Part shown: positions 1 to 64,000 of the stretch, in pieces
Layout of the letters: each line of letters starts with the position of its first letter
Position numbering within the stretch: the stretch's first letter is position 1
Origin: a virus
Lineage: Duplodnaviria > Caudoviricetes
Virus record (IMG/VR): IMGVR_UViG_2974663217_000001
Span: 5,062 to 69,061 of that record
Reading direction: 5' to 3' (one strand)
DNA length: 64,000 nt
The notes under the pieces: model-generated
Databases searched by the model: none
What the model saw: the letters and a program-made list of their open reading frames with translations, nothing else
What the model was told of the DNA's origin: nothing
Translations under genes and position numbers: made by a program

Positions 1-1104
1 AACGGGGGCTATGACGGGTGCGAGGGTGGGCTGCGTTGCCGTGGCACGTTGGTGTTCATGTATGACGAACCGGCCATGCCCCGGGACGATCCCAACCCCG
101 AGCCGTTGCCTCCGATTCCCCCGGCCCCGGAACCCAAGACCCCGGCAAAACCGAGGACCAGGAAAGAGGCGTTGGCGAAAGAACGCGCCGATAAGGAAGC
201 TGCGGAACCCTCCACGCCGGGGATGCCCCCGCAGCCCACCGGCACGCCCCCGAAACGGCGCAAGGGGCAGACTCAGCGCTACACCGCCATTGACCAGCTA
301 CCCGTGGACCATGAGCTTGCCCGGGACACGCCCATGCTTGTGGCGGCCAAGACCAACCCCGGCCATGACAAGAGCTATCGCACCAAGGTTTACAACAATA
401 ATTGCACCAGCGTGGCCAACGCCTACGAGTTCCAGCGGCGAGGGTATGACGTGAAAGCCGGCCCCGTCCCGGGCGGCAAGGGCAGGTTTGAACAAGAGTA
501 TGTGGAGCGCTGGTGGCGGGACGCTGACGGCGCCCCCGTCCGCTACACCCGGGTGGTGGACCTCCCGGAACCCAAGGGCAGGTTCACAAGTCACGGGCGG
601 GTTCGTGCGCAGCTTGCCGAGTGGGGCGCGGACTTGCCGGACGGCGCCCGTGGCTTCATTCAGTTGCATTGGACCAGCGGCGGCGGCCACGTCTTCAACT
701 GGGAGAAAGTGGGCGGCTCGATCACCTACCTAGAGGGCCAGAACGGGACGTGGGACGCGTCCGGGCACCTCGCTGACGGGAAGTTCCGCACCTCCACGGT
801 CAAGATTGTGCGCATGGACGATAAGACGCCCTTGGATATCGTCACGCAAGCATTCGAGAACCGCACCCCGGAATATCTGGCCGAGGTCAGCGGCGCCACG
901 GGCGTGGCCGGGGCTGCCCTGACCAGTGCCGAGAAAAAGGCCAAGTCAAAGTTCCGGATACGCAACGGTGTGGAGATTATCGCCCCGGAATTCCGGAAGA
1001 ACGCCAAGGGGCGGTGGGAACCAATCCCCGAGGAAGAACGCAAGGCCATGCTGGAAGAGTTCTATCGGGAGAACCCCCGGTGGAAACCTTTTGGGCGAGG
1101 CTAA
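1..1104 (+). CDS. MuF-like minor head protein (5' partial) with C-terminal papain-fold toxin domain (Tox-PL / glutamine deamidase-like)
   Basis: Frame is open from base 1 (NGGYDGCEGGLRCRGTLVF, a MuF C-terminal CxGGxRCRG motif). A Pro-rich linker follows, then NNNCTSVANAYEFQRRGYDVKA...RGFIQLHWTSGGGHVFNW...YLEGQ (Cys 403-405, His 688-690, Gln 739-741). Confidence 0.8.
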   Translation, partial: NGGYDGCEGGLRCRGTLVFMYDEPAMPRDDPNPEPLPPIPPAPEPKTPAKPRTRKEALAKERADKEAAEPSTPGMPPQPTGTPPKRRKGQTQRYTAIDQLPVDHELARDTPMLVAAKTNPGHDKSYRTKVYNNNCTSVANAYEFQRRGYDVKAGPVPGGKGRFEQEYVERWWRDADGAPVRYTRVVDLPEPKGRFTSHGRVRAQLAEWGADLPDGARGFIQLHWTSGGGHVFNWEKVGGSITYLEGQNGTWDASGHLADGKFRTSTVKIVRMDDKTPLDIVTQAFENRTPEYLAEVSGATGVAGAALTSAEKKAKSKFRIRNGVEIIAPEFRKNAKGRWEPIPEEERKAMLEEFYRENPRWKPFGRG

Positions 1105-1134
1105 AACAGGCACGCAAAGGCGGAAAATCAGGGT
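1103..1134 (+). promoter_or_regulatory. Class I phage promoter (AAAACAGGCAC box), leaderless, for the immunity-like gene
   Basis: AAAACAGGCAC at 1103-1113, 10 nt, AAAAT, 6 nt, ATG at 1135. Same spacing in 10 copies. Confidence 0.75.
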
Positions 1135-1440
1135 ATGACTACAACATTTGAGGAAGCACGCGCCATAGTCCTGGAACAGAACCGTGAGGGCTGGGAGGAA
1201 GACCACGAGGGCACCTTTACGGTGGCCGCCTACGGGTGGGAGGACGACGCCGGGTTCCTTGTGGTTCAGGGCGCCCATGAATGGCTGGTCGACGGTGACG
1301 AAACCTACAGCGTGATGGACGCCCCCGCCGTGTTCGTGTCCAAGGACGACGGAACAATCCTCGAGGCCGATTATCTGGACGTGGCCGACAGGATAGCGGC
1401 CATGACGCCCGTCCCCGGCCACGAGTACACCGAGGACTAA
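1135..1440 (+). CDS. Acidic protein, candidate immunity protein (Imm35/YrhB-like) for the MuF toxin
   Basis: Directly after the toxin ORF and very acidic. N-terminal TFEEARAIV and C-terminal PAVFVSKDDGTI resemble YrhB/Imm35 patterns (by eye, no HMM run). Confidence 0.55.
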   Translation: MTTTFEEARAIVLEQNREGWEEDHEGTFTVAAYGWEDDAGFLVVQGAHEWLVDGDETYSVMDAPAVFVSKDDGTILEADYLDVADRIAAMTPVPGHEYTED

Positions 1441-1451
1441 GCCAGCACCCC

Positions 1452-1490
1452 AAAGCGCCCCGCAGCCAACCCGGCTGTGGGGCGCTTTTC
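1452..1490 (+). terminator. Intrinsic terminator
   Basis: 16-bp stem AAAGCGCCCCGCAGCC / GGCTGTGGGGCGCTTT followed by T. Confidence 0.8.
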
Positions 1491-1505
1491 TGTGACATGG
1501 GCGCC

Positions 1506-1546
1506 CGTCCCACAGTCCCGGCTACACGGTGGGCATTATCGGGGCA
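1506..1546 (+). promoter_or_regulatory. Class II (late-type) promoter
   Basis: CGTCCCACAG at 1506, CATTAT at 1534-1539, predicted start site A1546, exactly 40 nt after the box start. Confidence 0.65.
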
Positions 1547-1577
1547 TCCGAGGTTACTACAAGCAGGAGGTGGGGCA

Positions 1578-1841
1578 ATGCCCATCAAGCGAGGTGCAAA
1601 CGGGCGGTTCGTGGCCAACGGTGGGCGTGTTTCCGCCAAGGGCAAGGGCGCGGCTAAGGCGTCCGGCAAATCCGGCGGTTCCGCTGCTGCGCTGGCCAAG
1701 CGCGGCGTGGACCACATTCTTGCGCGCAAGGCCGCCGACGCCAAAAAGAAAAAGCCAACACGGGCACAGGCCCGGGCTGCCGCGTTGAAGAACGCGCAAG
1801 CCAAGATGCTGGCACAAGCCAACGCCAAGAACAAGCGGTAA
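1578..1841 (+). CDS. Small Lys/Arg/Ala-rich basic protein 1 (87 aa)
   Basis: RBS AGGAGG before ATG 1578. Begins MPIKRGANGRF; about 23 K/R versus 2 acidic residues. Confidence 0.8.
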   Translation: MPIKRGANGRFVANGGRVSAKGKGAAKASGKSGGSAAALAKRGVDHILARKAADAKKKKPTRAQARAAALKNAQAKMLAQANAKNKR

Positions 1842-1853
1842 GGAAGAAAGAGA

Positions 1854-2312
1854 ATGCCAGTTAGGCGAGATTCAAACGGACGGTTCGCCGGCAGCGGGGG
1901 CGGCTCTAAGCGCGCTTCCAGGGCGGCCAAGAAAATGGGCGCCGTAAAGCCGCGTTCGTCAAGCACTGGCCAGAATGCTGGCGCTGCCCTTTCCAAGGTT
2001 GCCGGCAAGGGGCGTGTGGGGCAGACGGCAAGCAAGATTGTGCGCACGCAGGGCGCCGCCAATAAGGCTGCACCCGCTAACTTCGACCGTGCCGCCCGTG
2101 ATCAGGCCATGGCCAAGCGCATGAACATGAACAAGAAAGCCGGTTTGGCTGGTGCTGCTTCCAAGAAAGCCAGCCTCACCCGCAGCCCGGACAAGCTGAA
2201 AGGCGGCCTCAAAAAGGCTGCTGCCGTCGCTGGCCGGGACGGAATCAAGGCCGAGGGGCTGAGGGCTACAACGGATAGCCGCGCCTACCGGCGCAAGCGG
2301 TCAAGGAAGTAG
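1854..2312 (+). CDS. Lys/Arg/Ala-rich basic protein 2
   Basis: Begins MPVRRDSNGRF; purine-rich RBS; paralog of its neighbours. Confidence 0.8.
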   Translation: MPVRRDSNGRFAGSGGGSKRASRAAKKMGAVKPRSSSTGQNAGAALSKVAGKGRVGQTASKIVRTQGAANKAAPANFDRAARDQAMAKRMNMNKKAGLAGAASKKASLTRSPDKLKGGLKKAAAVAGRDGIKAEGLRATTDSRAYRRKRSRK

Positions 2313-2321
2313 GGGAAAGCC

Positions 2322-2705
2322 ATGCCAGTGAAACGGGACGCTAACGGGCGGTTCACGTCCAGCGGGGGCACCAAGGTGGGCAGCCGTTCGGCCAAGCTCG
2401 CCAAGGTCAAGAAACACAAGACCGCTGTCCAGAACAACAAAAACGCCCAGCACAACCTCGCGCAGGTCCGCAAAAAGGCCGAAAAGGCCGATGATTTGGC
2501 GTGGCGCAAGGGTGACAAGGCAGCCATGGCCAAGACCGAGGCGCACCTCGCCAAGGTTGGCAAGGGCATGGACAAGCTGCTGGACAAGCAAAAGGCGCTT
2601 GGCCAGAAATCCAAGACGGGTGGCCGCAAGCTTGTGCCTTTCAAGCCCGAGGTGGCCAACAAAAAGGCACAAGTCAAAAAGCGCCGCGCAAAGGCGGGGA
2701 AGTAG
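2322..2705 (+). CDS. Lys-rich basic protein 3
   Basis: Begins MPVKRDANGRF; RBS AGGGGAAAG. Confidence 0.8.
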   Translation: MPVKRDANGRFTSSGGTKVGSRSAKLAKVKKHKTAVQNNKNAQHNLAQVRKKAEKADDLAWRKGDKAAMAKTEAHLAKVGKGMDKLLDKQKALGQKSKTGGRKLVPFKPEVANKKAQVKKRRAKAGK

Positions 2706-2711
2706 CACACC

Positions 2712-4145
2712 ATGGCTAAATTCAAGACTGTTGAAGCGGTCCCCTTGGTCAAGACGGGCACATGGAACGGCTCCACGGGTGAAAAGTCGATTACCAAGGA
2801 AGACTTGGAAGCAATCGTGGAGGCCCACCAGTCCAACGTTCTTGACAAGGGCGTGCTAAAAAAGGGTCACCTTGACCCCCGGCATGAGAACCCCACATGG
2901 GACGGCGAACCGGCCTACGGTCAGGTGGACAACCTCCGCTTGTCTGAGGACGGCGAAACGCTGCTTGGCGACTACGTGAACGTGCCTGAAGACTTGGCCG
3001 AATCGCTGCCGTCTGCGTACCCCAACAGGTCTGCGGAAATAGCGTGGGGCGTGAAGATCAAGGACGCCGCCGGCAAGGTCAAGAAAGAATTCAAGGCCGC
3101 GCTTGCCGGGGTTGCCCTGTTGGGGCGCACCCCTCCGGCGGTCAAGGGCTTGGGTGGCCCGGTGTCGGCGTTCTCTGCCGGGGCTGTGGAGTACGAAAGC
3201 ATTGGCGTGTTCTCCATGGTGTCCCAGTTCTCGCTCCCGGGCGGGTTGACGGCCAACGCTTTGCGGGAAGCGCTGTCGACGGCGATCACGGACCAGTTCA
3301 AGGGCACCAAGGCCACGGACTCCGAATATGCCGAGTGGCCGTGGATGGTGGACTATGACGACACCAAGGCGTGGTTCCGTTCCAACGGGGGCGTGTTCCA
3401 GGTTGGCTACACGGCATCCGAGGCCGGGGAAATCACGCTGAATGACGACGTGACCGAGGTAATCGAAAAGCGTTCTTTCGTTCCCGTGCCCGACACGGCC
3501 ACCGTCCCCCAAACACAGCTTTCTGAAAAGCAAGCTACCAACGTACAGGGCGCCGAAAGCGCCACCGATGAAGCTACTAGGGAGGAACCCTCCATGTCCG
3601 AGTACCTTAAGAAGCTCCGGGACAAGCTGGGCTTGCCTGACACGGCCACGGAGGAAGAAATCCTGACCGCTGCCGCTGAGGCTGTCCCCGCCCCCGAGGC
3701 TGAGGAATCCAACACTGAGACTGACGGCACCAAGCCCGAGGTCCAGGAACAGACCAACAACAGCGCTGGAAAGCACGCCGCTGTCCCCGCTGGTGACGGC
3801 ACCCCGGAAACCGTTGTGGTTTCCAAGGCTGCTTTTTCCGAGCTCATGAACACCAGCAAGCAGAACGCCGCCGAACTGGCCGCATTCCGCGAGGAAAAGC
3901 GCAAGGAACATGTGGCCAGCCTGGTGTCCCACTTCACCGCCACTGGCAAGATTCACCCCACCGAGGTTGGTTACTTCACCAACGCGCTGGACAAGAACGA
4001 AGCCGAAACCGTCGCCCATCTTGAGGCACGCGTCGGCATCCCCGTTTCCCCTGTCGGTTCGTCCGTCGCGGAAACGGTGTCATTCGGTGAGGGCGACGAC
4101 CTTTCCCCGGCGTTCGCATTCTTCAACCTGGAAGGTGGCAAGTAA
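2712..4145 (+). CDS. Capsid maturation protease with C-terminal scaffold region (Mu gpI-like)
   Basis: VKTGTW...GHLDP...PAYG...YPNRSAEI...LAGVALLG-TPPAVKGL motifs; acidic coiled C-terminal half; lies just before decoration and capsid genes. Confidence 0.85.
   Translation: MAKFKTVEAVPLVKTGTWNGSTGEKSITKEDLEAIVEAHQSNVLDKGVLKKGHLDPRHENPTWDGEPAYGQVDNLRLSEDGETLLGDYVNVPEDLAESLPSAYPNRSAEIAWGVKIKDAAGKVKKEFKAALAGVALLGRTPPAVKGLGGPVSAFSAGAVEYESIGVFSMVSQFSLPGGLTANALREALSTAITDQFKGTKATDSEYAEWPWMVDYDDTKAWFRSNGGVFQVGYTASEAGEITLNDDVTEVIEKRSFVPVPDTATVPQTQLSEKQATNVQGAESATDEATREEPSMSEYLKKLRDKLGLPDTATEEEILTAAAEAVPAPEAEESNTETDGTKPEVQEQTNNSAGKHAAVPAGDGTPETVVVSKAAFSELMNTSKQNAAELAAFREEKRKEHVASLVSHFTATGKIHPTEVGYFTNALDKNEAETVAHLEARVGIPVSPVGSSVAETVSFGEGDDLSPAFAFFNLEGGK
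3503..3543 (+). promoter_or_regulatory. Class II promoter internal to the protease gene
   Basis: CGTCCCCCAA at 3503, CAAGCT at 3531-3536, predicted start site 3543. Confidence 0.55.
3594..4145 (+). CDS. Nested in-frame scaffolding protein (Mu gpZ-like, 183 aa)
   Basis: In-frame ATG 3594 (MSEYLKKLRDKLGL) preceded by RBS AGGGAGGAA and an internal promoter. Confidence 0.65.
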   Translation: MSEYLKKLRDKLGLPDTATEEEILTAAAEAVPAPEAEESNTETDGTKPEVQEQTNNSAGKHAAVPAGDGTPETVVVSKAAFSELMNTSKQNAAELAAFREEKRKEHVASLVSHFTATGKIHPTEVGYFTNALDKNEAETVAHLEARVGIPVSPVGSSVAETVSFGEGDDLSPAFAFFNLEGGK

Positions 4146-4148
4146 GCC

Positions 4149-4529
4149 ATGGGCAAGTACGCAAACCCTACTGATATCGTCCGCGACCCGGGCAAGAACT
4201 ACACCGCCAAGGCTGGCGCTTCCGCTGTCCGCGGCTCGCGTTTCGTGTCTTTCATTGCCGGTGGAACCCGTCAGGTGCCCAAGGCTGCTGAGGCCACGGC
4301 AACCAGCGCGATTGTGGGCGTCTCCAAGTACGACGCAGCGGCAAACGATGAATTCGGCATCATCAAGGGCGGACATGCTGGCGTAATCGCCGGCGGCGCT
4401 GTCGCTGCCGGTGACCGGGTTGTGTCCGATGCCGAGGGCCGCGCCGTCAAGGCTGCGGACGGCGCGCCGTTCGCGGGTGTTGCCTACACCGACGCCGCAC
4501 TGGGCGCCGTCGTTTACATCGACTTCTAA
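4149..4529 (+). CDS. Head decoration / capsid cement protein (DUF2190-like)
   Basis: Small Gly/Ala-rich beta protein (GVSKYDAA...GAVAAGDRVVSDAEGRAV) between protease and capsid genes. Confidence 0.75.
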   Translation: MGKYANPTDIVRDPGKNYTAKAGASAVRGSRFVSFIAGGTRQVPKAAEATATSAIVGVSKYDAAANDEFGIIKGGHAGVIAGGAVAAGDRVVSDAEGRAVKAADGAPFAGVAYTDAALGAVVYIDF

Positions 4530-4555
4530 GCCAAAGAAAGGCACGGAAAAACCAA

Positions 4556-5452
4556 ATGACAACTGTCACTTACCCGCCGCAGGGCCCCACCGTCAACGGT
4601 CACCAGATCACTGTTGACTGGGCACTGAAGAACCCTACGTTCATTTCCAAGGCCGTAAGCCTCGCCGTTCAGGGCAAGTTCATTTCTGACTACATTTTCC
4701 GCGCTGGCGACGCCGCCGCGGGTGCTGTGGTCTACGAACGCACGCTTGGCCCGAACGAGAAGTACCCGGCCAAGGGCGACGTGGAAATCGTGGAGCCCGG
4801 GGACGAATTCCCGCTGGTGGACGTTGGCGAGGTTTCCAAGGAAACCGCTATCGTTGACAAGTTCGGTGCTGCTGCGCTGGTCACCTACGAACAGGTGCGC
4901 CGCAACCAGAAGGACAAGATCACTGAGGCAATCGTCAAGATTTCCAACGCGATCCTCCGCAAGACTGACAACCGCGCCATGGCCGCCCTCGCTGCGGACC
5001 CGGACAAGCTCACCGTGGCCGCTGCTGCCCCGTGGGGCACTGGCACACCGGACCCGTTCAGCGACATTGTGGGCGCTGTCGGTGTGGGCGAGGGCCAGGA
5101 ACTCGACTACAACTTCGATACCGTCCTGATCAACCCCACGGACGCCGCCAAGCTGCTCAAGAATCGCGATATCCGCGATCAGTTGCCGCGCGAGTCCACG
5201 GTGGCCAACCCGCTGCTGTCGGGCCGTCTTGAGGGGCTGGCCGGTCTGAACTGGATTCAGACCAACCGCAAGGCCGCTGGTTCGCTCTACATTCTGCAGC
5301 GCAACATCACGGGTGTTCACGCTGAGGAACTCAGCACCTACACCCGCAACATTGACGAGGCAGCCAACGAGCGCTGGCGCGTCCAGGGTGCCCGTGTTTC
5401 GGTGCCCATCATCACCGACCCCAAGTCCCTTATCGAACTGACGGGAATTTAG
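4556..5452 (+). CDS. Major capsid protein (HK97 fold)
   Basis: Position, 298 aa, and motifs VEPGDEFP, KFG-ALVTYE, DTVLINP. Confidence 0.85.
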   Translation: MTTVTYPPQGPTVNGHQITVDWALKNPTFISKAVSLAVQGKFISDYIFRAGDAAAGAVVYERTLGPNEKYPAKGDVEIVEPGDEFPLVDVGEVSKETAIVDKFGAAALVTYEQVRRNQKDKITEAIVKISNAILRKTDNRAMAALAADPDKLTVAAAAPWGTGTPDPFSDIVGAVGVGEGQELDYNFDTVLINPTDAAKLLKNRDIRDQLPRESTVANPLLSGRLEGLAGLNWIQTNRKAAGSLYILQRNITGVHAEELSTYTRNIDEAANERWRVQGARVSVPIITDPKSLIELTGI

Positions 5453-5454
5453 TC

Positions 5455-5877
5455 ATGACTCAGCGACGCCGCAGCGCTTCCGACGCCCTCAAAGGCGCCG
5501 AGGCCAAGGAAGAAACCCAGCCCGTAATCCCGGAAGCTCCCGAGGACGAAAAGCAGGGCGCAACCGAGGCTGAGGCGGACAAGAACGCCGCTGAGTCCAA
5601 GGCCGCCGCCGCTGACCCGGAAACGGGCAGCGGCGTCGCCGCCGGCAAGGTGGAGGTTGACGGCTCTATTGACGCCGCCGCCGCGGACGAATCCGAGGAC
5701 GTAGAGGAAGACGGCGAGGAAGACGGGCTGGTTGAGGCCACCGTCGTTATCGCCCTGTTCAACTACTTTGACGAAACCGACGCGCACTGTTCCGCGACCA
5801 AGGGCACCACGGTGCATGTTGACCGCGAAACAGCCGAGCGCGGCGTGAAGCTTGGCGCTATCAAGCTCACGGACTAA
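5455..5877 (+). CDS. Acidic low-complexity head-associated protein
   Basis: Tight spacing after the capsid gene; small C-terminal domain ending AERGVKLGAI. Confidence 0.7.
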   Translation: MTQRRRSASDALKGAEAKEETQPVIPEAPEDEKQGATEAEADKNAAESKAAAADPETGSGVAAGKVEVDGSIDAAAADESEDVEEDGEEDGLVEATVVIALFNYFDETDAHCSATKGTTVHVDRETAERGVKLGAIKLTD

Positions 5878-5895
5878 GCCCGAAAGGCTCGCATA

Positions 5896-6399
5896 ATGGC
5901 TGAGGCCGCAACGTGGGGAGTCAGCGTCGATGATGTTTCGGCGCTGGCCCCCCACATTGTTATTACCAACTCCGAGGCACCCGCGCCCACGGGAACCCCG
6001 GATCCCTACAACAGCACCACAGTGCGCAAGCTCACCACCATGCAAGTGCAACAGTTCATCAATGACATAACCGCCATGGTGGACATGCGGCTGCATGAGC
6101 GCGTAAGGATCACTGACGGCGTTTTCATTGCCAAGGTGGCTGCCGCGGCCAAGGACATTGTGACTAACGGCGCGGCTTCCTATCTGGTGTCCGCTGCGTT
6201 CCCCATGAAAGCTGGGCCGAACGAAAACACCAGCTACGCGGCGGAACTGTGGAACCGCTACAAGCTGGGGCTGGAAGAACTCGAAAAGGCGCTTGCCGCG
6301 TTCATCAAGGACGGCGAGGGGCTGGCCCCCAGCACTAAGCCGTCCGGCATAACGGGGTTCTTCCCAGCTGTCCGCATCCGGGATGACATGGGGTTTTAG
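5896..6399 (+). CDS. Head-to-tail adaptor
   Basis: Synteny; helical protein with the AAxLxxAxP pattern of adaptors. Confidence 0.6.
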   Translation: MAEAATWGVSVDDVSALAPHIVITNSEAPAPTGTPDPYNSTTVRKLTTMQVQQFINDITAMVDMRLHERVRITDGVFIAKVAAAAKDIVTNGAASYLVSAAFPMKAGPNENTSYAAELWNRYKLGLEELEKALAAFIKDGEGLAPSTKPSGITGFFPAVRIRDDMGF

Positions 6400-6402
6400 C
6401 AC

Positions 6403-6873
6403 ATGAGTGCCACAATGCGCTTTGAGGGTGACGGATTCCGTTCGTTCAACCTCATGTTGCAACGCTTCCAAATCAATTTTCATGATTCGGCGCCGGTCTT
6501 TGAGGCGATAGCGGACCACCAAAAGACCGTGTGGCAGAAACAGTTCGACCAAGAGGGCGCTTACACCGGCCCGGGTACTTGGGCGGCCCTGTCGCCCAAG
6601 TACGGGGCTTGGAAGCAACGCCACTACCCGGGCAAGAAAATCCTGGAACTGTCCGGCGACTTGCGCGAGTCCCTGACTGAACGCCCCTTTGGCATTGACG
6701 AAATCAACGACACCACCATGGTTATTGGCACGGGCGTGCCATATGCCTACTGGCACCAGCACGGGACCGAAACCATGGCGGCCCGTCCGATCTTGCAAGT
6801 TCCGCCGGAACGCGACCGGCTGCAATTTGCCAAGTATCTGCAGAACTGGATTGTGAAACGGAGCGTGACCTAA
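6403..6873 (+). CDS. Virion morphogenesis / tail completion protein (Mu gpG, P2 gpS-like)
   Basis: WAALSPKY...KILELSGDLRESL...IGTGVPYAYWHQHGT--MAARP motif. Confidence 0.8.
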   Translation: MSATMRFEGDGFRSFNLMLQRFQINFHDSAPVFEAIADHQKTVWQKQFDQEGAYTGPGTWAALSPKYGAWKQRHYPGKKILELSGDLRESLTERPFGIDEINDTTMVIGTGVPYAYWHQHGTETMAARPILQVPPERDRLQFAKYLQNWIVKRSVT

Positions 6874-7491
6874 ATGTTGGGTGCTGAGGGTGTTTCCCGG
6901 GCGCTGGTTTACCGGCTGCAAGAACGCATGCCCGAGAAGCTGGCCGAGCTCCGGAACCGGCTAGGCGTGGACGGGCACGAGTTGCCGGACTTGACGGCGA
7001 TCTACCCCCACGAAATCAGCATCCGGGCCATAAACGCGTTCCCGTGCGCATCCGTCGTGGCTTATCAGACCACGGGCCGGGTGGGCAACAGGCAATTTGA
7101 GTCTGACAGCGGCTATGACGAATACAGCTACCGCTACAAAATGCGGGTCTTCCTTTGGGGCATGTCCAATGACCATGTGGCCACGGACTTGCTGCGCAAA
7201 CGGCTGGCGCTGGCAGCCCGTGAGGTGCTGCTGAATGACAAGATTTTTCATAACCAGCAAGACCAATACGCCGAAATTGACCCCCAAACGCTTTTGGAGT
7301 CCTACAGCGACGTGGGCAGCTTGGCCGAGAACCAATATCTTGGCGGGGTTTACCTTGAACTTGAGGTAGCCACCCAAGAGACTTTGGTGGCTTTCCAAGG
7401 CGTCCCGAGTGAAGAACCGCCGGTTATCACCCCGGGTATTCGTCTTGTGGCTCCGGGCGACACGCACCCCGTCCCCCAACCGGGACCGTAG
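6874..7491 (+). CDS. Tail terminator / sheath-capping protein
   Basis: Synteny before the sheath; FPCASVV and alternating beta pattern. Confidence 0.55.
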   Translation: MLGAEGVSRALVYRLQERMPEKLAELRNRLGVDGHELPDLTAIYPHEISIRAINAFPCASVVAYQTTGRVGNRQFESDSGYDEYSYRYKMRVFLWGMSNDHVATDLLRKRLALAAREVLLNDKIFHNQQDQYAEIDPQTLLESYSDVGSLAENQYLGGVYLELEVATQETLVAFQGVPSEEPPVITPGIRLVAPGDTHPVPQPGP

Positions 7492-7509
7492 TCAAATAAC
7501 CCTAGTGCC
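7470..7509 (+). promoter_or_regulatory. Class II promoter, leaderless
   Basis: CGTCCCCCAA at 7470, AACCCT at 7498-7503, ATG at 7510 exactly 40 nt after the box start. Confidence 0.65.
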
Positions 7510-7803
7510 ATGACTGAAAACGTGAGGGTTTACAACCCAAATGCATTTGAAGTGGTCATAGACCTGGAGGGGCACTCCCTTGACGGCCACACGGCCACTG
7601 ACGTGTCAAGGGACACCCTCACTGACCACCTGATTGATACCGGCCAGTTGCTCATTCAGCACCCGGCCCCGGAAGCATTGCCGGCTGCCCCGCTGCCGGT
7701 GGTGGAGGAACAACCCCCAGGTGATCCCGAGGCCACGCCCGTGGTTGAGGCACCCAAGCCCAAACAGCGGCGCACTACAACCGGCAACGGTTCTGAGAAA
7801 TAA
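7510..7803 (+). CDS. Hypothetical virion-operon protein
   Basis: ORF fills the gap before the sheath; leaderless start matches the promoter. Confidence 0.7.
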   Translation: MTENVRVYNPNAFEVVIDLEGHSLDGHTATDVSRDTLTDHLIDTGQLLIQHPAPEALPAAPLPVVEEQPPGDPEATPVVEAPKPKQRRTTTGNGSEK

Positions 7804-7815
7804 GAGGAGAGAGAA

Positions 7816-9261
7816 ATGGGTATTGGTGTTGAGGTAAGCACCTCACTACGAACCGGCCCCACGAACCCGGGCACTGTTTCCGGGCGGCTGCAAATCGCCG
7901 GTATCACCGAGCGCGGCAACGCGTTTGAGTCCGTGCTGGTCCGGTCCCTTGCGCAGTACGAAAGCGCGTTCGGCACCCGACAGGCTTACGCGTCCAACAT
8001 GTACGATTCGGCGCGCACGTTCTTCGAGGAAGGCGGCGCGGAACTCGTGGTTTCGCGTGCTGTTGGCCCCGCAGCCACTACGGGGTTCCTCAACATCAAG
8101 GACAGCGCGAACGTGGACACCCTCAAGGTGGCTGCAAAGAACCCGGGCGCGCATTCAACGGCTATGACCGTTGAGGTTTCCAACTCCGGTGGCTTGTTCG
8201 GTATCACCGTGAAGCGCGGAAGCGAAACCATCGGTTCGTTCCAGAACCTGTCCACCCCGGCTGACGCCGTGGCCGCAGCGTCCACGAACACGCACGTTGT
8301 GATCACCGACCTTGGTTCTGTCACCGCCGCACCGGGCAACCAGCCCAAGGTTCTGGTCCCCACGGTCATGTCCGCTGGCACTGACGACCGCGCGAGCGTT
8401 ACGTCCGCGATTGTGGCCGCCGCGCTGGCGAACCCGGGCGTGTTCACCAAGGGCGCTGCCGTGGCCGCCCCCGGCTATGCTGCATCGGTCATTGGCTCGC
8501 TGCTCATTGCTCACGCCAAGGCTTACGGCAAGGTGGCCCTGTTGTCCCCCGCCGCTGGTTCCACGCCCTCCGCTGCGGCTGTAGAGGCCAAGGCGCTGGT
8601 TGGTGCTGACGGTGCCTATGCTGGCGTGTTCTACCCGCATGTGATCATTCCGGACGGCAACGGCACCCGCACGCTGTCCCCGGAAGCCTACATTGGCGCC
8701 GTGCGAGCTCGCGCGCACACCACCACGGGCTTTTGGGCTGTCCCGGCCGGCGAACGCGCCCTGCCGCGTTGGATCGTTGGCACGGTCACCCCCGTTGACC
8801 GTCCCACGAACAACACCCTTGCTGATTCTCAGTTGAATGGCATCGTGACCATTGCCGGAAAGCCGCGGCTCTACGGCTGGGCCTCGCTGTCCACCGACCG
8901 GGACAACCTCGCGTTGCTGTCCGCTCAGGACTCACTCAACAACCTCACGGTCCAGGTTGAGGACACCCTCGAGGAATTCGTTTTCTCCGGGGTGGACAAT
9001 CGCGGTGTTCTGCTTGGCCGGATCGAATCGGCGGTTACGGGCATTGTTGATCCCATTGCACAGGCCAATGGTTTCTACGCGCGCAAGGTTGACGGCGAGA
9101 TTGTGGATCCCGGTTACCGCGTGACCGTGGACGAAACGATCAACACCGCCACCAGCTTGGCAAACAACGAAGTCCGGGTGGCCCTCAGCGTTCGCCTGAC
9201 CCCGACCGCGGCGCTGGTCAAGGCCGAAATCATCAAGGTTGCCCTTTCGGCTGCCGTCTAA
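7816..9261 (+). CDS. Tail sheath protein
   Basis: 481 aa; YPHVII...LSPEAYIGAVRARAH...GFWAVPAG...YGWASL and FVFSGVD sheath motifs. Confidence 0.9.
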   Translation: MGIGVEVSTSLRTGPTNPGTVSGRLQIAGITERGNAFESVLVRSLAQYESAFGTRQAYASNMYDSARTFFEEGGAELVVSRAVGPAATTGFLNIKDSANVDTLKVAAKNPGAHSTAMTVEVSNSGGLFGITVKRGSETIGSFQNLSTPADAVAAASTNTHVVITDLGSVTAAPGNQPKVLVPTVMSAGTDDRASVTSAIVAAALANPGVFTKGAAVAAPGYAASVIGSLLIAHAKAYGKVALLSPAAGSTPSAAAVEAKALVGADGAYAGVFYPHVIIPDGNGTRTLSPEAYIGAVRARAHTTTGFWAVPAGERALPRWIVGTVTPVDRPTNNTLADSQLNGIVTIAGKPRLYGWASLSTDRDNLALLSAQDSLNNLTVQVEDTLEEFVFSGVDNRGVLLGRIESAVTGIVDPIAQANGFYARKVDGEIVDPGYRVTVDETINTATSLANNEVRVALSVRLTPTAALVKAEIIKVALSAAV

Positions 9262-9283
9262 CCCAAGAAAGGAAATTTGAGTC

Positions 9284-9688
9284 ATGAAGACTACCAAGCG
9301 GAATTTTATTAGCACGATCTTGGGTATCCCGGGCACTTGGTCCACTCACACGGGTGGCGCGTTGAACTCTGACGTGGTGCGCGATTACGACGGCGGGGCC
9401 ACCACCCCGGACCTGATCGGTGGAGCTCCCACGGCGGACGACCTGGAACTGTCCCGGGCGTTTGACCCGGTGCGTGACCTGCCGCTGTTGGAAAAGCTGC
9501 GCAAGGAAGTGGGCCGGGGACGGTACACGATCACCAAGCAGCCAACTGACGCCAACATGACCAAGGTAGGCAAGCCGTTGACCTATGCCAACTGCCTGTT
9601 GCTGTCGGTCAATGATCCCGAGTCGGACTCGAACAGTTCCGATACGTCGCCCATCACGGTGAAGTTCGCCACGACAGGCGCCGTTTAG
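9284..9688 (+). CDS. Tail tube protein
   Basis: 134 aa directly after the sheath; beta-rich tube pattern. Confidence 0.8.
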   Translation: MKTTKRNFISTILGIPGTWSTHTGGALNSDVVRDYDGGATTPDLIGGAPTADDLELSRAFDPVRDLPLLEKLRKEVGRGRYTITKQPTDANMTKVGKPLTYANCLLLSVNDPESDSNSSDTSPITVKFATTGAV

Positions 9689-9783
9689 GGGTAAAGCGTC
9701 CCACCCGGGGCTAGCTGGGGTTCCGGGTGGGCAAATCAGTGGGGCGGGGCGCGTCCGGGTTGTCCGTGCTTGGACACGCGCCC

Positions 9784-9824
9784 CGTCCCACACCCATTTA
9801 ACGAATCGGGCAATCCTTGACGCA
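9784..9824 (+). promoter_or_regulatory. Class II promoter
   Basis: CGTCCCACAC at 9784, AATCCT at 9812-9817, predicted start site A9824. Confidence 0.55.
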
Positions 9825-9876
9825 GACCACCCCGCACACGGCGGGGCGGCAAAGGACTGAACGGACAAAACAGGCC

Positions 9877-10437
9877 ATGACTGAAACACCGGATTACGGA
9901 ACCATTCCCGCAGCTACCAGCACCGAGAGCGCCGCCGCTGAGGCCGCCCCCACCCCGTACCAGTACGAGGAAAAGCCAGTCGTTGAGGACCGCGAGCCGT
10001 CGCCTTTGGACGCGCTGCTTGCCGAGTCCAAGAAAACCCTTGAGGAATTCGTTACGTGGCAGGTTGACGGGCGCCCGGGCTTTGCTGTCCGGTTCTCCAA
10101 CATCATCGAACCGGAAGACACCAAGCGCTACCGCAAGAACGCGCTGGGCAAGAAAAAGAACCCGGAAGACGCGGACCAGATCGTTGCCGCTGCGCAGCCC
10201 CTCATTGAGAACTGCCGCGCGATCCTCCACAACGGCAAGGTTGTGGCCGCCAAGGACGGCGACGACCTCACGTTCGGGCACAACGAATTCATTCAGATGT
10301 TTGGGGACATGGGCGCAATCAACGCGGTTCGTCAGTTCCTTGGCCCGGGCCAGACCCTCTCATGGGGCGGCGCCCTGTTTGAGGCTGCCGGGTACGGGGC
10401 GGACGTAACCGAAGCCGCGGACCCTCTCAAGTCCTAG
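9877..10437 (+). CDS. Tail assembly chaperone (G)
   Basis: Between tube and tape measure; start ATG 9877 (MTETPDY) lies downstream of the predicted start site. Confidence 0.75.
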   Translation: MTETPDYGTIPAATSTESAAAEAAPTPYQYEEKPVVEDREPSPLDALLAESKKTLEEFVTWQVDGRPGFAVRFSNIIEPEDTKRYRKNALGKKKNPEDADQIVAAAQPLIENCRAILHNGKVVAAKDGDDLTFGHNEFIQMFGDMGAINAVRQFLGPGQTLSWGGALFEAAGYGADVTEAADPLKS

Positions 10438-10616
10438 CCGAGTTCCTGGAGGATGATTCCTACTTTCGCGAGCTCGCGATGGTGGCGGACATTCTCCGAA
10501 TGGACCCCGTAACGGTGGTGGAAGAACGGAACTGGAGATACAGGGCCGTTAGAGCCGCCGCCGCCAAGGTGGTTGCCGAGGCTAGGAAGAAGGCACAAGA
10601 AAGACAACAATCATGA
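10383..10616 (+). CDS. Tail assembly chaperone extension (T), -1 frame ORF overlapping the G stop
   Basis: The -1 frame is open from 10383 to TGA 10614-10616: ...VLAEFLEDDSYFRELAMVADILRMDPVTVVEERNWRYRAVRAAAAKVVAEARKKAQERQQS. Absent from the ORF track. Confidence 0.6.
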   Translation, partial: GCRVRGGRNRSRGPSQVLAEFLEDDSYFRELAMVADILRMDPVTVVEERNWRYRAVRAAAAKVVAEARKKAQERQQS

Positions 10617-10631
10617 TTTGGAGGGGCGCCG

Positions 10632-13600
10632 GTGGCCGTCACTGAGGAACGCGTCGTACTGACGGTTGAGACACGCGACGAACTGACGGCGCCCCTCCAA
10701 AACATGACCCGCCGCGCCGAACAGGCCAATGAACGCATCTCACGTTCAGCGCAGCGGCAAAGCTCCACGGTCCAGCGAGCCATGGACCAAGTGAGCGGTT
10801 CAACAGCCACGGCCATGGGCGCCACTGACCGCATGGCCCGGGCTTATGACCAAGCCCTTGGGCGTATGGGCAACAGTTCGGGCCGTGTCGGTGACGTGAT
10901 CAACTCCCGGCTTGGCGGGACCGTGGACCGCGTAATGCGGAACGTCACAACCGCTATCACCCGGGCCACCCCGGGCATTATCGCCGGGGCCGAACGGATA
11001 GGGTCCGGCATCGGTTCTGCCCTCGCCGGGGCCGTGAACCAGTCCGTTGCCGTAGGTGACAAGATCAGCGCCGGATTGTCCGGCGGCCTCAACACCGCCG
11101 GCAAGACCCTTGGCATTGCCGGGGTCATGGTGGGCGGCGTCGTTGGCAAAGCGATTTCCGGCGGCATCAACCGCCAACTGAACATTGAAGACGCCCGGGC
11201 CAAGCTGTCCGGGCTTGGCACTGACGCCGCGACCGTGAACAGCATCATGGACAGCGCCCTTGCCGCCGTCCAGGGCACAGCGTTTGGTTTGGACGGCGCC
11301 GCTACGGCTGCCGCGTCCGCTGTGGCTTCCGGCATTCAACCGGGCAAGGACTTGACCCGCACCCTAAAGCTGGTTGGCGACGCTGCCACCATTGCCGGGG
11401 CGGACTACAACGAAATGGCCGCGATCTTCAATAAGGTTTCCGCCGGCGGCATGATTCAGGGCGAGGAACTGGCACAGCTTGGGGACCGAGGGATCCCGAT
11501 TCTCCAATTGCTGGGCAAGGAACTTGGGGTCACGGCTGCCGAGGTCCGCGACCTCGCTTCCAAGGGCAAGATTGACTTTGCGACGTTCCAGAACGCCATG
11601 GAAAAGGGCATGGGCGGCGCTGCCCTCAAGTCCGGCGAGACTACCCGCGGCGCCATGGCCAACATGGGCGCGGCCCTGTCGCGTGTGGGCGCTACCCTGA
11701 CGGGCGGATTCTTCCCGCTGGCCGTGGGCGGGTTCAACGAGATCACAAAGACCCTTGACGGGGTGAACAAGGAACTGAAGCCTTTTGCGACGGCGTGGGG
11801 TGATGCTTTCGCTAAAAAGGCTGGCCCCATTGTTGCTGTGTTCTCGGAAAAGGCGCTTGCCGCGTTCCGGGAAATCACGGGCGGGTTCCGGGCATTCCGC
11901 AGCGCTTACACGGCGGTGGAGGACGATATAACGTCGTCCGGCTTCCCGGGCTTCATGGAGTACGTTGGCAACGCCGCGCGCAAGGTCAAGAACGCGGTTA
12001 TGGGCATGAATCCGGACATGGAAAAGCTCAAGGATTTGGTCATGCCCTTGGGTGGGCTGTTCCTGGCCTTGGGGTCCGGGCTGTTGGGCAACCTACCGAT
12101 CATTGGCCGGTTCCTGCCGGTGCTGTCCCCGTTCCTTGGCATCCTGTTGGGTTTGGTGGCTGCAAGCCCCGAGCTCCGCCGCGCCCTTGGGGACGCGTTC
12201 AATGCCATTGTCCCGGCCATTGGCGCCGTGGCGGCTGCCTTTGCCCCGCTGCTGCCCATTGTGGCCGAACTGGTGGCCTTGGGCGTCGACTTGCTGGTCA
12301 AGTTCCTGGACAAGCTCACGCCGCTGTTCCCCATCCTCGTGCCCCTCGTGGCCGGGTTCGTGGTGGTGGCCAAGCTCGCCGGCCCGGCCATGACGGCTTG
12401 GCGGGTTGCCACTACCGTGTGGACCGCCGCGCAAGTTGGTTTTCAGGCCGCCCTTGGCACCAACACGGTGTTGACCAAAGCGCAGACAATGGCGACCGAG
12501 CGCGGCACCGCTGGTTTTATCATCATGAAAGCCGCGCAATACGGCATGGCCACTGCCATGGCTGTGGCGACCGCAGCGCAGTGGCTGTTCAACACCGCCG
12601 TGAACGCCAACCCCATCATGAAAATTGTTGCCGTGATTGCCTTGCTGGTGGCTGGCATCATCTGGGCTTACAACAATGTGGGTTGGTTCAAGGACGGCGT
12701 GGACGCCGCCATGCGTTGGGTGCAAGAGGCTTTCCAGAACGTCGTGAACTGGTGGAACGGCACCCTAATGCCAGCCATTCAGGCCGTAGGCCAGTGGTTC
12801 TCCGACGTGTTCGGCTGGATCGGCGCAAACATCATTCAGCCCGTGGTGGACTGGATCGTAAACGCGTTCACCTCAGTGGTGACTTGGTGGAACGGCACCC
12901 TGTTGCCGGCGATTTCCGCCGTAGGCCAGTGGTTCACGGACGTGTTCACGAACATTGGTAACTGGTTCCGCGATTTCATCGGCTTTTTCGTTGACGGCTG
13001 GGGCATGCTGGTTGACTTCTGGAACGGGGTCTTGCTGCCAGCGATTCAGGCCGTAGGCGATTTCTTCGCCCCGATCCTTGACTGGATTCAGCGGCTCATT
13101 TGGAACGCCACGACCATTGCCGTGGCCCTGTTCGGCAAGCTGGTGGATTTCTGGAATGGCGTCCTGCAGCCAGCCCTCGCCGCCGTGGGCCAATGGTTCA
13201 GTGACATTTTCACTTGGATTTACGAGAACATCATCCGGCCTTACGTTGATCTGTGGGTTGCCGCGTTCAACATGGCCGTGGACTGGTGGAACCAGACCTT
13301 GCTCCCGGCGCTGCAAGCCATTGGTAAATGGTTCTCGGATATCTTCACCTGGATTTATGAGAACGTAATCAAGCCCACGGTGGACACTTGGGTGTTCGCT
13401 TTCAACATGGTTGTTGATTGGTGGAACAACACCTTCCTGCCAGCCCTCCAAGCTATCGGCCAGTGGTTCACCGACGTGCTGACGTGGATAAATGACAACA
13501 TCATTACCCCCACCGTCAACACTTGGGTGTTCGCTTTCAACATGCTGGTGGACTGGTGGAACAACACCCTGTTGCCGGCGCTGCAAGCTGTGGGCCAGTG

Positions 13601-14402
13601 GTTCACAGACGTGTTTACGTGGATTTACGAAAACATCATCAAGCCAGTGGTTGACCTGATCGTGGGGGCTTTCACCTCCCTTACGGACTGGTGGAATAAC
13701 ACCCTGTCGCCCATGATCACCACCGTTGCTGGCTGGTTCTCGGATGGAATCGGCAAGGCCATTGAGGGCGTTGGCAGCTTCATTGACGACCTGATCAAGG
13801 GCTTTGAGGGCTTCATTAAATTCTGGTCTGAAACCCTCAAGCCCGTGGCTGACAAAATCGCTGAGATTTTCAAGGCAATCGGTGACGCAATCGGAACCGC
13901 CCTCGGCAAAATGGGCGAGTTCATCAACAACCCGCTTGGTGGTATTCAGGACTGGCTTGGTATCGCCAAGGACGAAAACGGGCAAGGCATCATGCCGAAC
14001 AACAGCGGCGGCGGCGTCTACAAGGGCGGCGGCGTCCTTGGGTATGCCGGCGGCGGCACTGTCCTGCCCGGGTTCGGCCCGGGCAGGGACACCATCCCTG
14101 CCATGCTGTCCCGTGGCGAGTCCGTGCTGGTTCCCGAGCTCACGTCGGCACTTGGTCCGCGCAACATCATGGCGGCCAACCGTGAGGCGTCCGGCGGACG
14201 CCCCGCCGGTTCCGGCCCCACCGCCTCGCTGGTGGCGGCTGTGGGTGGACGCGGCGGCGGTTCGGTCACCGTGGAGCGCGGCGCCGTTCAGGTCAACGTC
14301 ACCGTTGAGGGCGGCAACACCGAGGTGGCGCACGACATTGCGGAAGCCGTCCGCGAGGCCGTGGAAGAGGTTTTCGAGGAAGCTAATAGGCGGTCTTACT
14401 AA
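10632..14402 (+). CDS. Tape measure protein
   Basis: 1256 aa; TMP core (MAAIFNKVSAGGMIQGEELAQL), hydrophobic middle, ~40-aa Trp-rich repeats, C-terminal GGG/RDTIPAMLSRGESVL. Confidence 0.95.
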   Translation: MAVTEERVVLTVETRDELTAPLQNMTRRAEQANERISRSAQRQSSTVQRAMDQVSGSTATAMGATDRMARAYDQALGRMGNSSGRVGDVINSRLGGTVDRVMRNVTTAITRATPGIIAGAERIGSGIGSALAGAVNQSVAVGDKISAGLSGGLNTAGKTLGIAGVMVGGVVGKAISGGINRQLNIEDARAKLSGLGTDAATVNSIMDSALAAVQGTAFGLDGAATAAASAVASGIQPGKDLTRTLKLVGDAATIAGADYNEMAAIFNKVSAGGMIQGEELAQLGDRGIPILQLLGKELGVTAAEVRDLASKGKIDFATFQNAMEKGMGGAALKSGETTRGAMANMGAALSRVGATLTGGFFPLAVGGFNEITKTLDGVNKELKPFATAWGDAFAKKAGPIVAVFSEKALAAFREITGGFRAFRSAYTAVEDDITSSGFPGFMEYVGNAARKVKNAVMGMNPDMEKLKDLVMPLGGLFLALGSGLLGNLPIIGRFLPVLSPFLGILLGLVAASPELRRALGDAFNAIVPAIGAVAAAFAPLLPIVAELVALGVDLLVKFLDKLTPLFPILVPLVAGFVVVAKLAGPAMTAWRVATTVWTAAQVGFQAALGTNTVLTKAQTMATERGTAGFIIMKAAQYGMATAMAVATAAQWLFNTAVNANPIMKIVAVIALLVAGIIWAYNNVGWFKDGVDAAMRWVQEAFQNVVNWWNGTLMPAIQAVGQWFSDVFGWIGANIIQPVVDWIVNAFTSVVTWWNGTLLPAISAVGQWFTDVFTNIGNWFRDFIGFFVDGWGMLVDFWNGVLLPAIQAVGDFFAPILDWIQRLIWNATTIAVALFGKLVDFWNGVLQPALAAVGQWFSDIFTWIYENIIRPYVDLWVAAFNMAVDWWNQTLLPALQAIGKWFSDIFTWIYENVIKPTVDTWVFAFNMVVDWWNNTFLPALQAIGQWFTDVLTWINDNIITPTVNTWVFAFNMLVDWWNNTLLPALQAVGQWFTDVFTWIYENIIKPVVDLIVGAFTSLTDWWNNTLSPMITTVAGWFSDGIGKAIEGVGSFIDDLIKGFEGFIKFWSETLKPVADKIAEIFKAIGDAIGTALGKMGEFINNPLGGIQDWLGIAKDENGQGIMPNNSGGGVYKGGGVLGYAGGGTVLPGFGPGRDTIPAMLSRGESVLVPELTSALGPRNIMAANREASGGRPAGSGPTASLVAAVGGRGGGSVTVERGAVQVNVTVEGGNTEVAHDIAEAVREAVEEVFEEANRRSY

Positions 14403-15070
14403 TGGTCAACATCATTGTGCAAAAACCCCAGTATTGGCACACCATGCGGGTGATTACTGACAACGGTTTTCAGGGGTCCATGAACTCCACCCCAACGGTG
14501 TTCCAGTACAGCGACGTGGCCAACTACGGGCAGGTGGAGCGCGAGGGCAAGAAAGCCATTTCCCGGCTGGTGTCCCCCGGGCTGCGCAAGCTCTCATTCA
14601 CCCATACCGTGGCCAGCCTGGACTACACGCAGACCGTGGAGCCCATCGTGCAGCGGTTCACGAACCTGTCCGCCGCCGGGGTCCGGGTCCGGTTCCCGAA
14701 CGGGTCCGGCCCGTTTGAGCAACCGTGCTGGTGGGTTATCAAGGCGCTGGACGTAAACGTAATCCGGCGCGCGGCTGACAACAGCATTAGCCATGCGCAA
14801 TTGTCGTGGTCCCTTGAGGAATACGTCGACGTGGCGGCCAACGCGATCAAGCCGCGCCCGGTGCCCAAGGCGCCGGTGGCACCGCCCAAGCCCGTGGCGG
14901 CGCCCTCGCGCACCTACCGCGTGGTGTCTGGGGATTGCTTGTGGAACATTGCCGCCCGGTTCCTTGGGAACGGTGCCCGGTGGCCCGAGATTTACAACAT
15001 GAACCGCGCCGTGATCGGCGGAAACCCTAACCTGATCTTCCCCGGTCAGGTTTACAAGCTCCCGGGGTGA
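14402..15070 (+). CDS. Tail tube initiator with C-terminal LysM domain
   Basis: YRVVSGDCLWNIAARFLGNGARWPEIYNMN...NPNLIFPGQVYKLP. Confidence 0.85.
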   Translation: MVNIIVQKPQYWHTMRVITDNGFQGSMNSTPTVFQYSDVANYGQVEREGKKAISRLVSPGLRKLSFTHTVASLDYTQTVEPIVQRFTNLSAAGVRVRFPNGSGPFEQPCWWVIKALDVNVIRRAADNSISHAQLSWSLEEYVDVAANAIKPRPVPKAPVAPPKPVAAPSRTYRVVSGDCLWNIAARFLGNGARWPEIYNMNRAVIGGNPNLIFPGQVYKLPG

Positions 15071-15073
15071 CGC

Positions 15074-16420
15074 GTGGCTAGCAAACTGCTTGACGGTAAC
15101 AAGCTAAAGAACATATCCGTGACCGGCAAGGGCTTGGACGCGGACCTTGTGGAGGCTTGCCTCAAGGCGTCCTTTTCCACCAGCACCAGCCAAGTGACTG
15201 AGTTCTCTTTGACGTTCCTGGACACCATGGACTTGCAAACGTTCCGTTCGGGGATCCTCAGTTCGGGGGCCACGGTGAAGTATGGCGGCTGGCAAATGGT
15301 CAGCCGCGTGGTCACGGTGGCATCTGGCCCCGCCGGCCCGGAACTGACGGTCAAGGCGCCGTCAGCGTTCGTGGAGGGCTTCAAGTCCGAAATTGGCGGC
15401 AACTCGTGGGGTGATCAGGACGTTGCGGCGTGGGTGACAGCCCAAGCGAGGCGCCGGGACATGAACGCTGTTGTTCAGCCGGGGTTGGGCCGGAAAACCA
15501 TTATCCGGGCGGCCACTGACGGCGATAACAAGGAAAGCACTTGGGACGTTATGGCGGCCCTCGCCACGGCAACGGGGTGCTGGCTGTATGAGTACGGCAC
15601 GACGCTGGTTTTCGCGCGCCCGTCGTGGCTCATGAAAACGGACTGGGGCGGTAGGCATTGGGAACTGTGGTGGAACAACTGGGCCGACTACCACGAGGCC
15701 ATGCAAGGCATGCCCGGGTATTCGGTGGACCCGGGCGCTAACCCGGCGGAACAGTTGACCATTCGACTGCTGTCCCCCGACGCTGACGAGGCGCGGCCCG
15801 GGGACAAGGTGACCTTGACCGGCGCCGGGGTGGGTACCATGTCCGGGGCGTGGATCGTGGTAGGTGTCAGCTATCCCATGACCGTGGCCGGGGCGGTTAC
15901 CCTGTCATGCCAGCGGCCCATTGATCCGGTGATTCCTCCCGTGAACACTGGCACCGGCACCAGCGGTTCGGCGGCCAAGACCTCCACGGTGGTGAGCTCC
16001 GCAACAGGCAAGGCCGGGGCGGGTGCGAACACGTCCGGGGTGGATGGGTGGATGGCTCGCACCAAGGGCCGCTACGTGGACACGGACGGCGCTTATGGTG
16101 CGCAGTGCGTGGACTTGGTGAGCCTCTACAACACGCAATTTATCGGCGGCGGCGCGATCTTTGGCAACGGTAACCAGTGGTACAACAACCCGGCTGCCAA
16201 CGCCAACTATGTGCGCATCCCGGCGGGGCAGCGCGCCCAAAAGGGTGACATTGCTTGCTGGGGTTCGTACTACGGCGGCGGTTACGGGCACGTCTGCATT
16301 GTTGTGGAGGATAGGGGCGGTCAGCTCTACACGTTCACGCAGAACCCTGGCCCCGCCCAATATCAGGTACTCACGAAACAAGGGCTGCAGGGCTACCTCC
16401 GACCACGAAAGTTTGCCTAA
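15074..16420 (+). CDS. Baseplate hub protein with C-terminal CHAP peptidoglycan hydrolase
   Basis: Hub-like N-terminus; C-terminus DGAYGAQCVDL...GDIACW...YGHVCIV...TQNPG with intact Cys/His. Confidence 0.85.
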   Translation: MASKLLDGNKLKNISVTGKGLDADLVEACLKASFSTSTSQVTEFSLTFLDTMDLQTFRSGILSSGATVKYGGWQMVSRVVTVASGPAGPELTVKAPSAFVEGFKSEIGGNSWGDQDVAAWVTAQARRRDMNAVVQPGLGRKTIIRAATDGDNKESTWDVMAALATATGCWLYEYGTTLVFARPSWLMKTDWGGRHWELWWNNWADYHEAMQGMPGYSVDPGANPAEQLTIRLLSPDADEARPGDKVTLTGAGVGTMSGAWIVVGVSYPMTVAGAVTLSCQRPIDPVIPPVNTGTGTSGSAAKTSTVVSSATGKAGAGANTSGVDGWMARTKGRYVDTDGAYGAQCVDLVSLYNTQFIGGGAIFGNGNQWYNNPAANANYVRIPAGQRAQKGDIACWGSYYGGGYGHVCIVVEDRGGQLYTFTQNPGPAQYQVLTKQGLQGYLRPRKFA

Positions 16421-16422
16421 AC

Positions 16423-16827
16423 ATGGAACCTATTTGGTCTTGGCTTGTTCTCGCTCGCGTGTCCCGGCTGGTCAAGGACTTGCGCAGCGGGGTGGGCGCC
16501 GATGATGCTTACGCCGCCGCGGACGGGCGGCGGCTGGGGGTGGCCGAGGCTATCAGTCATGCGTGCGCCCCGGACGGCTGGAACTGGCCCAAGGATGACG
16601 CCAAGTTGCTGGCTGTCCTTGAGCGCGACGGGCGCAGCGTCCCCGTGGATTCTGCCCCTTATGGTTCAGTGGTGGAGACGACGTCGGGGCGGCTGGGGCT
16701 GCGCACCAACGGGGGACTGATTGAGTCCCACGGCGAGGCGTTGTCCGTGGTTGAGCAAGAACCGGGCCGGTGGGTTCGGGCGTGGCTTATCCCCGGCGTT
16801 TCATACTTTGGGAGGACAACAACGTGA
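16423..16827 (+). CDS. Hypothetical baseplate protein, possible degenerate NlpC/P60
   Basis: Tight coupling to neighbours; ends W-RAWLIPGVSY like NlpC/P60-type tail domains, but no catalytic Cys/His. Confidence 0.6.
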   Translation: MEPIWSWLVLARVSRLVKDLRSGVGADDAYAAADGRRLGVAEAISHACAPDGWNWPKDDAKLLAVLERDGRSVPVDSAPYGSVVETTSGRLGLRTNGGLIESHGEALSVVEQEPGRWVRAWLIPGVSYFGRTTT

Positions 16828-19310
16828 ACCGCAGCGCACTGGCACAGGCGGCGAGGAAACCGAACCGGACGGAAGCGCCGGACAAGGTGGCCTCTTTCTA
16901 CCGTGGCATTGTGGCCGAGGTCCGTTCTGACGGCATGCTGTGGGTGGTAGTGCCCCGACTGGCCGGGGACACCCCTATTGGCCCCATGCCGGCGGCGTCC
17001 TACGCGCTGAACGTGGGCGAACGCGTCATGGTGGGCGCCGTGGAGGACTCCCGTAGTGACCTAATGATTATCTGCCGGGAATATGGCGATTCCTCCGCGT
17101 TCCCGGCGTTTGAGGGCGTGCATTTGGCGACGGCCCCGACAGGGCCGGACCATGCCACCCGCAAGGACTATGTGGACGCCCTTGGCGACATTTCCGCCAA
17201 CCCCAACACGGTGGCCCGTCGTGGCGCGTCCGGGTCAATCCTTGCCCAAGAGGTCTACCTCAGCGGATTGCAGACGGCGAACAACGCCGCGACGCGCAAG
17301 AGCTACGTGGACGCCGGGGACGCCGCGAGGCTGCCCAAGAACCCCACCCTGTTGCCGCAAATCGCGCATGACCTCAACGACTACCAAACGCCCGACGTGA
17401 TGCACCAGAGCTACAACGCCGCAGCGAACGTCAGCGCCAACTATCCGGTGCCGCTGGCCGGGCTGCTTGAGGTGTTCAGCCCCTCCACGTCGTTTATCTA
17501 TCAGCGGTACACCAGTTACAGCAACCTCAGTCGGGTTTTCTGGCGCGCCAAGTATTCCACCGGGGCGTGGGGTGCCTGGAAAGAGGTTCAGGACGTTGCC
17601 GCGTTCACCACGGCACTGGCCGGAAAGTCCGACGTTGGGCACACGCACGCAGCCGCCGACGTCACTTCCGGCGTCTTTGCTGCTGCCCGGCTGCCGGCAG
17701 CCACCGGCGCCGTCCAGGGTGCCATGAGCGCCGCCGATAAGACCAAGCTTGACGCAGCGAGTGCCGCAGCTACCCCATCAACCCTTGTCATGCTCGACGT
17801 GAACGGGCGCGCCCAAGTAGCTGCCCCGTCCGCCACGGGCGACATTGCCAATAAGTCCTACGTTGACACTCAGGTGGGAACCCGGGCGCTGACGGCGCAC
17901 ACCCATGCCGCTGCCGACGTAACCAGCGGCGTCTTTGCCGCCTCGCTGCTGCCAGCGGCCACCACGTCCGCGCAAGGCGCCATGTCTGCCGCTGACAAAA
18001 CCAAGCTTGACGCCGCCAATATCAGCAACACGGGCAGCACGCTGGCGTTGCGGACCTCAACAGGTGACCTTATGGCCACCAACTTTTTCATGCCCAACGG
18101 CCAAGCCCAATCGACGCTTCCCCAGTCCTTGACCCGCAAGGACTACGTGGACACCGCCGTGGCCGCCAAGGCGAACACCTCGCACACGCACACCTACGCG
18201 GACATTACGGGCACCGTGCCCACGGCTGCGCTGCCTCCGCTGGCCGTCAATGACGTTTTCCCTGTTGACTCCCAAGCGGAAATGTTGGCCCTCACGGCGC
18301 AGCGCGGTGACATGGCCATTAGGTCTGACAATGGCCGCAGCTACGTTTTGAGCGTGGACGCCCCCGGAACCTTGGCTAACTGGAAAGAGGTAATGGCTGC
18401 CGGGCAGGTCCAGTCCGTGGCCGGGAAAACCGGCGTGGTGGCCTTGGTCAAGGGTGACGTTGGGCTTGGGAACGTCGACAACACCTCCGACGCCAACAAG
18501 CCTGTCAGCACGGCCACGCAGACAGCACTCAATGGGAAGTCCAACACCGGCCACACCCACTTGTGGGCTGACCTCACCGACAAGCCAGCCACGTTCACCC
18601 CGTCCGCGCACACCCACAACGCCTCCGATATCAACGCTGGAACCCTGGCCGCCGCGAGGCTTCCCGCAGCAACAAGCGCGACGGCTGGTTCCATGTCCGC
18701 CGCCGATAAGGCCAAGTTAGACGCCGCAAGCGCGGCGGCAACCGCCAACACGCTGGTGCTGTTGGACGCGTCCGGGCGCGCCCAAGTCGCAACCCCCGCT
18801 GTGGCGGCTGACATTGCGAACAAATCCTATGCGGATACCAAGGCGGCGCTGTCCCACACGCATGCGGCTGCCGACGTAACCAGTGGCACGTTCGCCGCTG
18901 CCCGGTTGCCGCTGGTCACTACGTCCGCCAACGGCGCCATGTCCGCGGCGGACAAAACCGCCTTTGACGCTCTCTCTGAGGACACGGGCTGGGTGAATGT
19001 GCCCCTCACCTCGCCGTGGGTGAACTATGACACCGGCTTGCACGCCACGGCCCAAGTCCGGCGCATCGGGCAGCGGGTGGAACTCAAGGCGTTTTTGAAG
19101 TCCGGATCCTTGGGCACGAACGTGGGAATTATCCCCGCCGGGACGGGTCCGGGCTTCCGCCCTGTTTCTCAGCGCTGGGGCACAGCGACGTTCCAGGCCA
19201 CAAACATTGGTTCAACATTCAGCGTGGTTTACCCGGACGGGACGGTGTACCTGTCCGGCACGGGCGCCGTTACTTACGTGTCCATTGAAATGAGCTGGTT
19301 TGTGGGCTGA
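16824..19310 (+). CDS. Baseplate spike (gpV-like OB fold) fused to tail-fibre repeats
   Basis: GTG 16824 with RBS GGAGG. N-terminal LWVVVPRLAGDTPIGP...VGERVMV; then a knob-like domain (AGLLEV...YQRYT...FWRAK...WGAWKEV), HTH/AADKTKLD repeats and a C-terminal RRIGQRVEL receptor-binding-like domain. Confidence 0.75.
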   Translation: MNRSALAQAARKPNRTEAPDKVASFYRGIVAEVRSDGMLWVVVPRLAGDTPIGPMPAASYALNVGERVMVGAVEDSRSDLMIICREYGDSSAFPAFEGVHLATAPTGPDHATRKDYVDALGDISANPNTVARRGASGSILAQEVYLSGLQTANNAATRKSYVDAGDAARLPKNPTLLPQIAHDLNDYQTPDVMHQSYNAAANVSANYPVPLAGLLEVFSPSTSFIYQRYTSYSNLSRVFWRAKYSTGAWGAWKEVQDVAAFTTALAGKSDVGHTHAAADVTSGVFAAARLPAATGAVQGAMSAADKTKLDAASAAATPSTLVMLDVNGRAQVAAPSATGDIANKSYVDTQVGTRALTAHTHAAADVTSGVFAASLLPAATTSAQGAMSAADKTKLDAANISNTGSTLALRTSTGDLMATNFFMPNGQAQSTLPQSLTRKDYVDTAVAAKANTSHTHTYADITGTVPTAALPPLAVNDVFPVDSQAEMLALTAQRGDMAIRSDNGRSYVLSVDAPGTLANWKEVMAAGQVQSVAGKTGVVALVKGDVGLGNVDNTSDANKPVSTATQTALNGKSNTGHTHLWADLTDKPATFTPSAHTHNASDINAGTLAAARLPAATSATAGSMSAADKAKLDAASAAATANTLVLLDASGRAQVATPAVAADIANKSYADTKAALSHTHAAADVTSGTFAAARLPLVTTSANGAMSAADKTAFDALSEDTGWVNVPLTSPWVNYDTGLHATAQVRRIGQRVELKAFLKSGSLGTNVGIIPAGTGPGFRPVSQRWGTATFQATNIGSTFSVVYPDGTVYLSGTGAVTYVSIEMSWFVG

Positions 19311-20148
19311 CACCCCGGCCCGTCCCACAGTGAAACGGTCATGACCTCCACCATGGGGGCATGGCCGTTTCAACAACACCCCGCTTTGGCGTAGAGAAGT
19401 ACAGCGCCGGAACCGACCCGCACCCCGGGCGCACCAAGTACAACGAGCGCATGGACGCTTTCGAGGCGTTGGCGGCTATCGCGACGCAGGGCACGACGGC
19501 GGCCCGTCCGGCGGCTGGCAAGGGTAGGGCGTTCTACTGGGACACCCAAGTCGACCGGCTCTATTTCGATAACGGGACGACCTGGAAAGAGGTAACCACT
19601 AACGGCGGTGGCGGCCCCGGTGCGGCGATATCCCCGGGTGCTGCGGCGGCTGAGGGCACGTCCTCGCGTTCGGCCCGGGCTGACCACACCCACAGCTTGC
19701 CGTTGGCCACTGCTGCGGTGGACGGGGCCATGGCCAAAGCGGACAAGGCCAAGTTGGACGCCGCGAGTGCGGCGGCGACGGCCAACACCATCGTGATGCT
19801 TGACGCCAGCGGGCGCGCCAAGGTGGCGAACCCGTCAGCGTCCACGGACATTGCGAACAAGTCCTATGTGGACACCCAAGACGCCACTAAGGCGAACGTG
19901 TCCCACAGCCATGACGCGGCGGACGTTTCCAGTGGCACGTTCAACCCGGCGCGCCTCCCGGCGGCGACCACCACGGCCGCTGGTTCCATGTCCGCTGCTG
20001 ACAAGGTGAAACTGAATAACGCGAGTGCTGCGGCGACGGCCAACACCATCGTGATGTTGGACGCCAACGGGCGCGCGGCGGTAGCGAACCCCACGCTGGC
20101 TGGTGAAATCGCCAATAAGTCCTACGTTGACACTCAGGTGGGAACCCG
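17847..20148 (+). repeat. 38-bp exact direct repeat shared by the two fibre genes
   Basis: GCCAATAAGTCCTACGTTGACACTCAGGTGGGAACCCG at 17847-17884 and 20111-20148. Confidence 0.85.
19321..19360 (+). promoter_or_regulatory. Class II promoter, leaderless
   Basis: CGTCCCACAG at 19321, CACCAT at 19349-19354, ATG at 19361. Confidence 0.7.
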
Positions 20149-21673
20149 CGCCCCGTCTGCGCATACCCACCCTTGGTCTGACATTTCCAGTGGCGTGCCT
20201 ACGTCCTTTACCCCGTCCGCGCACGTCCACGCAGCCGCCGACGTCACTTCCGGCACTTTCGCCGCCGCGAGGCTTCCCGCCGCGACCGGCGCCGCTCAAG
20301 GTGCTATGAGCGCTGCTGACAAGACCAAGCTTGACGCCGCCACGGCGCTGGCTACCCCGTCCACGTTGGTGATGCTGGACGCGTCCGGGCGCGCTGCTGT
20401 GGCTGCCCCGTCCGGGGGCGGCGATATCGCCAACAAAACCTATGTGGACACTCAGGTGGCCACCCGCGCGGCGAGCTCGCACACCCACCCGTGGGCACAG
20501 ATTACGGGCGCCCCGGCGACTTACGCCCCGTCTGCGCACACCCACGCCTTTGATGACCTCACGGGCGTGCCGGCTACTTTCGCGCCATCGGCTCACACCC
20601 ACAGCGGCGCGGACATTACCAGCGGCACAGTACCGGCGGCGCGGCTGCCCCTCGCAACAGGCGCGGTAAACGGCGCCATGTCTGCGGCTGACAAAACCAA
20701 GTTGGATAACGCGAGTGCTGCGGCGACGGCCAACACCATCGTGATGTTGGACGCCAACGGGCGCGCGCAGGTTGGCGCCCCGTCAGTGGCGGCGGATATC
20801 GCCAATAAGTCCTACGTGGACAGCGTGGCCTCCGGTAAGGCGAACACCACCCACACGCACACTTGGGCACAGATCACCAACCCGCCGGCGACTTACGCCC
20901 CGTCTGCGCACACCCACGCCTTTGATGACCTCACGGGCGTGCCCACGGCTTCCAGCACCACGGCAGGGCTTATGTCCGCCGCTGCTTACAACGTCCTTTA
21001 TGGGGCCACGGCTGCCTACAACACGGGCAACATTGTTATGCGCAGCGCTACCGGGCAGATTGAGGCGAACCGCCCGAGCACTGACATTCAGGTTGCGAAC
21101 AAGCTTTACGTGGATGACATGATGAACGCCGCCAAGGCTGGCAAGTTGGACGTGGCCACGTTCACGGCGGCGGTCAGCACAACGGCGTCGGCGCGAGCTC
21201 TGCGGTCCCCTAACGTCGGTTCCTGGATCACCCTTTATGACAACGGCGTGGTGGAAGCCCCCACGATCTACAGCACCAACGCCGCGAGCGGGTCCGCTTT
21301 CCGGGCCGTGTGGGTGAACTCCACGGGCGGCCTTGGCTATAACTTGTCTTCCGAGAAGTACAAAACCAACATTTCCGCGTATGAGGTGCCCCTCGAGGTG
21401 TTGGACCAGATCGAACCTAAGCGCTTCCAGTACAAGGAAAACGTGGCCGATATGGGCGAGGCCGACGCCCCGTTCCGGGTCAACTTCCTTGCGGAAGACC
21501 TCCACGACGCTGGCCTCACCGAGTATGTGAGCTATGACGGCGAGGGCACCGAGCGCGAGAACTGCGAAACGATCAACGAACAACTCATGGTGAACGCGCT
21601 ATGGTCCTTTGCCCGTCAGCAACGGCAGCAAATCACCGAGTTGCAGACCAAGCTCAACGAACTGGTGAACTAG
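19361..21673 (+). CDS. Tail fibre with C-terminal intramolecular chaperone (peptidase S74-like)
   Basis: His-x-His fibre repeats; SSEKYKTNI...FQYK...FLAEDL...coiled-coil C-terminus. Confidence 0.9.
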   Translation: MAVSTTPRFGVEKYSAGTDPHPGRTKYNERMDAFEALAAIATQGTTAARPAAGKGRAFYWDTQVDRLYFDNGTTWKEVTTNGGGGPGAAISPGAAAAEGTSSRSARADHTHSLPLATAAVDGAMAKADKAKLDAASAAATANTIVMLDASGRAKVANPSASTDIANKSYVDTQDATKANVSHSHDAADVSSGTFNPARLPAATTTAAGSMSAADKVKLNNASAAATANTIVMLDANGRAAVANPTLAGEIANKSYVDTQVGTRAPSAHTHPWSDISSGVPTSFTPSAHVHAAADVTSGTFAAARLPAATGAAQGAMSAADKTKLDAATALATPSTLVMLDASGRAAVAAPSGGGDIANKTYVDTQVATRAASSHTHPWAQITGAPATYAPSAHTHAFDDLTGVPATFAPSAHTHSGADITSGTVPAARLPLATGAVNGAMSAADKTKLDNASAAATANTIVMLDANGRAQVGAPSVAADIANKSYVDSVASGKANTTHTHTWAQITNPPATYAPSAHTHAFDDLTGVPTASSTTAGLMSAAAYNVLYGATAAYNTGNIVMRSATGQIEANRPSTDIQVANKLYVDDMMNAAKAGKLDVATFTAAVSTTASARALRSPNVGSWITLYDNGVVEAPTIYSTNAASGSAFRAVWVNSTGGLGYNLSSEKYKTNISAYEVPLEVLDQIEPKRFQYKENVADMGEADAPFRVNFLAEDLHDAGLTEYVSYDGEGTERENCETINEQLMVNALWSFARQQRQQITELQTKLNELVN
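20016..20943 (+). repeat. 62-bp and 59-bp exact direct repeats within the tail fibre gene
   Basis: 62 bp at 20016-20077 and 20706-20767; 59 bp at 20513-20571 and 20885-20943. Confidence 0.85.
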
Positions 21674-21676
21674 CCC

Positions 21677-21964
21677 ATGTTTTCTGACATTCCCGCGTGG
21701 ATCGGAACCGATCTGACCCCTTGGGCCATTGTGGGGCTGGTGGTGGTTTCGATCCTCACGGGCCGGTTCTTGGTTCCCAAGATTTACTACAACGAAATCA
21801 AGGCCGAGCGGGACAAATGGCGTTCTGTGGCCGAGTCCCTGACCGGCGACGTGAAAACGATAGCCGGGACACTTCCCGGGGTTCTTGAGGTGGGCAAGTC
21901 CATGGATAAGGTCATGACCGCCGTCAAAGAGAAAGCCGACGCGGAACGGGGGGCCGTGGAGTGA
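21677..21964 (+). CDS. Membrane protein (holin-like) of the lysis cassette
   Basis: One N-terminal TM helix plus coiled coil. Confidence 0.7.
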   Translation: MFSDIPAWIGTDLTPWAIVGLVVVSILTGRFLVPKIYYNEIKAERDKWRSVAESLTGDVKTIAGTLPGVLEVGKSMDKVMTAVKEKADAERGAVE

Positions 21965-22176
21965 ACGCACTGAAAAGGCTGTTGGGCTGGCATAAGTACG
22001 TGGTCAGCCCCGAGGAAAAACAAGCATCGTCCAGGGCCTTACGGGACGCCGAACAGGTCAAGCAGACAGTGGACGCCCTGCAAACAGAATCAACCATTGT
22101 GGGCGCACGTCAGCGCCACATACGCGAGGAAAACCACTGGACGCGGAACCTCGAACACGTTTTTAGGGGGACATGA
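21961..22176 (+). CDS. Small lysis-cassette protein
   Basis: GTGA and ATGA overlaps with both neighbours. Confidence 0.65.
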   Translation: MNALKRLLGWHKYVVSPEEKQASSRALRDAEQVKQTVDALQTESTIVGARQRHIREENHWTRNLEHVFRGT

Positions 22177-22583
22177 TGAAACGAGAAATTGCAACGGGCG
22201 TGGGCGTGATGCTGTTGGCCTCGCTCACGTTCCTAACCACGGAACACGCATCCGTGACCGTGGCGTTGCTGGTGATCCTGGCCAGTTCCTTTGCCGTGCT
22301 GACGGTCTACTACATGCACCGGGCGCGGTGGCGCCAGTACCCCTCCGGGCGGACGTTCCTTTATCTGTTGTGGGCTTTTGACGCGCTGGTTGGGTTCTTG
22401 CTCATTAGCCGGCTGGTGGAACCGCGCGAGCTCCGGCTGACCATTTACAACGTCCTGATAGCTGGCCTTGTGGCGGCTGTCTGGTTGATCACGGCCACTT
22501 TCTGGAAAGCGCAGAAAGAGGCGCGAGCGGAAAGGCTGCGCAAACGGGCAGCACTCAAAGAGAAAGAGGAAAACCAGCCATGA
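22173..22583 (+). CDS. Multi-pass membrane protein (holin-like)
   Basis: About 4 TM helices and a basic C-terminus, directly before the endolysin. Confidence 0.7.
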   Translation: MMKREIATGVGVMLLASLTFLTTEHASVTVALLVILASSFAVLTVYYMHRARWRQYPSGRTFLYLLWAFDALVGFLLISRLVEPRELRLTIYNVLIAGLVAAVWLITATFWKAQKEARAERLRKRAALKEKEENQP

Positions 22584-24235
22584 CCACAGCATCACAGGAA
22601 CGGTTCCTGAACGGCGCCGCCGGTAACTACTATGACCCGGACGGGGTTTATGCGTTCCAGTGCGTTGACACCGCCATTGCCTACGCCATGGCGTGCTACC
22701 CGGACGTGAACTGGGAAACCACGTTTGGCCGCGGAAACGCCAAGGACCACTACCCCAAGTCAAACGCCTACTTCGACAGCATCCCCAACATTGTGGGTGA
22801 CCTCAACAGCTACCCGCAGCGCGGTGACATTGTGATTTGGGGCGGGGACAACTGGAACCCCTACGGGCACATTGCCGTGGTGCTGTGGGCTGACGCCTAC
22901 AGCATGCGGGTGCTGCAACAGAACGCTGACGGTTCCGCTCGCCTCCCAACGCAGATAGCCACCGTGGGCTACGTGATCCCCGGCGCCGGCGGCGTCGTGG
23001 GCTGGCTGCGGCCCAAGGTGTCTGCCGCCGCACCAACACCCACCCCGGCCCCGGCGGCGGGAACGCTCAACGGCATCGACATTTCAATGCACCAAGGGGC
23101 GGCAATCAACATTGCCGGGACAGGTGCGCAGTTCGTGGGCATCAAGGCCACCGAGGGCGTGGGATACACGGATCCGCAGTACGTTGCCAACGTGGCCAAG
23201 GCTCGCCGCGACGGGCTGCCCATCATCCACTATCACTTTGCGCGTCCGTTCGCCGCTGACGGCAACACCGCATTGGCCGAATCGGACTGGTTCCTCTCAC
23301 AGGTGCGCCCCCAGCTTGGCCCGGACGATATCCTCGCGCTGGACTTCGAGGCCGAGAACACCCACCGCACGGACTGGGCCAATGACTTCCTGGACCTCGT
23401 GCATGCCAGCACGGAAAAGCGCCCGTGGCTCTACGCCAATCAGACCGTGGCGAACCAGCCCGGGTGGGATGCCGTCAAGGGCAAGTATCCGCTGTGGTGC
23501 GCCCGGTACCCGCTGCCTGTCATTCAGTCATGGTCCCCACTGAACACGCCCCCGAGCGTTCCAGGCTGGAACCTTGTCATGTGGCAGTACAGCCAGAACG
23601 GCCGGCTGCCCGGTTACGGCGGCGATCTGGACCTGAACGTGTTCTATGGCGACATGGGCGCGTGGCAAAAGCTCGCCGCGGGTGGCAATTGGATTGCCCC
23701 GGTTCAGGTGCCCACCACCACGCCGCCGGTAGCCGGAACCGCGACGCAGTGCATTGTTGACCCGGGCGACACCCTTTCCGCGATTGCGGCACAGTTCGGG
23801 GCGTCCCTGCAGGACTTGATCAACGTCAACCCGGGAATCAGCCCTGACCTGATTTACCCGGGACAGGTGTTGAACCTCCCGGGCGGTGGTCCGCTGCAAC
23901 AGCCGGGTGCCGTGTCTCAGTGCATCGTTGACGCCGGGGACACTCTCGCCGGTATCGCGGCGCAGTTCGGCGTTGACCTCAACGCGCTTATCAGCTTGAA
24001 CGGCATCACGAACCCTGACCTGATCTATCCGGGCCAGTTGCTCAACCTCCCGGCCAAGACGGTGACGGCCCCGGCGCCGACCCCGGCGCGGGTTTCTCAG
24101 GTAGTTGTGGACCCGGGCGACACCTTGGGCGGCATTGCCACCCAGTTTGGCGTCAACGTCCACGACTTGGCCCGAGTCAACGGCATCACGAACCCGGACT
24201 ATATCCAAGCTGGTCAAGTCCTCAACCTCCCGTAA
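22580..24235 (+). CDS. Endolysin: CHAP + GH25 muramidase + 3 LysM
   Basis: FQCVD...YGHIAVV (CHAP); GIDISMHQG...KATEG...YHF...LDFE...WQYS...DLDLN (GH25); three V-GDTL--IA-QFG LysM repeats. Confidence 0.92.
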   Translation: MTTASQERFLNGAAGNYYDPDGVYAFQCVDTAIAYAMACYPDVNWETTFGRGNAKDHYPKSNAYFDSIPNIVGDLNSYPQRGDIVIWGGDNWNPYGHIAVVLWADAYSMRVLQQNADGSARLPTQIATVGYVIPGAGGVVGWLRPKVSAAAPTPTPAPAAGTLNGIDISMHQGAAINIAGTGAQFVGIKATEGVGYTDPQYVANVAKARRDGLPIIHYHFARPFAADGNTALAESDWFLSQVRPQLGPDDILALDFEAENTHRTDWANDFLDLVHASTEKRPWLYANQTVANQPGWDAVKGKYPLWCARYPLPVIQSWSPLNTPPSVPGWNLVMWQYSQNGRLPGYGGDLDLNVFYGDMGAWQKLAAGGNWIAPVQVPTTTPPVAGTATQCIVDPGDTLSAIAAQFGASLQDLINVNPGISPDLIYPGQVLNLPGGGPLQQPGAVSQCIVDAGDTLAGIAAQFGVDLNALISLNGITNPDLIYPGQLLNLPAKTVTAPAPTPARVSQVVVDPGDTLGGIATQFGVNVHDLARVNGITNPDYIQAGQVLNLP

Positions 24236-24250
24236 GAAAGGGATAAATCA

Positions 24251-24706
24251 ATGATTGTTTTCGACGTTCCCCAGTGGCAGTTCCTTGTGCAAGTGTTCGG
24301 CGGCACGGTCATGACCCTGTTGGTGGGTCTTGTGACCACCCGTGTGACTTCCTCGCAAGTCCGCGCCATTCTGTTGGCGGCTCTGTCGGTGCTGAGTTCC
24401 ATAGTCACCGAGCTTGTGGCGGCACTACAGACCAACACGCCCTATAACTTGGGCACGGCTCTGACGTTCGGCCTCTTGACGTTCCTGGTGGCCGTTGGCA
24501 CCCATTACGGCATTCTGAAACACACCAACCTTGAAACGGCAGCACAGAACACCCTTGTTACGGCGTCCGCTGCCGAGGTCCGCGCACATGAGCAAGCTAA
24601 AGCCCTCGAATTGCTGGCCAAGGCTGGCGTCAAGACTCAGGAAACCTCCCCTGACGGCGCAACCCCCGCTATCAAGTACGTTCCCCGCCACAGCACCCGT
24701 GAGTAG
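24251..24706 (+). CDS. Holin
   Basis: About 3 TM helices, directly after the endolysin. Confidence 0.75.
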   Translation: MIVFDVPQWQFLVQVFGGTVMTLLVGLVTTRVTSSQVRAILLAALSVLSSIVTELVAALQTNTPYNLGTALTFGLLTFLVAVGTHYGILKHTNLETAAQNTLVTASAAEVRAHEQAKALELLAKAGVKTQETSPDGATPAIKYVPRHSTRE

Positions 24707-24715
24707 GCGAGCATG

Positions 24716-24751
24716 AGAAAAGCCCCCCACCAAACGGTGGGGGGCTTTTCT
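24716..24751. terminator. Bidirectional intrinsic terminator
   Basis: AGAAAAGCCCCCCACC aaac GGTGGGGGGCTTTTCT between convergent genes. Confidence 0.9.
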
Positions 24752-24760
24752 GTTGGGGGG

Positions 24761-24970
24761 CTAGTGGACGGTCACCCACTTTTGGCATGTCTGCAAGAGT
24801 TCGTCATATGTGCCTTTGAGGGCTTCGTCAAAGAACTGCGTGGCTTCCTCTCGGTGTCCCGCTCGCTCAAGGGCTTTGCGGACCCGGGAGACGATGAAAA
24901 ACGCGTTGCCGTCTTCCCCGGTTAGCTGGACCTCGACGTCGGGGAACTTGGGGGCTGTAGCTGTGGCCAT
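24761..24970 (-). CDS. Conserved small phage protein (GNAF motif)
   Basis: VQLTGEDGNAFFIVSRVRKAL...YDELL, a recurrent phage hypothetical family. Confidence 0.75.
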   Translation of the reverse strand: MATATAPKFPDVEVQLTGEDGNAFFIVSRVRKALERAGHREEATQFFDEALKGTYDELLQTCQKWVTVH

Positions 24971-24982
24971 GCTGGTGCCTTT

Positions 24983-25423
24983 CTAGAGTTTGCGGACTTC
25001 CACCCGGAACCGTTCGCCGCCAATGTCCATGGTCAGCGAGGGGTGGGCGGCGTCCGTGTCGGGGGTGAATTCGGTTGTTTCGGCGGTGCCCCACTGGCAT
25101 TCGTCATGGCTCATTTCGAGCATGGCGTGGAGTATGTCCCGGATTTGTTCGGGGGTTGAGGGCGGCGGGGATTGCCACGGGTCAAAGTCTTGGTTGAAGC
25201 GGTAGCCGAATGCGGCTACCACCTTGGCGTCAAGGTCTGCTTGTTCCTCACGGGCGGCCCTCGCGGGGGTGTGCTTGGAGAATAGCGCCGTCATATCCGT
25301 GTGGGCCGCCAGCGCGCTTGAGGGGTAGGTGTGGGCGGGGATTTCCCCGGCGTCCATGAGTTTCTTCACGTCAGCGAGGATGCCGTCCACGGCTTTCTGA
25401 ACGTCCACGTTTTCAGTAGTCAC
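24983..25423 (-). CDS. Hypothetical protein
   Basis: Part of a tightly packed leftward operon. Confidence 0.7.
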   Translation of the reverse strand: MTTENVDVQKAVDGILADVKKLMDAGEIPAHTYPSSALAAHTDMTALFSKHTPARAAREEQADLDAKVVAAFGYRFNQDFDPWQSPPPSTPEQIRDILHAMLEMSHDECQWGTAETTEFTPDTDAAHPSLTMDIGGERFRVEVRKL

Positions 25424-25551
25424 GGGGTCACGTTTCCTTGGGTGTTATGGGCTTGCTGCTGCTTGAGTTCCCGGTCGTGGCGGACGCATGAGGGGATGCT
25501 GATTAGCAGCCCCACAAGGACGGGAATTAGGACGATAACGAGGGCGTGCAT
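25420..25551 (-). CDS. 43-aa single-TM membrane protein
   Basis: MHALVIVLIPVLVGLLISIPSCVRHDRELKQQQAHNTQGNVTP; starts right after the upstream stop and overlaps the next start (GTGA). Below the ORF-track cutoff. Confidence 0.65.
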   Translation of the reverse strand: MHALVIVLIPVLVGLLISIPSCVRHDRELKQQQAHNTQGNVTP

Positions 25552-25848
25552 TTAGTTGACCTCCACTTCCCAAGTGCAACGGTCATTGGACTGGACTTGC
25601 CACGTCCGGGCGCCGTCAGCGTCGCGGCCCATGTAGCTGTTGGGGAAGCCGTTGGCCACCGCTTCCTCCGGGTTCAGTACGGTGCCCTTGGAGTAGTAGA
25701 CGAACGGCGGGTGGCCCTCAGCTTTGAGGGAATCCTCTTGCCCGTAGGCGGGGGCGGCGTTGACCTCGCCCAAGCGGACACGCAGCTGGTAGGCGTGCAC
25801 TACGTCCCCGGTTTTGAGTTCCGAGGCTTTGACGGTCTTGGTTTCCAT
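25552..25848 (-). CDS. Hypothetical protein
   Basis: RBS AAAGGA; operon packing. Confidence 0.7.
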   Translation of the reverse strand: METKTVKASELKTGDVVHAYQLRVRLGEVNAAPAYGQEDSLKAEGHPPFVYYSKGTVLNPEEAVANGFPNSYMGRDADGARTWQVQSNDRCTWEVEVN

Positions 25849-25879
25849 GGCTGCGTGTCCTTTGAGTTGTGGCGGGGGG

Positions 25880-26383
25880 TTACTTGGTCAGCGGGGCAAT
25901 GGCCGAAATGGGCACTGAGGTGAGTTCAAGGGGGTTGGCATGCTTGCCGTTGGTCTGCTCAAGGGTGACGCGTCCACGGGCGGGGCGAACGTGGGTTACT
26001 TTCCACTCTGCGCCCTCCCAAGTGTTGGCCTTGTGGAATCCCGTGGGGGCAACGATTACAACGGCGTCACCCTCGCTTACCTCAACGCCCTTGTGCTGGC
26101 TGTAGGCGATACCTACAGCACGGGCGATATCGGCGGAAGTTGCGTCTTCCTCGAACCATACGGCGTCCGCTACTTCCTCGCCGTCTGCGTCATAGAAACC
26201 GTAGGAGAGTTCGGCAGTGTCAAAGACGGCGCCGTTATCGCCAAAGTAACCGGGGCCGACCATGACGGCGCCGCCGTCGATAATCAGCGTGGCGGTGCCG
26301 CCCCCAGTTTCTTCAACCTTGGCGTCGATGCCCTCAAGCTGGAATGCTTCGATCAGTTCAGCGGCGGTGTATTCGGTAGACAT
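25880..26383 (-). CDS. Hypothetical acidic protein
   Basis: RBS GAAAGGG; first gene after a sigma-A-like promoter. Confidence 0.7.
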   Translation of the reverse strand: MSTEYTAAELIEAFQLEGIDAKVEETGGGTATLIIDGGAVMVGPGYFGDNGAVFDTAELSYGFYDADGEEVADAVWFEEDATSADIARAVGIAYSQHKGVEVSEGDAVVIVAPTGFHKANTWEGAEWKVTHVRPARGRVTLEQTNGKHANPLELTSVPISAIAPLTK

Positions 26384-26418
26384 TTCTTACCCTTTCGTTG
26401 TGGCGGTTACTGCGTAAA

Positions 26419-26452
26419 CAGAATGTAGCACCCCGCTACAGAATCATGCAAC
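26419..26452 (-). promoter_or_regulatory. Sigma-A-like promoter with palindromic operator
   Basis: Minus strand TTGCAT-18-TACATT; operator TGTAGCACCCCGCTACA at 26424-26440 overlaps the -10. Confidence 0.75.
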
Positions 26453-26662
26453 TTTTTTGAATCCACCGGGCTTGCCGTGCCGCTGCACATGGTCAAGGAA
26501 CGGCTGAATGGTCTGCGGCTTCCAGCCTGGGGACTGGCTAATTTCAAAGTCAGGAACGGGCATAAGGCCGCGCATCTTCCAAGCTCGCACCGTCTTGGGT
26601 TCCACCTTGAGCAAGGCAGCAATCTGGTTGTAGTCAATGAGCCGGACAGGTTTCTTGGGCAT
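26444..26662 (-). CDS. Small HTH DNA-binding protein (MerR/Xis-like), candidate early repressor
   Basis: IDYNQIAALLKVEPKTVRAWKMRGLMPVPD; an operator lies on each side. Confidence 0.8.
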   Translation of the reverse strand: MPKKPVRLIDYNQIAALLKVEPKTVRAWKMRGLMPVPDFEISQSPGWKPQTIQPFLDHVQRHGKPGGFKKVA

Positions 26663-26693
26663 GGCGCGCCTTTCGCATAGTTGTGGTCACCCA

Positions 26694-26723
26694 ACTGTAG
26701 CGAGGTGCTACCAACAGGCGCAA
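26694..26723 (-). promoter_or_regulatory. Sigma-A-like promoter of the HTH gene with operator
   Basis: Minus strand TTGCGC-18-TACAGT; operator TGTAGCGAGGTGCTACC at 26696-26712. Confidence 0.7.
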
Positions 26724-26731
26724 CGCCCCGG

Positions 26732-26771
26732 CGTCCCCCAGCGCCCGGGCGAGGGCTGCCACCATGGGGCC
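26732..26771 (+). promoter_or_regulatory. Class II promoter, leaderless
   Basis: CGTCCCCCAG at 26732, CACCAT at 26760-26765, ATG at 26772. Confidence 0.7.
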
Positions 26772-27104
26772 ATGGCTACTGGCGTACTCTCTTTTCCTTT
26801 CAAGCTTGGCCCGGACGGCGCCGCGGCCACAACCGGCTACGGCACGGACCAAGAAATTGAGGAAGCAATCGCGGTGCTTGTCCTAACCCATATCGGGGAA
26901 CGGCAAATGCAGCCCATGTTCGGCGTCCCCGACCCGGCGTTCTCCGGTCTAGGCGTCGGGGATATCCAGGTCGGCCTAGACATGTTCGGGCCAGCCGGGG
27001 TGACGGTGCAATCCGTCACCAGCGAGCCGGTGGAAGGCAACGATCAAGTGGTGCGCGCCAAGGTGGCGTGGGCCAGAACCAGCGACGGAACAGGAAACCT
27101 CTAA
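26772..27104 (+). CDS. Baseplate wedge protein (gp25 / gpW-like)
   Basis: LSFPF...IEEAI...THIGER-MQPMFGVPD gp25 motif; real start ATG 26772. Confidence 0.85.
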   Translation: MATGVLSFPFKLGPDGAAATTGYGTDQEIEEAIAVLVLTHIGERQMQPMFGVPDPAFSGLGVGDIQVGLDMFGPAGVTVQSVTSEPVEGNDQVVRAKVAWARTSDGTGNL

Positions 27105-28228
27105 TGGCTGACGTGCCCGAATACGAGGCGTTGACCCTACTCAACTACGGAACGGAACCGGACCTTGTGGCGGCGGCAACGTCCTACGCCATGGCCGCAT
27201 TGCCCGAGTGGCAGCCCCGGGCGGGGAACACCGAAATGGTGCTTATGGAATCCCTCGCTGTGATGCTGGGGCCGGAAATCCTCGCCATTCAAATGCTGCC
27301 CGGGCAGATCGTGGAACAGCTTATGAAGCTCTACGGTGTGGCCCGGAATCCCGGATCCCCGGTGGTGGGCCGTGTGCGGTTCACCGTGACCAACAGTGCC
27401 CCCACGCAGGTTGTCCCCGCCGGCACCCGGTTGCGGCTGCCGATTGCCGGGACAGGCGAAACGGTGGACTTTTTCACCAAGGATGAATTGCAAATCATCA
27501 CTTCCGAGAGCTTCACGGGCGAGGTGGACATTTACGCCGAGTACCTTGGCCCTGTCGGTAACGCGACGCCGGACGGGACAATTTTGGACGTGGTGGACAC
27601 GCTGTCGTTCGTGGAGGGCGTCAAGACCGTGGGCGAACTGTCCGGCGGTGCTGGCCTTGAGGCTGACCAAGAGTTCCAGGGCCGCGCGTCCGCGACGCTG
27701 GCGCGCCTCACCTCCACGCTGGTGCTGCCCGAGTCTTTCCAGTACGCTGCGGCGTCCCGGCCCGAGGTTGGCCGCGCCAAGGTGTTTGACCTCTACAACC
27801 CGGCAGCCCCGCTGGTGAACCCCGCAGTTGGTTATGTGACCGTGGCCGTGGCCGACGCTAACGGCAACGCGCTGCCGAGCTCCACGACGGCGGAAATCGC
27901 CGGGTGGCTTTCCTCGCAAGCCCTCGCCTCTCTCAAGGTCAGCGTCATTGATCCCACCTACACCACGGTGAATATCACCGTGTCAGTGAAAGCGTCCCCC
28001 GGGTTCAGTGCTGCGCAAGTGCAAGCGAACGTTGCCGCTACCCTGTCGGGCTGGCTGAACGCCAAGACGTGGGACTGGAACCCTGTTGTGGGCCAATACG
28101 CCATTGTGGCCAAGGTGTCTGCCGCCGCCGGGGTGGCCGAGGTGACCAGCGCCCCGGCGAACATTGCCCTTGCTGGCAAGGCGCCGTTGCCGATCCTTGG
28201 CACCGTGACCGTAAACGTGGTGGGCTGA
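27104..28228 (+). CDS. Baseplate J-like protein
   Basis: Start overlaps the upstream stop (TAATG); QVVPAGTRL, SGGAGLEAD-EF--R and VTVAV motifs. Confidence 0.88.
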   Translation: MADVPEYEALTLLNYGTEPDLVAAATSYAMAALPEWQPRAGNTEMVLMESLAVMLGPEILAIQMLPGQIVEQLMKLYGVARNPGSPVVGRVRFTVTNSAPTQVVPAGTRLRLPIAGTGETVDFFTKDELQIITSESFTGEVDIYAEYLGPVGNATPDGTILDVVDTLSFVEGVKTVGELSGGAGLEADQEFQGRASATLARLTSTLVLPESFQYAAASRPEVGRAKVFDLYNPAAPLVNPAVGYVTVAVADANGNALPSSTTAEIAGWLSSQALASLKVSVIDPTYTTVNITVSVKASPGFSAAQVQANVAATLSGWLNAKTWDWNPVVGQYAIVAKVSAAAGVAEVTSAPANIALAGKAPLPILGTVTVNVVG

Positions 28229-28229
28229 C

Positions 28230-30695
28230 ATGGCAACTTTGAGGAACCGGGCTAACAACCCGGACATGTCGGGGGTTGGCCTTACCACGGTAATGACCAA
28301 CTTTCTTAGCAACCCGCGAGGCATGACGGCCACCACGTATTGGGCGGCGTCACCGGGTAACGGCGCCGCCGCAGTGTCCCGGGTATCGTCCGGCGGCCCT
28401 GATACACGCTTTGCGGACGGTGGCCCATTCATTCGGTACACACAGAACACCATCAACACTGGTGGAAGCTGCGGCCCCTACTACCGGGACGCGCTGGCGG
28501 GGCAGACCACGGGCGTTGCGGGTGATACGCGCTATTGGCAAGTTTGGGTTCGACCGTCCGTGACTCGCCAAATTCGATTGACTGGCGGGTTCAAGCTGGA
28601 CTCAGTGGCGGACGTAACCACGGGCGCTGGCCCGTATGTGACCTGCCCCGCCGGCGAATGGACAAAACTTCCGCCGTTGGAGATAACCGCAACAGGCGAC
28701 TACCAGAAAATTCAGCTTTGGCCGGTGGCCACCGGCCCGTTTGACGTTGGCGAAACTTTGGACGCCGTTGGTTGGGTCACTGCCGTGCCGTGGGATTTCT
28801 TCGACGGCGACGTGCCTAATAATGCTGAATTCACTTATGCGTTCACAGGCGCCGCCTCACTCTCGCAAAGCACGGCGACGGCTGGCACGGTTACGGCGGT
28901 CAGCGCTAGCCCGGGTACGGGCGGCGCGCTCAAGCTGTGGCGGTCCCCGGACGCCCCGATGACTTCCAGCGCTTCGGCAAAGTCGATCCAAACGACGTTT
29001 TCCGATCAGGGCAGCGCCGGGGTTTACACCCAAGCGAACAGCCCCGGCGTTGCGGGGGACGTGGTTTCTGTTAGCTGCTGGGTGAAGTTCAACGTTGACA
29101 GGTACGTGCGTTTGCTGGTGCGGTTCCGCAACGGCTCGACCACCGTTTCAACCGACTTGCCCAACCTGACCTTTATCCCGGCGAACACCTGGACCGAGGT
29201 CAAACTGGAGGGCACCACAGCCAATCAGGATTACACCAACATTCAGGTGTGGCCGTGGCTGCAAGCCCCCGGCAAGACGCTGGCCATTGGCGACACCATG
29301 CAACTGGCCCGGGTGTTGGTCGTGGACGGCCCTAAGCTGCCCCCGGACGGCTGGTGGGACGGTGACGAAAAGGGGAACGGCAAGTACGTTTTCGCGTGGG
29401 ACGGCGAGCCGAACGCGTCCACCTCGACCCGCATGGACCGCATAGACATAATCCACTGGTGGACGCGCATGTGGTTTGGGCGGCTGCCGGTGGCATACCA
29501 AGAGATTGACGCGGTGATACAGCCCGAGCAGGGCAGCTTCCCGTTGCTGCGGTTCATGGACGGCGCGGGGCAAGTGTCCGGGCGTATCCGTGACCTGTCG
29601 GACCTGATCATTTCGGGCAAGTTCATGGACCCGCAGACAACCCCGGATTACGCGTTGCGGTGGCTGGCTCAATTGCTGGGAGTCACGGCGGCACAGCGGA
29701 CCCTTGACTTGCCGACGTTGCGCACTTATCTGCTGGACCTCGTGGCGTCCGGGCGCCCCGCCGTGGGCACCGGGCAAAGCATTGTGGACGCGGCGCGCCG
29801 GTTCCTGACCGGCACCAAACAGGTGACGATTCAGCCCACGGTGCTGCGTCGGAACTGGGCCACGAACGCGCGCCCGTACAGCAATTCCGGGTGGGGCACC
29901 AGCGGGAATTACGTCAAGACCTATGAGACGGTGCTGGGGCGCGAGGCTGCGGTGGTGACCCGCGCGGCCGCTGGTTCCTCGCAATACATTTGGTATGGCC
30001 GCAACGTGGGCACCATGGGCACTGGCGCTTCCACGCCCACCACCACGACGCACCTTATCCCCATCACCCCGGGGGACAAGGCCAACGTCCGACTGTCCAT
30101 GGGAACGGACAGCACCAACGCAACGGGCCAGCTAAACATTCGGTTCTTCAATTCGTCCGGCACTGAACTGGCTGGCACGGTGTCCGTCTCGCCGGCTACC
30201 GATATTGTGCCGAACACTTGGCAGGACTTTGCCCACAGCGCCACGGCACCCGCCGGGGCGGCTTACTGGTATGTGGAAAACGTGGTCACGCTCAAGTCCG
30301 GCACCACCGTGGGCGGGGAGAGGGCGTGGGCGGGGCGCGCGTTCCTTGGCGTCAATGACCCGGGGGACTACTTCGCCGGGGACAGCACCCCGGGCACGGG
30401 CATGACCATTGTCTGGGACGGCACCGCTAACGCTTCCTCCGCGACCATGACCACAACCCCCCACACGATTGTGGTCCTGGCTCGCGCCGATGAAGTGCCA
30501 AGCGGGAACCTGACGACGTTGGCGAACAACATTCGTTCCACAGGTGTTGTGCCGGCGGGGCATCAATTGCTGACGGCGTTTGCTTCCGCTACGTGGGACC
30601 AATACGAGGCGGCGGTGGGGGCGACGTGGGCGGAAGCTGACGCCAACCAGCCGACGTGGCGCGCGGCTGATTCCCTTGGCATCAACTTGTCTTGA
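28230..30695 (+). CDS. Baseplate wedge / tail protein (P2 gpI-like) with three carbohydrate-binding-like domains
   Basis: LRWLAQLLGV...GT-QSIVDAARRFL core; three Trp-rich beta-sandwich repeats each ending in an FDGD...W-G--NAS-type motif. Confidence 0.75.
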   Translation: MATLRNRANNPDMSGVGLTTVMTNFLSNPRGMTATTYWAASPGNGAAAVSRVSSGGPDTRFADGGPFIRYTQNTINTGGSCGPYYRDALAGQTTGVAGDTRYWQVWVRPSVTRQIRLTGGFKLDSVADVTTGAGPYVTCPAGEWTKLPPLEITATGDYQKIQLWPVATGPFDVGETLDAVGWVTAVPWDFFDGDVPNNAEFTYAFTGAASLSQSTATAGTVTAVSASPGTGGALKLWRSPDAPMTSSASAKSIQTTFSDQGSAGVYTQANSPGVAGDVVSVSCWVKFNVDRYVRLLVRFRNGSTTVSTDLPNLTFIPANTWTEVKLEGTTANQDYTNIQVWPWLQAPGKTLAIGDTMQLARVLVVDGPKLPPDGWWDGDEKGNGKYVFAWDGEPNASTSTRMDRIDIIHWWTRMWFGRLPVAYQEIDAVIQPEQGSFPLLRFMDGAGQVSGRIRDLSDLIISGKFMDPQTTPDYALRWLAQLLGVTAAQRTLDLPTLRTYLLDLVASGRPAVGTGQSIVDAARRFLTGTKQVTIQPTVLRRNWATNARPYSNSGWGTSGNYVKTYETVLGREAAVVTRAAAGSSQYIWYGRNVGTMGTGASTPTTTTHLIPITPGDKANVRLSMGTDSTNATGQLNIRFFNSSGTELAGTVSVSPATDIVPNTWQDFAHSATAPAGAAYWYVENVVTLKSGTTVGGERAWAGRAFLGVNDPGDYFAGDSTPGTGMTIVWDGTANASSATMTTTPHTIVVLARADEVPSGNLTTLANNIRSTGVVPAGHQLLTAFASATWDQYEAAVGATWAEADANQPTWRAADSLGINLS

Positions 30696-30696
30696 G

Positions 30697-30726
30697 TTGC
30701 TAAAACGTCAAGCCCCCCTCTATAGT
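30697..30726 (+). promoter_or_regulatory. Sigma-A-like promoter
   Basis: TTGCTA-18-TATAGT. Confidence 0.65.
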
Positions 30727-30732
30727 CTTTTC

Positions 30733-30812
30733 CATGCCCCCGGCGGTAAGCTGGGGGTGTGGGGCAGACAGCAAAACGCCCCCCATTCCCGCGAGGGAGT
30801 GGAGGGCGTTTT
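30733..30812 (+). ncRNA. Candidate ~80-nt two-hairpin small RNA
   Basis: Lies between a near-consensus promoter and an intrinsic terminator; 5' hairpin GCCCCCGGC / GCTGGGGGT. Confidence 0.4.
30773..30812 (+). terminator. Intrinsic terminator
   Basis: AAAACGCC...ATTCCC gcga GGGAGT...GGCGTTTT. Confidence 0.7.
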
Positions 30813-30915
30813 CAGTAATTTGCCACAACTACTGGTGTCAGTCTATCAGGGCTGCCACTACATCTAGCGGTTCAGTCTTTTGCCACAGACAACTACACAT
30901 GAGAGGCGCTAAGTC

Positions 30916-31143
30916 ATGCGCAATGCCATTACCCGTTTCTTTCGCTGGTTCGCCGGTGCCCCTGTTTCCGCCCCTGTTCCGGCAGCTTCCAGGTTGGACG
31001 AGCTCCACGAGCAGCGGCTGCAGAACGTCTTCGCCCGGGGCATGGCCGCCCTCGAATCCCGGCCCAAGAACATGACCGACCGTGACCGGGAAATCCTTGG
31101 CCGTTCCATTGCCAACATGCTGGCCCGGAACGTGGCGTCATGA
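30916..31143 (+). CDS. Hypothetical protein
   Basis: RBS GAGAGG; ATGA overlap with the next gene. Confidence 0.7.
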   Translation: MRNAITRFFRWFAGAPVSAPVPAASRLDELHEQRLQNVFARGMAALESRPKNMTDRDREILGRSIANMLARNVAS

Positions 31144-31370
31144 TCACCGCGCAATTGCTGGGCGGCCCATGCGACGGGGTGACCATTCAACTGAAAGAGG
31201 ACATGGACGCGTTCCAAATCCCGTGCACGCTGGTGACTGACAACCCCGCCATGCAGTCCAAGGACATTGGCCCGGGCTTCCCGGCCACGGCCACGTATGC
31301 CTTGTTCCAAACCCTTCCAAGCGGCACCCGGGTTTTCCGACTGTCCGGGATCCATAGTCGGGACGCATGA
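31140..31370 (+). CDS. Hypothetical protein
   Basis: LLGGPCDG motif; overlaps on both sides. Confidence 0.7.
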   Translation: MITAQLLGGPCDGVTIQLKEDMDAFQIPCTLVTDNPAMQSKDIGPGFPATATYALFQTLPSGTRVFRLSGIHSRDA

Positions 31371-32776
31371 TCCCCCGGGGCGCCGAGGTGGTGCGCAAGA
31401 GCAACCACCAGCTTGGCAAGGTGTTGGGTTACGTCCCGGGCGGCTATGAGGTCATGTGGAACGGAACCAAAGCCATTAGCTATGAAGACGAAACGACCAT
31501 TGAACCCCGATTTGAGGAAGACAGCGAGGAACCCATGAAAGTTATTGCCCTGCAAGCCGAGAACGTTAAGCGTTTGCGTGCCGTGTCCATTGGATTTGAC
31601 GGCACCTTGCAAGTCATTGGCGGGGACAACGGCGAGGGTAAATCGTCCGTGTTGGACGCGATATGGCTGGCCCTTGGTGGCCGCCAAGCGGTCAGCGAGA
31701 CGCAGACCACCCGGCCTATTCACGACGGCGAGGCTGTGGCCACGGCCACGGTGGACCTTGGGGAACTGATTGTGACCCGGACGTGGAAAGAGGGGAAATC
31801 CCCCACGGTCAAGGTGACCACCCCCGAGGGCGCCGAACACAAGTCGCCGCAAGCGATTCTTGACGCCCTCACGGCCAAGGTGGGCATTGACCCGCTCGCG
31901 TTCACTCAGGTGTCCGCAAAGGAACAGATCAAGCAGCTTTTGGCGCTTGTTGACCTCCCCTTTGACCCGGCGGAACTGGACGCCGAATATGCCGAACTCT
32001 TCGCTGCACGCACGACGGCCAACCGTCGCGTGGCCGAGGTAGAGGCCCGGTTGAAAAGCTACCCAGAACCAGCCGAAAACTTGCCCGAACAAGAGGTCGA
32101 CGTGGCCGAACTGGTGGACACGCTGCGGCGCATTGACTCCATCAACGCCGCCGTCACCCGCGCCAACGAACGGCTGACCGAGGCGGCGGCATCGGTCCAG
32201 TATTTCGAGGAAAAGCTGGAAGCCGCCAAAGCCGAACAAAAGGCCGCGCAAGTGGCACAAGCTGACGCCTACAACCTCGCCAAAGCGTCCCCCAACGCTG
32301 AGGAAGTCCGCGCCAAGCTGGACACCGTGAGCGAGACGAACAAGGCCGTGCGAACCGAGCAGGAACGGCAGCGCGGCATTGCTGCCCTCGCTCAAGCGAG
32401 GGCCGCCTCGGATGGGCTGAGCCGCAAGCTAAAGGCGATCCAGGACACCAAAACCAAGGGCTTGGCGGCGGCGGAATGGCCCATTGAGGGGCTGGGGTTC
32501 GACGCTGAGGGGTTGACGTTCAACGGCGTGCCGTTCAGTCAGGCATCAAGCGCTGAACAGATCAGGGTTTCCATGGCCATGGCTATGGCTGCGGCCCCGA
32601 AACTCAAGACCCTGTTCATTCGGGACGGCTCGCTACTGGACCGCAAGAACATGGCTTTGGTGGCTGAACTGGCCGCCGCGCGAGGGTATCAGGTGATCAT
32701 GGAGCGCGTGGGCGACCATGACCCGGGCGCCGTAATCATCGAAGACGGAACTGTGAAAGTAGACACAAAGAAATGA
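31367..32776 (+). CDS. SMC/RecN/Rad50-like ATPase with coiled coil (ATPase domain starts at ATG 31535)
   Basis: Walker A GGDNGEGKSS, long coiled coil, signature SSAEQ, Walker B-like LFIRDGSLLD. Confidence 0.88.
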   Translation: MIPRGAEVVRKSNHQLGKVLGYVPGGYEVMWNGTKAISYEDETTIEPRFEEDSEEPMKVIALQAENVKRLRAVSIGFDGTLQVIGGDNGEGKSSVLDAIWLALGGRQAVSETQTTRPIHDGEAVATATVDLGELIVTRTWKEGKSPTVKVTTPEGAEHKSPQAILDALTAKVGIDPLAFTQVSAKEQIKQLLALVDLPFDPAELDAEYAELFAARTTANRRVAEVEARLKSYPEPAENLPEQEVDVAELVDTLRRIDSINAAVTRANERLTEAAASVQYFEEKLEAAKAEQKAAQVAQADAYNLAKASPNAEEVRAKLDTVSETNKAVRTEQERQRGIAALAQARAASDGLSRKLKAIQDTKTKGLAAAEWPIEGLGFDAEGLTFNGVPFSQASSAEQIRVSMAMAMAAAPKLKTLFIRDGSLLDRKNMALVAELAAARGYQVIMERVGDHDPGAVIIEDGTVKVDTKK

Positions 32777-33027
32777 CCACCAAAGTTGACCCGGGCGAGG
32801 CCAAAAAGCTGCTATCCGCTGTGACCCGTGGAACAGCACGCAGCGAGCGACTGAGGGCGATAGCTGAACGCCGTTACAAGCGCGACCTCGCCCGGGCCAA
32901 CGAACCGCGCCGTTTAGCGGTTCTTGCCGCCAAGAATGCTGGCATCAAACGCGAGGAAATCGCGGACGCTGCCGGGGTTTCCGTGGCCCGTCTTTACCAG
33001 ATAATTGAGGGCACCCAAGACGCCTGA
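32773..33027 (+). CDS. HTH DNA-binding protein
   Basis: IKREEIADAAGVSVARLYQII. Confidence 0.78.
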   Translation: MTTKVDPGEAKKLLSAVTRGTARSERLRAIAERRYKRDLARANEPRRLAVLAAKNAGIKREEIADAAGVSVARLYQIIEGTQDA

Positions 33028-33120
33028 AACGTCAAGGGGTGGACTTGGTAAATGTCAGCCCCTTGCACTACGGTGAAACCGTCCAACACATTGCCACAAC
33101 TACTACAAGGAAGTGACCCT

Positions 33121-33474
33121 TTGGACCTGTTCCAAGCTGCCCACCAAATGCCGGACCTGACCCGGCAAGAGGGCGCCAACGTGATCCTGGAAGCCCTCCG
33201 CCAAACATATGAAGCGCTGCCGGCGGACGCCGACATTGACCAGACCGCCCGGGCCGTCGCGCTGTGCCTGAAAGGCGACGTAAACCCCAGTGACCTGAAC
33301 GCCGCCTATGACCTTTGGCTGCTGCGTCACCAAATCGCTGACCCTAACGGCGACCTCGAATATCTGCTGGACTTGCCGAACACCGAGGCCAACCGGGACC
33401 GCGAGGTGGCCAACGCTGAGGGCAACCTCATGGCCGCCGTCGCCGCCATGCTGGACAAGGCGGGGGTCAAGTGA
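33121..33474 (+). CDS. Hypothetical protein
   Basis: TTG start after RBS AAGGAAG; upstream TTGCAC-18-CACATT at 33063-33092; overlaps the exonuclease start. Confidence 0.65.
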   Translation: MDLFQAAHQMPDLTRQEGANVILEALRQTYEALPADADIDQTARAVALCLKGDVNPSDLNAAYDLWLLRHQIADPNGDLEYLLDLPNTEANRDREVANAEGNLMAAVAAMLDKAGVK

Positions 33475-34427
33475 CCGCAGTAGCCGAGGGCACGGCCTAC
33501 GTCGACCATTCGATCCCCGGGCACAAGCCCGGAAGCCCGGAATGGGTGAAGTACCTCACCGCCTCGAAAATCGCGGCGGTCATGGGCCACAGCACCTATG
33601 ACAGCTATTTCAGCATGTGGCACCGCATGGCCGGGAACATTGACCCGGAACCCGCTGGGGATGAAGCCCTGCGCGGCCACTACCTTGAACCGTCTATTGC
33701 CAACTGGTTTGCTGACCAAATGCCCGACTATGAGGTGCTGACCACGGGCATGTGGGTGGCCAAGGACAACCCCCGCTTTGCTGCCACCCCTGACCGCTTC
33801 ATGGTCCCGAAGAATCCGGGCATGCCGCTGGCGTTGGCCGAGGTCAAAAGCTCCAATAACGATTGGGAGTGGGGCGCCGAGGACACGGAAGAAATCCCGC
33901 TTGGCTACTACGACCAAGTGACGTGGCAAATGCGCTGCATCCGGACCTACTACCCGGAAATTGAGGGCGTGCACGTCCCCGTTCTAACCATCGGGCTGAA
34001 CTTCGCCAAGTATTACGTCCCTTGGGACGCCGACTATGCGGAAGTCCTGGAACGCAAGGCCACCGCGTTCATGGACGCCTTGGACGCCGGGGAAGCCCCC
34101 AGCATTGACCCGCTGGACGGGCACCTGCAGACCTACAACGCAATCAAGAAATTGCACCCGGACATTGAACCGGGGTCGGTGGAACTGACCGACGCCGAGG
34201 CGCGCCCCTTCCTCGAGGCTCACCTCAAGGCCAAGGCCGCCGATTTGGAGCTTCAAGCCGCCAAGAACGTGGTGGCCATGCGCATGGGCAACCTGCAAAC
34301 GGCCAAGTTCCGGGGCAAGAAAATGTTCACCCGCATATCCAAACAGGGTGGCACGCCCTACATGACGACGGCCCGGGGACTTCCCGCCGCCGATATCCTC
34401 ACCGAAATGGAGAACACCGCCGCATGA
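33471..34427 (+). CDS. YqaJ-like / lambda-type exonuclease
   Basis: TASKIAAVMG...GHYLEP...ATPDRF...AEVKS...YYDQVTWQM. Confidence 0.9.
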   Translation: MTAVAEGTAYVDHSIPGHKPGSPEWVKYLTASKIAAVMGHSTYDSYFSMWHRMAGNIDPEPAGDEALRGHYLEPSIANWFADQMPDYEVLTTGMWVAKDNPRFAATPDRFMVPKNPGMPLALAEVKSSNNDWEWGAEDTEEIPLGYYDQVTWQMRCIRTYYPEIEGVHVPVLTIGLNFAKYYVPWDADYAEVLERKATAFMDALDAGEAPSIDPLDGHLQTYNAIKKLHPDIEPGSVELTDAEARPFLEAHLKAKAADLELQAAKNVVAMRMGNLQTAKFRGKKMFTRISKQGGTPYMTTARGLPAADILTEMENTAA

Positions 34428-35377
34428 GTACCGCAGCCAACGAACGCGCCCTTGCCATTCAGGACCAAGTGCGTGGACTCCTGTTGCACCACCGCCGCCA
34501 ACTGACCAGCACGTTGCCCTCGCACCTCAAGGACAAGGGCGACGCGTGGCTGTCCGGGGCGCTGGCCTCGCTGCAACGTGACAACAATCTTGCCGCCGCC
34601 GCCCTCCAATCCCCGGACACCCTTGTTTCGGCACTGTCCGAGGCCGCGCAAAAGGGCTTGAACCCGGGCACCCCCGAGTATTACCTGACTTCCCGCCGGG
34701 ACAAGTCCCGTGGCCAAATCGTCCTTGGCATCACCGGGTATCAGGGAGAGATTGAGCTCATTTTCCGGGCCGGGGCCGTGGCCACCATCGTGGCTGAGGT
34801 GGTCCACGAGAATGACGAATACACCTACGAGCGAGGCATCCACGACCGCCCCATCCACAAGATTCCTGGGGGCAACTTTGGCCGCGCCGCTGACCGGGGC
34901 AAGATGATTGGCGTCTATGCGTACTGCATCATGAAAGACGGCAGCGTGTCCCGCATCATCGAACACGGCGCGGACCATATCGAAAAGGTCAAGGCCGAGG
35001 CGCAAGGCGCTGACGGCAACTATTCCCCGTGGAAAAAGTGGGAAGACCAGATGTGGCTCAAGACCGCCGTCCACTCCCTCAGCAAGTGGGTGCCCACCTC
35101 TGCCGAGTACGTCCGCGAGCAGCACCGTGCCGTAGCCATTGGGGCGGCCACCGCAGTGCCGGAAAAGGCAGCCACGAACGCCGGGGGCGGCGCACCTGTT
35201 GCCGACACGCCCCGACAGGCACCCGCCAATATCAACGATGACCCCAACGGGGGCGGACAATATGAAGACCTTGGGGAGACTCAGACCGTAGACACCGGGA
35301 CAGGTGAGACGTTCGGAGACGATCCAACAGCGGCGGCTTGGGGTCTTGGGGACCAGCAAGCGCAGCAACAACAGTAA
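34424..35377 (+). CDS. recT: RecT-like single-strand annealing protein
   Basis: GLNPG--EYYL...LGITGYQGEIELIFRAG...VVHENDEY...WEDQMWLKTAVHSL-KWVP-SAE. Confidence 0.92.
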   Translation: MSTAANERALAIQDQVRGLLLHHRRQLTSTLPSHLKDKGDAWLSGALASLQRDNNLAAAALQSPDTLVSALSEAAQKGLNPGTPEYYLTSRRDKSRGQIVLGITGYQGEIELIFRAGAVATIVAEVVHENDEYTYERGIHDRPIHKIPGGNFGRAADRGKMIGVYAYCIMKDGSVSRIIEHGADHIEKVKAEAQGADGNYSPWKKWEDQMWLKTAVHSLSKWVPTSAEYVREQHRAVAIGAATAVPEKAATNAGGGAPVADTPRQAPANINDDPNGGGQYEDLGETQTVDTGTGETFGDDPTAAAWGLGDQQAQQQQ

Positions 35378-35409
35378 ACAGCCACAACGAACGAACGGAA
35401 ACAGCTTAG

Positions 35410-35559
35410 ATGTCTGGGGAAACCAACGTACTGGTAGGAACGCGCGACGCTCGCACATGGCCGCGCCACAAGACCAAGGCCGTGGCTCGCAAGGCCAAGA
35501 GGGCAAGCATTGCCCGTGCCGCTCAAGCCAAGCGCGACGCGATCAGGGGTGATCGGTAG
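35410..35559 (+). CDS. 49-aa basic hypothetical protein
   Basis: MSGETNVLVGTRDARTWPRHKTKAVARKAKRASIARAAQAKRDAIRGDR; stop 2 nt before the next ATG. Confidence 0.5.
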   Translation: MSGETNVLVGTRDARTWPRHKTKAVARKAKRASIARAAQAKRDAIRGDR

Positions 35560-35561
35560 CC

Positions 35562-35813
35562 ATGGCCACAAGTCTGGGGATTAGGTCCACGCTGAGCCTT
35601 GGGGGTTCGGGGACCGTATCGGGCACTTCACGCGGTTTGTCCGGGGCTGGTTTGCGGCTCGCTGACAACGCGTTCCTCAAGTGCTGCCGCCGCTGCGGCT
35701 GCACCTATGAGACGGCCACCCGCCGTCAGCCAGTCATGAAGCTGTGCCAGGACTGCAAGTTCGTGTTGTCAGCCGAGGAACGCCGCGGCTACATGGACCG
35801 GGTGGCGAAATGA
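35562..35813 (+). CDS. Small zinc-finger-like protein
   Basis: CRRC...CQDC. Confidence 0.6.
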   Translation: MATSLGIRSTLSLGGSGTVSGTSRGLSGAGLRLADNAFLKCCRRCGCTYETATRRQPVMKLCQDCKFVLSAEERRGYMDRVAK

Positions 35814-36118
35814 GCGAGGCCAAGCCGGTTTGGCGGGGCAAGGGTCCGCACAGTGTCAAGGGCACGGCCATGGAACCGGAAGCGGACAAGATCACGGCGG
35901 CTTACCGTGAAGCGCTGACTAGCGTTGCCGAGCTCATGGGGCGGCGTGAACTGTTGATTGAGAAGACCAGTTTTCTGAGGGGCAGGACCGAGTACACGCT
36001 GAATTACGCGACGTGTGGGCACCTGTCGGACCTTGAGAAAATGGCTTTGGCGCATGGTGGCATTCCCTCGTGGGGCGGCTACGTGCAAGGCATCCGGGTG
36101 ACGGTTTTTACTGACTGA
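35810..36118 (+). CDS. Hypothetical protein
   Basis: ATGA overlap at 35810. Confidence 0.65.
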   Translation: MSEAKPVWRGKGPHSVKGTAMEPEADKITAAYREALTSVAELMGRRELLIEKTSFLRGRTEYTLNYATCGHLSDLEKMALAHGGIPSWGGYVQGIRVTVFTD

Positions 36119-36270
36119 TCACCGCTTGACCCTGCACCACACCCGTTAGACCACCACCGCACGACACAAGCACCACCAAAGGGGGGGATTCCATGCCACT
36201 GCATGCTGACGTGGAATCCCCCACTGTGTCGCGCCCACGCCCGTTCACCAGCGGGGGAAAGACGCCGCCA

Positions 36271-36723
36271 ATGTCAGGCAAGGACACACGCGCCTACATC
36301 ACCGTGACCAACGAACTATTCGACCACCCCAAGTTCAAGCGCATCAAGAACCCTTGGGCGAGGCTGCACCTCATTGAGCTTTGGACGTACTGCAACAGGT
36401 ACAAAACCGATGGGGTCATTGACGAGGACGCCCTCATGGAAAAAGGGGACGACGTGGGCGAGGAACTGCTAAAGCGGGGATGGGTTCACGGACCAAACGC
36501 CGATGGGGACTACCTCATGCACGACTACCTCAAGCACCAGAAATCCAAGGCTGAAATTGAGGGGCTGACCAAGACCAGGACGGCCGCCGCCGGGTACGGA
36601 AACCACAAACGCTGGCATGAAGCCAACGAGGTTTTCGAGCCCTCTTGCGGGTACTGCACCGGGGAATTGGACCCTCCGCAGACGAAACGACGCAAAACCA
36701 GCGCTGGCCCCCATTCCAGCTAA
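36271..36723 (+). CDS. Replication initiator-like protein, N-terminal DNA-binding part (alternative start 36193)
   Basis: YITVTNELFDHPK...LWTYC---KTDGVI...HDYLKHQKSKAEI...GNHKRWH, the actinophage RepA-like pattern. Confidence 0.7.
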   Translation: MSGKDTRAYITVTNELFDHPKFKRIKNPWARLHLIELWTYCNRYKTDGVIDEDALMEKGDDVGEELLKRGWVHGPNADGDYLMHDYLKHQKSKAEIEGLTKTRTAAAGYGNHKRWHEANEVFEPSCGYCTGELDPPQTKRRKTSAGPHSS

Positions 36724-36769
36724 CACACAGCTAATCCCAAGAAACACACAGGAAACTCAAAGGCGATTT

Positions 36770-36925
<156 letters not shown>

Positions 36926-37037
36926 CAAAACAGTGCGTCTCACCTATCGCTGTTGTTGAGGTGGGGAAATCTGAAATCGTCCAGTTAGTTAACGCGCGAG
37001 CCACACCAAAACACACCACACGAGAGGAAAAACCAGA

Positions 37038-37298
37038 ATGGAAGGCATGAGCAACGCGGCCACCGCCCTCATGGCAGCCGCCACCGTCCACCAGGGGAGG
37101 AAAACCCCACCCGCCGCCGTCAAACTCCTAGCCGACTCATTCAAGAACTGGTTGGACGAACAAGACAACGCATGGCAACGCGTCCACCGCGTCAAATGCC
37201 CCACCTGTTCAGCAGCCCCCGGCAACGTCTGCCGAGACACCCGCGACCAAGCCCCCATGACCCACCCCCACGCAACCCGAAAGGCAACAGCCAAATGA
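37038..37298 (+). CDS. Zinc-finger protein (CPTCSAAPGNVC...H)
   Basis: RBS GAGAGGA; domain type usually found at the C-terminus of actinophage initiators. Confidence 0.7.
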   Translation: MEGMSNAATALMAAATVHQGRKTPPAAVKLLADSFKNWLDEQDNAWQRVHRVKCPTCSAAPGNVCRDTRDQAPMTHPHATRKATAK

Positions 37299-38002
37299 GC
37301 CATAGCCATGACACCCCCACACCAGCGCAATCCACAGCCGGGGAAAACCCTGTGGAAAACCCCGTAAACGACTTCCTCAGAGGACTGGCAGCCGGGGCCG
37401 TCACCCCAGTGGAAGCCCTGACCATGACCACCGAGCTATTGACCGGCCTCACGGAACTGGTCCCCGAGGACGCCCGGGAACGGCTCACGCGGCTTTCTGA
37501 GGCAATTACGGGTAAGGGTGACACTGACGCTTCCCGATTCCGGGAAATCGCCACACAGCGGCTCGACGCTTCCCGGTGGATGGAACAGGGGCAGAGGGCC
37601 GAGGCTAAGGCCGCCGCCATTGAAGCCATGACCCCCGAGGAATGGGCGTTGTCCGTGACGTTGCGGGAAGCGGAACAGGCCAAGAAATCCGCGGAACGGC
37701 AGGAAGCCCGGGACGGCGCAATTTGGGTGGATATCACCACTGAGGTGACCGACACCGTGCGGGTGACGAAAGAGGAAATGACCGCCGCCGGCTGGCACCA
37801 TGAGAGCGAGTGCAATCTGGGGTTCACGGACGCCATGGACCCGGGAGAAGTTGCCGTGCTGGCCACGGTTACCCACCACGCTTTGCAGGACTACCACGAC
37901 ACGGCGCACCGGGTCACCTCGTGGGCTAACTGCCCTCATGAGCCTTGCCGGTCCTTGCCTGAACTCGCCAAGGTCTACCGGGCGGGAGGTGCCCACGCAT
38001 GA
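37295..38002 (+). CDS. Hypothetical protein
   Basis: Start ATG 37295 overlaps the upstream stop; RBS GAAAGG. Confidence 0.7.
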   Translation: MSHSHDTPTPAQSTAGENPVENPVNDFLRGLAAGAVTPVEALTMTTELLTGLTELVPEDARERLTRLSEAITGKGDTDASRFREIATQRLDASRWMEQGQRAEAKAAAIEAMTPEEWALSVTLREAEQAKKSAERQEARDGAIWVDITTEVTDTVRVTKEEMTAAGWHHESECNLGFTDAMDPGEVAVLATVTHHALQDYHDTAHRVTSWANCPHEPCRSLPELAKVYRAGGAHA

Positions 38003-38067
38003 GCATTCGGGAAGCGCGCGACGTTGCCGGGGTGATCCACAAGTAACCAATTTTGGGGGTGTGTGCG

Positions 38068-38100
38068 AAAACAGGCACGCGCCCCCATATGTTGGGACTA
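38068..38100 (+). promoter_or_regulatory. Class I promoter
   Basis: AAAACAGGCAC 38068-38078, TATGTT, predicted start site A38100. Confidence 0.7.
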
Positions 38101-38132
38101 CCAGCACTTGCCACAACGAAAGCAGCAACCCC

Positions 38133-38573
38133 GTGAAACTTACGCACCGTGACCACGAGTTCAACACCGTGGAACTGGCCGAGCTCCGCAGCTTCACCAT
38201 CGAAACCCGCAACGGGGCACGCCTCACCGTAACCGAGAGCGCAGACGGCTCGCTCTACGTCCAAGAGGGCAGCCACCGCAGCCTCCGAATCGTGCCCGTA
38301 GTCGCCAACGCCGTCCGCCTCGAAATCGTGGACCCGTTCCTCGAGGCAGCCGCCCCCATGACCCCCATCCCAGACGTTCAAACCCTCGCCAAAGTCGCCC
38401 CGGGATCCACGGTCTACAGCATCAAAAATCGGAAATGCTGGACTTGGCACGGCGGCACCACCAGCCCCCTGTTTGCGACCACCAACATTGGATATGAGGG
38501 CGAGACATTCACGGACCTTGCCAAATTCTGGCAGTCCGAGGCGCCCCTACTACTGGCAGCCAAGCCCGAATGA
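38133..38573 (+). CDS. Hypothetical protein
   Basis: GTG 38133 downstream of the class I promoter; 3' part of track ORF 37800-38573. Confidence 0.65.
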   Translation: MKLTHRDHEFNTVELAELRSFTIETRNGARLTVTESADGSLYVQEGSHRSLRIVPVVANAVRLEIVDPFLEAAAPMTPIPDVQTLAKVAPGSTVYSIKNRKCWTWHGGTTSPLFATTNIGYEGETFTDLAKFWQSEAPLLLAAKPE

Positions 38574-38983
38574 AGCCCTACAACCGCGAGGCCGCCGTCG
38601 ACGCACTGGCGGACATGATCAACGCCCTAGACCAATTCGGGGACAACCCAGCCCTTGTGTTCCAGGAATGCGAGCATGGCGGCGTAACCGTCGTGGATTC
38701 CGGGCAACTCGTGGCCGAGAACGTCCTAGTGACCCTCCACCCCATCATTGAGAACCAGGAACAGCTAGACGCCCTTGGGATAGGTTCCGTGGTCATAGAC
38801 AGCTACCGGGACGAGCTCAACGGCGACGTTTACCGCTCCGCCCTCAGCGGGGGCCGCGTGGTCTGGTTCCAAGCCGGCCCACAAGGCGCATTCCACACCA
38901 TCAAATTCCCCGCCATGGTCCTACACAAAAGCAACGGCCCCAGCGCCACGGACCTGTTCCTGCAGGGACTGATCAGCGAATGA
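38570..38983 (+). CDS. Hypothetical protein
   Basis: ATGA-coupled operon. Confidence 0.7.
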   Translation: MKPYNREAAVDALADMINALDQFGDNPALVFQECEHGGVTVVDSGQLVAENVLVTLHPIIENQEQLDALGIGSVVIDSYRDELNGDVYRSALSGGRVVWFQAGPQGAFHTIKFPAMVLHKSNGPSATDLFLQGLISE

Positions 38984-39177
38984 CCCAATGGGCGGCACAC
39001 ACGGACGGCAGCCCCGTGCACGTATGGCCGCTGAAAGACCTTGTGGAGCATGACACCGAAGACGACGACGGCGGGTGTGTCTGCATCCCACGAACCGAAC
39101 CCGTACCCCGCGAAGACGGCACCATTGGATGGGTGCTAGTCCACCACTCACTAGACGGCAGAGAGGCCCACGAATGA
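38980..39177 (+). CDS. Small conserved phage protein (H/C-rich)
   Basis: VHVWP--DLVEH...C-C-P...WVLVHHSLDGRE. Confidence 0.75.
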   Translation: MTQWAAHTDGSPVHVWPLKDLVEHDTEDDDGGCVCIPRTEPVPREDGTIGWVLVHHSLDGREAHE

Positions 39178-39662
39178 CCTACGACCTGACACCCCTGGAC
39201 GGCATGCGAGAACGCGCCAAGTCCACCACAAGCCACCTGTTGCGCACCCTTAACGTGGAAGCCAACCCATTGGCCAAGGACTACGCCGTAATGCTGGACG
39301 CCAACCGGCTAAACGTGCTGGCCCTGTTCGAGAACACCAACGCCGCCGGCACCTTCCAAACCCCCGTGATCAAACTCGAAAACGCGGAAGCCATAGTGGC
39401 CGCCGCCCGGGACGCCCACACCCTCATGCGCTTGGTGGACGCGATCCGGGAGAAGTTCCAGCACGAGGCCCAACAACTGCAAGCCACGTCAGGGCAGCTA
39501 TCCCGCGAGGCACTACGCCCCCACAAGTCAAAGGCAGACAAGGAATCCGCATTTGAGGACGCAGCCCGTTACCGGCACTACTCCACATGGGCGGACAGTG
39601 TTGTGCGCACCCTAGACAAGCTCATTTCCGAAATCCTGAACCCGGAAGGCCCCAAGTCATGA
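39174..39662 (+). CDS. Hypothetical protein
   Basis: ATGA-coupled start at 39174. Confidence 0.7.
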   Translation: MTYDLTPLDGMRERAKSTTSHLLRTLNVEANPLAKDYAVMLDANRLNVLALFENTNAAGTFQTPVIKLENAEAIVAAARDAHTLMRLVDAIREKFQHEAQQLQATSGQLSREALRPHKSKADKESAFEDAARYRHYSTWADSVVRTLDKLISEILNPEGPKS

Positions 39663-40849
39663 CCCTTGACCACCTCACAGACCCCCAAGGCATCAAAGCC
39701 ACCGTGAACGCGATTTATGACGGCGGACGGCAACACCCCCTAGCCAACCTCGCGCGCATAATCGACGGCGCAATATCCGACGCCCAATTCCAAGGGCTTG
39801 CACAGTTCGACGTGGCCCGGTGGGTGGCCCACGTGATCACCGAGGACCAGAAACTGCGCCTTGCTGAATTCGATAAGACCGCGCCCCACGGCAAACTTGT
39901 GGCCAACCCCAGCATGGCCAAGCCTGTTGGCGGCATCGTTCCAGACAGCTACCTTGCCAACCTGCCCGTGTTCGACCTCAGCAAGGAAGCCATTGCCGAG
40001 GTACTGGCCCCCAACCCGGGACCGGCAGCCCGGGCAATCATCCAGGAAATGGGGCCGGGAGAATTCCAACGCCTCAAAGACAAGCACCTGACCCCGCCAA
40101 CCACTGAGGCACCAACCAAGTCAGCGACCACCCCAGACCCCAAGCTAAGCCCCGAGGCGCTGGGCATGATCCAGCAAGCCCCCCGGCCCGGGCTGTGGGA
40201 CTTCCTCAAAGACTTACCCACGCTGCCCCCGGTCAAGACAGGCGACCAGCCAAGCATGTTTGAGGCGTTCAAGGCCGGGAAGCTGACCTACGGGGAAGTG
40301 CCCGAAATGCCGCCGTTCCCCAAAATGGCCTTTGACCTGATCCCGGCCATGCCCGAGGAAATCAAAGCGAGCTTGGACGCAGCCGCCGAACAGCTACGCG
40401 AGGGCATGGAACAGGCAGCCAAGCACGTGCGTGAAAAGATCACCGCCGCGCAAACCGAGGCAGCCAGGAAGCTGCTGGCCGAACAACCCCACGAACACAT
40501 TTACGGGCGCGGGTCCAACGGGATATGCCGGATATGCGGCCACGAGTCCAACAGCCGCCGCGCGAGGGCCAAGCGCCGCGCAATCCACAACGAACAAGCC
40601 AAAGCCGCCCGTCAATACCCGCAGCACCAGCGCGGGGAAACTGTCACGGCGTCCAGCATCGGCCCTGACGGGGCACGCATCACCAAGCGCGGCACCGTAC
40701 TGAACCCAGCAGACCACACGGGCATGGTTGGTGTTGTCTGGGAGGACCAGGAACCCGGCACCCACTCAGCGGTCCACGTCCTGTCCTTGAGCGCCCCCGC
40801 GTCCCGACTCCACGAGGCGCTGAAAGCGAAAGGCGACGGCGGCGAATGA
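39659..40849 (+). CDS. Hypothetical protein
   Basis: ATGA-coupled start at 39659; long ORF with Pro-rich middle and HEH-Y...CRICG motif. Confidence 0.7.
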   Translation: MTLDHLTDPQGIKATVNAIYDGGRQHPLANLARIIDGAISDAQFQGLAQFDVARWVAHVITEDQKLRLAEFDKTAPHGKLVANPSMAKPVGGIVPDSYLANLPVFDLSKEAIAEVLAPNPGPAARAIIQEMGPGEFQRLKDKHLTPPTTEAPTKSATTPDPKLSPEALGMIQQAPRPGLWDFLKDLPTLPPVKTGDQPSMFEAFKAGKLTYGEVPEMPPFPKMAFDLIPAMPEEIKASLDAAAEQLREGMEQAAKHVREKITAAQTEAARKLLAEQPHEHIYGRGSNGICRICGHESNSRRARAKRRAIHNEQAKAARQYPQHQRGETVTASSIGPDGARITKRGTVLNPADHTGMVGVVWEDQEPGTHSAVHVLSLSAPASRLHEALKAKGDGGE

Positions 40850-41121
40850 CGGCGAAAATTCAAGAGGCCATTTACGCGCACTGTAAGCCGTGTGACGTGC
40901 GCAGCGAGGTGGGCATAACCCGGGCTGAGGCCAACGCATGGGCGCACGAACACAACGTAAATGAGCATGCCGAGGACGACCGCCCCAAGTGCCGGCACTG
41001 CGGCCACACCATTTGGCAGAAAAAGCCACAGTCCGAGTGGAAGCACACGGACGGGCGCGCCAAAGGCAAAACCTCATGCGACCTACTGGGGCCACCATAC
41101 TCATGGGCGGAACCCGAGTGA
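40846..41121 (+). CDS. Cys/His-rich hypothetical protein
   Basis: CKPC and CRHC motifs; coupled start. Confidence 0.65.
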   Translation: MTAKIQEAIYAHCKPCDVRSEVGITRAEANAWAHEHNVNEHAEDDRPKCRHCGHTIWQKKPQSEWKHTDGRAKGKTSCDLLGPPYSWAEPE

Positions 41122-41315
41122 CCTGGGACATTGCGCGCGCGCTGCTGTTTGCGTCCGTTCTCGCGTTGACTGTGGCCGGTTGGCTGACGTTCTTTGAACT
41201 GGTGACCTCCAAAGCGGTGCCACTCGCTAACTGGAAGTCCCGGGGCGCTGCTATTGCGTTCACGGCTGGGGTGCTGCTGGGCATTGTGTCATTCCTCGTG
41301 GGGCTTGCCCGGTGA
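41118..41315 (+). CDS. Small 2-TM membrane protein
   Basis: GTG 41118 overlaps the upstream stop; two hydrophobic helices. Confidence 0.65.
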   Translation: MTWDIARALLFASVLALTVAGWLTFFELVTSKAVPLANWKSRGAAIAFTAGVLLGIVSFLVGLAR

Positions 41316-41671
41316 CCGATGAACTGCCGGGGCTGTGGGGCGATCCCGAACCGCCCCCAGCCCCGCGAGCTCTGCCGGTGTCGTGGGACGGTATCCCCAT
41401 GGAATGGCGGGAATGGCACGCTGAGAACCAAATCACGATATGCCCGCCCATCCCCCGCGAGCCGTGCCCCCACTGCGGCTTTGACGACGCGCCCCGGTCC
41501 ATGTGCCGGGGCGTCCGGGTGGGTTCCAGGCTGCTGGGGCCACTCTTTGCGTTCCGCTGCCAAGCCTGTGGCGGCGACACCGTGCACGACCTCCAAGCCG
41601 GCGATACATGGATCCTTGAGCTAGACGACTACGGGCCGGAAGGGTCCAACAACGTCAGGATCATTGACTAA
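41312..41671 (+). CDS. Zinc-ribbon hypothetical protein
   Basis: CPHC...RCQAC. Confidence 0.7.
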   Translation: MTDELPGLWGDPEPPPAPRALPVSWDGIPMEWREWHAENQITICPPIPREPCPHCGFDDAPRSMCRGVRVGSRLLGPLFAFRCQACGGDTVHDLQAGDTWILELDDYGPEGSNNVRIID

Positions 41672-41701
41672 AACAGGCACGCCCCGGGAGACACTGAGAA
41701 T
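41670..41701 (+). promoter_or_regulatory. Class I promoter, leaderless
   Basis: AAAACAGGCAC 41670-41680, GACACT, ATG 41702. Confidence 0.75.
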
Positions 41702-41920
41702 ATGACCACTCCGATAAGCCCCAAGGCTGCCAGGGCGCTTCACGATGCTGGCGTTCCGGGCGTTCCGCCGTTCGTGGCCCTCGCCGGTAGGCCGGTGCTG
41801 TCCAAGCAACTGTTCCCGCCGCCGCTGACCACCGACTGGCGCCGCATCCCCCTGACCAAGTGCCCCGAATGCCCCAAGCTCATGCCAGCCCATCAAGAAA
41901 GGTGCAACGCCCATGTTTGA
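41702..41920 (+). CDS. Hypothetical protein
   Basis: Leaderless start fits the promoter; CPEC motif. Confidence 0.65.
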   Translation: MTTPISPKAARALHDAGVPGVPPFVALAGRPVLSKQLFPPPLTTDWRRIPLTKCPECPKLMPAHQERCNAHV

Positions 41921-42089
41921 GCCTGAACCCAAAGCCGAGGTGGAGAAAACCACCGTGCCGCGTCGCTGGCGCGCCTACTGCGAAACCCACCAGGACGGCT
42001 GGAACGGCACCAAACGCACCGCCGAGAAATGGGCTGCCAAGCACAACGCCGAACACCACAAGGAAACCCATGTTGAGCCTGACGCGTAA
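41913..42089 (+). CDS. 58-aa hypothetical protein
   Basis: RBS GAAAGG; MFEPEPKAEVEKTTVPRRWRAYCETHQDGW...; below the track cutoff. Confidence 0.55.
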   Translation: MFEPEPKAEVEKTTVPRRWRAYCETHQDGWNGTKRTAEKWAAKHNAEHHKETHVEPDA

Positions 42090-42264
42090 AGAACGGGAAC
42101 GTAACCTCGTTTGCCAGCACTGCGGGCGCCGCCTGATCCGCAACACCAGCCCCCAGCCCCGATGGGCGCGCGCAATGCCAAGGCCCGAATGGCTGCACAA
42201 CGCCAAGGACTTTGACCCGTCCAAGCCCATTGACTGCTTCACCCCCGAGCCCAAGAAAGACTGA
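42070..42264 (+). CDS. Small hypothetical protein
   Basis: RBS AAGGA before ATG 42070; CQHC motif. Confidence 0.6.
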   Translation: MLSLTRKERERNLVCQHCGRRLIRNTSPQPRWARAMPRPEWLHNAKDFDPSKPIDCFTPEPKKD

Positions 42265-42266
42265 CC

Positions 42267-42782
42267 ATGCCTGAATTCGCCACAGCACGCCAACGCATCA
42301 ACGAGTTTTTGCGGCAACAAAAGGCGTTGCACCGCACCGTCATTGTTGACGTTCACACAGACCCCAACGCGCATATGGCCGCGCTCACCGTGCCTGACCT
42401 TGAGGAAGTCCTGCAGACCAGCACCGGGCTGGATTCCTGGACGTACTTCTACGCGTTCCACGCCGCGTTTGCCGCCCTCCGATCCCATGAGACATGGCGC
42501 ATGGCACGAGGCGAAGACCTGACCGGCAACGGCAAGAACATTTCCCACAAAGTCACCTGTGTGGGCTGCCCAACCGGCTGGCACACCTACGCGTTGAGCG
42601 CGGAAGACGCCCGCGAGCTATTCACCGGCCACCAAGCCAACATTGTGGCCACCCACTTGCGTGACGCCTTCCAGAACCCCGACAAAGCCGAGGAAGAACG
42701 CCTGATCCTTGACCTGGCATGGCACGAAGGCCGGGACGCTTCCGGCAGCGACGCAAGCCCCTACGCACCAGAGGAAGACTAA
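42267..42782 (+). CDS. Hypothetical protein
   Basis: Operon packing. Confidence 0.7.
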   Translation: MPEFATARQRINEFLRQQKALHRTVIVDVHTDPNAHMAALTVPDLEEVLQTSTGLDSWTYFYAFHAAFAALRSHETWRMARGEDLTGNGKNISHKVTCVGCPTGWHTYALSAEDARELFTGHQANIVATHLRDAFQNPDKAEEERLILDLAWHEGRDASGSDASPYAPEED

Positions 42783-43643
42783 ATGACCGCCACAGCTATT
42801 GCCGCCGCCCTGAAAGCCCACCCTGACTGGGGATTCCGCATGCTTGAGAACCGGGTTACGTGCACCGGCCCGGGTTGCGATTGGAAGCACGACGACGCGG
42901 GACTCAGTGAGCCAGCTGAAAAGCTGTTCCGTGCCCACCTGGCTGAGGAAATCAGCAAAGCCGTGACCGGCGCACCCGTGGAGCTCACCACCAAGCCACT
43001 GACCATGAACAGCACGCAGCGCGAGGAAATGCTGAGGGGCTTCAACTTCGACGTGAAAGCCGGCAAGCTCACCCTTGTGCATGACCAAGGGCTATACCGG
43101 CACATCACCTTCCGGCCCCGATCCGGTAATTTCTGCTGGTTCGACATCATCACCAGCCCTGGGCAACTCACCATCAGGGGCGACATGGGCGACTACGTGT
43201 TCGCCCGGGAACCGGACATGCTCCGCGATTTCTTCCACCGCAACGTGAACCCCAGCTATTGGGCCGAAAAAGTGCTTGCCCAAGACGTGAACAGCCCCGT
43301 GAGGGAATACAGCTTCGACAGGTTCAAAGCAAGCGTCCTGCACGATTTCTGGTACGACCGCGAGAACTACACGCCCGAGGAAGCCCGGGCGCTGTGGGAG
43401 GAAATCCGCACAACCGGCCCCCTGGATGACTACGCCGATAACCAGCACATCAACGGCGCCATTGATACCCTCCAAAACTTCCGCGCCGAATCGGTGTCCG
43501 GGTTCCAGTTCGACACCCACGGATATGAGGATTTCGAGGACTACGGCCACCACTTCCTTTGGTGCTGCCATGCGATCTTGTGGGCCGCCCGTGCGTATCG
43601 TGAACATGACCAAACCAAACAGCCGAAAGAGGCCACCCCATGA
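42783..43643 (+). CDS. Conserved phage hypothetical protein
   Basis: HDQGLYRHITF...WFDIITSPGQLTIRGDMGDYVF...YWAEK...F-WCCHAI-WA, a widespread family of unknown function. Confidence 0.8.
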   Translation: MTATAIAAALKAHPDWGFRMLENRVTCTGPGCDWKHDDAGLSEPAEKLFRAHLAEEISKAVTGAPVELTTKPLTMNSTQREEMLRGFNFDVKAGKLTLVHDQGLYRHITFRPRSGNFCWFDIITSPGQLTIRGDMGDYVFAREPDMLRDFFHRNVNPSYWAEKVLAQDVNSPVREYSFDRFKASVLHDFWYDRENYTPEEARALWEEIRTTGPLDDYADNQHINGAIDTLQNFRAESVSGFQFDTHGYEDFEDYGHHFLWCCHAILWAARAYREHDQTKQPKEATP

Positions 43644-44080
43644 CCATTGCCCCAATCACCCAAGCCGAAATAGACAACGTGGTGGTGACCCGCGAGGGCA
43701 GCACCTTGCGCGCCACCACGGACCTGCTCAAGGTCACTGCGTCCATGGAGGACAGCCCCGCAACCATCCGGACCCGGGCAACCCTCCTGTTGGCACTTGC
43801 CAACTACATTGACAACCCTCCCTTGCCGCCCTTTGAGTTCCCCAAGAGGCACGCGGCCGTGATAGTCGCCAACACCCCCATGATTGACGGGCGCACCTAC
43901 CCGGCCCGGTTCACCCGCATTGAAGATAGCGGCTGGTTCAGCGCCGCCTACGGCTGGAAAACCGAGGACGCCCTACGCCGCGACTTTGAAAACCTCCGCG
44001 TAGTCTTCGAGGGCGTGGAACCGGACCCCACCATTGAGGGCGAACCACCCGCCCCCGGCGAGCAAGCCGTAACCGAATAA
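43640..44080 (+). CDS. Hypothetical protein
   Basis: ATGA-coupled; followed by a terminator. Confidence 0.7.
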   Translation: MTIAPITQAEIDNVVVTREGSTLRATTDLLKVTASMEDSPATIRTRATLLLALANYIDNPPLPPFEFPKRHAAVIVANTPMIDGRTYPARFTRIEDSGWFSAAYGWKTEDALRRDFENLRVVFEGVEPDPTIEGEPPAPGEQAVTE

Positions 44081-44083
44081 CCC

Positions 44084-44123
44084 AAAAGCCCCGTGACGCA
44101 TCCCACACTGTCGCGGGGCTTTT
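44084..44123 (+). terminator. Intrinsic terminator
   Basis: AAAAGCCCCGTGAC ... GTCGCGGGGCTTTT. Confidence 0.8.
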
Positions 44124-44166
44124 GCATACCCTCAGCCCACCAGCGCAAGACAAAAGAGGTTGAGAC

Positions 44167-44388
44167 ATGGCAAAGACGCCCCACCGAGTAGTCCACCTAA
44201 CCAAGTGCTATGACTGCGCCACCCTCGTGGAAGAACCAGTCCGGGGCGCATTCGAGATAGCCCTATGCGCCAAACACCGGGACTGTGTTGGCTGCCCAAT
44301 TCGGGCACTCCCGAAAAAACAGGCACAAGTGCTGACACTGTTGGACTATGACAACCGAACAGACCCCGAACAACCCCAAGCCGCGTAA
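44167..44388 (+). CDS. Small Cys-rich protein
   Basis: RBS AAGAGG; CYDC, C--H-DC motifs. Confidence 0.55.
   Translation: MAKTPHRVVHLTKCYDCATLVEEPVRGAFEIALCAKHRDCVGCPIRALPKKQAQVLTLLDYDNRTDPEQPQAA
44316..44347 (+). promoter_or_regulatory. Class I promoter, leaderless
   Basis: AAAACAGGCAC 44316-44326, CACTGT, ATG 44348. Confidence 0.7.
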
Positions 44389-44851
44389 ACGCCAATACCT
44401 TGTGACCATTGAGGGCGAGGACATGGACCCGGAAGACCTCCAAGGCGTCGTGAACCTCGCACTGATCGACGGCGGCGCCACCGTGGAAGCACTCCCGGGC
44501 AATGTGGGCGGCATGCCCTTGCTGTGGGACGTGGACGCGCCCCCGGGCACCCTTTCCGTGGTCAACTACCAACAGCCCAACCCCTACGGTCATGTGGAAG
44601 TAGTCCAGGAAGACGGCACAAGCCGCCCTGTTGAGCCGGGGGAAATCCTGACCAGCGAGGGGCTACAACGGGGATTCACTCACCCGCAACGGTTCAGCGT
44701 GGAAACAGAAGACGGCGGCATCATTGGCAGGTTCCGCACCCGCGAGGAAGCCGACAAAGCCGCCGAACGCTGGAACCAGCAAGACACTGTGAACGAGGTA
44801 TACCCCGCGACCGTGCGCGACCTCAGAGAGGAAACCACCAATGCGGACTGA
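44348..44851 (+). CDS. Hypothetical protein
   Basis: Start matches the promoter spacing. Confidence 0.7.
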   Translation: MTTEQTPNNPKPRKRQYLVTIEGEDMDPEDLQGVVNLALIDGGATVEALPGNVGGMPLLWDVDAPPGTLSVVNYQQPNPYGHVEVVQEDGTSRPVEPGEILTSEGLQRGFTHPQRFSVETEDGGIIGRFRTREEADKAAERWNQQDTVNEVYPATVRDLREETTNAD

Positions 44852-45215
44852 ACCACTGCCCCACGAAGACCCGGTGCTGTTTGAACTCGCACGGGACATT
44901 TTCATTGCGGACAACGCCGCTGCCAGGTTCCCCCACAAGGAATGGGAGGAAGTCCGCGAAACCCACACAGCCTACGCGTTCGGTATCGCCGCCGGTCTGA
45001 TCCGACGCGGCTACCACAAGAACGACGTTGTGCGCGTGGAGGAAGTCCGGACCATCATTGGCGACCTGATCGACCCGGACCCGTGCGACAGGGACCACGG
45101 CGGCGGCTGCCAAGCCCATGGATACATTGGCCTTGGGCTGTCCGCGACGTGCCCCCAGCAAGTCGCCAAGGACTGGCTGGAAGCTCACCCGGGTGGGGAC
45201 GCTGCCAAGGATTGA
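44841..45215 (+). CDS. Hypothetical protein (DPDPC--DH-GGCQAHG motif)
   Basis: RBS GAGGA; Cys/His motif. Confidence 0.7.
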   Translation: MRTEPLPHEDPVLFELARDIFIADNAAARFPHKEWEEVRETHTAYAFGIAAGLIRRGYHKNDVVRVEEVRTIIGDLIDPDPCDRDHGGGCQAHGYIGLGLSATCPQQVAKDWLEAHPGGDAAKD

Positions 45216-45219
45216 GCGC

Positions 45220-45453
45220 ATGAAAGACCAAGAACAAGAGGAAAGAATGGGAATGGATCGACTACTAACCCTCGTGGCCATGCTGCTGGCCCTCGCCGGA
45301 ATGCTCGCCCTGTTCGTGGCCGCCATATGGGTGGGGGACTGGCGATATGCCCAACTCGGTGGCCTCGCCGCCCTCGTGGCGTTCGGCTTCATGGTCCTAA
45401 TGGGCCACCTCACCGTGAAAGCCGAAAAACAAGCACGCAAAGCGGGACAGTAG
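45220..45453 (+). CDS. Small 2-TM membrane protein
   Basis: Two hydrophobic helices; start 45220 or slightly downstream. Confidence 0.65.
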   Translation: MKDQEQEERMGMDRLLTLVAMLLALAGMLALFVAAIWVGDWRYAQLGGLAALVAFGFMVLMGHLTVKAEKQARKAGQ

Positions 45454-45457
45454 AACC

Positions 45458-45646
45458 ATGGACAAACAACACCCCGACATTCCCACCACCTCACCCCTGC
45501 AAGCCGACGCCATAGGCATGTTTGAGGTGGTAAAGGCCATGACCGCCGCCGGTTTCACCGAGGACCAAGCCTTCCGCTATATCGCCATACGCGGCGCCAC
45601 CCTTGACAAGGCACCCAAGTGCCCCCACTGCGGCGGTGACGTGTGA
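45458..45646 (+). CDS. Small hypothetical protein
   Basis: F--AGFTEDQAF motif and CPHC end. Confidence 0.7.
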   Translation: MDKQHPDIPTTSPLQADAIGMFEVVKAMTAAGFTEDQAFRYIAIRGATLDKAPKCPHCGGDV

Positions 45647-46242
45647 ACGTCCGCGACTTCGACCCTCGCCCCGCCGGCGACGTTGTGCCCGATCCGTTCG
45701 TGGAGGGCACCACGAACAGGTGGATGCCCTTTGACCCCATCCAAGCCGCCACAGCCTACCACGCGGCCCGGGCGTGGGCTTACTACCAGCAAGTAGACGC
45801 AGAGCCAGGAAACGTGAACGCCGCCGCGCTGCTGGTGACTGAGTACCACGTCGCAAGCCTCTACTATGCGTTGTGCACTTCCAGCGCATCCCCCAAAGCC
45901 CTAACTGGCTTCAATAAGGGCATGCGGGAACGCCCCGAAACGCTACGCCACAACATCCGGCACATACTGGGCTACGTGGGCGTGGACCCCCGCGACATTG
46001 CCCCGTTCAAATCCCGGGAACGCATCCAACGCGAGACGCTGGAAAAGCTGCATCAAGACCTGATTTACCACGCAGCCCATGAGGGTGAGGCCGTGGAAGT
46101 GCGCGGCCCACATGGCTGGTACGACGTAGCCCCCGTGATCATGGGCGCCCTTTACCCCGACGCCCGAAAAGGCGACCCCGCCCACTTGCCCGAAATCCGG
46201 GCCAAGCTCACCAAAACCACAGAACAGGAACCCACCGAATGA
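45643..46242 (+). CDS. Hypothetical protein
   Basis: GTGA-coupled. Confidence 0.7.
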   Translation: MNVRDFDPRPAGDVVPDPFVEGTTNRWMPFDPIQAATAYHAARAWAYYQQVDAEPGNVNAAALLVTEYHVASLYYALCTSSASPKALTGFNKGMRERPETLRHNIRHILGYVGVDPRDIAPFKSRERIQRETLEKLHQDLIYHAAHEGEAVEVRGPHGWYDVAPVIMGALYPDARKGDPAHLPEIRAKLTKTTEQEPTE

Positions 46243-47063
46243 CCAACTGCATTGACCTGATCAAGGAAGCACGCCCGGAAGCCCCCAAGGGTTCGTTCTA
46301 CTCGTGCCCCCATGGCCGCGTGTACCGGCTCAAGGCCAAGGGCTGGAAGCCTGTTAGGAACCCGTGGCTTATCCGCCGTGTGGAACGTGAATGCCGGGAA
46401 GCCATGCTGGAACGCGCCTTTGACGAGCTCGCCCGTGTTTGCGAGGCCGCCGCCGCCCGGGCCGACGCGGAAGCCGACCGCGAAGCACGCGAGGACGCCA
46501 ACAGGCTGCACAACGCCAACGAACGCGCCAAAGCCAGGGCTGTCGTGGACGCCCCGGACCCCAGCATGCCCCGTGAGGAACACAAACGCCGGGTTCTGCG
46601 GGTCTTCCACGCAGCACGCCGGGGCGGCAAGACCTACAACGAGGCCGTGGACTACAGCGTGGAGCGCTACGCCGAGAACAACCACCTGAACAAGCACACG
46701 GTCCACAACATGCTGTTGGAAGCGTACAACGACACCCAAGAGGGCACCCCGCGCGTGTCCTTGGTCAAAGACGACGGCACAGACAAAACCCCAGACGAAA
46801 TCCGGGCCGAGGCCGGGGCGATCAACGCAGCCGCGGCCAACAGGCGCGCCGAGACAGCCCAAGCATTCGAGGGCGGCAAGCTCACGGACGAAACACCCGT
46901 GAACGCAATCAAGGTGGAGCTATCCCCCGCCGTGGCCGTGGCCGCTGACGGAACCCGCCGCCCCGCTCCAGTAATCACCGTGGACGGCAGCCCGGACCTT
47001 GCCGCCGTCCGCAAGGCAGCCGCCAACGTCGTGGCCCGAGAACAAGGCCAGTGGTTGCGGTGA
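46239..47063 (+). CDS. Hypothetical protein
   Basis: ATGA-coupled; helical. Confidence 0.7.
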   Translation: MTNCIDLIKEARPEAPKGSFYSCPHGRVYRLKAKGWKPVRNPWLIRRVERECREAMLERAFDELARVCEAAAARADAEADREAREDANRLHNANERAKARAVVDAPDPSMPREEHKRRVLRVFHAARRGGKTYNEAVDYSVERYAENNHLNKHTVHNMLLEAYNDTQEGTPRVSLVKDDGTDKTPDEIRAEAGAINAAAANRRAETAQAFEGGKLTDETPVNAIKVELSPAVAVAADGTRRPAPVITVDGSPDLAAVRKAAANVVAREQGQWLR

Positions 47064-47122
47064 TCAACCTCTGACCCGTGTTAATCTGTAGACCTCCTTT
47101 CTGGTGAATGTGGGGCTGCTAG

Positions 47123-47157
47123 GAAAACCCCCGGTGTGTGGACGCCGGGGGTTTTTC
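47123..47157 (+). terminator. Intrinsic terminator
   Basis: AAAACCCCCGGTGT gtgg ACGCCGGGGGTTTTT. Confidence 0.85.
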
Positions 47158-47181
47158 GCTGCCCACCGGCGAGCCCCGAAC

Positions 47182-47213
47182 AAAACAGGCACGCACCCGC
47201 GGACAATGGAAAC
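47182..47213 (+). promoter_or_regulatory. Class I promoter, leaderless
   Basis: AAAACAGGCAC 47182-47192, GACAAT, ATG 47214. Confidence 0.75.
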
Positions 47214-48020
47214 ATGACCCACACACCCATGATTGAGGAAGTCTGCGCGCTCATAGCAGCGAACGGGCACACCCTCCCGGCGGAACTCACCAGCGCCGAA
47301 CTGTTCGCCGGTTACGGCGGCCTCGCCCAAGCAATCGAACGCGGATTCGGTGCGCACACCATCTGGCTTAGCGAGTTCGACGCTGCCCCCGCTAAAATCC
47401 TCGCCCACCACTGGCCCGGGATCCCCAATCACGGCGACGTGACCAAGATTGATTGGGCCACCATGGAACGCCCCAACATCATGGGCGGCGGGTTCCCCTG
47501 TCAGGACGTAAGCCTTGCCGGACGCCGCGCCGGCCTCACCAACGAAACCCGGTCAGGGCTATGGTTCCACTTCCTCAAAGGAATCGTGGCCCTACAGCCC
47601 GAATTCGTCCTATTCGAGAACGTCCGGGGCATCCTTTCCGCCAAGTCCGTCAGGGACATGGAAAGCACCCCAGAAACCCTTGAGATAGACAGCGAGCTTT
47701 TGGAACTCACGACCCGCCGCGAAACCCTCCACGCAGAATTGGACGCGATCTATGACGAACTTGACCATGCAGAACTCAACGCCGTTGAAAGCCGAATTTC
47801 TGGCCTCCTGGAACAACGAGACAGGGCTATGGGAGGGGAACCAGATGGACCTATTCAGCGGGCACTCGGAACCGTTCTCGGAGACTTGGCCAACGCAGGG
47901 TATGACGCGCAATGGTGTGGCCTACGCGCTGCCGACGTGGGCGCCCCCCATGGGCGCTTCCGCGTTTTCGGACTCGGAATCCGACGCGACCTCCTCAACC
48001 CTGCTAAAGACACCAACTAG
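47214..48020 (+). CDS. C5 cytosine DNA methyltransferase, catalytic (N-terminal) subunit
   Basis: Motif I ELFAGYGG, IV GGFPCQDVSLAG, VI ENVRG, VIII GAPHGRFRVF; motifs IX/X absent; start reassigned to 47214. Confidence 0.9.
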   Translation: MTHTPMIEEVCALIAANGHTLPAELTSAELFAGYGGLAQAIERGFGAHTIWLSEFDAAPAKILAHHWPGIPNHGDVTKIDWATMERPNIMGGGFPCQDVSLAGRRAGLTNETRSGLWFHFLKGIVALQPEFVLFENVRGILSAKSVRDMESTPETLEIDSELLELTTRRETLHAELDAIYDELDHAELNAVESRISGLLEQRDRAMGGEPDGPIQRALGTVLGDLANAGYDAQWCGLRAADVGAPHGRFRVFGLGIRRDLLNPAKDTN

Positions 48021-49155
48021 CCAGCTAGCCGTAAACGGTGGCAGCCAGCACCCGGACAAGCGCAAAGCCGGGGGCCACGGCCCAACACTGGCCGATGAAA
48101 TCGAACACGCCCTGCCAGCCGTGGAGGAAGTGCCCGAATCGTCCCTACTGCTCACCCCCGTTGCTGCTGAGGGCGTGAAGCCGTCCAACACCATGGGAGT
48201 GAACCGGCGGCTGTCCACCGGGCAACTGTTCCTCACCAACCAAGTGGTCACCATCATGGGGTTGGACCCGTCCGAACAAGACAAGATTCTTCCCACGCCT
48301 CGCGCGTCCGATGGGCTGGCAGGACCGGACCCCTTGGAACGCCCCGAGCGCATGGACGATATCGCCACCCGGGTGAAGCGCATTACCTTGTTCCCGACGC
48401 CCACGACTCAGGAAACCAAGTCGGGGCCGTCGCAAGCGAACCGGAACACGCCCCCGCTCAATCATGTGGTCACGGACCTGCTGCCCACCCCCATTGCCTC
48501 TGACGGCAAGGGAACAGGCCCTGCAGACGCCAAACGCGAGACGGTCCAACTGCGTGCGATCACCGAGCTTTTGCCGACGCCCAAGGGCAGCGACGGGGAA
48601 AAGGGCGGCCCGAACCAGCGCGGGTCCAAGGGTGACTATGCCCTTCCCGCCGTGGGGCACCTCTTGCCGACCCCGGCAGCCAACGACAGTGGCAACACCC
48701 CGGAAGAACACCTGCGGAAGAAACCCGGGCGCACCCAAGTAACCAGCTTGCAAGTCATAGCCGACCACGGCCTCATTGAAACCGGGGGTAAGGTTCTGCC
48801 CACTCCTGTTGGTTCGGAAATCTCCGCTGGCGGGGAACGCGAGGGGCAGCTGTCCGGTGAAGCCAACACCGTGAACTGGGGCGCCTACGCCCCGGCCATT
48901 GCCCGGTGGGAACGGGTCTGCGGCATCCTGGCCCCTACCCCCACAATCCCGACCGGGCGGGACGGCGCGCAACGCCTCAACCCCGCCTTTGTGGAATGGA
49001 TGATGGGCTTGGAACCCGGCCACGTCACCGGGGTGGATATCCCCCGCTCTGCCATGCTCAAAGCCCTTGGTAACGGGGTTTGCCCACAGCAAGCCACCGT
49101 GGCTATCAACCACCTGTTGGGCATGTTCGTGCGAGCCTACGGACTGACGGCATGA
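47752..49155 (+). CDS. C5 methyltransferase C-terminal subunit with 8 LxTP repeats
   Basis: Ends LNPAFVEWMMG...KALGNGVCPQQA (motifs IX/X); overlaps the previous ORF by 269 nt in another frame. Confidence 0.85.
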   Translation: MTNLTMQNSTPLKAEFLASWNNETGLWEGNQMDLFSGHSEPFSETWPTQGMTRNGVAYALPTWAPPMGASAFSDSESDATSSTLLKTPTSQLAVNGGSQHPDKRKAGGHGPTLADEIEHALPAVEEVPESSLLLTPVAAEGVKPSNTMGVNRRLSTGQLFLTNQVVTIMGLDPSEQDKILPTPRASDGLAGPDPLERPERMDDIATRVKRITLFPTPTTQETKSGPSQANRNTPPLNHVVTDLLPTPIASDGKGTGPADAKRETVQLRAITELLPTPKGSDGEKGGPNQRGSKGDYALPAVGHLLPTPAANDSGNTPEEHLRKKPGRTQVTSLQVIADHGLIETGGKVLPTPVGSEISAGGEREGQLSGEANTVNWGAYAPAIARWERVCGILAPTPTIPTGRDGAQRLNPAFVEWMMGLEPGHVTGVDIPRSAMLKALGNGVCPQQATVAINHLLGMFVRAYGLTA

Positions 49156-49198
49156 CATACTGGCGTAGCTGAACGCACACAGCACCTAACAATGCGAG

Positions 49199-49230
49199 GA
49201 AAGCCCCCGACTGAACCCCGGGGGCTTTCT
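49199..49230 (+). terminator. Intrinsic terminator
   Basis: AAAGCCCCCG ... CGGGGGCTTTCT. Confidence 0.8.
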
Positions 49231-49238
49231 GCTGCGCA

Positions 49239-49270
49239 AAAACAGGCACAACCCGGGACAGAATGGACTC
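49239..49270 (+). promoter_or_regulatory. Class I promoter, leaderless
   Basis: AAAACAGGCAC 49239-49249, CAGAAT, ATG 49271. Confidence 0.75.
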
Positions 49271-51187
49271 ATGCCACTTTGCCCCCCATGCCAGGAACTC
49301 TATGACGGCTGGCTTGAGTACAAACAGCCGGCCACCAAATGGGTGCACCTCAACAACGAGGCACGCAGCATTGAAGCCCGGAAAGCCCGAATCCAAGAAA
49401 CCCGCGACCTGCAACGCCAACAGCTAGACATGATCCGTGACACCTGCAATCGCAAACACCAAGAAAGTGAAGCCGTGACCCTAACCCCCGAGGAAACCCA
49501 AACCGTAGTAGACGCCCTAAACGCTGACAACGAAATCCCGATGCCAGCCCCGGAAATCCACTACACAGACAGCAACGTGACCCTGTGGCATGGCGATTGC
49601 GTGGACGTGCTGCGTGGCCTCCCCGATAACAGCGTCGACTCAGTGGTCACAGACCCGCCCTATGGAATCCGGTTCATGGGCAAATCGTGGGACGGCGAGG
49701 ACATTGAGGAAATGACCGCCAAGCGCCGCGCCGCCGCCCCCATGCCGGACGGTGTAGGCGGCCCGAACGGCGGTTACCAGTCAGCCAGCACCGAGGCCGG
49801 ACGCTACCGGCAGAACCTCACCGCTAACCAAGCCTTTGGCGAATGGTGCCTCGAGTGGACCCGCGAGTGCTTCCGAGTCCTGAAACCCGGCGGCCATATC
49901 CTCGCGTTCGGCGGTTCCCGCACATGGCACCGCCTCGCGTCCGCCGTGGAAGACGCCGGGTTTGAAATCCGCGACTCAATCGCATGGCTCTACGGATCCG
50001 GGTTCCCCAAGTCCATGGACATTTCCAAAGCAATCGACCGCATGCGCCACGAGGGACCGGAAAAGCTCAAAGTCACCTCCTGGCTTGCTGATCAGGCAGA
50101 CAAGAACGGCGTCACCCGGGCCATGCTCGACGCGGCCATGGGAACCAGCGACATGGGCGGCTGGTGGCTGTCCCGACTGGAACACCGCTGCCAAGTGCCA
50201 ACCATGGAGCAAATCCCCCGGGTACTGGAAACCCTTGGCGTGGCATCCGAGGACGTGCCCGAGGATATCCAAACCCTGATATTCGAGCTCAACGGCGCCA
50301 AGGGCACCCCCGGCAAGGCATGGCTGGAACGCGAGGTAATCGGGCAACGCGAAACAGGGGACGCGCTGGGCTGGCTGCAACAGACCGGCAGCACCGCCAA
50401 GACCGTGGACGTGACCGCAGCGCACACCGAGGCCGCGAAAAAGTGGGAGGGCTGGGGCACCACCTTGAAGCCGTCCTTTGAACCCGTGGTGGTGGGCCGC
50501 AAGCCCATGCGGCTGACGACGGCGGCCAACGTCATGAAGCACGGCACCGGGGGCATGAACATTGCCGCAACCCGGGTGGGCGGCGAGGAACGCACCAACA
50601 AAGCCGGCGGGGCTTCCAGCCTGTCAGCGGTCACCCGCGTGGAACAGGGCTACCGGGACACTGTGAGCGAGTGCGAGGGCACCGAGTCCACCGTTTCCGG
50701 GCGCTGGCCAACGAACGTGATCCTGGACCCGTTCACCGCGGAACTGCTCAACGAACAAGAGGCCAACGCCGACCAGTTCTTCCCCGTGTTCCGCTACAAC
50801 CCCAAAGCCCCGGCCAGTGAGCGCCCCAGCTATGACAAGGCCGGCGGCAGCGGCGGCACCATTGCGGCCATGCGCTGCACCGGCTGCGGCAAGCAAGACC
50901 TGTCCGGCACGCCCTGCACTTGCGAGAACCCCACATGGGTGCGCGACCTTGGCAATAAGGTGTCCCACCCCACCGTGAAGCCCTTGGACCTCATGCGCTG
51001 GCTTATCCGCCTCGTGACACCCCCGGGCGGCACCGTGCTGGAACCGTTCGCCGGGTCCGGCACCACAGCCGAGGCCGCCGTCATGGAGGGCATGCAGTGC
51101 ATAGCCATTGAACGCGAGGCCGATTATCTGCCCCTGATCCGGCAACGCCTCGAAAAGCCCATTGAAGTGGCGCTGTTCCAGGTATGA
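49271..51187 (+). CDS. N6-adenine / N4-cytosine DNA methyltransferase (beta class) with insertions
   Basis: GDCVDVL...VTDPPY...SHPTVKPLDLMRWL...VLEPFAGSGTT. Confidence 0.9.
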   Translation: MPLCPPCQELYDGWLEYKQPATKWVHLNNEARSIEARKARIQETRDLQRQQLDMIRDTCNRKHQESEAVTLTPEETQTVVDALNADNEIPMPAPEIHYTDSNVTLWHGDCVDVLRGLPDNSVDSVVTDPPYGIRFMGKSWDGEDIEEMTAKRRAAAPMPDGVGGPNGGYQSASTEAGRYRQNLTANQAFGEWCLEWTRECFRVLKPGGHILAFGGSRTWHRLASAVEDAGFEIRDSIAWLYGSGFPKSMDISKAIDRMRHEGPEKLKVTSWLADQADKNGVTRAMLDAAMGTSDMGGWWLSRLEHRCQVPTMEQIPRVLETLGVASEDVPEDIQTLIFELNGAKGTPGKAWLEREVIGQRETGDALGWLQQTGSTAKTVDVTAAHTEAAKKWEGWGTTLKPSFEPVVVGRKPMRLTTAANVMKHGTGGMNIAATRVGGEERTNKAGGASSLSAVTRVEQGYRDTVSECEGTESTVSGRWPTNVILDPFTAELLNEQEANADQFFPVFRYNPKAPASERPSYDKAGGSGGTIAAMRCTGCGKQDLSGTPCTCENPTWVRDLGNKVSHPTVKPLDLMRWLIRLVTPPGGTVLEPFAGSGTTAEAAVMEGMQCIAIEREADYLPLIRQRLEKPIEVALFQV

Positions 51188-51336
51188 GTAAGTGCGAGAA
51201 CTGCGGCGTGGAACTGAACGCGGACGGCACCCGCCACCACAACGACATTCTGTTCTGCGCTTTCGCGTCAACGCCGTTTGACTGGTACGACTGGCGGACG
51301 GCAAAACAGGCACCAACGCCCATAAGCTCGGAATAA
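51184..51336 (+). CDS. 50-aa Cys/His-rich protein
   Basis: ATGA overlap; MSKCENCGVELNADGTRHHNDILFC... Confidence 0.5.
   Translation: MSKCENCGVELNADGTRHHNDILFCAFASTPFDWYDWRTAKQAPTPISSE
51303..51335 (+). promoter_or_regulatory. Class I promoter
   Basis: AAAACAGGCAC 51303-51313, TAAGCT, predicted start site A51335, leader with RBS GAAAGGA. Confidence 0.75.
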
Positions 51337-51357
51337 GCCACAACGAAAGGAACCACC

Positions 51358-51798
51358 ATGATTGAAAAGACTTTCCCCGACGCCGGGACCGTCCCCGAGT
51401 GGATACAAGAGGGCGGCACCGTCGCCGTTGTCCAGAACGTCCGATACGGCCCCGGCACCCGGGTTGAAAAGGGCTTTGTGGAGCGCCTGACCAAAACCCA
51501 GGTAGTCCTGAATGACGGGCGCCGGTTCAACCTAAAGAACGGGTTGCAAGAAATGGGCGCAAGCACACGCGACGCGTGGGGGCCGGGTCCACTGTTCCTT
51601 GCCGACTGGGAAAGCGCAGCCGTCAAGGAAGCCTTGCGGGAACAATTCATGCGGAACACCGCCACCGCGATTGCTCAGAAAGCGCGCGCTTTCGAGCAAG
51701 CACCAGACGGCAAGAAAGCCAAGGAACTCATTGGGCTGCTGATCCAATGGGCGAAACACGACGGCATGGAGGTGGAGGAACCCCATGGCGGGGTGTAG
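51358..51798 (+). CDS. Hypothetical protein
   Basis: Strong RBS; VERLTKTQVVL--GRRF motif. Confidence 0.75.
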   Translation: MIEKTFPDAGTVPEWIQEGGTVAVVQNVRYGPGTRVEKGFVERLTKTQVVLNDGRRFNLKNGLQEMGASTRDAWGPGPLFLADWESAAVKEALREQFMRNTATAIAQKARAFEQAPDGKKAKELIGLLIQWAKHDGMEVEEPHGGV

Positions 51799-52006
51799 CT
51801 GCGGCCCGGGCGGCAAGGGCGCACCGTGGTGCGCCCTCCACCGCTGTGATTGCAACATCATGTGTGGCCACCGCGGCTTTGTTCGGCCCCATGTGTTCGC
51901 CCCCGGGGAATCATGCGGCGGAAACGATGTGACATGGCGGGAACGCCGCGCCGGCGGCAATTGCCGGGTCCACGAAACCAGCGAGGAAAGGCCAACCAAT
52001 GCGTGA
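51785..52006 (+). CDS. Cys-rich small protein
   Basis: RBS GGAGGA; 8 Cys in 73 aa. Confidence 0.6.
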   Translation: MAGCSCGPGGKGAPWCALHRCDCNIMCGHRGFVRPHVFAPGESCGGNDVTWRERRAGGNCRVHETSEERPTNA

Positions 52007-52424
52007 CCAACACACCGTCAGGGTCCGGCTGTCGTTGACATTCGAGGAACTGGACAAAAACGGCACAGTGGTGCGCCGGTCAACTGACCGCTTTGGAGTC
52101 AGCCACGACTTGTCCACCACCAGCGAGGTCAGGGCACGCTTTCCGCACATGCCAGCCACCTACGCAGCTAACAAGGTGGGCCACAGTGTCGCGGACGCCC
52201 TGAACCAAGCCTTGCCGCCATTCCTTGACGGCAAGACCGGGGAAGCGTTCTGCCCCTCCACCATCCACGAGGGCAAAGAGGTGCCGGCACCCGTGGGCGG
52301 CCTGTTCATCAACCATTGGAACCCGGAACGCAACACCCGGGTCTGGTATTGCGTGGAATGCGCCGAAATGGGAGAACTCACGGGCTTATTCGAGCGAGAC
52401 AAGGGCAACGAAAGTGGCAACTGA
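51999..52424 (+). CDS. Hypothetical protein
   Basis: RBS GAAAGG. Confidence 0.65.
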   Translation: MRDQHTVRVRLSLTFEELDKNGTVVRRSTDRFGVSHDLSTTSEVRARFPHMPATYAANKVGHSVADALNQALPPFLDGKTGEAFCPSTIHEGKEVPAPVGGLFINHWNPERNTRVWYCVECAEMGELTGLFERDKGNESGN

Positions 52425-52713
52425 GGTCTACACCCCGGAAATCGTGTGGGGTCACTCCATGAACCCGGATATTCAGATCGACAGGGACGGCAAAACGTGG
52501 CTGTTCATTGAAACCCAATACGGCAAGTACAAGGCCGACCATGCCACCGTGACCGCGCCGCCGTTCTCCGATTTCGCGGACCCCATCACCCGGACCATGG
52601 GCTTTGACCCCGGCAAGATCGACACCAGCCGGGTTAGCTGGGGCGCGCACATAGCCAGGGACGGGCTAGGCGTGCCGTTCCAAGCCGGCCCACTCCGGTT
52701 TGACGTGCTGTGA
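52414..52713 (+). CDS. Hypothetical protein
   Basis: GTG 52414; 3' part of track ORF 52225-52713. Confidence 0.6.
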   Translation: MATEVYTPEIVWGHSMNPDIQIDRDGKTWLFIETQYGKYKADHATVTAPPFSDFADPITRTMGFDPGKIDTSRVSWGAHIARDGLGVPFQAGPLRFDVL

Positions 52714-52812
52714 CCGCGAAACCCGGCCCCCGGCCCGTAACGAACCCCTACCAAGACCCCCGTGGCCGCGCACTGGTCAACGGAATCATCAAGCGAAAGA
52801 GAGAAAGAGACA

Positions 52813-53103
52813 ATGACCGAGAATCTGGACCCGGCGAACGCACCCCTGAACCCGGCCCCGGTGACACTGCCGGAAAACGGCGACGTGGTGCTGTACCTCA
52901 CCAAGACTGACGGGGCAGAGGTTCCCGCCATGGTCAATGCCGTGTTCCCCGAGCACGGGCGTGTCAGTCTGCGCATCTTCAACCCGCAACACGTCGCGGA
53001 AGACCCCATCGACGCCGAACAGCTGGTTATCCCGGATGCTGTCACCTACCTGCCAAGTGGTTCGGGGTTGCCCGAACCGGGCCGTTGGCGCCACCGCGAC
53101 TAA
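52813..53103 (+). CDS. Hypothetical protein
   Basis: ATG 52813 after a purine-rich RBS; GDVVLY...VPAMV--V...PGRWRH motif. Confidence 0.7.
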   Translation: MTENLDPANAPLNPAPVTLPENGDVVLYLTKTDGAEVPAMVNAVFPEHGRVSLRIFNPQHVAEDPIDAEQLVIPDAVTYLPSGSGLPEPGRWRHRD

Positions 53104-53133
53104 AACAGGCACGCGGCTGCTTACGGTGGGAAT
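53102..53133 (+). promoter_or_regulatory. Class I promoter, leaderless
   Basis: AAAACAGGCAC 53102-53112, TACGGT, ATG 53134. Confidence 0.75.
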
Positions 53134-53505
53134 ATGACCACTTACCCGCAGCCCTTGCGTGAACTCGCCGCCCTCGTGAGCTCCACGCAGCACACATGGA
53201 CCACCGAGGACGAACTACAACACTCCATAGCCGAAACCCTCAAGGCCGCCGGCCTAGACGTTACCCGCGAGGTGACCCTAGACGGCGGCCTTGGGCGCGT
53301 CGACCTCATGGTCGGCAAGGTAGGCGTTGAGGTGAAAATCAAGGGTTCGTGGCAGCAACTCACCCGGCAAGTCATGCGCTACGCCCGGGCCGAGGAAATC
53401 AAAGCCCTATTGGTGATCACCACCAAAGCAGCGCACGCCAAGCACGTCCCCGTGCAAGCGTTCGGGGTGCCCATCCTGACCGTGTTCCTGGACGGTGCAT
53501 TTTGA
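53134..53505 (+). CDS. PD-(D/E)xK nuclease-like protein
   Basis: EDELQ...REV...GRVDLMV...GVEVKIKG...QVMRY. Confidence 0.75.
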   Translation: MTTYPQPLRELAALVSSTQHTWTTEDELQHSIAETLKAAGLDVTREVTLDGGLGRVDLMVGKVGVEVKIKGSWQQLTRQVMRYARAEEIKALLVITTKAAHAKHVPVQAFGVPILTVFLDGAF

Positions 53506-55247
53506 GCCTCGCGCAACTCGAATTGCCGCTAACCCCCGCCCGGACCTACGGCACCTATAGCTACCAGCAAACCAACAAACGCGGCTTGTGGACCCTCAAA
53601 ATGGAACCCGCCGTCGCCATGCGCGCCAAACGCATCTTTGGCCGGGTCCGATGGGTGAACCCCGGCACCGTGGAAATGTGGGACACCTTGGACGTGGCCC
53701 GTGACCTCGAATGGCTGCTTGAGCGCTGGCCCATGACCCCGGACAGCCCCGAAGCCGCGCAACGGCTCTACAAATCCGCGAGGGCACACCGCCGCCGCGA
53801 GGAAACCATCCAACAGGTAGTGACCGGCCAACGCCGCCTAGAGCTACCCCGCGACCCCGCGAAAGCGCCCCGCGATTACCAGCTAGTTGCCGTGGACCTC
53901 TTGCGCCAAACAGGCCGGTTGCTGCTGACCGACTCCCGAGGGCTGGGCAAAACCTACACGGGGTTGCTCAACGCCACCCACGAGGACGCCCTGCCCATGC
54001 TGGTGGTGCCCCCGGCGCACCTCCCGGGCCGGTGGGCGCTTGAGGCCGCCGAATCGTTCCCGTTCCTGCGCGTGGAGATAGCCAAGCGAGGCACCCCACC
54101 AGAGAACTGGACCGCCAAGGACATGCCCGACGTCATGATCGTGCCGTATTCCAAGCTGGCCAGGTGGACTGACTACCTCGCCGGGAATATCCGCGCAATC
54201 GTGTTTGACGAAGTGCAAGAACTCCGCACGGGCAAATACACGCAGAAAGGCACGGCCGCCGCGTTCCTCTGCCAAGACACCCCTTACCGGCTGGGGCTGA
54301 CGGCCACCCCCATTTACAACTACGGCGGCGAAATCTGGAACATTCTGGACATACTGGCCCCCGGGGAACTTGGCACCTCCGATGAATTCACCCGCGAGTG
54401 GGGTTCATCGTCCTACAACGGCAAGACGCTGATCAAGGATCCCGCAGCGCTTGGCGGGTACTTGCGCGAGCAAGGGCTAATGCTGGGCCGGAACCGCAAG
54501 GACGTTGGCCGCGAGCTACCCCCGCACGTCACCGTGCCCGTGACCGTGGAAAGCAACCCGGAAGCCCTCGAAAAGGTCAAGGGCGACGCCCAAGCCATGG
54601 CCAAGCTGATCCTGGCCGCCGACACCACCAGCTTTGACCGCATGAAAGCCGCCGGCGAACTGGACTGGAAGCTCCGCGAGGCAACAGGCATTGCCAAAGC
54701 GCCCTACGTGGCCGAGTTCGTGCGCCTATTGCTGGAATCGGAGAACAAGGTGCTGCTGTTCGGCTGGCACCGGGCCGTGTATGACATTTGGCTTGACCTC
54801 TTGGCCGAGTTCAACCCCGTGCTATACACCGGCAGCGAGTCCGCCACGCAAAAGGACGCCGCAGCCAAAGCGTTCATTGAGGGAGACGCCCGGGTGCTGC
54901 TCATGTCCTTGCGCAGCGGGTCCGGCGTGGACGGGCTGCAGGAAGCCTCCAAAGTGTGCGTGTTCGGGGAACTCGACTGGTCCCCCCAAGTGCACTTGCA
55001 AGGCATCGGGCGGCTAGACCGCGACCCCGCAGACCCCAACGTCGACCTGGAAGCCGTGGAGCCCACCGTGGCCTACTACCTGACCACCGAGGACGGCAGC
55101 GACCCCGTTCTCATGGAAACGCTAGGCATCAAACGGAACCAATCCGAACCCATGCTGAACCCTGACGGTAAGCTCACCAGCAACGCCGCACCTGACACCG
55201 GGCGAGCTCGCGCGCTGGCCCTCCAAATACTGGGAGACACCAAATGA
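53502..55247 (+). CDS. SNF2-family helicase
   Basis: PRDYQ, LLTDSRGLGKT, VFDEVQELR, LTATPIYN, GSGVDGLQ, QGIGRLDR; start TTG 53502. Confidence 0.92.
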   Translation: MSLAQLELPLTPARTYGTYSYQQTNKRGLWTLKMEPAVAMRAKRIFGRVRWVNPGTVEMWDTLDVARDLEWLLERWPMTPDSPEAAQRLYKSARAHRRREETIQQVVTGQRRLELPRDPAKAPRDYQLVAVDLLRQTGRLLLTDSRGLGKTYTGLLNATHEDALPMLVVPPAHLPGRWALEAAESFPFLRVEIAKRGTPPENWTAKDMPDVMIVPYSKLARWTDYLAGNIRAIVFDEVQELRTGKYTQKGTAAAFLCQDTPYRLGLTATPIYNYGGEIWNILDILAPGELGTSDEFTREWGSSSYNGKTLIKDPAALGGYLREQGLMLGRNRKDVGRELPPHVTVPVTVESNPEALEKVKGDAQAMAKLILAADTTSFDRMKAAGELDWKLREATGIAKAPYVAEFVRLLLESENKVLLFGWHRAVYDIWLDLLAEFNPVLYTGSESATQKDAAAKAFIEGDARVLLMSLRSGSGVDGLQEASKVCVFGELDWSPQVHLQGIGRLDRDPADPNVDLEAVEPTVAYYLTTEDGSDPVLMETLGIKRNQSEPMLNPDGKLTSNAAPDTGRARALALQILGDTK

Positions 55248-55456
55248 TCAAACTCTTTCGCCGCCGCCGCTACGTCGTGCAAGCATTCCACCCGGAAGGC
55301 TACGCACCCAACACTGAAAAGCGGTTCTACGAGGCTTATCAAGCAGACGACTACATGTCCATGGTCCGCCGTAGCTACCCCTGGACTGAGTTCGTGGTCA
55401 GGGACCGTAAAACCGGCGCGGTGAGCCGCTACTATCACATTCCCCGTGCACGCTGA
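55244..55456 (+). CDS. Hypothetical protein
   Basis: ATGA-coupled. Confidence 0.65.
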   Translation: MIKLFRRRRYVVQAFHPEGYAPNTEKRFYEAYQADDYMSMVRRSYPWTEFVVRDRKTGAVSRYYHIPRAR

Positions 55457-55805
55457 CACATGGCCCCGGGACGCCGCCGGCAACATACGCATGGTGCTGT
55501 ATGTTGCCGGTCCCATGACCGGGCTTCCCGACTACAACCGCCCCCAATTCAACGCCGTAACCGAGGAACTTAGACGCCGCGGCTACTACGTGTTAAATCC
55601 GGCACGGCAGCCATTAGGTTTGGAATATAACGACTACATGAGGCGCGGACTGTACGACGTGCACCGATCTGACGGGCTGGCATTGCTGCCCGGATGGGAG
55701 GACTCAAACGGCGCCCGTATCGAACACCGACTAGCCCTGAAAATGGGGCTGGAATGCAAACCCCATGACGAATGGGAAAACCTCTATGAAAGGCCACAAC
55801 TATGA
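55446..55805 (+). CDS. DUF4406 / nucleoside 2-deoxyribosyltransferase-like protein
   Basis: YVAGPMTGLPDYNRPQF...VLNPA...LLPGWEDSNGARIEH. Confidence 0.85.
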   Translation: MHADTWPRDAAGNIRMVLYVAGPMTGLPDYNRPQFNAVTEELRRRGYYVLNPARQPLGLEYNDYMRRGLYDVHRSDGLALLPGWEDSNGARIEHRLALKMGLECKPHDEWENLYERPQL

Positions 55806-56353
55806 GCCACGACCCCATCAAGGCATACCCCACCTACCTGAACGCTGACAGGACGCGCGCCCTGCTGATCAACGCCCACGCAGACGGAGGCGTGTTCCTC
55901 AAGCTCTCCACCATCAAGGAAAATGGCCACACGCAGCTTGGCAGCATCCTGTTGGACCACGGCAGCATTGCCCACGTCCTCTTTGAAATCGCCGGCGGTA
56001 ACGCCACGGACCAAGACCTTGAAGACGGCAAAGCACTGGCCATGGAACTTGAGCTTGGCCACCAAACCCGGGACAACCTCGCCACCCTCGTGCGCCGCGC
56101 CCTCCTGGCCCTCCACTTCCACCAGCACGGCGCCCCCGGCGAACCCGTGGAAGCCCCCGCCAACAGCACGCCCAACCCGTCCCCGGAAACCCTCCAAGAC
56201 CCCGACTATGACCCCACCGCTGAGGCCATTGTCGACGGCGACACCATCCACCCCGAGGAACCCAACATTGTGGCAGCCCTCGCCCGGGAGAACGCCGAAC
56301 TGCGCCAAAAGCTGGCCGCCATTCAGTCCCTCACCACCCCCGCGGAGGACTAG
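55802..56353 (+). CDS. Hypothetical protein
   Basis: ATGA-coupled. Confidence 0.7.
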   Translation: MSHDPIKAYPTYLNADRTRALLINAHADGGVFLKLSTIKENGHTQLGSILLDHGSIAHVLFEIAGGNATDQDLEDGKALAMELELGHQTRDNLATLVRRALLALHFHQHGAPGEPVEAPANSTPNPSPETLQDPDYDPTAEAIVDGDTIHPEEPNIVAALARENAELRQKLAAIQSLTTPAED

Positions 56354-56355
56354 CA

Positions 56356-56673
56356 ATGGCCACAGAAAAGCGCCCACCAGCACGCAAACGGATTCACCCC
56401 GACTCCGAACCCGCCGGGGCATGCATCAACCCCGATTGCTGCGCCCTTGTCCGCACCAACGGCAATGTGACCGAGGAAACCCGCATGATGAGGCGGCGCC
56501 GCGCCAACGGCTCATGCGAAGAATGCGGCAAGAAAGGCTACACCCCAGAACGCGGCTTTGACCCTGACAAGCTCTCAGACAAGATGCTATTCGAGGGCTT
56601 CCAGTGGACCCCAGAACTGCTCAAAGACGCCGTGCAAGAGGCCATGGGGGAGTTGTTCCATGATGCTGCATAA
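56356..56673 (+). CDS. Cys-containing hypothetical protein
   Basis: RBS GGAGGA; CINPDCC and CEEC motifs. Confidence 0.65.
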   Translation: MATEKRPPARKRIHPDSEPAGACINPDCCALVRTNGNVTEETRMMRRRRANGSCEECGKKGYTPERGFDPDKLSDKMLFEGFQWTPELLKDAVQEAMGELFHDAA

Positions 56674-57073
56674 CCCGCCCCTCACCATCGTGGCCACTGT
56701 CCCCATGGTGGACTTGCTCAACGCCAACCAGCGCAACCACTGGGCCAATTCAAGCCCCAAGGTCAAGACGTTGCGCGAGCAAGGCGGCTGGCTCATGAGA
56801 GAACGCCACAAAGGCCGGAACTACTACTTCGAACGGTGCCATATCAACTGCACCGTGTATTTCCCGGCCAAAGACCGCAACCGCGACACCATGAACTACT
56901 ACCCCACCAGCAAAGCCCACGTTGACGGATTCATTGACGGCAAACTAGCGCCGAATGACCATGAGGGCTTTGTAATCGGCCCCCACCTGTGGCCCACCGC
57001 CGAACTGTCCGGCATCCGAGGCGTAGCCAAGTTCGTCTACCAAATCACCCATCTGGACAGCACCTATGAGTGA
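56660..57073 (+). CDS. RusA-like Holliday junction resolvase
   Basis: LLNANQRNHW...RNRDTMNYYPTSKAHVDG...APND; start ATG 56660 or 56663. Confidence 0.7.
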   Translation: MMLHNPPLTIVATVPMVDLLNANQRNHWANSSPKVKTLREQGGWLMRERHKGRNYYFERCHINCTVYFPAKDRNRDTMNYYPTSKAHVDGFIDGKLAPNDHEGFVIGPHLWPTAELSGIRGVAKFVYQITHLDSTYE

Positions 57074-57263
57074 CCACATAGCTGCCATACGCGCCGACCT
57101 GGACCGGGAACGCTTGCGCCTACTCGCCCAAGTCAGCGCCGAATGCAGCAAGACCGAACACCCCCAGAACAGGGCCGAACGCAGCGCCGGGAACCACCGC
57201 GCGCGGATCCTTGTTCACGAAACCAAAGCTTTCTACGCCGAACGAAAGGCCAAACACCAATGA
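57066..57263 (+). CDS. Hypothetical protein
   Basis: Overlapping operon packing. Confidence 0.6.
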   Translation: MSDHIAAIRADLDRERLRLLAQVSAECSKTEHPQNRAERSAGNHRARILVHETKAFYAERKAKHQ

Positions 57264-57643
57264 ACATGCACTACAGCCGCCACCAACGCCGCCACGACCG
57301 CAACACCGGGCTTATCATCGGCTGTTTCCTTGTGGTGGCCGTTCTGCTGATCACCATAGCCGCCGTAACCCAAGGCGCGAGCAAGCAAGCACAGACATGC
57401 ACCGTGACCGGCAAGCACATGACCACCGACGTGCACGACGGCAAGTCCGTGCGCGTCTACCAAGTAGAAACCAGCGATTGCGGCGTAATGCGCGTTGAAG
57501 ACAACGCGCTGCAGGGCGTGTTCAACAGCGCTGACCTGTTCGCCAACGTCCGCGAGGGCCAGCGCTACCGCTTCACCACTGTGGGGTGGCGGGTGCCGTT
57601 CCTCTCCGCGTTCCCCACCATCGTGAAAATGGAGAAAGCGTGA
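57260..57643 (+). CDS. Membrane-anchored exported protein (DUF1523-like)
   Basis: N-terminal TM; CTVTGK...FNSADL...TVGWRVPFLSAFP. Confidence 0.75.
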   Translation: MNMHYSRHQRRHDRNTGLIIGCFLVVAVLLITIAAVTQGASKQAQTCTVTGKHMTTDVHDGKSVRVYQVETSDCGVMRVEDNALQGVFNSADLFANVREGQRYRFTTVGWRVPFLSAFPTIVKMEKA

Positions 57644-57798
57644 CCAGCTACCGCGACACCAGCACCCGCAAACACGCCACCACGGGCCGCCGCGCCGCTG
57701 ACTACACCCCCGCACCCCTGGAACCCCGCAAAGGCCGCGGCCCCGGGAAACCCAAGCCCGTGGAAAGGAAAGAACAGGACCGCCGCCATGACCACTGA
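57640..57798 (+). CDS. Small basic hypothetical protein
   Basis: GTGA overlap. Confidence 0.45.
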   Translation: MTSYRDTSTRKHATTGRRAADYTPAPLEPRKGRGPGKPKPVERKEQDRRHDH

Positions 57799-58000
57799 CC
57801 TTTGGGAACCCGCCCCCGAGCCGCGCGACCCGGCCACGATCCGGGCGGAGCTCATGGAGGCCGAGAAACTGGACCACGACCCCGCCGTCGTGCACGAGGA
57901 AGGCAACTGGGGCGCCGCTGGCTGCCCCCGCTGCGACGCCATGGAACCCCTCAGCTACGAACTACTACGGTCCACACTGAGGGGTCCACATGCCCCGTAA
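57788..58000 (+). CDS. Small hypothetical protein
   Basis: CPRC motif; operon packing. Confidence 0.6.
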   Translation: MTTDLWEPAPEPRDPATIRAELMEAEKLDHDPAVVHEEGNWGAAGCPRCDAMEPLSYELLRSTLRGPHAP

Positions 58001-58502
58001 GGTATCGACCCCAACAGAAAGCTTTTGGGCGCGCGTAGAGAAGCGCGGGGACCACGAATGCTGGCCATGGGGCGGACGGATGCACAAACAGGGCTACGGG
58101 CAGACGCCACTAGGCAAGCGAGGGCGCACCATGCTGGCCCACCGCTTCGCTTATGAGCTCGCAAACGGTCCAATTCCTGACGGTCTGCACGTAGACCACA
58201 CATGCCACAACGGGACCAGTTGCCCGGGCGGCAAGACTTGCCCACACCGGAAATGCTGCAATCCGTCCCACCTTGAAGCCGTGGAACCAGTGGAGAATGT
58301 AAGCCGCTCCCATAACGCGAACGAACACAAGACCCATTGCCCACGAGGGCATGAGTACACACCAGAGAACACTTACGTGCAACCCAGCAAGCCCAATTCA
58401 AGGCGTTGCCGACGTTGCGCCGCGATCCTGGACAGTCAGCCCCACCGAACCAGGGCGGGGCGACGTGAAGCAAAACGAAAGAGGCAACACAGTGGCCGGT
58501 GA
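57990..58502 (+). CDS. HNH endonuclease
   Basis: CWPW...[21 protein letters not shown]...CCNPSHL...EN; C-terminal KTHCPRGH...CRRC. Confidence 0.9.
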
Positions 58503-59037
58503 AACCACCATTACCGTTATCGGGAATCTAACCAATGATCCCGAGCTCAGATTTACAAACAGCGGGTCCGCCGTCGCCAACTTCACCATTGCGAGTACCC
58601 CGCGCACGTTCGACCGGCAAAAGAACGAGTGGGTGGACGGCGCCACCCTGTTTTTGAGGGTGTCCATTTGGCGCGACGCAGCGGAAAACGTGGCGGAATC
58701 GCTCACAAAGGGAATGCGGGTCATTGTCGTGGGCCGGCTCAAGTCCCGCAGTTACGAAACGAAATCCGGCGAGAACCGAACAGTAATCGAAATGGAAGCC
58801 GACGAAATTGGCCCCTCGCTGCGGTATGCCAACGTCAAGGTCAACAGGACTCAGCGCAGTGGCGGCAATGGTGCGTCACAAGGCGGTTTTGGTGGTGGGG
58901 GCGGCTATAGTGGTCAAGGCGGTTTTGGTGGCGGTGCAAGTTCCGCGCCGGCCAGTCAGGATGACCCTTGGGCGACTCCGGGCGTTAGCAATGCTGGCGG
59001 TTGGGGGAATGGCCCGGATTCTGAACCGCCCTTTTAG
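58492..59037 (+). CDS. ssb: Single-stranded DNA-binding protein
   Basis: GTG 58492; [28 protein letters not shown]...acidic DSEPPF tail. Confidence 0.95.
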
Positions 59038-59180
59038 TCTTTCCTTGGTTTTGGGTTAGGTGCGTCGTATGGCGGCTGGGAGGTAGTACGCCCGGACCCC
59101 ATGATGATGTAGCGGCGTTGCCAGCGATCCCGAACACACCAACCGAGGAACGGTGAGCGCGCATGGTGTTGTGTGCGAGC

Positions 59181-59227
59181 CACAGCAAGCCCTTGATTCT
59201 GTGCCATGAGTCAGGGGCTTTGTTGTG
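59181..59227. terminator. Stem-loop / probable terminator
   Basis: CACAGCAAGCCCTTGATTC ... GAGTCAGGGGCTTTGTTGTG. Confidence 0.6.
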
Positions 59228-59243
59228 TCCTGAAATGTGGTGC

Positions 59244-59273
59244 TTGCAATCCCGTGTAGCGGGGTGCTACATT
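59244..59273 (+). promoter_or_regulatory. Sigma-A-like promoter with palindromic operator
   Basis: TTGCAA-18-TACATT; operator TGTAGCGGGGTGCTACA at 59255-59271. Confidence 0.75.
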
Positions 59274-59319
59274 CTTCCTAACGCAGTAACCGCCACAACG
59301 AACGAACAGGACCAGGAAA

Positions 59320-60438
59320 ATGGAAGCCGCCACCCCCGTCTACACCTCCACCGTTGACAACGACTATGGCCACCGCACTGTGACGAACACACAGACGGGC
59401 CACGTTATTGCTGACGGCGACTTTGTGACCATTGGCAAGGCCAAGACCGAATGGCGGGTTTGCTACGTCTACGTTGACGGACGGGTTCAGCTTGAGCGTC
59501 AAGCCCACAGCCCCAAGCGCGGCATGACGCGCCGTTTTGAGCAGATGGAAAACCTCACGGTGACCTACTCGCCCACCCGCGATTCCGAGGAAGCCCCCAA
59601 GGTGGAGGAAGTCGCCGCTGAGGAACGCCCCGCCGTGAAGACCACGCGTAACGAGGTCACTTACTTTGGCCGCCGTTGCGTGGTAACCACCATTCAGCAT
59701 GAAGCCAACCCCATGGGGCTGCGCACTATCCGCACCGAATGGGTGGACGCCGCAGACCCCCGGAATGGCGGATGGGCTGCGGGGACGGTCGCGGAAAAGG
59801 TGGTCAAGGGCGACGGGCGCGACGCCTCAACATTCGAGGTACTGACCCCCGAACACATGGTCAGCCACACCCCAAACCCCAAGCCCAAGCTGACCAAGAA
59901 AGCCCAAGCTGAGTATGACGCGTGGGCGGCCCGGATTGAGGCCGAGGGCATCCATGTGGGCCAAGAGGTCATGGCCACCCGTGTGGAGACGGACGCACGC
60001 GACTATGTGACCAACCAGTGGGAGGAACCCGCCACAATCGTGGAGCTTCGCAACTTTGACGCCCTTGTTCAGTTCGAGGACGGAACCCGGGGTAGTTCGG
60101 GGCTTGGGTTGCGAGTCCGCACGGACACGCCCACGGGGCTGCTGCACCCCAAGCAAGAGGTCTTCAACGTTTCGGCCAACTTGGATGGGCGCACCGTCGT
60201 GGAAACCGTCACGGTCAAGGGCGACATTGGGCGTGCCCGGTCTGTGGCTGGAATGCTCGCATGCAAGTACGGGTTGGGGAAGTTGTCTATCGGCTTCACG
60301 TCTTACGCCCTTGAGTACCACGACGGGCAGAACGGCGGCGGCGTTGAGATTGAGGACATGGACGCTGACGACCCATGGGAACACGGCCCCCATGATGAAG
60401 AACTGACCGCCGAAATGAACGCCCCGATAGGGGACTAG
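59320..60438 (+). CDS. Multi-domain hypothetical early protein
   Basis: 372 aa, flanked by its own promoter and terminator. Confidence 0.75.
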   Translation: MEAATPVYTSTVDNDYGHRTVTNTQTGHVIADGDFVTIGKAKTEWRVCYVYVDGRVQLERQAHSPKRGMTRRFEQMENLTVTYSPTRDSEEAPKVEEVAAEERPAVKTTRNEVTYFGRRCVVTTIQHEANPMGLRTIRTEWVDAADPRNGGWAAGTVAEKVVKGDGRDASTFEVLTPEHMVSHTPNPKPKLTKKAQAEYDAWAARIEAEGIHVGQEVMATRVETDARDYVTNQWEEPATIVELRNFDALVQFEDGTRGSSGLGLRVRTDTPTGLLHPKQEVFNVSANLDGRTVVETVTVKGDIGRARSVAGMLACKYGLGKLSIGFTSYALEYHDGQNGGGVEIEDMDADDPWEHGPHDEELTAEMNAPIGD

Positions 60439-60448
60439 CGGGAACCGA

Positions 60449-60476
60449 GAAAGCCACCCTACGGGGTGGCTTTTTT
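60449..60476 (+). terminator. Intrinsic terminator
   Basis: AAAGCCACCC tacg GGGTGGCTTTTTT. Confidence 0.9.
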
Positions 60477-60488
60477 CGTGCCCGAACA

Positions 60489-60520
60489 AAAACAAGCACG
60501 CCCCGCCACAGAATGGGGAT
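60489..60520 (+). promoter_or_regulatory. Class I promoter (variant AAAACAAGCAC), leaderless
   Basis: Box 60489-60499, CAGAAT, ATG 60521. Confidence 0.7.
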
Positions 60521-60760
60521 ATGACCACTTACGAGTATCAGACGGTGAAAGTGAACCGAGGCCGCAAGTCCTATGACGCGACCATGAACGCCTACGCTGC
60601 GGACGGCTGGGAAATGGTGAACGTTCGGGACGCGTGGCAAAAGCACGTCACCGTGACCCTACGGCGCGACACCAGCCACCCCGCAGCCTTGCGCCCCAAG
60701 GCCCCCACACTGCTGGGGCTGATATTCGGGGCATTGACCCGCAACCGCACCGCCAAGTAA
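60521..60760 (+). CDS. DUF4177-like small protein
   Basis: YEYQTV...MNAYAADGWEMV...LRR. Confidence 0.75.
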   Translation: MTTYEYQTVKVNRGRKSYDATMNAYAADGWEMVNVRDAWQKHVTVTLRRDTSHPAALRPKAPTLLGLIFGALTRNRTAK

Positions 60761-60771
60761 AGGAAACCCTC

Positions 60772-61890
60772 TTGAAACTCTCTATTGATTCCAGCGCGCT
60801 GAATGAGGCCGTGAGCTTCGCTTACCGGGCCGTGAACCCGCGCCACGCTAGCCCCGTTCTCACCGGGCTGGTCCTGGAAGCTGACGGCGCCGGGTTGCTG
60901 TCCATTCGAGGCTTTGACCAGACCATGGCCAACACGGTGGAAATCGCCGCTGAGGTGGAAACCCCCGGCAAAGTCCTGTTGCCCGGGGCGGTGCTGGTTA
61001 GCATGCTCAAGACGCTGCCGAATAACAAGCCGCTGACGTTGGACGTGGCCGACAGGGCGGAACTCAAGGTCGGGCGCGCCAAGTTCTCCACCCCGGTTAT
61101 GCCCATGTCTGACTACCCGCAGTTGCCCGGGCTGCCGCAGCGCCTTGGGTACGTGGACAGTGACGTGTTCGCCAAGGCTGTGGGGCAGATTCAGCACGCC
61201 GCCGGCAAGAACTCTGACGTGCCGGTTCTGAACGGCATCAACGTGGAGCTCCGAGGGGGAAACCTCGCGTTTCTGGCCACTGACCGTTACCGCATGGCGT
61301 TGGCTGAAATCCCGGTGAACCGTTACCCGGACACCCCGGAAGATGGGGATTTCTTGGTGCTCGCTGACGTGCTGGTGGGCGCGGCCCGGGCGAACAGCGG
61401 CAACCTGGACTTGCTGGGGTCAAGCCAGCGCATTGGGTTCTTGTCAGCGTCCCGGTCCACCACGTCCAACGTGATCGACGGCCAGTTCCCGCCCGTGCGC
61501 CGGTTGTTCCCCGAGGAACACATGATTGCCAACAGGGTGACCGTGGACGTGGACGCGCTGCTTGGTGCTGTCACCCGCGCCGCCGTCGTGGTGGACGGCA
61601 AGAACCCTGTCCGGCTGACGTTCAAGCCGGGTGAGGTGATCGTGGACGCTGGCCGCGCCGATTCCAACGCTGGCGAGGAAGCCGTGGAGTGCTGGCACGA
61701 CTTCGAGGAACCCACCGGGGTGGGATTCAACCCCACGTTTCTGGCTGACGGTTTGCGCGCCCTGACCGCCCCGCAAGCGCTGTTTGGGTTCGCCGCGGAC
61801 ACCAGCATGAAGCCCGTTGCCCTGCAAGACGCTTCCGACCACACCAACAGCCGCCAGTTGCTCATGCCCATGCGGACGGAATCCATATAA
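60772..61890 (+). CDS. dnaN: DNA polymerase III beta sliding clamp
   Basis: TTG 60772 after RBS AAGGA; PVLTGL, DYPQLP, VLNGI, ATDRYRMA, IDGQFP, GFNPTFL--GL, LLMPMR. Confidence 0.92.
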   Translation: MKLSIDSSALNEAVSFAYRAVNPRHASPVLTGLVLEADGAGLLSIRGFDQTMANTVEIAAEVETPGKVLLPGAVLVSMLKTLPNNKPLTLDVADRAELKVGRAKFSTPVMPMSDYPQLPGLPQRLGYVDSDVFAKAVGQIQHAAGKNSDVPVLNGINVELRGGNLAFLATDRYRMALAEIPVNRYPDTPEDGDFLVLADVLVGAARANSGNLDLLGSSQRIGFLSASRSTTSNVIDGQFPPVRRLFPEEHMIANRVTVDVDALLGAVTRAAVVVDGKNPVRLTFKPGEVIVDAGRADSNAGEEAVECWHDFEEPTGVGFNPTFLADGLRALTAPQALFGFAADTSMKPVALQDASDHTNSRQLLMPMRTESI

Positions 61891-61937
61891 CACGGCTGTG
61901 TTAATCTGAAAGTCCTTCCTGTCGGGGGTCATAGAGG

Positions 61938-61972
61938 GAAAAGCCCGGGTCTGAGTCGCCCGGGCTTTTTTC
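61938..61972 (+). terminator. Intrinsic terminator
   Basis: AAAAGCCCGGG ... CCCGGGCTTTTTT. Confidence 0.85.
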
Positions 61973-61979
61973 TTACCCA

Positions 61980-62012
61980 AAAACAGGCACGGCCCATGTC
62001 ACGCTTGAGCTA
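61980..62012 (+). promoter_or_regulatory. Class I promoter
   Basis: AAAACAGGCAC 61980-61990, CACGCT, predicted start site A62012. Confidence 0.7.
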
Positions 62013-62046
62013 GACAAACAAACCACTTTCAGAAAGACCTAACACC

Positions 62047-62439
62047 ATGGATTTGCTCAATATCTGGTTCCACGTTTTCCCGTGGCTTACCGTCATAGCG
62101 TGCGTCAACCTGTCATTGATCGTGGTTTGGATGTGGTTTCCGCGGCCCCATGCGATCACCAAGGCTTACCGCGAGGGTTTGGCCGCCGGCTATGCGGACG
62201 GTGTGGAGCATGGCCGGAACGCCGGTTACCGGGACGGCCACAAGCAAGGCGTGGAGGACAACCACCTCGAGGAAGCGCACTTTATCAAGTGCCCCGAGTG
62301 TGACCACGCTATCCATGTCCCCACGATCATGCGCGTTGAGGGCGAACCTGGAAGCGAAACGGTGATTTGCGAGCCGGACACCACGGAACTGTGGGTGCAC
62401 ATGAACGGCCACAAGGCGGGAACTGTTGACCTCGCATAA
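62047..62439 (+). CDS. Membrane-anchored protein with G-x-x-D-G repeats and zinc ribbon
   Basis: N-terminal TM; YREG/YADG/YRDG repeats; CPEC. Confidence 0.7.
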   Translation: MDLLNIWFHVFPWLTVIACVNLSLIVVWMWFPRPHAITKAYREGLAAGYADGVEHGRNAGYRDGHKQGVEDNHLEEAHFIKCPECDHAIHVPTIMRVEGEPGSETVICEPDTTELWVHMNGHKAGTVDLA

Positions 62440-62578
62440 GCCCCACCGCCCCTTGGTTGTCCCGTCCGAACCGATCACCGAACCGAGCTATTGCGAGCAT
62501 TGCGGCCAAGGCTATGTGTTGCCGCAGTTCGCTGAGGAATGCCCCTGCAGGGAGGAACCCCATGGCGCTGGTAACTAA
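62426..62578 (+). CDS. 50-aa Cys-containing protein
   Basis: TTG start; ...SYCEHCGQGYVLPQFAEECPC...; fills the apparent gap. Confidence 0.45.
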   Translation: MTSHKPHRPLVVPSEPITEPSYCEHCGQGYVLPQFAEECPCREEPHGAGN

Positions 62579-62720
62579 CGGCTACACCTACGCAAGCACC
62601 AATGATGATTTGAAGTTTCTCACCAGCCTTGGTGTGCCGCTGGAAGACGTGGCGCACCGTATGGGCCGCAGCGAGGACGCAGTAAACGCAATGTTGACCA
62701 AAGACGAACCGGAGGATTGA
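62562..62720 (+). CDS. Small HTH-like protein
   Basis: RBS GGGAGGA; LGVPLEDVAHRMGRSEDAVNAML. Confidence 0.65.
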   Translation: MALVTNGYTYASTNDDLKFLTSLGVPLEDVAHRMGRSEDAVNAMLTKDEPED

Positions 62721-62724
62721 ACTA

Positions 62725-63033
62725 ATGCCAGCACAGCACCAGTGGAGTGCCGAAACCAAGAGGCTGAGGCATGAAGCCCATGAGGCCATAGACAAGCTGG
62801 CCCGGTCCATGCATAAGGACCGTGGCGACTGGGGCCGCCGTGACGACTGGACCGACGAAGAACGCGAGGCGGTAGACCTCAAGGACCAGCACCTGACCGC
62901 GTGGGTGGTCCAAACCCAATACCAAGGGTTCAATGACCCGGAAGACGCCGTGGAAGTCGCGGTGGCATCCGGCGCGGCACCGGCAACGCTGCGAGGGCTG
63001 GCCGAGTCGCTGGCCGACGCCTATTCCGAGTAA
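62725..63033 (+). CDS. Hypothetical protein
   Basis: RBS GGAGGA. Confidence 0.7.
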   Translation: MPAQHQWSAETKRLRHEAHEAIDKLARSMHKDRGDWGRRDDWTDEEREAVDLKDQHLTAWVVQTQYQGFNDPEDAVEVAVASGAAPATLRGLAESLADAYSE

Positions 63034-63066
63034 ACGCCACAACAATGAGAGAAAGACGGACAAAAA

Positions 63067-63615
63067 ATGGGAATTCTTGACAAGCTCAAGGACTGGTTCA
63101 ACGCTCCACGGATAGACAACCCCGAAAGCGTGAACATGCACGAGGCTGAGGAAGCCATGGAACAGGCGGCCCTGACCGAGGCGCCCACCGAGCGAAACCG
63201 GCGGCTGGCGTATGAACTCACGGTTGCCGCGTTCTTCAAGCTGTGGGACGGCAAGGATGCCCCCAGTGAGGCGTTCGGGCCACAGTCGCCGGCGCTCATT
63301 CAGGAGTTCATGCAGACGTTCAAGCCCGGGTGGCGGTGGGGCGCGTATAACGCCGCTGACTTGGCGGACCACCCGGAAGACCTCGCCCCGTTTTTCTTCC
63401 CGGTCCCTGTCGGCTCTCCGCTGCAAATGGGTGACATTGTGGTGTTCAAAGCGGACTACATGCACCCGTTCGGGAACGTGGGCATTGTGGCCAACCCGGA
63501 CACCAGCTATGGCAGCGTAACGGTGTTCACGCAGCACGTCACCCAGGGCGCGTTGCGAGCTCAAGAGTCGTTGACCATTAGCGCAGTGTTCCGGAGGAAC
63601 CATGTCATTGACTAA
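63067..63615 (+). CDS. CHAP-fold protein lacking both catalytic residues
   Basis: FGPQSPAL / GDIVVF / PFGNVGIV / VTVFTQ align with the phage's two intact CHAP domains. Confidence 0.7.
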   Translation: MGILDKLKDWFNAPRIDNPESVNMHEAEEAMEQAALTEAPTERNRRLAYELTVAAFFKLWDGKDAPSEAFGPQSPALIQEFMQTFKPGWRWGAYNAADLADHPEDLAPFFFPVPVGSPLQMGDIVVFKADYMHPFGNVGIVANPDTSYGSVTVFTQHVTQGALRAQESLTISAVFRRNHVID

Positions 63616-63931
63616 ATTCTCCATGGACATGTACCCGCTGAACCTGGAACAGCAAGCCATATACGTGCGCGAGCGGGTGGTGGAGGAAAACGGGCATCAC
63701 GTATGGCAATTGGGGTTGCATTCCACGCATAACTACCCGCGTTGTGGCGCCCCGGTGAATTACAAGAACGCGACCCGGGCAGCGTATGAAGTGCATCTTG
63801 GCCGGCGGATCCCAAGTTACCTGTTGGTGTTGCCGACGTGCGAGGAACCCCGGTGCGTGAACCCCGAACATATGGTGACTTCCACGCTTCCCCCGGCGGC
63901 GCTGCCCCGTGTGCCGCGAGGCGAGAAATAG
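63602..63931 (+). CDS. Degenerate HNH-like protein
   Basis: RAAYEVHLGRRIP...VLPTCEEPRCVNPEHM; the DH of the active site is replaced by LP. Confidence 0.65.
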   Translation: MSLTKFSMDMYPLNLEQQAIYVRERVVEENGHHVWQLGLHSTHNYPRCGAPVNYKNATRAAYEVHLGRRIPSYLLVLPTCEEPRCVNPEHMVTSTLPPAALPRVPRGEK

Positions 63932-64000
63932 CACATTCAAGTTAAGATAGAAGTTCAAGGCCCACCATTGATGAATACGAGAGCATGAGGGGGAGGTGGC

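Follow-up and report, generated by a model that had tools for sequence, protein, structure and literature searches.

At the beginning of the analyzed stretch of DNA (64,000 nucleotides; hereafter, the window), a gene pair was found that is probably a toxin/immunity cassette in the head module of a lytic Klausavirus-like (cluster AR) Arthrobacter myophage. In the reading that we favor, a MuF-like head protein bears a C-terminal Tox-PL1 toxin and the adjacent gene (imm) encodes an Imm35-like inhibitor; the toxin would be injected into the host and its antidote would be produced early. This reading as a whole is held with moderate confidence.

The first ORF of the window (1–1104) is the 3′ part of a 643-aa gene at positions 4234–6165 of the record (window positions are record positions minus 5061), and the start of this gene lies 828 nt upstream of the window. 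The gene is located in the head module directly 3′ of a Mu-type portal gene, in the order TerL (PF03237), portal (PF06074, E 5e-52), MuF-toxin gene, imm and the Mu gpI-like protease/scaffold gene. Within the window, its product consists of a Cys-rich MuF-like end, a Pro-rich linker and a PF15644 domain. The features of the locus are listed in Table 1.

Table 1. Features of the toxin/immunity locus and related genes (window coordinates)
Feature	Position	Strand	Details
C-terminal end of MuF-like head-protein domain, Cys-rich motif	1–72	+	aa 1–24 of the window ORF
Pro-rich, basic linker	73–315	+	19 Pro in 76 aa, pI 9.8
Tox-PL1/Gln_amidase papain-fold domain	316–834	+	PF15644 above cut-off, conserved columns, AF2 fold
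C-terminal extension: small beta-meander and helix, then basic tail	922–1101	+	model residues 226–274
Class I phage promoter (predicted)	1103–1134	+	box AAAACAGGCAC at 1103–1113, -10-like GAAAAT at 1123–1128
Imm35-like immunity/inhibitor gene (putative)	1135–1440	+	phrog_3585 match, linkage to Tox-PL1
Intrinsic terminator closing the portal-MuF-imm unit	1452–1493	+	hairpin 1452–1488 and T-run
Class II (virion-gene) promoter (predicted)	1506–1546	+	box CGTCCCACA, conserved -10-like CATTAT
Three basic proteins	1578–2705		
Mu gpI-like protease/scaffold gene	2712–4145		
CHAP domain in tail gene	16082–16345		

The full MuF-toxin protein matched phrog_595 (E 5.6e-80), and its relatives are annotated as 'MuF-like minor capsid protein', the homolog in the phage ArV1 being annotated as 'putative structural protein'. 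In the ESM Atlas, the clusters closest to the first 300 aa carry PF04233 (score 0.95, 170 shared features). A search with the Pfam model PF04233 itself gave no match on the full protein at E up to 0.1 and a weak match on the Jawnski homolog (E 0.17), and the hhalign comparison of the N-terminus with the Phage_min_cap2 and VG15 sets was also weak (E 0.02–0.04). The Pro-rich linker, which had been described in the initial sequence-only reading of this DNA, is present and is probably disordered. The identity to relatives shifts across the linker and its length differs among them, and this is likely the zone where recombination separates the MuF part from the toxin cassette.

The Pfam family PF15644 was found at aa 133–249 of the window ORF (E 1.2e-7, 33.2 bits, cut-off 24.1); the score was 30.8 bits with the full protein and 35.9 bits in a six-frame search (record-wide E 7.3e-10). 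Among the three Pfam families proposed for checking in the sequence-only reading, PF15644 was recovered above its cut-off, whereas PF15567 (Imm35) remained below its cut-off and PF04233 did not match. The same reading had proposed an intact set of Cys, His and Gln. All three residues (Cys at nt 403–405, His at 688–690 and Gln at 739–741, which correspond to C52, H147 and Q164 of the alignment A2) do occupy conserved columns: in the alignment of 95 relatives, the H and Q columns show no variation and N-C reaches at least 90% conservation. However, the Tox-PL1 signature is NC-H-DxQ (Zhang 2012, PMC3482391), so that the third catalytic position is D and the Gln is its conserved neighbor. The domain carries this signature with D replaced by Glu (nt 733–735; LEGQ), a conservative change.

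An AF2 model was made on the natural in-frame read-through (toxin, 11 codons, imm). Its mean pLDDT was 86, with values mostly above 90 in the toxin domain. All the top VIA-align matches of the toxin model were papain-fold enzymes: with model residues 23–195, SpvD scored Z 10.6 over 157 residues, OspI Z 8.8 over 142 residues, the C39 peptidase domains of ComA and PCAT1 Z 8.3–8.4 and staphopain Z 7.5. Foldseek against the PDB gave weak rows (E at least 0.038), and it took VIA-align to assign the fold. PDB sequence searches with a single sequence and with a profile gave no match for the toxin region and no more than noise for imm, and an NCBIfam search gave no match for either protein. Taken together, the Pfam match and the modeled fold agree with the earlier assignment of a Tox-PL1-like domain and suggest a cysteine hydrolase with a papain fold that acts as a peptidase or as a glutamine deamidase, as part of the reading that we consider probable.

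The small beta-meander and helix downstream of this domain were modeled with a pLDDT of about 71–94. This extension is covered by only the top ~12 representatives, which form a phage-borne clade, and its identity tracks that of the toxin and imm and not that of the MuF N-terminus, i.e., it is co-inherited with the cassette.

A papain fold is also compatible with a virion-borne cell-wall amidase of the NlpC/P60 or CHAP type serving entry, and the T6SS amidase effectors Ssp1 and Tae4 did appear low among the VIA-align matches (Z about 5). The best structural matches, however, are effectors and peptidases that act in the cytoplasm, a CHAP domain is already present in a tail gene of this phage, a location inside the head is wrong for a wall enzyme, and the partner protein lacks an export signal. 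A cell-wall function is therefore extremely unlikely. No signal peptide was found in the imm sequence, and thus the target of the toxin is probably cytoplasmic.

The domain could instead be a morphogenetic or auto-processing peptidase of the prohead, which would, for example, release the C-terminal end of MuF or trim the three downstream basic proteins, with imm as a timing inhibitor or chaperone. The presence of C39-type leader peptidases among the top structural matches is in line with this, SEA-PHAGES annotators name homologs 'capsid maturation protease', and a processing role for MuF-fused Tox-PL1 was raised by Zhang 2012 (PMC3482391). Against it, the phage has a separate gene for a Mu gpI-like protease/scaffold, and the closest non-phage relatives of the domain occur in WXG100, CdiA, eCIS and ADP-ribosyltransferase multi-toxin proteins. 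At least 43 of the 95 closest relatives have N-termini of phage head proteins (VG15, 22; Phage_min_cap2, 15; Phage_Mu_F, 6), which is in favor of the head-module toxin/immunity cassette. The evidence from divergence, given below, also bears on this alternative.

The imm product is, as had been noted before, a 101-aa acidic protein (pI 4.05, 25 acidic and 4 basic residues), complementary in charge to the toxin with its pI of 9.2. It matched phrog_3585 'immunity protein' with E 8.5e-32. The Pfam Imm35 model (PF15567) scored 13.9 bits, below the cut-off of 27.5, and matched 5 of the 14 imm homologs, with a best E of 0.0022 and none above the cut-off. The alignment of the phage imm profile with E. 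coli YrhB using hhalign gave a probability of 73.9% (E 2.8e-5, 41 columns) and revealed the common motifs ARE-x-L-x2-GD and DK-x-[ST]G. In the ESM Atlas, Imm35 was found in 24 of the 30 nearest clusters (Imm35/YrhB; score 0.90, 209 shared features). These results allow us to assume that imm is a distant relative of Imm35/YrhB; it is named Imm35-like, and not a confirmed family member, because its Pfam score is below the cut-off. Structural matches of the imm model were weak (best Z 5.7) and mixed, including YebF, DUF4467, PepSY, cystatins and T6SS immunity proteins, so that modeling gives no more than a hint of a PepSY or cystatin-like inhibitor fold. A word-based protein search found just 2 imm relatives, and a pattern-limited scan of 185,579 species genomes found no relative of the imm family.

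The strong acidity of the protein, its sub-threshold Imm35 score and a promoter class that it has in common with two DNA methylases could be explained if imm were unrelated to the toxin and encoded an anti-restriction/DNA-mimic protein or another host-takeover factor. This was found to be very unlikely in view of the three independent leads to Imm35/YrhB (the Imm35 profile on homologs, hhalign and the ESM Atlas) and, above all, of the genetic linkage. Upstream of the imm homolog, a Tox-PL1 domain is encoded at each of the 14 loci, even where imm identity is as low as 32%, so the occurrence of imm in relatives that lack the toxin domain, which would have spoken against the sequence-only reading, was not seen. 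In 13 of these IMG/VR loci imm is immediately 3′ of Tox-PL1, and in the 14th it lies about 830 nt 3′. The annotated phages Jawnski, Vibaki, Hirko and TaeYoung also carry the pair. Translational coupling is seen in several pairs, and in Marthavirus and Vibakivirus the toxin and imm genes overlap as ATGA.

The assignment of imm as the partner of the toxin also agrees with the co-divergence of the two genes. Pairwise identities within the genus correlated with r 0.97 for the toxin versus imm and with r 0.37 for the MuF N-terminus versus imm. Compared with PrincessTrina and Lymara, the MuF N-terminus is 86% identical, the toxin 60% and imm 54–56%, whereas compared with KBurrousTX the MuF N-terminus is 75% identical and the toxin and imm 87–90%. 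More generally, the toxin and imm are 54–66% identical where the MuF N-terminus is 78–87% identical, and the relation is reversed for KBurrousTX. The record therefore represents a new combination of alleles, with a PrincessTrina-like portal and MuF N-terminus and a KBurrousTX-like toxin/imm cassette. Since the identities of the toxin and imm covary apart from that of the MuF N-terminus, the cassette moves as a unit.

This variation is at the allele level. Every relative carries Tox-PL1 as the C-terminal toxin family, and the retention of one domain family across three genera, with no swap to other toxin types, departs from the pattern of classic polymorphic toxins and could point to a core role in assembly, as expected for a prohead peptidase. 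However, divergence is faster in the toxin and imm than in the head genes on either side, and the two are exchanged together as one cassette; a conflict system therefore fits better than an assembly enzyme. The prohead peptidase is thus regarded as unlikely, and the toxin/immunity cassette is preferred.

The sequence-only reading had also placed a class I promoter over the stop codon of the toxin gene and a terminator after imm, and both were supported. The box AAAACAGGCAC overlaps the toxin TAA stop (1102–1104), an A-N3-T element is found at 1123–1128, and the imm ATG lies 6 nt beyond it, so that a leaderless transcript starting at the A of this ATG (position 1135) is predicted. The class I pattern occurs in 11 copies in the window, all on the plus strand, against 0.01 expected. 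With the exception of the copy before imm, all of them lie in the non-structural arm; among the genes that they precede are those of C5 and N6/N4 methylases and the SNF2 helicase operon. KBurrousTX, Colucci, ArV1, Lymara and PrincessTrina preserve the box, the spacing and the reading frame, and in a sixth, metagenomic relative the box is retained with an out-of-frame gap of 34 nt. The terminator hairpin (dG -38.7 kcal/mol, z -6.97) shows stem covariation in 7 genomes, i.e., the sequence differs while the pairing is kept, and a T-run follows.

The class II box CGTCCCACA downstream of the terminator is invariant in 7 genomes. It occurs 9 times in the window, where 2.6 copies are expected, and its plus-strand copies up to 26.7 kb lie in the virion arm. 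This promoter is predicted to drive the next head genes from position 1578. The order of the two classes, class I before class II, is deduced only from the genes that each box precedes. The scan with sigma-70 and terminator consensus sequences missed both promoter classes and the terminator. The 11-mer GGCATCCGAGG near position 1544 was considered as a shared promoter element and proved not to be one.

Searches of the 99%-complete record for an integrase, a resolvase or a large serine recombinase found none, which agrees with the earlier statement that no lysogeny module is visible, and cluster AR phages are reported to be lytic. A mechanism can be proposed for such a phage. The MuF part would build a few copies of the toxin into the capsid, and the packaged toxin would enter the next host together with the DNA, where the enzyme would modify a target in the cytoplasm. 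The acidic Imm35-like protein would bind and block the Tox-PL1 enzyme. In the Klausavirus-like genus, imm appears to be under its own leaderless class I promoter, of a class otherwise used by methylases, the SNF2 helicase and non-structural genes, and the inhibitor is therefore expected to be in place by the time that the late portal-MuF transcript yields much toxin. This late transcript would also read through imm to the terminator. The inhibitor would in addition be expected to quench toxin brought by the same phage or by a superinfecting one that carries the same allele.

A more specific version, in which the Tox-PL1 enzyme injected by a strictly lytic phage is a timed effector that works on a host cytoplasmic target during the first minutes after entry and is then switched off by an inhibitor from a middle-class leaderless promoter, with alleles acting as incompatibility groups, is tentative and rather unlikely. 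If it were true, at least 4 toxin/imm allele groups in the genus would define incompatibility groups; the infected cell would neutralize the toxin of superinfecting kin but would be open to that of other alleles, and co-infection by non-kin would poison the factory of the resident phage.

The novelty of the locus had been overstated in the sequence-only reading: MuF fused to Tox-PL1 and the link to Imm35 were published in 2012, and the sister phages are already annotated. The pair is of a known kind and the identification of the genes is ordinary. KBurrousTX gp5/gp6 are direct homologs of the MuF-toxin and imm proteins (77% and 90% identity), the note of gp6 being 'Antitoxin, imm35 Domain Protein'; the PrincessTrina homologs are 69% and 56% identical, and imm homologs bear the RefSeq label 'immunity protein'. 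Unlike here, no promoter separates the two genes of the translationally coupled Marthavirus and Vibakivirus pairs. According to PMC11699363, what MuF-fused toxins do biologically is still unknown, and the main model, based on a benefit to the lysogen, is inapplicable here because the phage has no lysogeny. This lytic genus offers many archived isolates and a culturable, non-pathogenic host, Arthrobacter sp. ATCC 21022. It also offers natural contrasts, namely several toxin/imm alleles, a genus-specific antidote promoter and sister genera with a translationally coupled pair, which let phage genetics ask if head-borne toxins serve infection through host takeover, assembly control or rival exclusion.

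A comparison with characterized systems indicated both similarities and differences. Imm35 was described as a Tox-PL1-specific immunity family and a proposed peptidase inhibitor (Zhang, Aravind et al. 2012, PMC3482391). As in the cases of that study, the N-terminus of a phage head protein is fused here to Tox-PL1 with the NC-H-DxQ signature. However, those cases were prophage remnants in bacterial genomes and the present one is a complete lytic myophage; in addition, its imm has its own promoter and belongs to a divergent branch that is restricted to phages and scores below the Pfam cut-off, and the D of DxQ is Glu. SpvD and OspI, the closest solved folds to the toxin domain, have just 10–14% sequence identity to it. 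Both are type III effectors against eukaryotic proteins and OspI is a glutamine deamidase, but the common fold does not give the substrate.

The MuF polymorphic toxins of Jamet et al. 2017 (PMC5576092) likewise have a MuF N-terminus, a C-terminal toxin and an adjacent small immunity gene, and were hypothesized to be loaded in the capsid and injected. That survey recorded 0 virulent phages with a known MuF toxin domain, and its systems belong to temperate phages, whereas the genus studied here lacks an integrase, is reported to be lytic and varies by alleles of one toxin family rather than by family swaps. Apk2 and Bxa are characterized MuF toxins, and MuF-glutamine deamidase homologs with a predicted immunity partner were reported in 2024 (PMC11699363). 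MuF-VIP2 ADP-ribosyltransferase fusions, predicted to be a virion component, are known from lytic Microbacterium phages (Jacobs-Sera et al. 2020, PMC7302621). Like the present phage, these carry a toxin domain on MuF and have no temperate features. Their toxin fold is different, and neither an immunity gene nor a dedicated promoter is described in the part of that paper cited here.

The 69,061 bp virus record, which contains the window as bases 5062–69061 and is 99% complete according to CheckV, was 82–85% identical at the DNA level to the cluster AR Arthrobacter myophages of the genus Klausavirus (KBurrousTX, PrincessTrina, ArV1). The 5 kb preceding the window contain two short ORFs (219 and 217 aa, the latter with weak HTH matches), the large terminase gene, a Mu-type portal gene (PF06074, E 5e-52) and then a 643-aa gene, the toxin gene, whose 3′ part opens the window. 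Searches of the record found no domain of a tyrosine integrase, a resolvase or a large serine recombinase, and cluster AR has been described as lytic, with Galaxy as the sole temperate phage of that collection. Thus, the earlier remark that this phage has no visible lysogeny module was borne out.

Positions of the toxin–immunity locus and of related features (window coordinates unless stated otherwise)
Feature	Position	Strand	Description
Toxin gene, 643 aa	record 4234–6165		last 367 codons form the window ORF
Window ORF	1–1104		Cys-rich end of head-protein domain, then 76-aa stretch with 19 prolines, then PF15644
Cys52, His147, Gln164	403, 688, 739		toxin domain residues
C-terminal extension	922–1101		region past the papain domain
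Junction class I box	1103–1113	+	between toxin gene and imm
imm	1135–1440		101 aa, pI 4.05
Three tandem genes	1578–2705		very basic proteins
Mu gpI-like gene	2712–4145		probable protease-scaffold fusion
CHAP domain	16082–16345		PF05257
Other class I sites	38069, 41671, 44317, 45427, 47183, 49240, 51304, 53103, 60490, 61981	+	window 38069–62005
ATGA overlaps	L006:5178, L007:4989, L008:5001, L022:3001, L023:2989		loci of Marthavirus/Vibakivirus phages
Spaced imm homolog	L027:1627–3264		one 42.6-kb viral contig

The profile PF15644 (Gln_amidase, "papain fold toxin 1", or Tox-PL1), proposed as a check in the sequence-only reading, matched residues 133–249 of the window ORF with 33.2 bits against a Pfam cut-off of 24.1, and a six-frame search found a single copy in the whole record (E 7.3e-10). 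When 1.8 billion cluster representatives were searched in full with HMMER, 1347 relatives of the domain came up at E ≤ 1e-3. In an alignment of the domain with 94 of the closest relatives, His147, Gln164, Arg134, Arg188 and Asp190 were invariant and Asn51-Cys52 was at least 90% conserved. The Cys-His-Gln set named earlier consists of these conserved residues, but its Gln is a conserved neighbour; the third catalytic residue corresponds to the D of the published Tox-PL1 signature NC-H-DxQ (Zhang et al. 2012, PMC3482391), which is replaced by Glu in the phage toxin.

Modeling of the toxin region gave a mean pLDDT of 86.2, mostly above 90 in the papain core. Foldseek by itself returned weak matches, and the model was placed using an all-against-representatives structural search, which found SpvD (Z 10.6 over 157 residues) and the glutamine deamidase OspI (Z 8.8), followed by C39 leader peptidases (Z 8.3–8.4) and then staphopains, SpeB, AvrPphB and a CdiA-CT toxin. 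The model thus groups with papain-fold enzymes, as had been predicted. The pI of the toxin domain is 9.2. Past this domain there is an extra region of ~80 aa (a beta-meander and a helix, then a basic tail), which is confined to the closest phage relatives and tracks the toxin/imm alleles, not the MuF part.

The N-terminus of the toxin gene is probably MuF-like, although the Pfam MuF model (PF04233) did not match it and small profile–profile comparisons with the Phage_min_cap2 and VG15 sets gave weak results. The earlier MuF assignment is supported by the position directly after the portal gene, a phrog_595 match (E 5.6e-80), language-model neighbours of residues 1–300 in PF04233 clusters (score 0.95) and homologs annotated "MuF-like minor capsid protein". 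Among the 95 closest toxin-domain relatives, VG15 was found at the N-terminus of 22, Phage_min_cap2 of 15 and Phage_Mu_F of 6, so this Tox-PL1 branch is typically fused to phage head proteins.

The downstream gene, imm, was earlier assigned to the Imm35/YrhB type. Its Pfam Imm35 (PF15567) score of 13.9 bits is below the cut-off of 27.5, and 5 of 14 imm homologs gave the same weak match (best E 0.0022). However, the imm-family profile aligned with E. coli YrhB, the Imm35 archetype (74% probability, E 2.8e-5), with the common motifs ARE-x-L-x2-GD and DK-x-[ST]G; the language-model neighbours of imm were actinobacterial Imm35/YrhB clusters, and PHROGs placed it in phrog_3585, "immunity protein" (E 8.5e-32). 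A model of imm alone (pLDDT 92, pTM 0.84) consisted of a long helix, a sheet of four strands and another helix; structural matches were too weak for naming a fold family.

All 14 IMG/VR loci with an imm homolog carry a Tox-PL1 domain upstream, immediately in 13 and ~830 nt away in one, and the linkage also occurs in Jawnski, Vibaki, Hirko and TaeYoung. The refuting case named in the sequence-only reading, imm kept in relatives without the toxin domain, was therefore not found among these loci, and this linkage is stronger evidence for the identity of imm than the profile and structure matches. It also makes it very improbable that imm is an unrelated acidic anti-restriction protein. In the spaced locus, the imm homolog has 32% identity, and an extra domain or gene may lie in between.

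The 11-mer AAAACAGGCAC, the class I promoter box, has 9 copies in the record. A relaxed search, permitting G/A at one position and requiring a downstream A-N3-T element, yielded 11 window sites, each on the + strand, where 0.01 would be expected. Ten of them are located at 38–62 kb in the non-structural arm, two being variants with AAACAAGCAC, and most lead straight into an ATG without a leader. The genes behind them include C5 and N6/N4 DNA methylases (Pfam) and, within the unit behind the 53103 box, a SNF2-type helicase; the rest had no Pfam identification. The eleventh site includes the toxin TAA stop. In 6 of the 9 exact copies, including this one, the ATG lies 6 nt past the A-N3-T element, at the predicted transcript start, as in a leaderless promoter. 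KBurrousTX, Colucci, ArV1, Lymara and PrincessTrina share the box, the 30-nt gap and the reading frame despite differing flanking sequence, and a metagenomic relative has the box with a 34-nt gap. These data support the proposal that imm has its own leaderless class I promoter overlapping the toxin stop.

The terminator reported after imm was also recovered, as a hairpin of 16 bp followed by a T-run (dG −38.7 kcal/mol, z −7.0), whose arms vary in sequence and retain pairing across seven genomes. It is followed by the invariant class II box CCGTCCCACA, which also precedes the portal and other virion genes. No terminator was found between the toxin gene and imm, so imm should be part of the late transcript as well; since no obvious ribosome-binding site for imm was found on it, the leaderless class I transcript is probably the source of most of the inhibitor. 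We infer from gene content that class I is active earlier than class II.

In phages of Marthavirus and Vibakivirus, the toxin stop and the imm start share the sequence ATGA, an arrangement indicative of translational coupling. This forms a natural contrast to the promoter-driven imm of Klausavirus, so that the promoter before imm is a feature of the Klausavirus group alone.

Three tandem genes separate the class II box from the Mu gpI-like gene; they encode proteins of 87, 152 and 127 aa (pI 11–12), which belong to PHROG families without assigned function and have in common just an N-terminal MP[IV][KR]R-x2-NGRF tag. One possibility is that these proteins are internal to the head and that the tag serves for targeting; RKNAKGRW in the toxin extension loosely resembles it. 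The Mu gpI-like gene is called "scaffolding protein" in relatives; the C-terminal half of its product matches Mu gpI (PF10123), and PHROGs named "head maturation protease" match along its length. The CHAP domain (E 5.7e-14) lies in a 449-aa frame starting soon after the tape-measure gene, and its product is probably a virion-borne wall hydrolase.

Identity to PrincessTrina and Lymara is ~86% for the portal and MuF N-terminus but 60% for the toxin domain, 44–47% for the extension and 54–56% for imm. For KBurrousTX the pattern is reversed, namely 75–79% for the portal and MuF N-terminus and 87–90% for toxin, extension and imm. Across 21 genome pairs within the genus, which are non-independent and make the coefficients descriptive, imm identity correlated with that of the toxin at r 0.97 and with that of the MuF N-terminus at r 0.37. 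At least four toxin/imm allele groups were distinguished. Such a pattern is expected if toxin and cognate antidote are exchanged together, the breakpoint lying in the linker. Swapped pairs, which the earlier reading proposed to look for in related phages, were thus found at the allele level; no different toxin family occurred among the relatives, so the system is polymorphic in alleles only.

The fixed toxin family would suit the main rival explanation, an assembly or auto-processing peptidase, which was suggested by Zhang et al. 2012 (PMC3482391). Two points speak against it, the existence of a distinct Mu gpI-like protease/scaffold gene and the way the cassette evolves, which is of the conflict type, and we regard it as unlikely. 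A wall amidase with a papain fold is the least probable, because the imm partner lacks an export signal and a CHAP domain is already present in the tail. Overall, the toxin is rather likely a head-borne, probably injected cysteine hydrolase that would act in the cytoplasm, with its cognate acidic inhibitor produced ahead of it. The observations of the sequence-only reading were confirmed in nearly every detail, and its interpretation of the toxin/antidote pair seems reasonable.

Tox-PL1 and its MuF fusion in phage-derived loci were described by Zhang et al. 2012 (PMC3482391), along with Imm35 as a Tox-PL1-specific immunity family, likely a peptidase inhibitor. MuF polymorphic toxins were defined by Jamet et al. 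2017 (PMC5576092), who suggested that they are loaded into the capsid and injected, and who reported a known MuF toxin domain in no virulent phage; Jacobs-Sera et al. 2020 (PMC7302621) described MuF-VIP2 fusions in lytic Microbacterium phages. Bxa was characterised in a 2024 study (PMC11699363), which also mentions MuF-glutamine deamidase homologs accompanied by predicted immunity partners and calls the role of MuF toxins in biology unknown. The toxin domain was found in 137 phage records (70 Arthrobacter phages, 61 mycobacteriophages). Among the mycobacteriophage matches listed (29–34% identity; records under hits H85–H102), the genes lie near the left genome end, e.g., gene 3 of Mycobacterium phage Echild, and are annotated "VIP2-like toxin", a few as hypothetical; a tblastn search with imm (E ≤ 1e-3) found no homolog in mycobacteriophages. 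An incomplete literature search found no paper on a promoter before the antidote gene or on allele exchange. Systems of this kind were known before, and sister phages already carry annotations of the pair: GenBank notes KBurrousTX gp6 as "Antitoxin, imm35 Domain Protein", and RefSeq names imm homologs "immunity protein". What this locus adds is a promoter that overlaps the toxin stop codon, the contrast to sister genera with a translationally coupled pair, cassette exchange at the allele level and the strictly lytic setting of the pair.

Follow-up and report, generated by a model that had tools for sequence, protein, structure and literature searches.

The genome of an Arthrobacter phage contains a repeated 11-bp box upstream of many genes, which raises the question of what this box does and which protein reads it. 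The window (64,000 nucleotides of the IMG/VR record IMGVR_UViG_2974663217_000001) covers the greater part of the 69-kb genome of an Arthrobacter myophage that belongs to Klausavirus (Cluster AR). The initial annotation reported ten such boxes, and interpreted them as a MotA-like class of middle promoters with mostly leaderless transcripts. The observation itself is confirmed, and is stronger than first described. No published description of the box was found in the literature.

Occurrence and conservation of the class I box

The motif AAAACARGCAC (class I box) has 11 exact matches in the window, all on the + strand, with 0.12 expected and a maximum of 2 after shuffling. No more exact matches were found in the rest of the 69,061-bp genome. 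The ten boxes reported initially are all real; one box (45426) had been overlooked. A weight matrix was then trained on the sites of related phages only, with the window sites left out. The 11 exact sites scored 26-49 bits, with the highest score at 41670 (49 bits). One extra degenerate site was found at 55595 (AAATCCGGCAC, 21 bits). The next-best score was -9 bits, which leaves a gap of 30 bits between the class I sites and noise; no site was found on the - strand of the window.

Four relatives, about 80% identical, share the box at these 12 positions. A divergent metagenomic relative, with a helicase 68% identical, also keeps the box; two sites there have an 11-nt spacing, which fits two separately read elements. 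The matrix gap, the single strand, and the conserved positions support the view, proposed initially, that the boxes behave as one discrete, strand-specific promoter class. In IMG/VR, multiple copies of the box per genome were found in this lineage only.

Table 1. Class I sites in the window and the candidate box reader.
Feature	Coordinates	Strand	Box and start	Gene product and downstream genes
Class I promoter 1	1103..1137	+	box 1103-1113, A-N3-T 1124-1128, ATG 1135	gene 1135-1440 (101 aa)
Class I promoter 2	38068..38102	+	start A 38100 (predicted), 33-nt leader with CCACAACGAAAG, GTG 38133	146 aa, phrog_8744
Class I promoter 3	41670..41704	+	ATG 41702	72-aa gene, then genes to about 44080
Class I promoter 4	44316..44350	+	ATG 44348	167 aa, phrog_8605, annotated 'endolysin', CHAP-like
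Class I promoter 5	45426..45460	+	box AAAACAAGCAC, ATG 45458	62 aa, then 45643-47063
Class I promoter 6	47182..47216	+	ATG 47214	C5 DNA methylase 47214-48020 (PF00145, 2.8e-31), then 47752-49155
Class I promoter 7	49239..49273	+	ATG 49271	N6/N4 DNA methylase (638 aa; PF01555, 4.9e-29)
Class I promoter 8	51303..51337	+	start A 51335 (predicted), 23-nt leader with CCACAACGAAAGG, ATG 51358	146 aa, phrog_8619
Class I promoter 9	53102..53136	+	ATG 53134	123 aa, then SNF2-type helicase 53502-55247
Possible 12th site, degenerate	55595..55629	+	AAATCCGGCAC-N10-AGGTT-TGGAAT-A	in coding region; 21 bits
Class I promoter 10	60489..60523	+	box AAAACAAGCAC, ATG 60521	79 aa (DUF4177), then beta sliding clamp 60772-61890
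Class I promoter 11	61980..62014	+	start A 62012 (predicted), 35-nt leader, ATG 62047	130 aa
HTH84, candidate box reader (weak)	32773..33027	+		84 aa; helix at residues 7-55, C-terminal helix-turn-helix at 60-79

Genes and signals around the individual sites

As shown in Table 1, the class I promoters would drive about 12 units of the non-structural arm, including the methylases, a Cas4-like nuclease with the SNF2 helicase, the sliding clamp, and many unknowns. They would also drive a single immunity-like gene that sits within the virion operon. Domain matches and the annotation of relatives bear out this gene content (methylases, helicase, clamp, immunity), which had been proposed initially. 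The box of promoter 1 overlaps the TAA stop codon of a MuF-like gene, and an orthologous site is present in 4/4 relatives. Its gene gave no match in a Pfam search; the orthologue in phage KBurrousTX is annotated 'Antitoxin, imm35 domain'. The gene at 53134 is annotated 'Cas4 family exonuclease' in relatives.

The box of promoter 3 overlaps the stop codon of the gene 41312-41671, and the upstream flank of promoter 4 recurs at position 49612 of KBurrousTX. Variant boxes occur in the relatives at the sites orthologous to promoter 5 (AGAACAGGCAC and GAAACAGGCAC) and promoter 8 (GAAACAGGCAC). The 130-aa gene behind promoter 11 is followed by a 52-aa ORF (62562-62720) and further genes. The degenerate site at 55595 is identical in five genomes. 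It sits inside the nucleoside deoxyribosyltransferase gene of the relatives, and its conservation is uninformative because it lies within coding sequence.

In the window, four boxes are preceded by strong hairpins with T-runs, which end 7-20 nt upstream of them. Promoters 6 (a -37 kcal/mol hairpin followed by T5), 10, and 11 lie directly 3' of terminators, and promoter 7 comes after a terminator-like hairpin. These positions bear on whether the box is a promoter element at all. It might be a signal at the RNA level, acting in translation or processing near start codons, for which the start-associated sequences of Cluster K mycobacteriophages provide a model. It might also be a recombination boundary between gene modules. 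Three observations would agree with these ideas. The box keeps a fixed distance to many start codons. The box of promoter 2 lies within a conserved hairpin (38054-38087), in its loop and 3' arm, and this hairpin has z = -4 to -7 across five genomes. Lastly, the junction of a two-gene deletion in this genome, relative to other Klausaviruses, coincides exactly with the box of promoter 11. However, a box just 3' of a terminator would rarely be transcribed, and recombination between boxes would be expected as a side effect wherever a repeat of 11-35 bp is present. Moreover, 4/12 window sites lie 23-35 nt or more from a start codon and still keep the A-N3-T-N6-A, whose invariant A and T match the -11/-7 signature of sigma-dependent melting. 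A non-promoter function is thus very improbable.

Core promoter geometry and start codons

The layout box-N10-A-N3-T-N6-A, described initially, holds in all 11 exact copies of the window. In 8/11 copies, an ATG begins at the last A (Table 1). The pattern noted before stands, with its figure of 7/10 corrected. Seven of these eight ATGs are the earliest possible start codon of their ORF. The other three boxes (38068, 51303, and 61980) do precede a short leader, as described initially; a purine stretch of the GAAAG type comes ahead of their GTG or ATG start codon.

The invariant positions were determined from 48 exact boxes in five genomes, with A-11 and T-7 being no part of the search pattern. 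A at -11, T at -7, and purines at -5 and -4 were found in 48/48 boxes, and A at +1 in 41/48; the 10-nt spacer after the box is close to random. T-12 is present in 17/48 class I sites; the few consensus-like promoters of the phage do carry T-12. The box spans -32 to -22 and is, as stated initially, not a canonical -35 element: positions -35 to -30 read gCAAAA, not TTGACA.

Across six genomes, 40/70 sites carry an ATG with its A exactly at +1, whereas ATG has a background frequency of 1.2%. In most relatives, annotators working independently had also placed the start codon 32 nt after the start of the box. Partial conservation extends to positions +4 to +8 (ACCAC), including sites where AAG or ATA replaces the ATG and a leader follows. 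The lack of a Shine-Dalgarno sequence, claimed initially, is not borne out: predicted anti-SD pairing in the 20 nt before the class I ATGs is not significantly weaker than before other genes (mean -5.5 vs -6.3 kcal/mol, p = 0.18). A purine run at -6 to -1 before these ATGs is too near for a normal SD. The boxes very probably mark a phage-specific promoter class, whose mRNAs would mostly begin at the start codon.

A second box with the same core

A different box, CGTCCC[AC]CA (class II), is located at -40 to -32 before virion genes. A-11 and T-7 are present in 37/42 matches, and +1 is an A, often that of an ATG; T-12 was found in 0/37 sites. Thus, both classes have the same core and are strand-specific with conserved positions; they differ in the sequence and position of the box. 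Class II is confined to virion genes, and also occurs in ~50-kb Arthrobacter myophages, which lack class I. The same core under two different boxes suggests that the boxes are interchangeable upstream modules. The class I and II boxes resemble address labels, one for each class.

Repression instead of activation is conceivable for a protein bound at -32 to -22. The box might then be an operator within self-sufficient promoters, where a phage protein binds to shut the units off. Such a role would resemble the stoperators of Cluster A mycobacteriophages, which are asymmetric repressor sites in one orientation without a fixed register to the -10 element. The class I boxes are likewise asymmetric and in a single orientation, with 12-13 copies per genome in short intergenic gaps or over stop codons, and a protein at -32 to -22 would block RNA polymerase. 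However, a core without -35 and T-12 is unlikely to be strong unaided, and the distance to the -10 is fixed in 48/48 sites, which is no stoperator property. Since every copy keeps one register to A-11/T-7, membership among the stoperators was rejected. The same core with another box at another position before virion genes fits positive addressing better than two repressors, and no lysogeny functions are annotated in these phages. An operator role is therefore improbable, though less so than a non-promoter function.

Search for the box reader

Six-frame searches of the whole 69-kb genome for MotA (MotCF, PF09158) and AsiA (PF09010) gave no match at E <= 10, although such profile searches could miss very divergent analogues. 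No sigma-70 family match (PF04542 and PF04545) was found in the phage; PF08281 gave only 11-13-bit HTH matches, and PHROGs and Pfam scans of about 60 phage proteins detected no sigma factor. No match to the WYL domain (PF13280) and no WhiB gene were detected in the phage. The search for a single-subunit RNA polymerase (PF00940) gave 0 matches in the phage, and the control search was likewise empty. The non-structural arm contains no ORF >638 aa, and its large ORFs are the methylases and the helicase.

Two HTH genes had been suggested as candidates. The gene 32773-33027 does encode a small HTH protein (HTH84), and the ORF at 62562 resembles an HTH by eye only. Searches with its 52-aa product found no match in Pfam or among PDB sequences; as the ORF is situated 3' of a class I promoter, it is a product of the class and not a likely trigger. 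HTH84 matches phrog_686, with Pfam matches below threshold. Its AlphaFold model consists of a long helix and an HTH, for which Foldseek gave no significant match (best E-value 0.5). HTH84 was found only where the box is found, a distribution shared by ~60 other lineage-specific genes. Its operon lies behind a consensus-like promoter, and a terminator follows about 85 nt after that promoter, so that 'early' expression of the operon is uncertain. HTH84 is the only visible candidate for the box reader, a weak one that is linked to the box by this shared distribution only.

The class I box might instead be read by the host alone. One candidate would then be a host alternative sigma factor, for example an ECF-type factor that recognises AAC at -30 to -28 with 16 nt to the -10; another would be a host activator working by sigma adaptation. 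The class I genes would in this case be early, not middle. This reading agrees with the absence of detected sigma, WYL, WhiB, MotA, or AsiA genes in the phage, and with the AAC-N16 spacing, which falls within the ECF range. Furthermore, the two phage groups with class II share only virion genes and the host, which shows that such boxes can travel without an obvious regulator, and sigma adaptation has been proposed as common in Actinobacteria (PMC8635444). However, at 11 bp the invariant box exceeds the length of an ECF -35 element, and the fixed A-11/T-7 is typical of group 1-3 sigmas and not of the ECF -10 (CGT type). The ~50-kb phages of the same host do not carry the class I box. A scan of 185,579 species genomes with an ATG required gave at least 120 matches, and the 120 listed were all single and outside Actinobacteria. 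Reading by the host alone is therefore rather unlikely, and the reader of the class I box is probably phage-encoded.

Comparison with known systems

The '-26 element' of PafBC promoters is the closest known geometry to class I. These promoters lack a -35 and carry their element at -28 to -23, in the arrangement tGTCgg-N10-tA-N3-T (PMC8635444), as compared with AACAGGCAC-N10-A-N3-T in the phage. Both are hybrid promoters without -35 from the same phylum, with an element centred near -26/-27 at a fixed distance to A-N3-T. The class I box core lies at -30 to -22, 10 nt from A-11, a position like that of the PafBC element with the register off by 1 nt. PafBC is an HTH protein which inserts between DNA and SigA region 4 (Muller et al. 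2021, PMC8635444). However, the phage box is unrelated in sequence, has 11 bp instead of 6, and does not keep T-12. The GTC triplet read by PafB is absent at the corresponding place on either strand of the box. The phage has no WYL/PafBC-like gene, and the class I sites belong to phage genes, not to a DNA-damage regulon.

The MotA box of phage T4 has the consensus (a/t)(a/t)(a/t)TGCTT(t/c)A, centred near -30. The phage box AAAACARGCAC is centred at -27 (-32 to -22) and has another sequence, so that identity with the MotA box was rejected. T4 middle promoters combine a MotA box with a sigma-70 -10 through AsiA/MotA sigma appropriation (review PMC7403470). Class I likewise has a phage-specific box in place of the -35, a host-type -10, although without T-12, and a DNA-metabolism gene set, and the host polymerase would be re-addressed, not replaced. 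In contrast to T4 middle transcripts, those of class I are predicted to be mostly leaderless. With no MotA/AsiA homologue and a dissimilar box, the term 'MotA-like' used initially describes an analogy and not membership.

In leaderless SigA promoters of Actinobacteria, a TAnnnT element precedes the start site by 6-7 nt, and the A/G of the start codon is itself that site; TAnnnT is found in 97% of C. glutamicum SigA promoters (PMC3890552). Class I shares the -10 to ATG distance, a weak or absent -35, and, by prediction, AUG as the 5' end. The distance and the A/T are found in 48/48 class I sites and ATG at the predicted +1 in 40/70, but T-12 in only 17/48, compared with about 97% of host promoters, which also have no conserved 11-bp upstream box.

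Proposed explanation

Taken together, the observations favour a Klausavirus-private promoter class, in which the host polymerase melts the -10 and a dedicated, probably phage-encoded reader contacts the box (probability about 0.6). The promoter would have no -35 hexamer. It would consist of an 11-bp box at -32 to -22, with the core AACAGGCAC and usually a G after it, a minimal -10 with only A-11 and T-7 fixed, and a purine-rich, G-rich discriminator at -6 to -3. Transcripts would start at an A, mostly the A of ATG, giving leaderless mRNAs. A-11 and T-7 are the two bases flipped out by sigma-70-family factors, which makes the host RNA polymerase holoenzyme the most likely agent of -10 melting. 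As the core lacks -35 and T-12, the box most likely provides the missing upstream contact via a dedicated protein. This protein would be located between DNA and sigma region 4, or in place of region 4, in a mode akin to the 'sigma adaptation' of PafBC or the 'sigma appropriation' of T4 MotA/AsiA.

A broader version is possible but tentative. The whole post-early programme might run on one crippled core (A-11/T-7, start at ATG) with two private boxes. A small phage protein, possibly HTH84, would read class I by adapting the host SigA in the manner of PafBC. If true, this would be a minimal phage-borne 'sigma adaptation' that also yields leaderless mRNAs.

Class I box and its conservation

The window contains 11 copies of the class I box (AAAACARGCAC), all on the plus strand, against 0.12 expected from shuffled sequences. 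The ten box coordinates of the initial annotation were correct, and one overlooked copy was recovered by exact-match search (Table). The fixed geometry it had proposed was also reproduced: all 11 boxes are followed by 10 nt, an A-N3-T element, 6 nt, and an A. Taking this A (box+32) as +1, the box lies at -32 to -22. An ATG begins at +1 in eight of the 11 copies (previously counted as seven of ten), and it is the first start codon of the ORF in seven of these eight. The other three copies have leaders of 23-35 nt with a GAAAG-type purine stretch. The proposed absence of a Shine-Dalgarno sequence before the box ATGs was not substantiated, as the comparison of Shine-Dalgarno energies was not significant.

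The record is 69,061 bp long, with the window at bases 5062-69061. The window shares about 80% DNA identity with the Cluster AR Arthrobacter myophages (genus Klausavirus) PrincessTrina, vB_ArtM-ArV1, KBurrousTX, Colucci, and Lymara. Four annotated Cluster AR genomes and this genome were compared. These five genomes contain 48 exact boxes, all on the plus strand. When one- or two-base variants are included, the count is 12-13 sites per genome, and 12 positions, ahead of orthologous genes, are shared by all; the variants differ at box positions 1, 2, 6, and 7, and GCAC is invariant. The alignment of the 48 sites was retrieved with the box alone, A-11 and T-7 forming no part of the query, and both bases are present in 48/48. 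Purines occupy -5 and -4 in all 48, +1 is A in 41, and the 10-nt spacer between the box and A-11 holds almost no information. ATG falls exactly on +1 in 40 of the 70 sites of six genomes. The start codon chosen by the SEA-PHAGES and ArV1 annotators is box+32 in most cases.

A weight matrix was trained solely on the relatives' sites and run on both strands of the window. The 11 sites scored 26-49 bits, a degenerate site (AAATCCGGCAC) scored 21 bits, and the next best match scored -9 bits; the minus strand gave no site. Class I is a discrete class because these scores separate its sites from the rest of the window. The degenerate site, identical in five genomes, has a perfect downstream core within a nucleoside deoxyribosyltransferase gene, and may be an internal promoter.

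The box is unchanged in all relatives reached that carry it, including a metagenomic one with a helicase of only 68% identity. Two sites of this relative have 11 nt instead of 10 before A-N3-T, and this one-base flexibility fits two separately read promoter elements. No class I box was found in the helicase relatives examined at ≤59% identity. One phage sequence (L198, helicase 59% identical) carries eight iteron-like CACGACACC repeats in 450 bp (17160-17600), possibly an origin. In an unrelated high-GC phage (L207, IMGVR_UViG_3300031178_000002), 13 sites have a TATCAT-like -10, the hairpin GCGGGTGAGCGACCCGC, a Shine-Dalgarno sequence, and a start codon, which appears to be a different private 5'-leader system.

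Coordinates of probable promoter elements and associated features in the window
Feature	Position	Strand	Remark
Class I box, overlooked copy	45426	+	
Class I boxes after hairpins	47182, 49239, 60489, 61980	+	7-20 nt downstream of strong hairpins with T-runs
Class I sites with ACNAC at +4 to +8	1135, 41702, 44348, 47214, 53134, 60521	+	proteins begin Met-Thr-(Thr/Pro)
Degenerate class I site	55595-55629		
Hairpin around class I box 38068	38054-38087		12 bp, GC-rich
Two-gene loss	61980-61994		junction exactly at box
Class II box, CGTCCC(A/C)CA	1506, 3503, 7470, 9784, 19321, 26732	+	virion genes; same core as class I
Leader element CCACAACGAA(A/C)G	38112-38123, 51340-51352, 59293-59306		~10-20 nt before start codons
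Leader element CCACAACGAA(A/C)G	26395-26410	-	~10-20 nt before start codon
TTGCTA-18-TATAGT promoter	30697 (with hairpin and terminator, 30697-30815)		conserved in relatives
TTGCAA-18-TACATT promoter	~59240		operator-bearing
HTH84	32773-33027		84 aa
MerR-like HTH	26444-26662	-	between palindromic operators
276-aa protein	37172-38002		
52-aa ORF, putative HTH	62562		

Genomic context of the class I sites

Among the products of the units behind the class I boxes are two methylases (C5 and N6/N4), a Cas4-like nuclease together with an SNF2 helicase, the beta clamp together with a small DUF4177 protein, and many unknowns. Class I also drives one gene within the virion operon, after the MuF-like gene, which is annotated in KBurrousTX as an Imm35-type antitoxin. 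It would be biologically sensible for an immunity gene in a late operon to have a promoter of its own that acts earlier.

At three sites the box overlaps the TAA stop codon of the gene before it. The four boxes listed with hairpins and T-runs in the Table form the classic terminator-promoter arrangement. The first class I box before the non-structural units is itself enclosed in a hairpin, with GCAC in the stem and the 5' part of the box in the loop. This hairpin has no T-run and lies where the 30.9-38 kb operon ends; it is present in 5/5 genomes, in which it shows compensatory changes (z = -4 to -7). It may be an RNA 3'-end stabiliser for that operon or a gate on the promoter at 38068. Two genes that lie between two class I boxes in KBurrousTX (boxes 68200 and 69013) and PrincessTrina (boxes 67425 and 68285) are missing here; the loss looks like box-to-box recombination.

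Unrelated proteins begin alike at six sites, where +4 to +8 read ACNAC. These bases are retained even in the leadered sites (AAGACCAC), and therefore the constraint acts on DNA or RNA, not on protein. The leader element CCACAACGAA(A/C)G is found in leadered class I units and in operator-bearing consensus-type promoters alike, and may be a shared translation signal. PrincessTrina genes 56 and 81 and ArV1 ORF054 and ORF091 (entries L010 and L012) have annotated starts upstream of or across a class I box. From the box geometry, these proteins would be shorter, starting at box+32 or after the leader, and they are among several published gene starts that would need correction.

Probable core promoter and the second box

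Sigma-70-family factors capture two bases of the -10, A-11 and T-7, and sigma region 1.2 contacts G-rich sequence immediately downstream of that element. The core of both classes therefore looks as if it is melted by the host holoenzyme. It has no -35, and T-12 is found in 17/48 class I and 0/37 class II sites. T-12 is present in the few consensus-like promoters of the phage, the best being TTGCTA-18-TATAGT and another the operator-bearing TTGCAA-18-TACATT; a search of 50-64 kb for consensus-type promoters gave none. TTGCTA-18-TATAGT is followed within about 85 nt by a 5' hairpin and an intrinsic terminator, ahead of the 30.9-38 kb operon, and may give rise to a small RNA or act as an attenuator. 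In C. glutamicum, 97% of SigA start sites have TAnnnT (PMC3890552). With the -35 missing and T-12 scarce, class I promoters probably depend on a protein bound to the box, their core being too weak by itself.

The class II box lies at -40 to -32 relative to the A-11/T-7/A(+1) core, usually with GACAC about 10 nt further upstream. A-11 and T-7 are present in 37 of 42 matches in five genomes, with C at -1 and A, often of an ATG, at +1. The complete ~50-kb phages G001-G005 carry class II too, in an identical register. In the three ~50-kb phages compared, the virion module alone is common with this phage. The class I box and homologues of HTH84, a candidate box reader, were absent from all five (G001-G005), and a simple k-mer search of the ~50-kb phages for a counterpart private box turned up coding bias only. 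Class II accompanies the virion module and class I the non-structural module of Klausavirus. One minimal core seems to be addressed by two different upstream boxes, and this shared core is the strongest argument for positive specificity elements over operators. The 52-aa ORF was rejected as class II reader, having no homologue in the class II-bearing ~50-kb phages, where a small protein could escape the search.

Candidate readers of the class I box

In the 30.9-38 kb operon, which precedes the first non-structural box, HTH84 is the sole product recognisable as DNA-binding. Its matches to HTH_3, HTH_23, and HTH_7 are sub-threshold, and it also matches phrog_686 ("HTH DNA binding protein"). Its predicted model (pLDDT 86) has a 49-residue helix followed by a two-helix HTH. 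Its fold matches were insignificant, the best being LuxR/sigma-4-type HTHs and the resolvase E-helix with its DNA-binding domain; for HTH84 and the 52-aa ORF alike, searches of the PDB by sequence and by fold gave nothing significant. HTH84 is conserved wherever the box occurs, including the divergent metagenomic relative, and a 64% identical homologue is encoded on a 69.5-kb JGI contig. Its earlier nomination as reader stands in that a small HTH protein co-occurs with the box; the link is weak because almost all of the non-structural arm is distributed in the same way. The MerR-like HTH is better paired with its flanking palindromic operators than with the class I box. An ESM Atlas search with the 276-aa protein gave no match.

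The box might also be read by a host factor or a host alternative sigma, so that no phage reader is needed. Searches of the phage for sigma-70 region 2 or 4, MotA, AsiA, WhiB, and WYL domains found none, nor was a single-subunit RNA polymerase found, in a search whose control was likewise empty. A genome scan for the box gave only unrelated taxa among the matches listed. We consider a host reader rather unlikely. The best geometric precedent is the PafBC promoters (tGTCgg-N10-tA-N3-T, element at -28 to -23), which share with class I an upstream element, N10, A-N3-T, and a missing -35; PafBC reads DNA with one HTH and holds SigA region 4 with another (PMC8635444). In the proposed mechanism, a protein on the class I box would make up for the weak core, and the host holoenzyme would melt the -10. 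Consensus-type promoters are predicted to be used first during infection, then class I, and then the CGTCCCACA class. We infer the starts at box+32, the leaderless state, and the "middle" timing from the sequence.

Significance

A literature search, with the ArV1 paper (J Virol 2017, PMC5375659) outside its coverage, found no description of the box motif. Promoters and motifs are not mentioned in Klyczek 2017, and a full-text search for the box sequence gave unrelated papers only. A phage-specific box replacing the -35 on a host-type -10 is of a kind already known. Two features of this phage appear unusual: a single crippled core serves both classes, and transcription would start on the ATG itself. 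Confirmation would yield a compact and fully mapped transcription programme of a lytic actinobacteriophage, with two private promoter classes, a common leaderless core, and a defined regulon of about 12 units. It would be a simple test case for re-addressing actinobacterial RNA polymerase without a -35, and bears on whether "sigma adaptation" reaches beyond PafBC and on how a promoter can build in leaderless translation. The promoters would also be short, orthogonal parts for Arthrobacter genetics.

Follow-up and report, generated by a model that had tools for sequence, protein, structure and literature searches.

Why would a tailed phage that already carries CHAP domains in its tail hub and its endolysin keep a third protein of this kind, in which both catalytic residues are replaced? 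The question arises from a gene of 182 codons, opening with ATG, near the end of the 64,000-nucleotide stretch of DNA that we analysed (the window), which starts at base 5062 of a phage genome of 69,061 bp and runs to its last base. A preliminary description of this sequence had proposed a retained but inactive hydrolase, and the open reading frame, motifs, coordinates and codons that it listed all proved correct for the proteins concerned (Table 1). The product is acidic (pI 4.85), contains no cysteine, and is identical to the protein that Arthrobacter phage DrYang carries as 'Protease'; its relatives belong to the Klausavirus (cluster AR) myophages PrincessTrina, Lymara, KBurrousTX, Colucci and ArV1. 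We refer to it as the Ser-type CHAP, after the residue at its former nucleophile position.

In RefSeq (NC_042053, NC_049471, NC_026606 and others) the hub CHAP protein is named 'endolysin' and the Ser-type CHAP 'amidase', while the original GenBank entries have 'minor tail protein' and 'protease', respectively; neither 'amidase' nor 'protease' is supported for the Ser-type CHAP. Its residues 1-180 match positions 1-180 of the 183-position profile of PHROG 8478, whose name ('amidase', lysis category) mirrors the fold rather than an assayed activity. The endolysin PHROGs are matched weakly, and no match was obtained with Pfam, NCBIfam or PADLOC models, Pfam being silent even at an E-value of 10. 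The gathering score of Pfam PF05257 is thus not reached, and homology becomes visible through the family profile and the PHROG lysin families. The actual lysis enzyme of the phage is the three-domain-type endolysin listed in Table 1, whose PrincessTrina orthologue, gp31, is the sole cluster AR lysin in Table 2 of PMC5513430. A literature search found no mention of the Ser-type CHAP gene.

Table 1. Features of the window considered in this work, in window positions
Feature	Position	Strand	Basis
Tail/baseplate-hub protein, 448 aa, active-type C-terminal CHAP	15074..16420	+	Pfam CHAP at residues 338-424, E 3e-11
Endolysin, 551 aa, CHAP + GH25 + 3 LysM	22580..24235	+	Pfam
Sliding-clamp gene	60634-61890		
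Terminator-like hairpin with T-run, just 3' of the sliding-clamp gene	61947..61967	+	Consensus scan only
Conserved 130-aa protein	62047-62439	+	PHROG 8530
Ser-type CHAP gene, 182 aa, stop codon counted in	63067..63615	+	ORF list; PHROG 8478, E 3.7e-76; 100% identity to DrYang 'Protease'
N-terminal amphipathic helix, residues 3-11	63073..63099	+	Helical in both models
Acidic helix, residues 24-37, invariant A27, A30, M31, A34	63136..63177	+	Alignment; pLDDT 74-79 with deeper alignment
CHAP-fold domain, residues 45-182	63199..63612	+	pLDDT about 90-97; VIA-align vs 6IST, 4OLK, 4CT3, Z 13.8-14.1
Ser74 (TCG), catalytic Cys position, N-terminus of helix 73-85	63286..63288	+	
Asn137 (AAC), catalytic His position, start of strand 137-143	63475..63477	+	
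HNH endonuclease gene, 14-nt overlap with the 3' end of the Ser-type CHAP gene	63602..63931	+	PHROG 1872, E 7e-25

Predicted structures allow residues 45-182 to be assigned with confidence to the CHAP fold. Two AlphaFold models, built from alignments of eight and 28 sequences (mean pLDDT 80.6 and 86.2, respectively), agree with each other, and the best 12 Foldseek matches were CHAP lysins, all with prob 1.00. In VIA-align the model gave Z-scores of 14.1 to LysIME-EF1 (6IST) and 13.8 to LysGH15 (4OLK) and LysK (CHAPK, 4CT3/4CSH), with about 130 residues aligned; these lysins, PlyGRCS and the phage's own hub CHAP together span 13.6-14.1, and the Z-score to the NlpC/P60 protein RipD (4JXB) is 9.3. 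At the sequence level, a profile of eight family members matches 6IST with an E-value of 1.6e-4 and aligns Ser with the catalytic Cys and Asn with the His. The order of the motifs (Gln, GD strand, Gly, TQ strand) is shared with the lysins and the hub, sequence homology to them is detectable, and the resemblance to CHAP lysins is far above chance, so the CHAP fold claimed in the preliminary description stands. Structural neighbours in BFVD are also CHAP proteins, as are all of those in the ESM Atlas. What distinguishes the protein from the lysins is the Ser/Asn pair in place of Cys/His, the lack of any cysteine or wall-binding domain, and a genomic context that is neither tail nor lysis. The best neighbour outside Arthrobacter is BFVD A0A076G4X3, an uncharacterised Kayvirus-type protein of 169 residues from Staphylococcus phage MCE-2014 (TM 0.55-0.59, 20% identity), which is distinct from the 295-residue weld protein considered below.

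In both AlphaFold models Ser74 and Asn137 stand where a papain-like fold has its Cys and His, which bears out the replacements first read from a comparison with the hub and lysin motifs (YGAQCVDL and YAFQCVDT versus FGPQSPAL). Both residues lie within the two best-conserved blocks and are invariant in all eight Klausavirus-type sequences, down to 46% identity, and the Ser74 codon is two changes away from any Cys codon. When 1.84 billion representatives were searched exhaustively with HMMER, only 27 matches came back; among the alignable ones 25 have Ser at the Cys position (two have Ala), and the His position is Asn in Klausavirus and four metagenomic relatives, Thr in most of the others and otherwise Ile. 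Conservation of the two substitutions, suggested earlier as a check, is thus partial: Ser is kept nearly family-wide, whereas Asn is not universal and two members have Ala for Ser. The canonical outliers P0027, P0033 and P0034, like the phage's own hub and lysin, retain both Cys and His.

These substitutions would leave room for activity if Ser74 itself acted as nucleophile together with an unconventional base, in which case the 'protease' and 'amidase' labels would be correct. Ser is the commonest able substitute for a Cys nucleophile, Ser74 is preceded by an invariant oxyanion-type Gln, His179 is invariant within Klausavirus, and a cellular domain (in P0017) combines Ser with the canonical His. 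The invariant columns across 28 Ser-type sequences are, however, G71, Q73, A96, D123, G136 and R176, and a search of the same sequences for a replacement catalytic set showed that no His, Lys, Asp or Glu had newly become invariant to make up for a His position that holds Asn, Thr or Ile, so that a catalytic centre could not be rebuilt. His179, tried as an alternative catalytic residue, is missing elsewhere in the family, and Ala replaces Ser in two independent members, one of which shares a 90% identity cluster with a Ser form. A cryptic hydrolase based on Ser74 is unlikely, an active one that would justify the present labels very unlikely indeed, and we consider the Ser-type CHAP to be, in all probability, non-catalytic.

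Two further arrangements were seen. Several Thr-type members (P0013, P0016, P0015, P0023 and the EastWest copy, L009 41742-41822) carry an extra CHAP 'GD...GH' hairpin with an intact His, corresponding to Pfam CHAP positions 34-66, in a hypervariable C-terminal extension; the hairpin is not branch-wide, and we rejected it as a His donor in trans because few members have it and the extension is hypervariable. P0017, a cellular S-layer-homology protein of 1330 residues from a metagenome, has four CHAP-type repeats, one of which (residues ~483-600) pairs a Ser-type motif with a retained His and is possibly an intermediate or a Ser-His variant of CHAP.

The gene is maintained. Pairwise dN/dS values lie between 0.2 and 0.5, and in the unsaturated pairs they are 0.21-0.22, with binomial p values against neutrality of 7e-7 and 3e-8. 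The Ser codon varies synonymously among lineages (TCG, TCC, TCA), the reading frame is intact in every one of the 24 Klausavirus records, as it is in some 50 records from more distant phages, and Ser and the motifs are kept down to about 22% identity. Purifying selection, intact frames and deep conservation thus rule out neutral decay. A relic without function, left by a duplicated lysin domain and on its way to being lost, would explain why the gene is absent from some related phages and diverges quickly, but it is hardly credible in view of the same intact frames, the significant purifying selection and the motif conservation. With Ser conserved in homologues under purifying selection (dN/dS about 0.2, p<1e-6), which had been suggested as a check, the initial proposal of a retained dead hydrolase rather than a decaying one is upheld by the fold, the selection, the deeply conserved substitutions, the tolerance of Ser-to-Ala change and the absence of cysteine. 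Retention goes together with divergence: identity to the ArV1 orthologue is 47%, compared with 91% for TerL and 58% for the HNH protein, which marks the gene as fast-evolving at the sequence level.

As to its origin, hub CHAPs score 1e-16 to 1e-22 against the Ser-type profile, lysin CHAPs no better than 1e-9 to 1e-11, and P0015, a Thr-type member, shares 30% identity with the hub CHAP of the window (E 7e-10). This ranking and this identity point to the hub CHAP as the likely parent of the inactive copy. A tree of Ser-type and Cys/His CHAPs was built after masking of the two trait columns, and in it 26 Ser-type proteins group together, with deep internal branches and apart from all Cys/His CHAPs; we regard the support of 86/86 for this single clade as moderate, and the tree gives it no resolved sister group. 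One group with deep internal branches fits a single old inactivation followed by long retention. In our view, a single ancient duplication of the tail-hub CHAP would have been followed by replacement of Cys by Ser and of His by Asn here, by Thr or Ile elsewhere; purifying selection has since kept the inactive copy in Arthrobacter myophages, where it is an accessory gene. EastWest also has three CHAPs, namely the hub gp22, a true endolysin, gp29, with membrane proteins encoded on either side, and the Ser-type gp68, which is labelled 'endolysin' and is surrounded by small non-structural genes.

Within the phage database the Ser-type family is confined to Arthrobacter myophages. The carriers are 24 Klausavirus records, AO-type phages of roughly 50 kb, including each of the six AO myophages in PMC5513430, and phages of A. 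globiformis (EastWest, Jinkies, Wyborn and Sicarius2 among others). Elsewhere the family is rare: a scan of IMG/VR for the conserved motif gave only six loci, and the same motif was not found in the genomes of 185,579 species. A profile search that recovered all three CHAPs in the carriers, used as positive control, found no third CHAP-like gene in Altadena, Bumble, Prairie, Vibaki and Hirko, whose hubs are 46-50% identical. These five phages indicate that the gene is accessory and dispensable in some backgrounds, and that its product is no obligatory partner or regulator of the hub CHAP.

The gene lies about 47 kb downstream of the hub gene and, in agreement with the preliminary description, far from the lysis genes, the lysin being about 40 kb away. 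The local order is sliding clamp, terminator-like hairpin, three small conserved genes, Ser-type CHAP, HNH and genome end, the window and the genome both ending 69 nt past the HNH gene. A promoter scan of 58-64 kb of the window found nothing, and the hairpin is a possible 5' boundary of a transcription unit that would run through the Ser-type CHAP and HNH genes into the packaging genes. Circular permutation has been reported for the PrincessTrina genome, and on a circular map two genes for proteins of about 218 residues follow the HNH gene, then the large terminase and the portal. The placement of the gene 'among non-structural genes' was accordingly half right, as it sits at a junction between replication and packaging genes. 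The HNH overlap is arranged likewise in PrincessTrina, ArV1, KBurrousTX, Colucci and the distant metagenomic relatives L007 and L017, and in the latter two the order of clamp, Ser-type CHAP, overlapping HNH and terminase is also kept; it is not kept in EastWest or L008. HNH adjacency as a functional link was rejected on this distribution, being present in Klausavirus, L007 and L017 and absent in EastWest and L008.

Two neighbouring genes deserve mention in their own right. The PHROG 8530 protein combines a transmembrane segment at its N-terminus with a repeat rich in Gly, Tyr and Asp and a Cys/His cluster at its C-terminus, and its gene is syntenic 5' of the Ser-type CHAP gene in Klausavirus and L017. 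Circularly next after the HNH gene, at genome positions 1-660 and thus outside the window, a 219-residue protein with an N-terminal CxxC...CxxC zinc-ribbon-like motif is encoded (84% identity to its ArV1 orthologue), followed by a probable small terminase and the large terminase.

The CHAP domain is preceded by an extension (residues 1-44) made of an amphipathic helix, a flexible linker and an acidic helix. The hydrophobic moment of residues 3-11 is 0.52-0.83 among Klausavirus members, within the top 1-7% of windows of each protein, and the motif of the acidic helix is shared by distant Asn-type members. In the orthologue of phage Linus (L006 1501-2094) the linker has a seven-residue unit in tandem triplication, which indicates that it tolerates length change. 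Many Thr-type members have a short basic amphipathic tail at the C-terminus instead. These terminal amphipathic helices recall, as we see it, membrane-targeting helices of the MinD/FtsA type, and they may place the inactive CHAP at the membrane. A hydropathy scan of the window protein found no signal peptide or transmembrane segment, confirming an earlier reading: the first 30 residues have a mean hydropathy of -0.77, and the top 19-residue window (1.3) lies within a beta strand. Without a hydrophobic N-terminus or transmembrane segment, the protein lacks the hallmark of cell-wall export that RipD has.

What, then, could a CHAP without catalysis do inside the infected cell? The positions that the whole family keeps are the Gln that precedes the nucleophile position, the GD and TQ strands, the Gly in front of the His position and a C-terminal Arg, and these residues are predicted to line the former active-site cleft. 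We infer that the protein binds rather than cuts, and conservation of the former cleft lining makes a stem-peptide-like ligand or a protein partner the most likely target; the ligand would be of the type that the parental cleft recognised, a peptidoglycan stem-peptide-like moiety from a wall precursor or a fragment, and it or the partner protein would be met within the infected cell. The same motifs are also core fold motifs, and their conservation may instead reflect stability. As a whole, the data are best explained by a free-standing, non-exported and inactive paralogue of the hub CHAP, selected as a binding-only accessory gene, an explanation that we hold to be reasonably probable.

Inactive NlpC/P60 or CHAP domains have precedents in RipD (PMC12067865), the clip of the weld protein and DUF1175 (PMC10318531). 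RipD (Rv1566c) of Mycobacterium tuberculosis is a non-catalytic, peptidoglycan-binding NlpC/P60 protein (PDB 4JXB; PMC12067865), and it resembles the Ser-type CHAP in its papain-like NlpC/P60-superfamily fold, the replaced catalytic residues, the retention of the protein and the actinobacterial setting. It is, however, a secreted cellular wall protein of the NlpC/P60 branch, whereas the Ser-type CHAP is a phage protein of the CHAP branch with no export signal and with a putative peptidoglycan binding. Compared with these precedents, the setting of the Ser-type CHAP is new: it is free-standing and non-exported, its gene belongs to neither the virion nor the lysis module, and it is confined to Arthrobacter myophages. 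A lysin-fold protein that is made in the cytoplasm and acts by binding is familiar from T7 lysozyme (gp3.5), which is encoded away from the lysis genes and binds T7 RNA polymerase; the Ser-type CHAP resembles it in being a lysin-fold protein of predicted cytoplasmic location with a gene remote from the lysis genes, and its partner is putative, but T7 lysozyme has a different fold (amidase_2) and is still catalytically active.

The main rival reading draws on the weld protein of Staphylococcus myophage 812, in which an N-terminal lid is joined to a CHAP-fold clip without Cys-His-Glu, and which covers the active site of the hub CHAP on the baseplate until it is shed upon host binding (PMC13433997). 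By analogy, the Ser-type CHAP may partner the hub CHAP in the virion or during assembly, and through this precedent the regulator or partner idea, put forward earlier as a dominant-negative regulator, seems the most concrete of the three functions then suggested, none of which gained support from our analyses. Both proteins are triad-less phage CHAPs with an N-terminal extra part, from myophages with an active-CHAP hub, and both have been mislabelled as proteases (the phage K weld orthologue as 'putative cysteine protease'). All carriers in the phage database are moreover myophages with a CHAP hub, the Ser-type family is nearest to the hub-type CHAP, and on the circular map its gene lies just upstream of packaging and structural genes, past the terminator-like hairpin. 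Yet the weld gene is found between the hub and central-spike genes and its product in the baseplate, whereas the Ser-type gene is remote from the baseplate cluster, beside HNH and terminase, and in EastWest deep among small non-structural genes. It is missing in the five myophages with a 46-50% identical hub, and no specific sequence kinship to the weld protein was detected: hhalign of our family profile (A2) against the Kayvirus weld (PhageK_110) gave a probability of 3% with only the GD strand aligned, a result in which divergence could mask kinship. A weak point against it is that ORF097 stays hypothetical in the ArV1 record, where many orphan ORFs bear the label 'putative structural protein'. 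On balance, we give a weld-like partnership a small chance of being right.

The other two suggestions, a decoy for a system that senses phage CHAPs and a sponge for wall fragments, are alike in assigning the protein to counter-defence or evasion of sensing, which we rate as improbable. Host-interaction genes are typically accessory, patchily distributed and fast-evolving, as this gene is, and the protein mimics a virion or lysis protein while lacking its activity; on the other hand, no PADLOC defence-related model was matched, no anti-defence-like genes were recognised next to the gene, and we know of no cytoplasmic muropeptide sensor in Arthrobacter, which also counts against it. More specific, and in our estimate a long shot, is the idea of an intracellular, membrane-associated protein that binds either the machinery of wall synthesis or precursors of peptidoglycan (lipid II or UDP-MurNAc-peptide). 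Here the terminal amphipathic helices (N-terminal in Klausavirus, the C-terminal basic tail in the Thr-type branch) would serve as membrane anchor, and the phage would tune or stop host wall synthesis, or time lysis, by means of a silent copy of its tail enzyme. If true, such binding would amount to a protein-antibiotic-like mechanism that is new among tailed phages.

Returning to the binding-only paralogue that we favour, the family has immediate consequences for annotation. About 75 phage records need correction of the labels 'protease', 'amidase', 'endolysin', 'hydrolase' or 'peptidase' on a protein that is almost certainly unable to hydrolyse, and those who mine phage genomes for lysins should leave this family out. 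For the biology of the phages, the Ser-type CHAP family is a clean natural pseudoenzyme that arose once from a traceable parent, the hub CHAP, and is distributed patchily as an accessory gene, and the carrier phages are easily grown and engineered in a harmless soil host, which makes the role of a dead copy of a wall-cutting enzyme directly testable.
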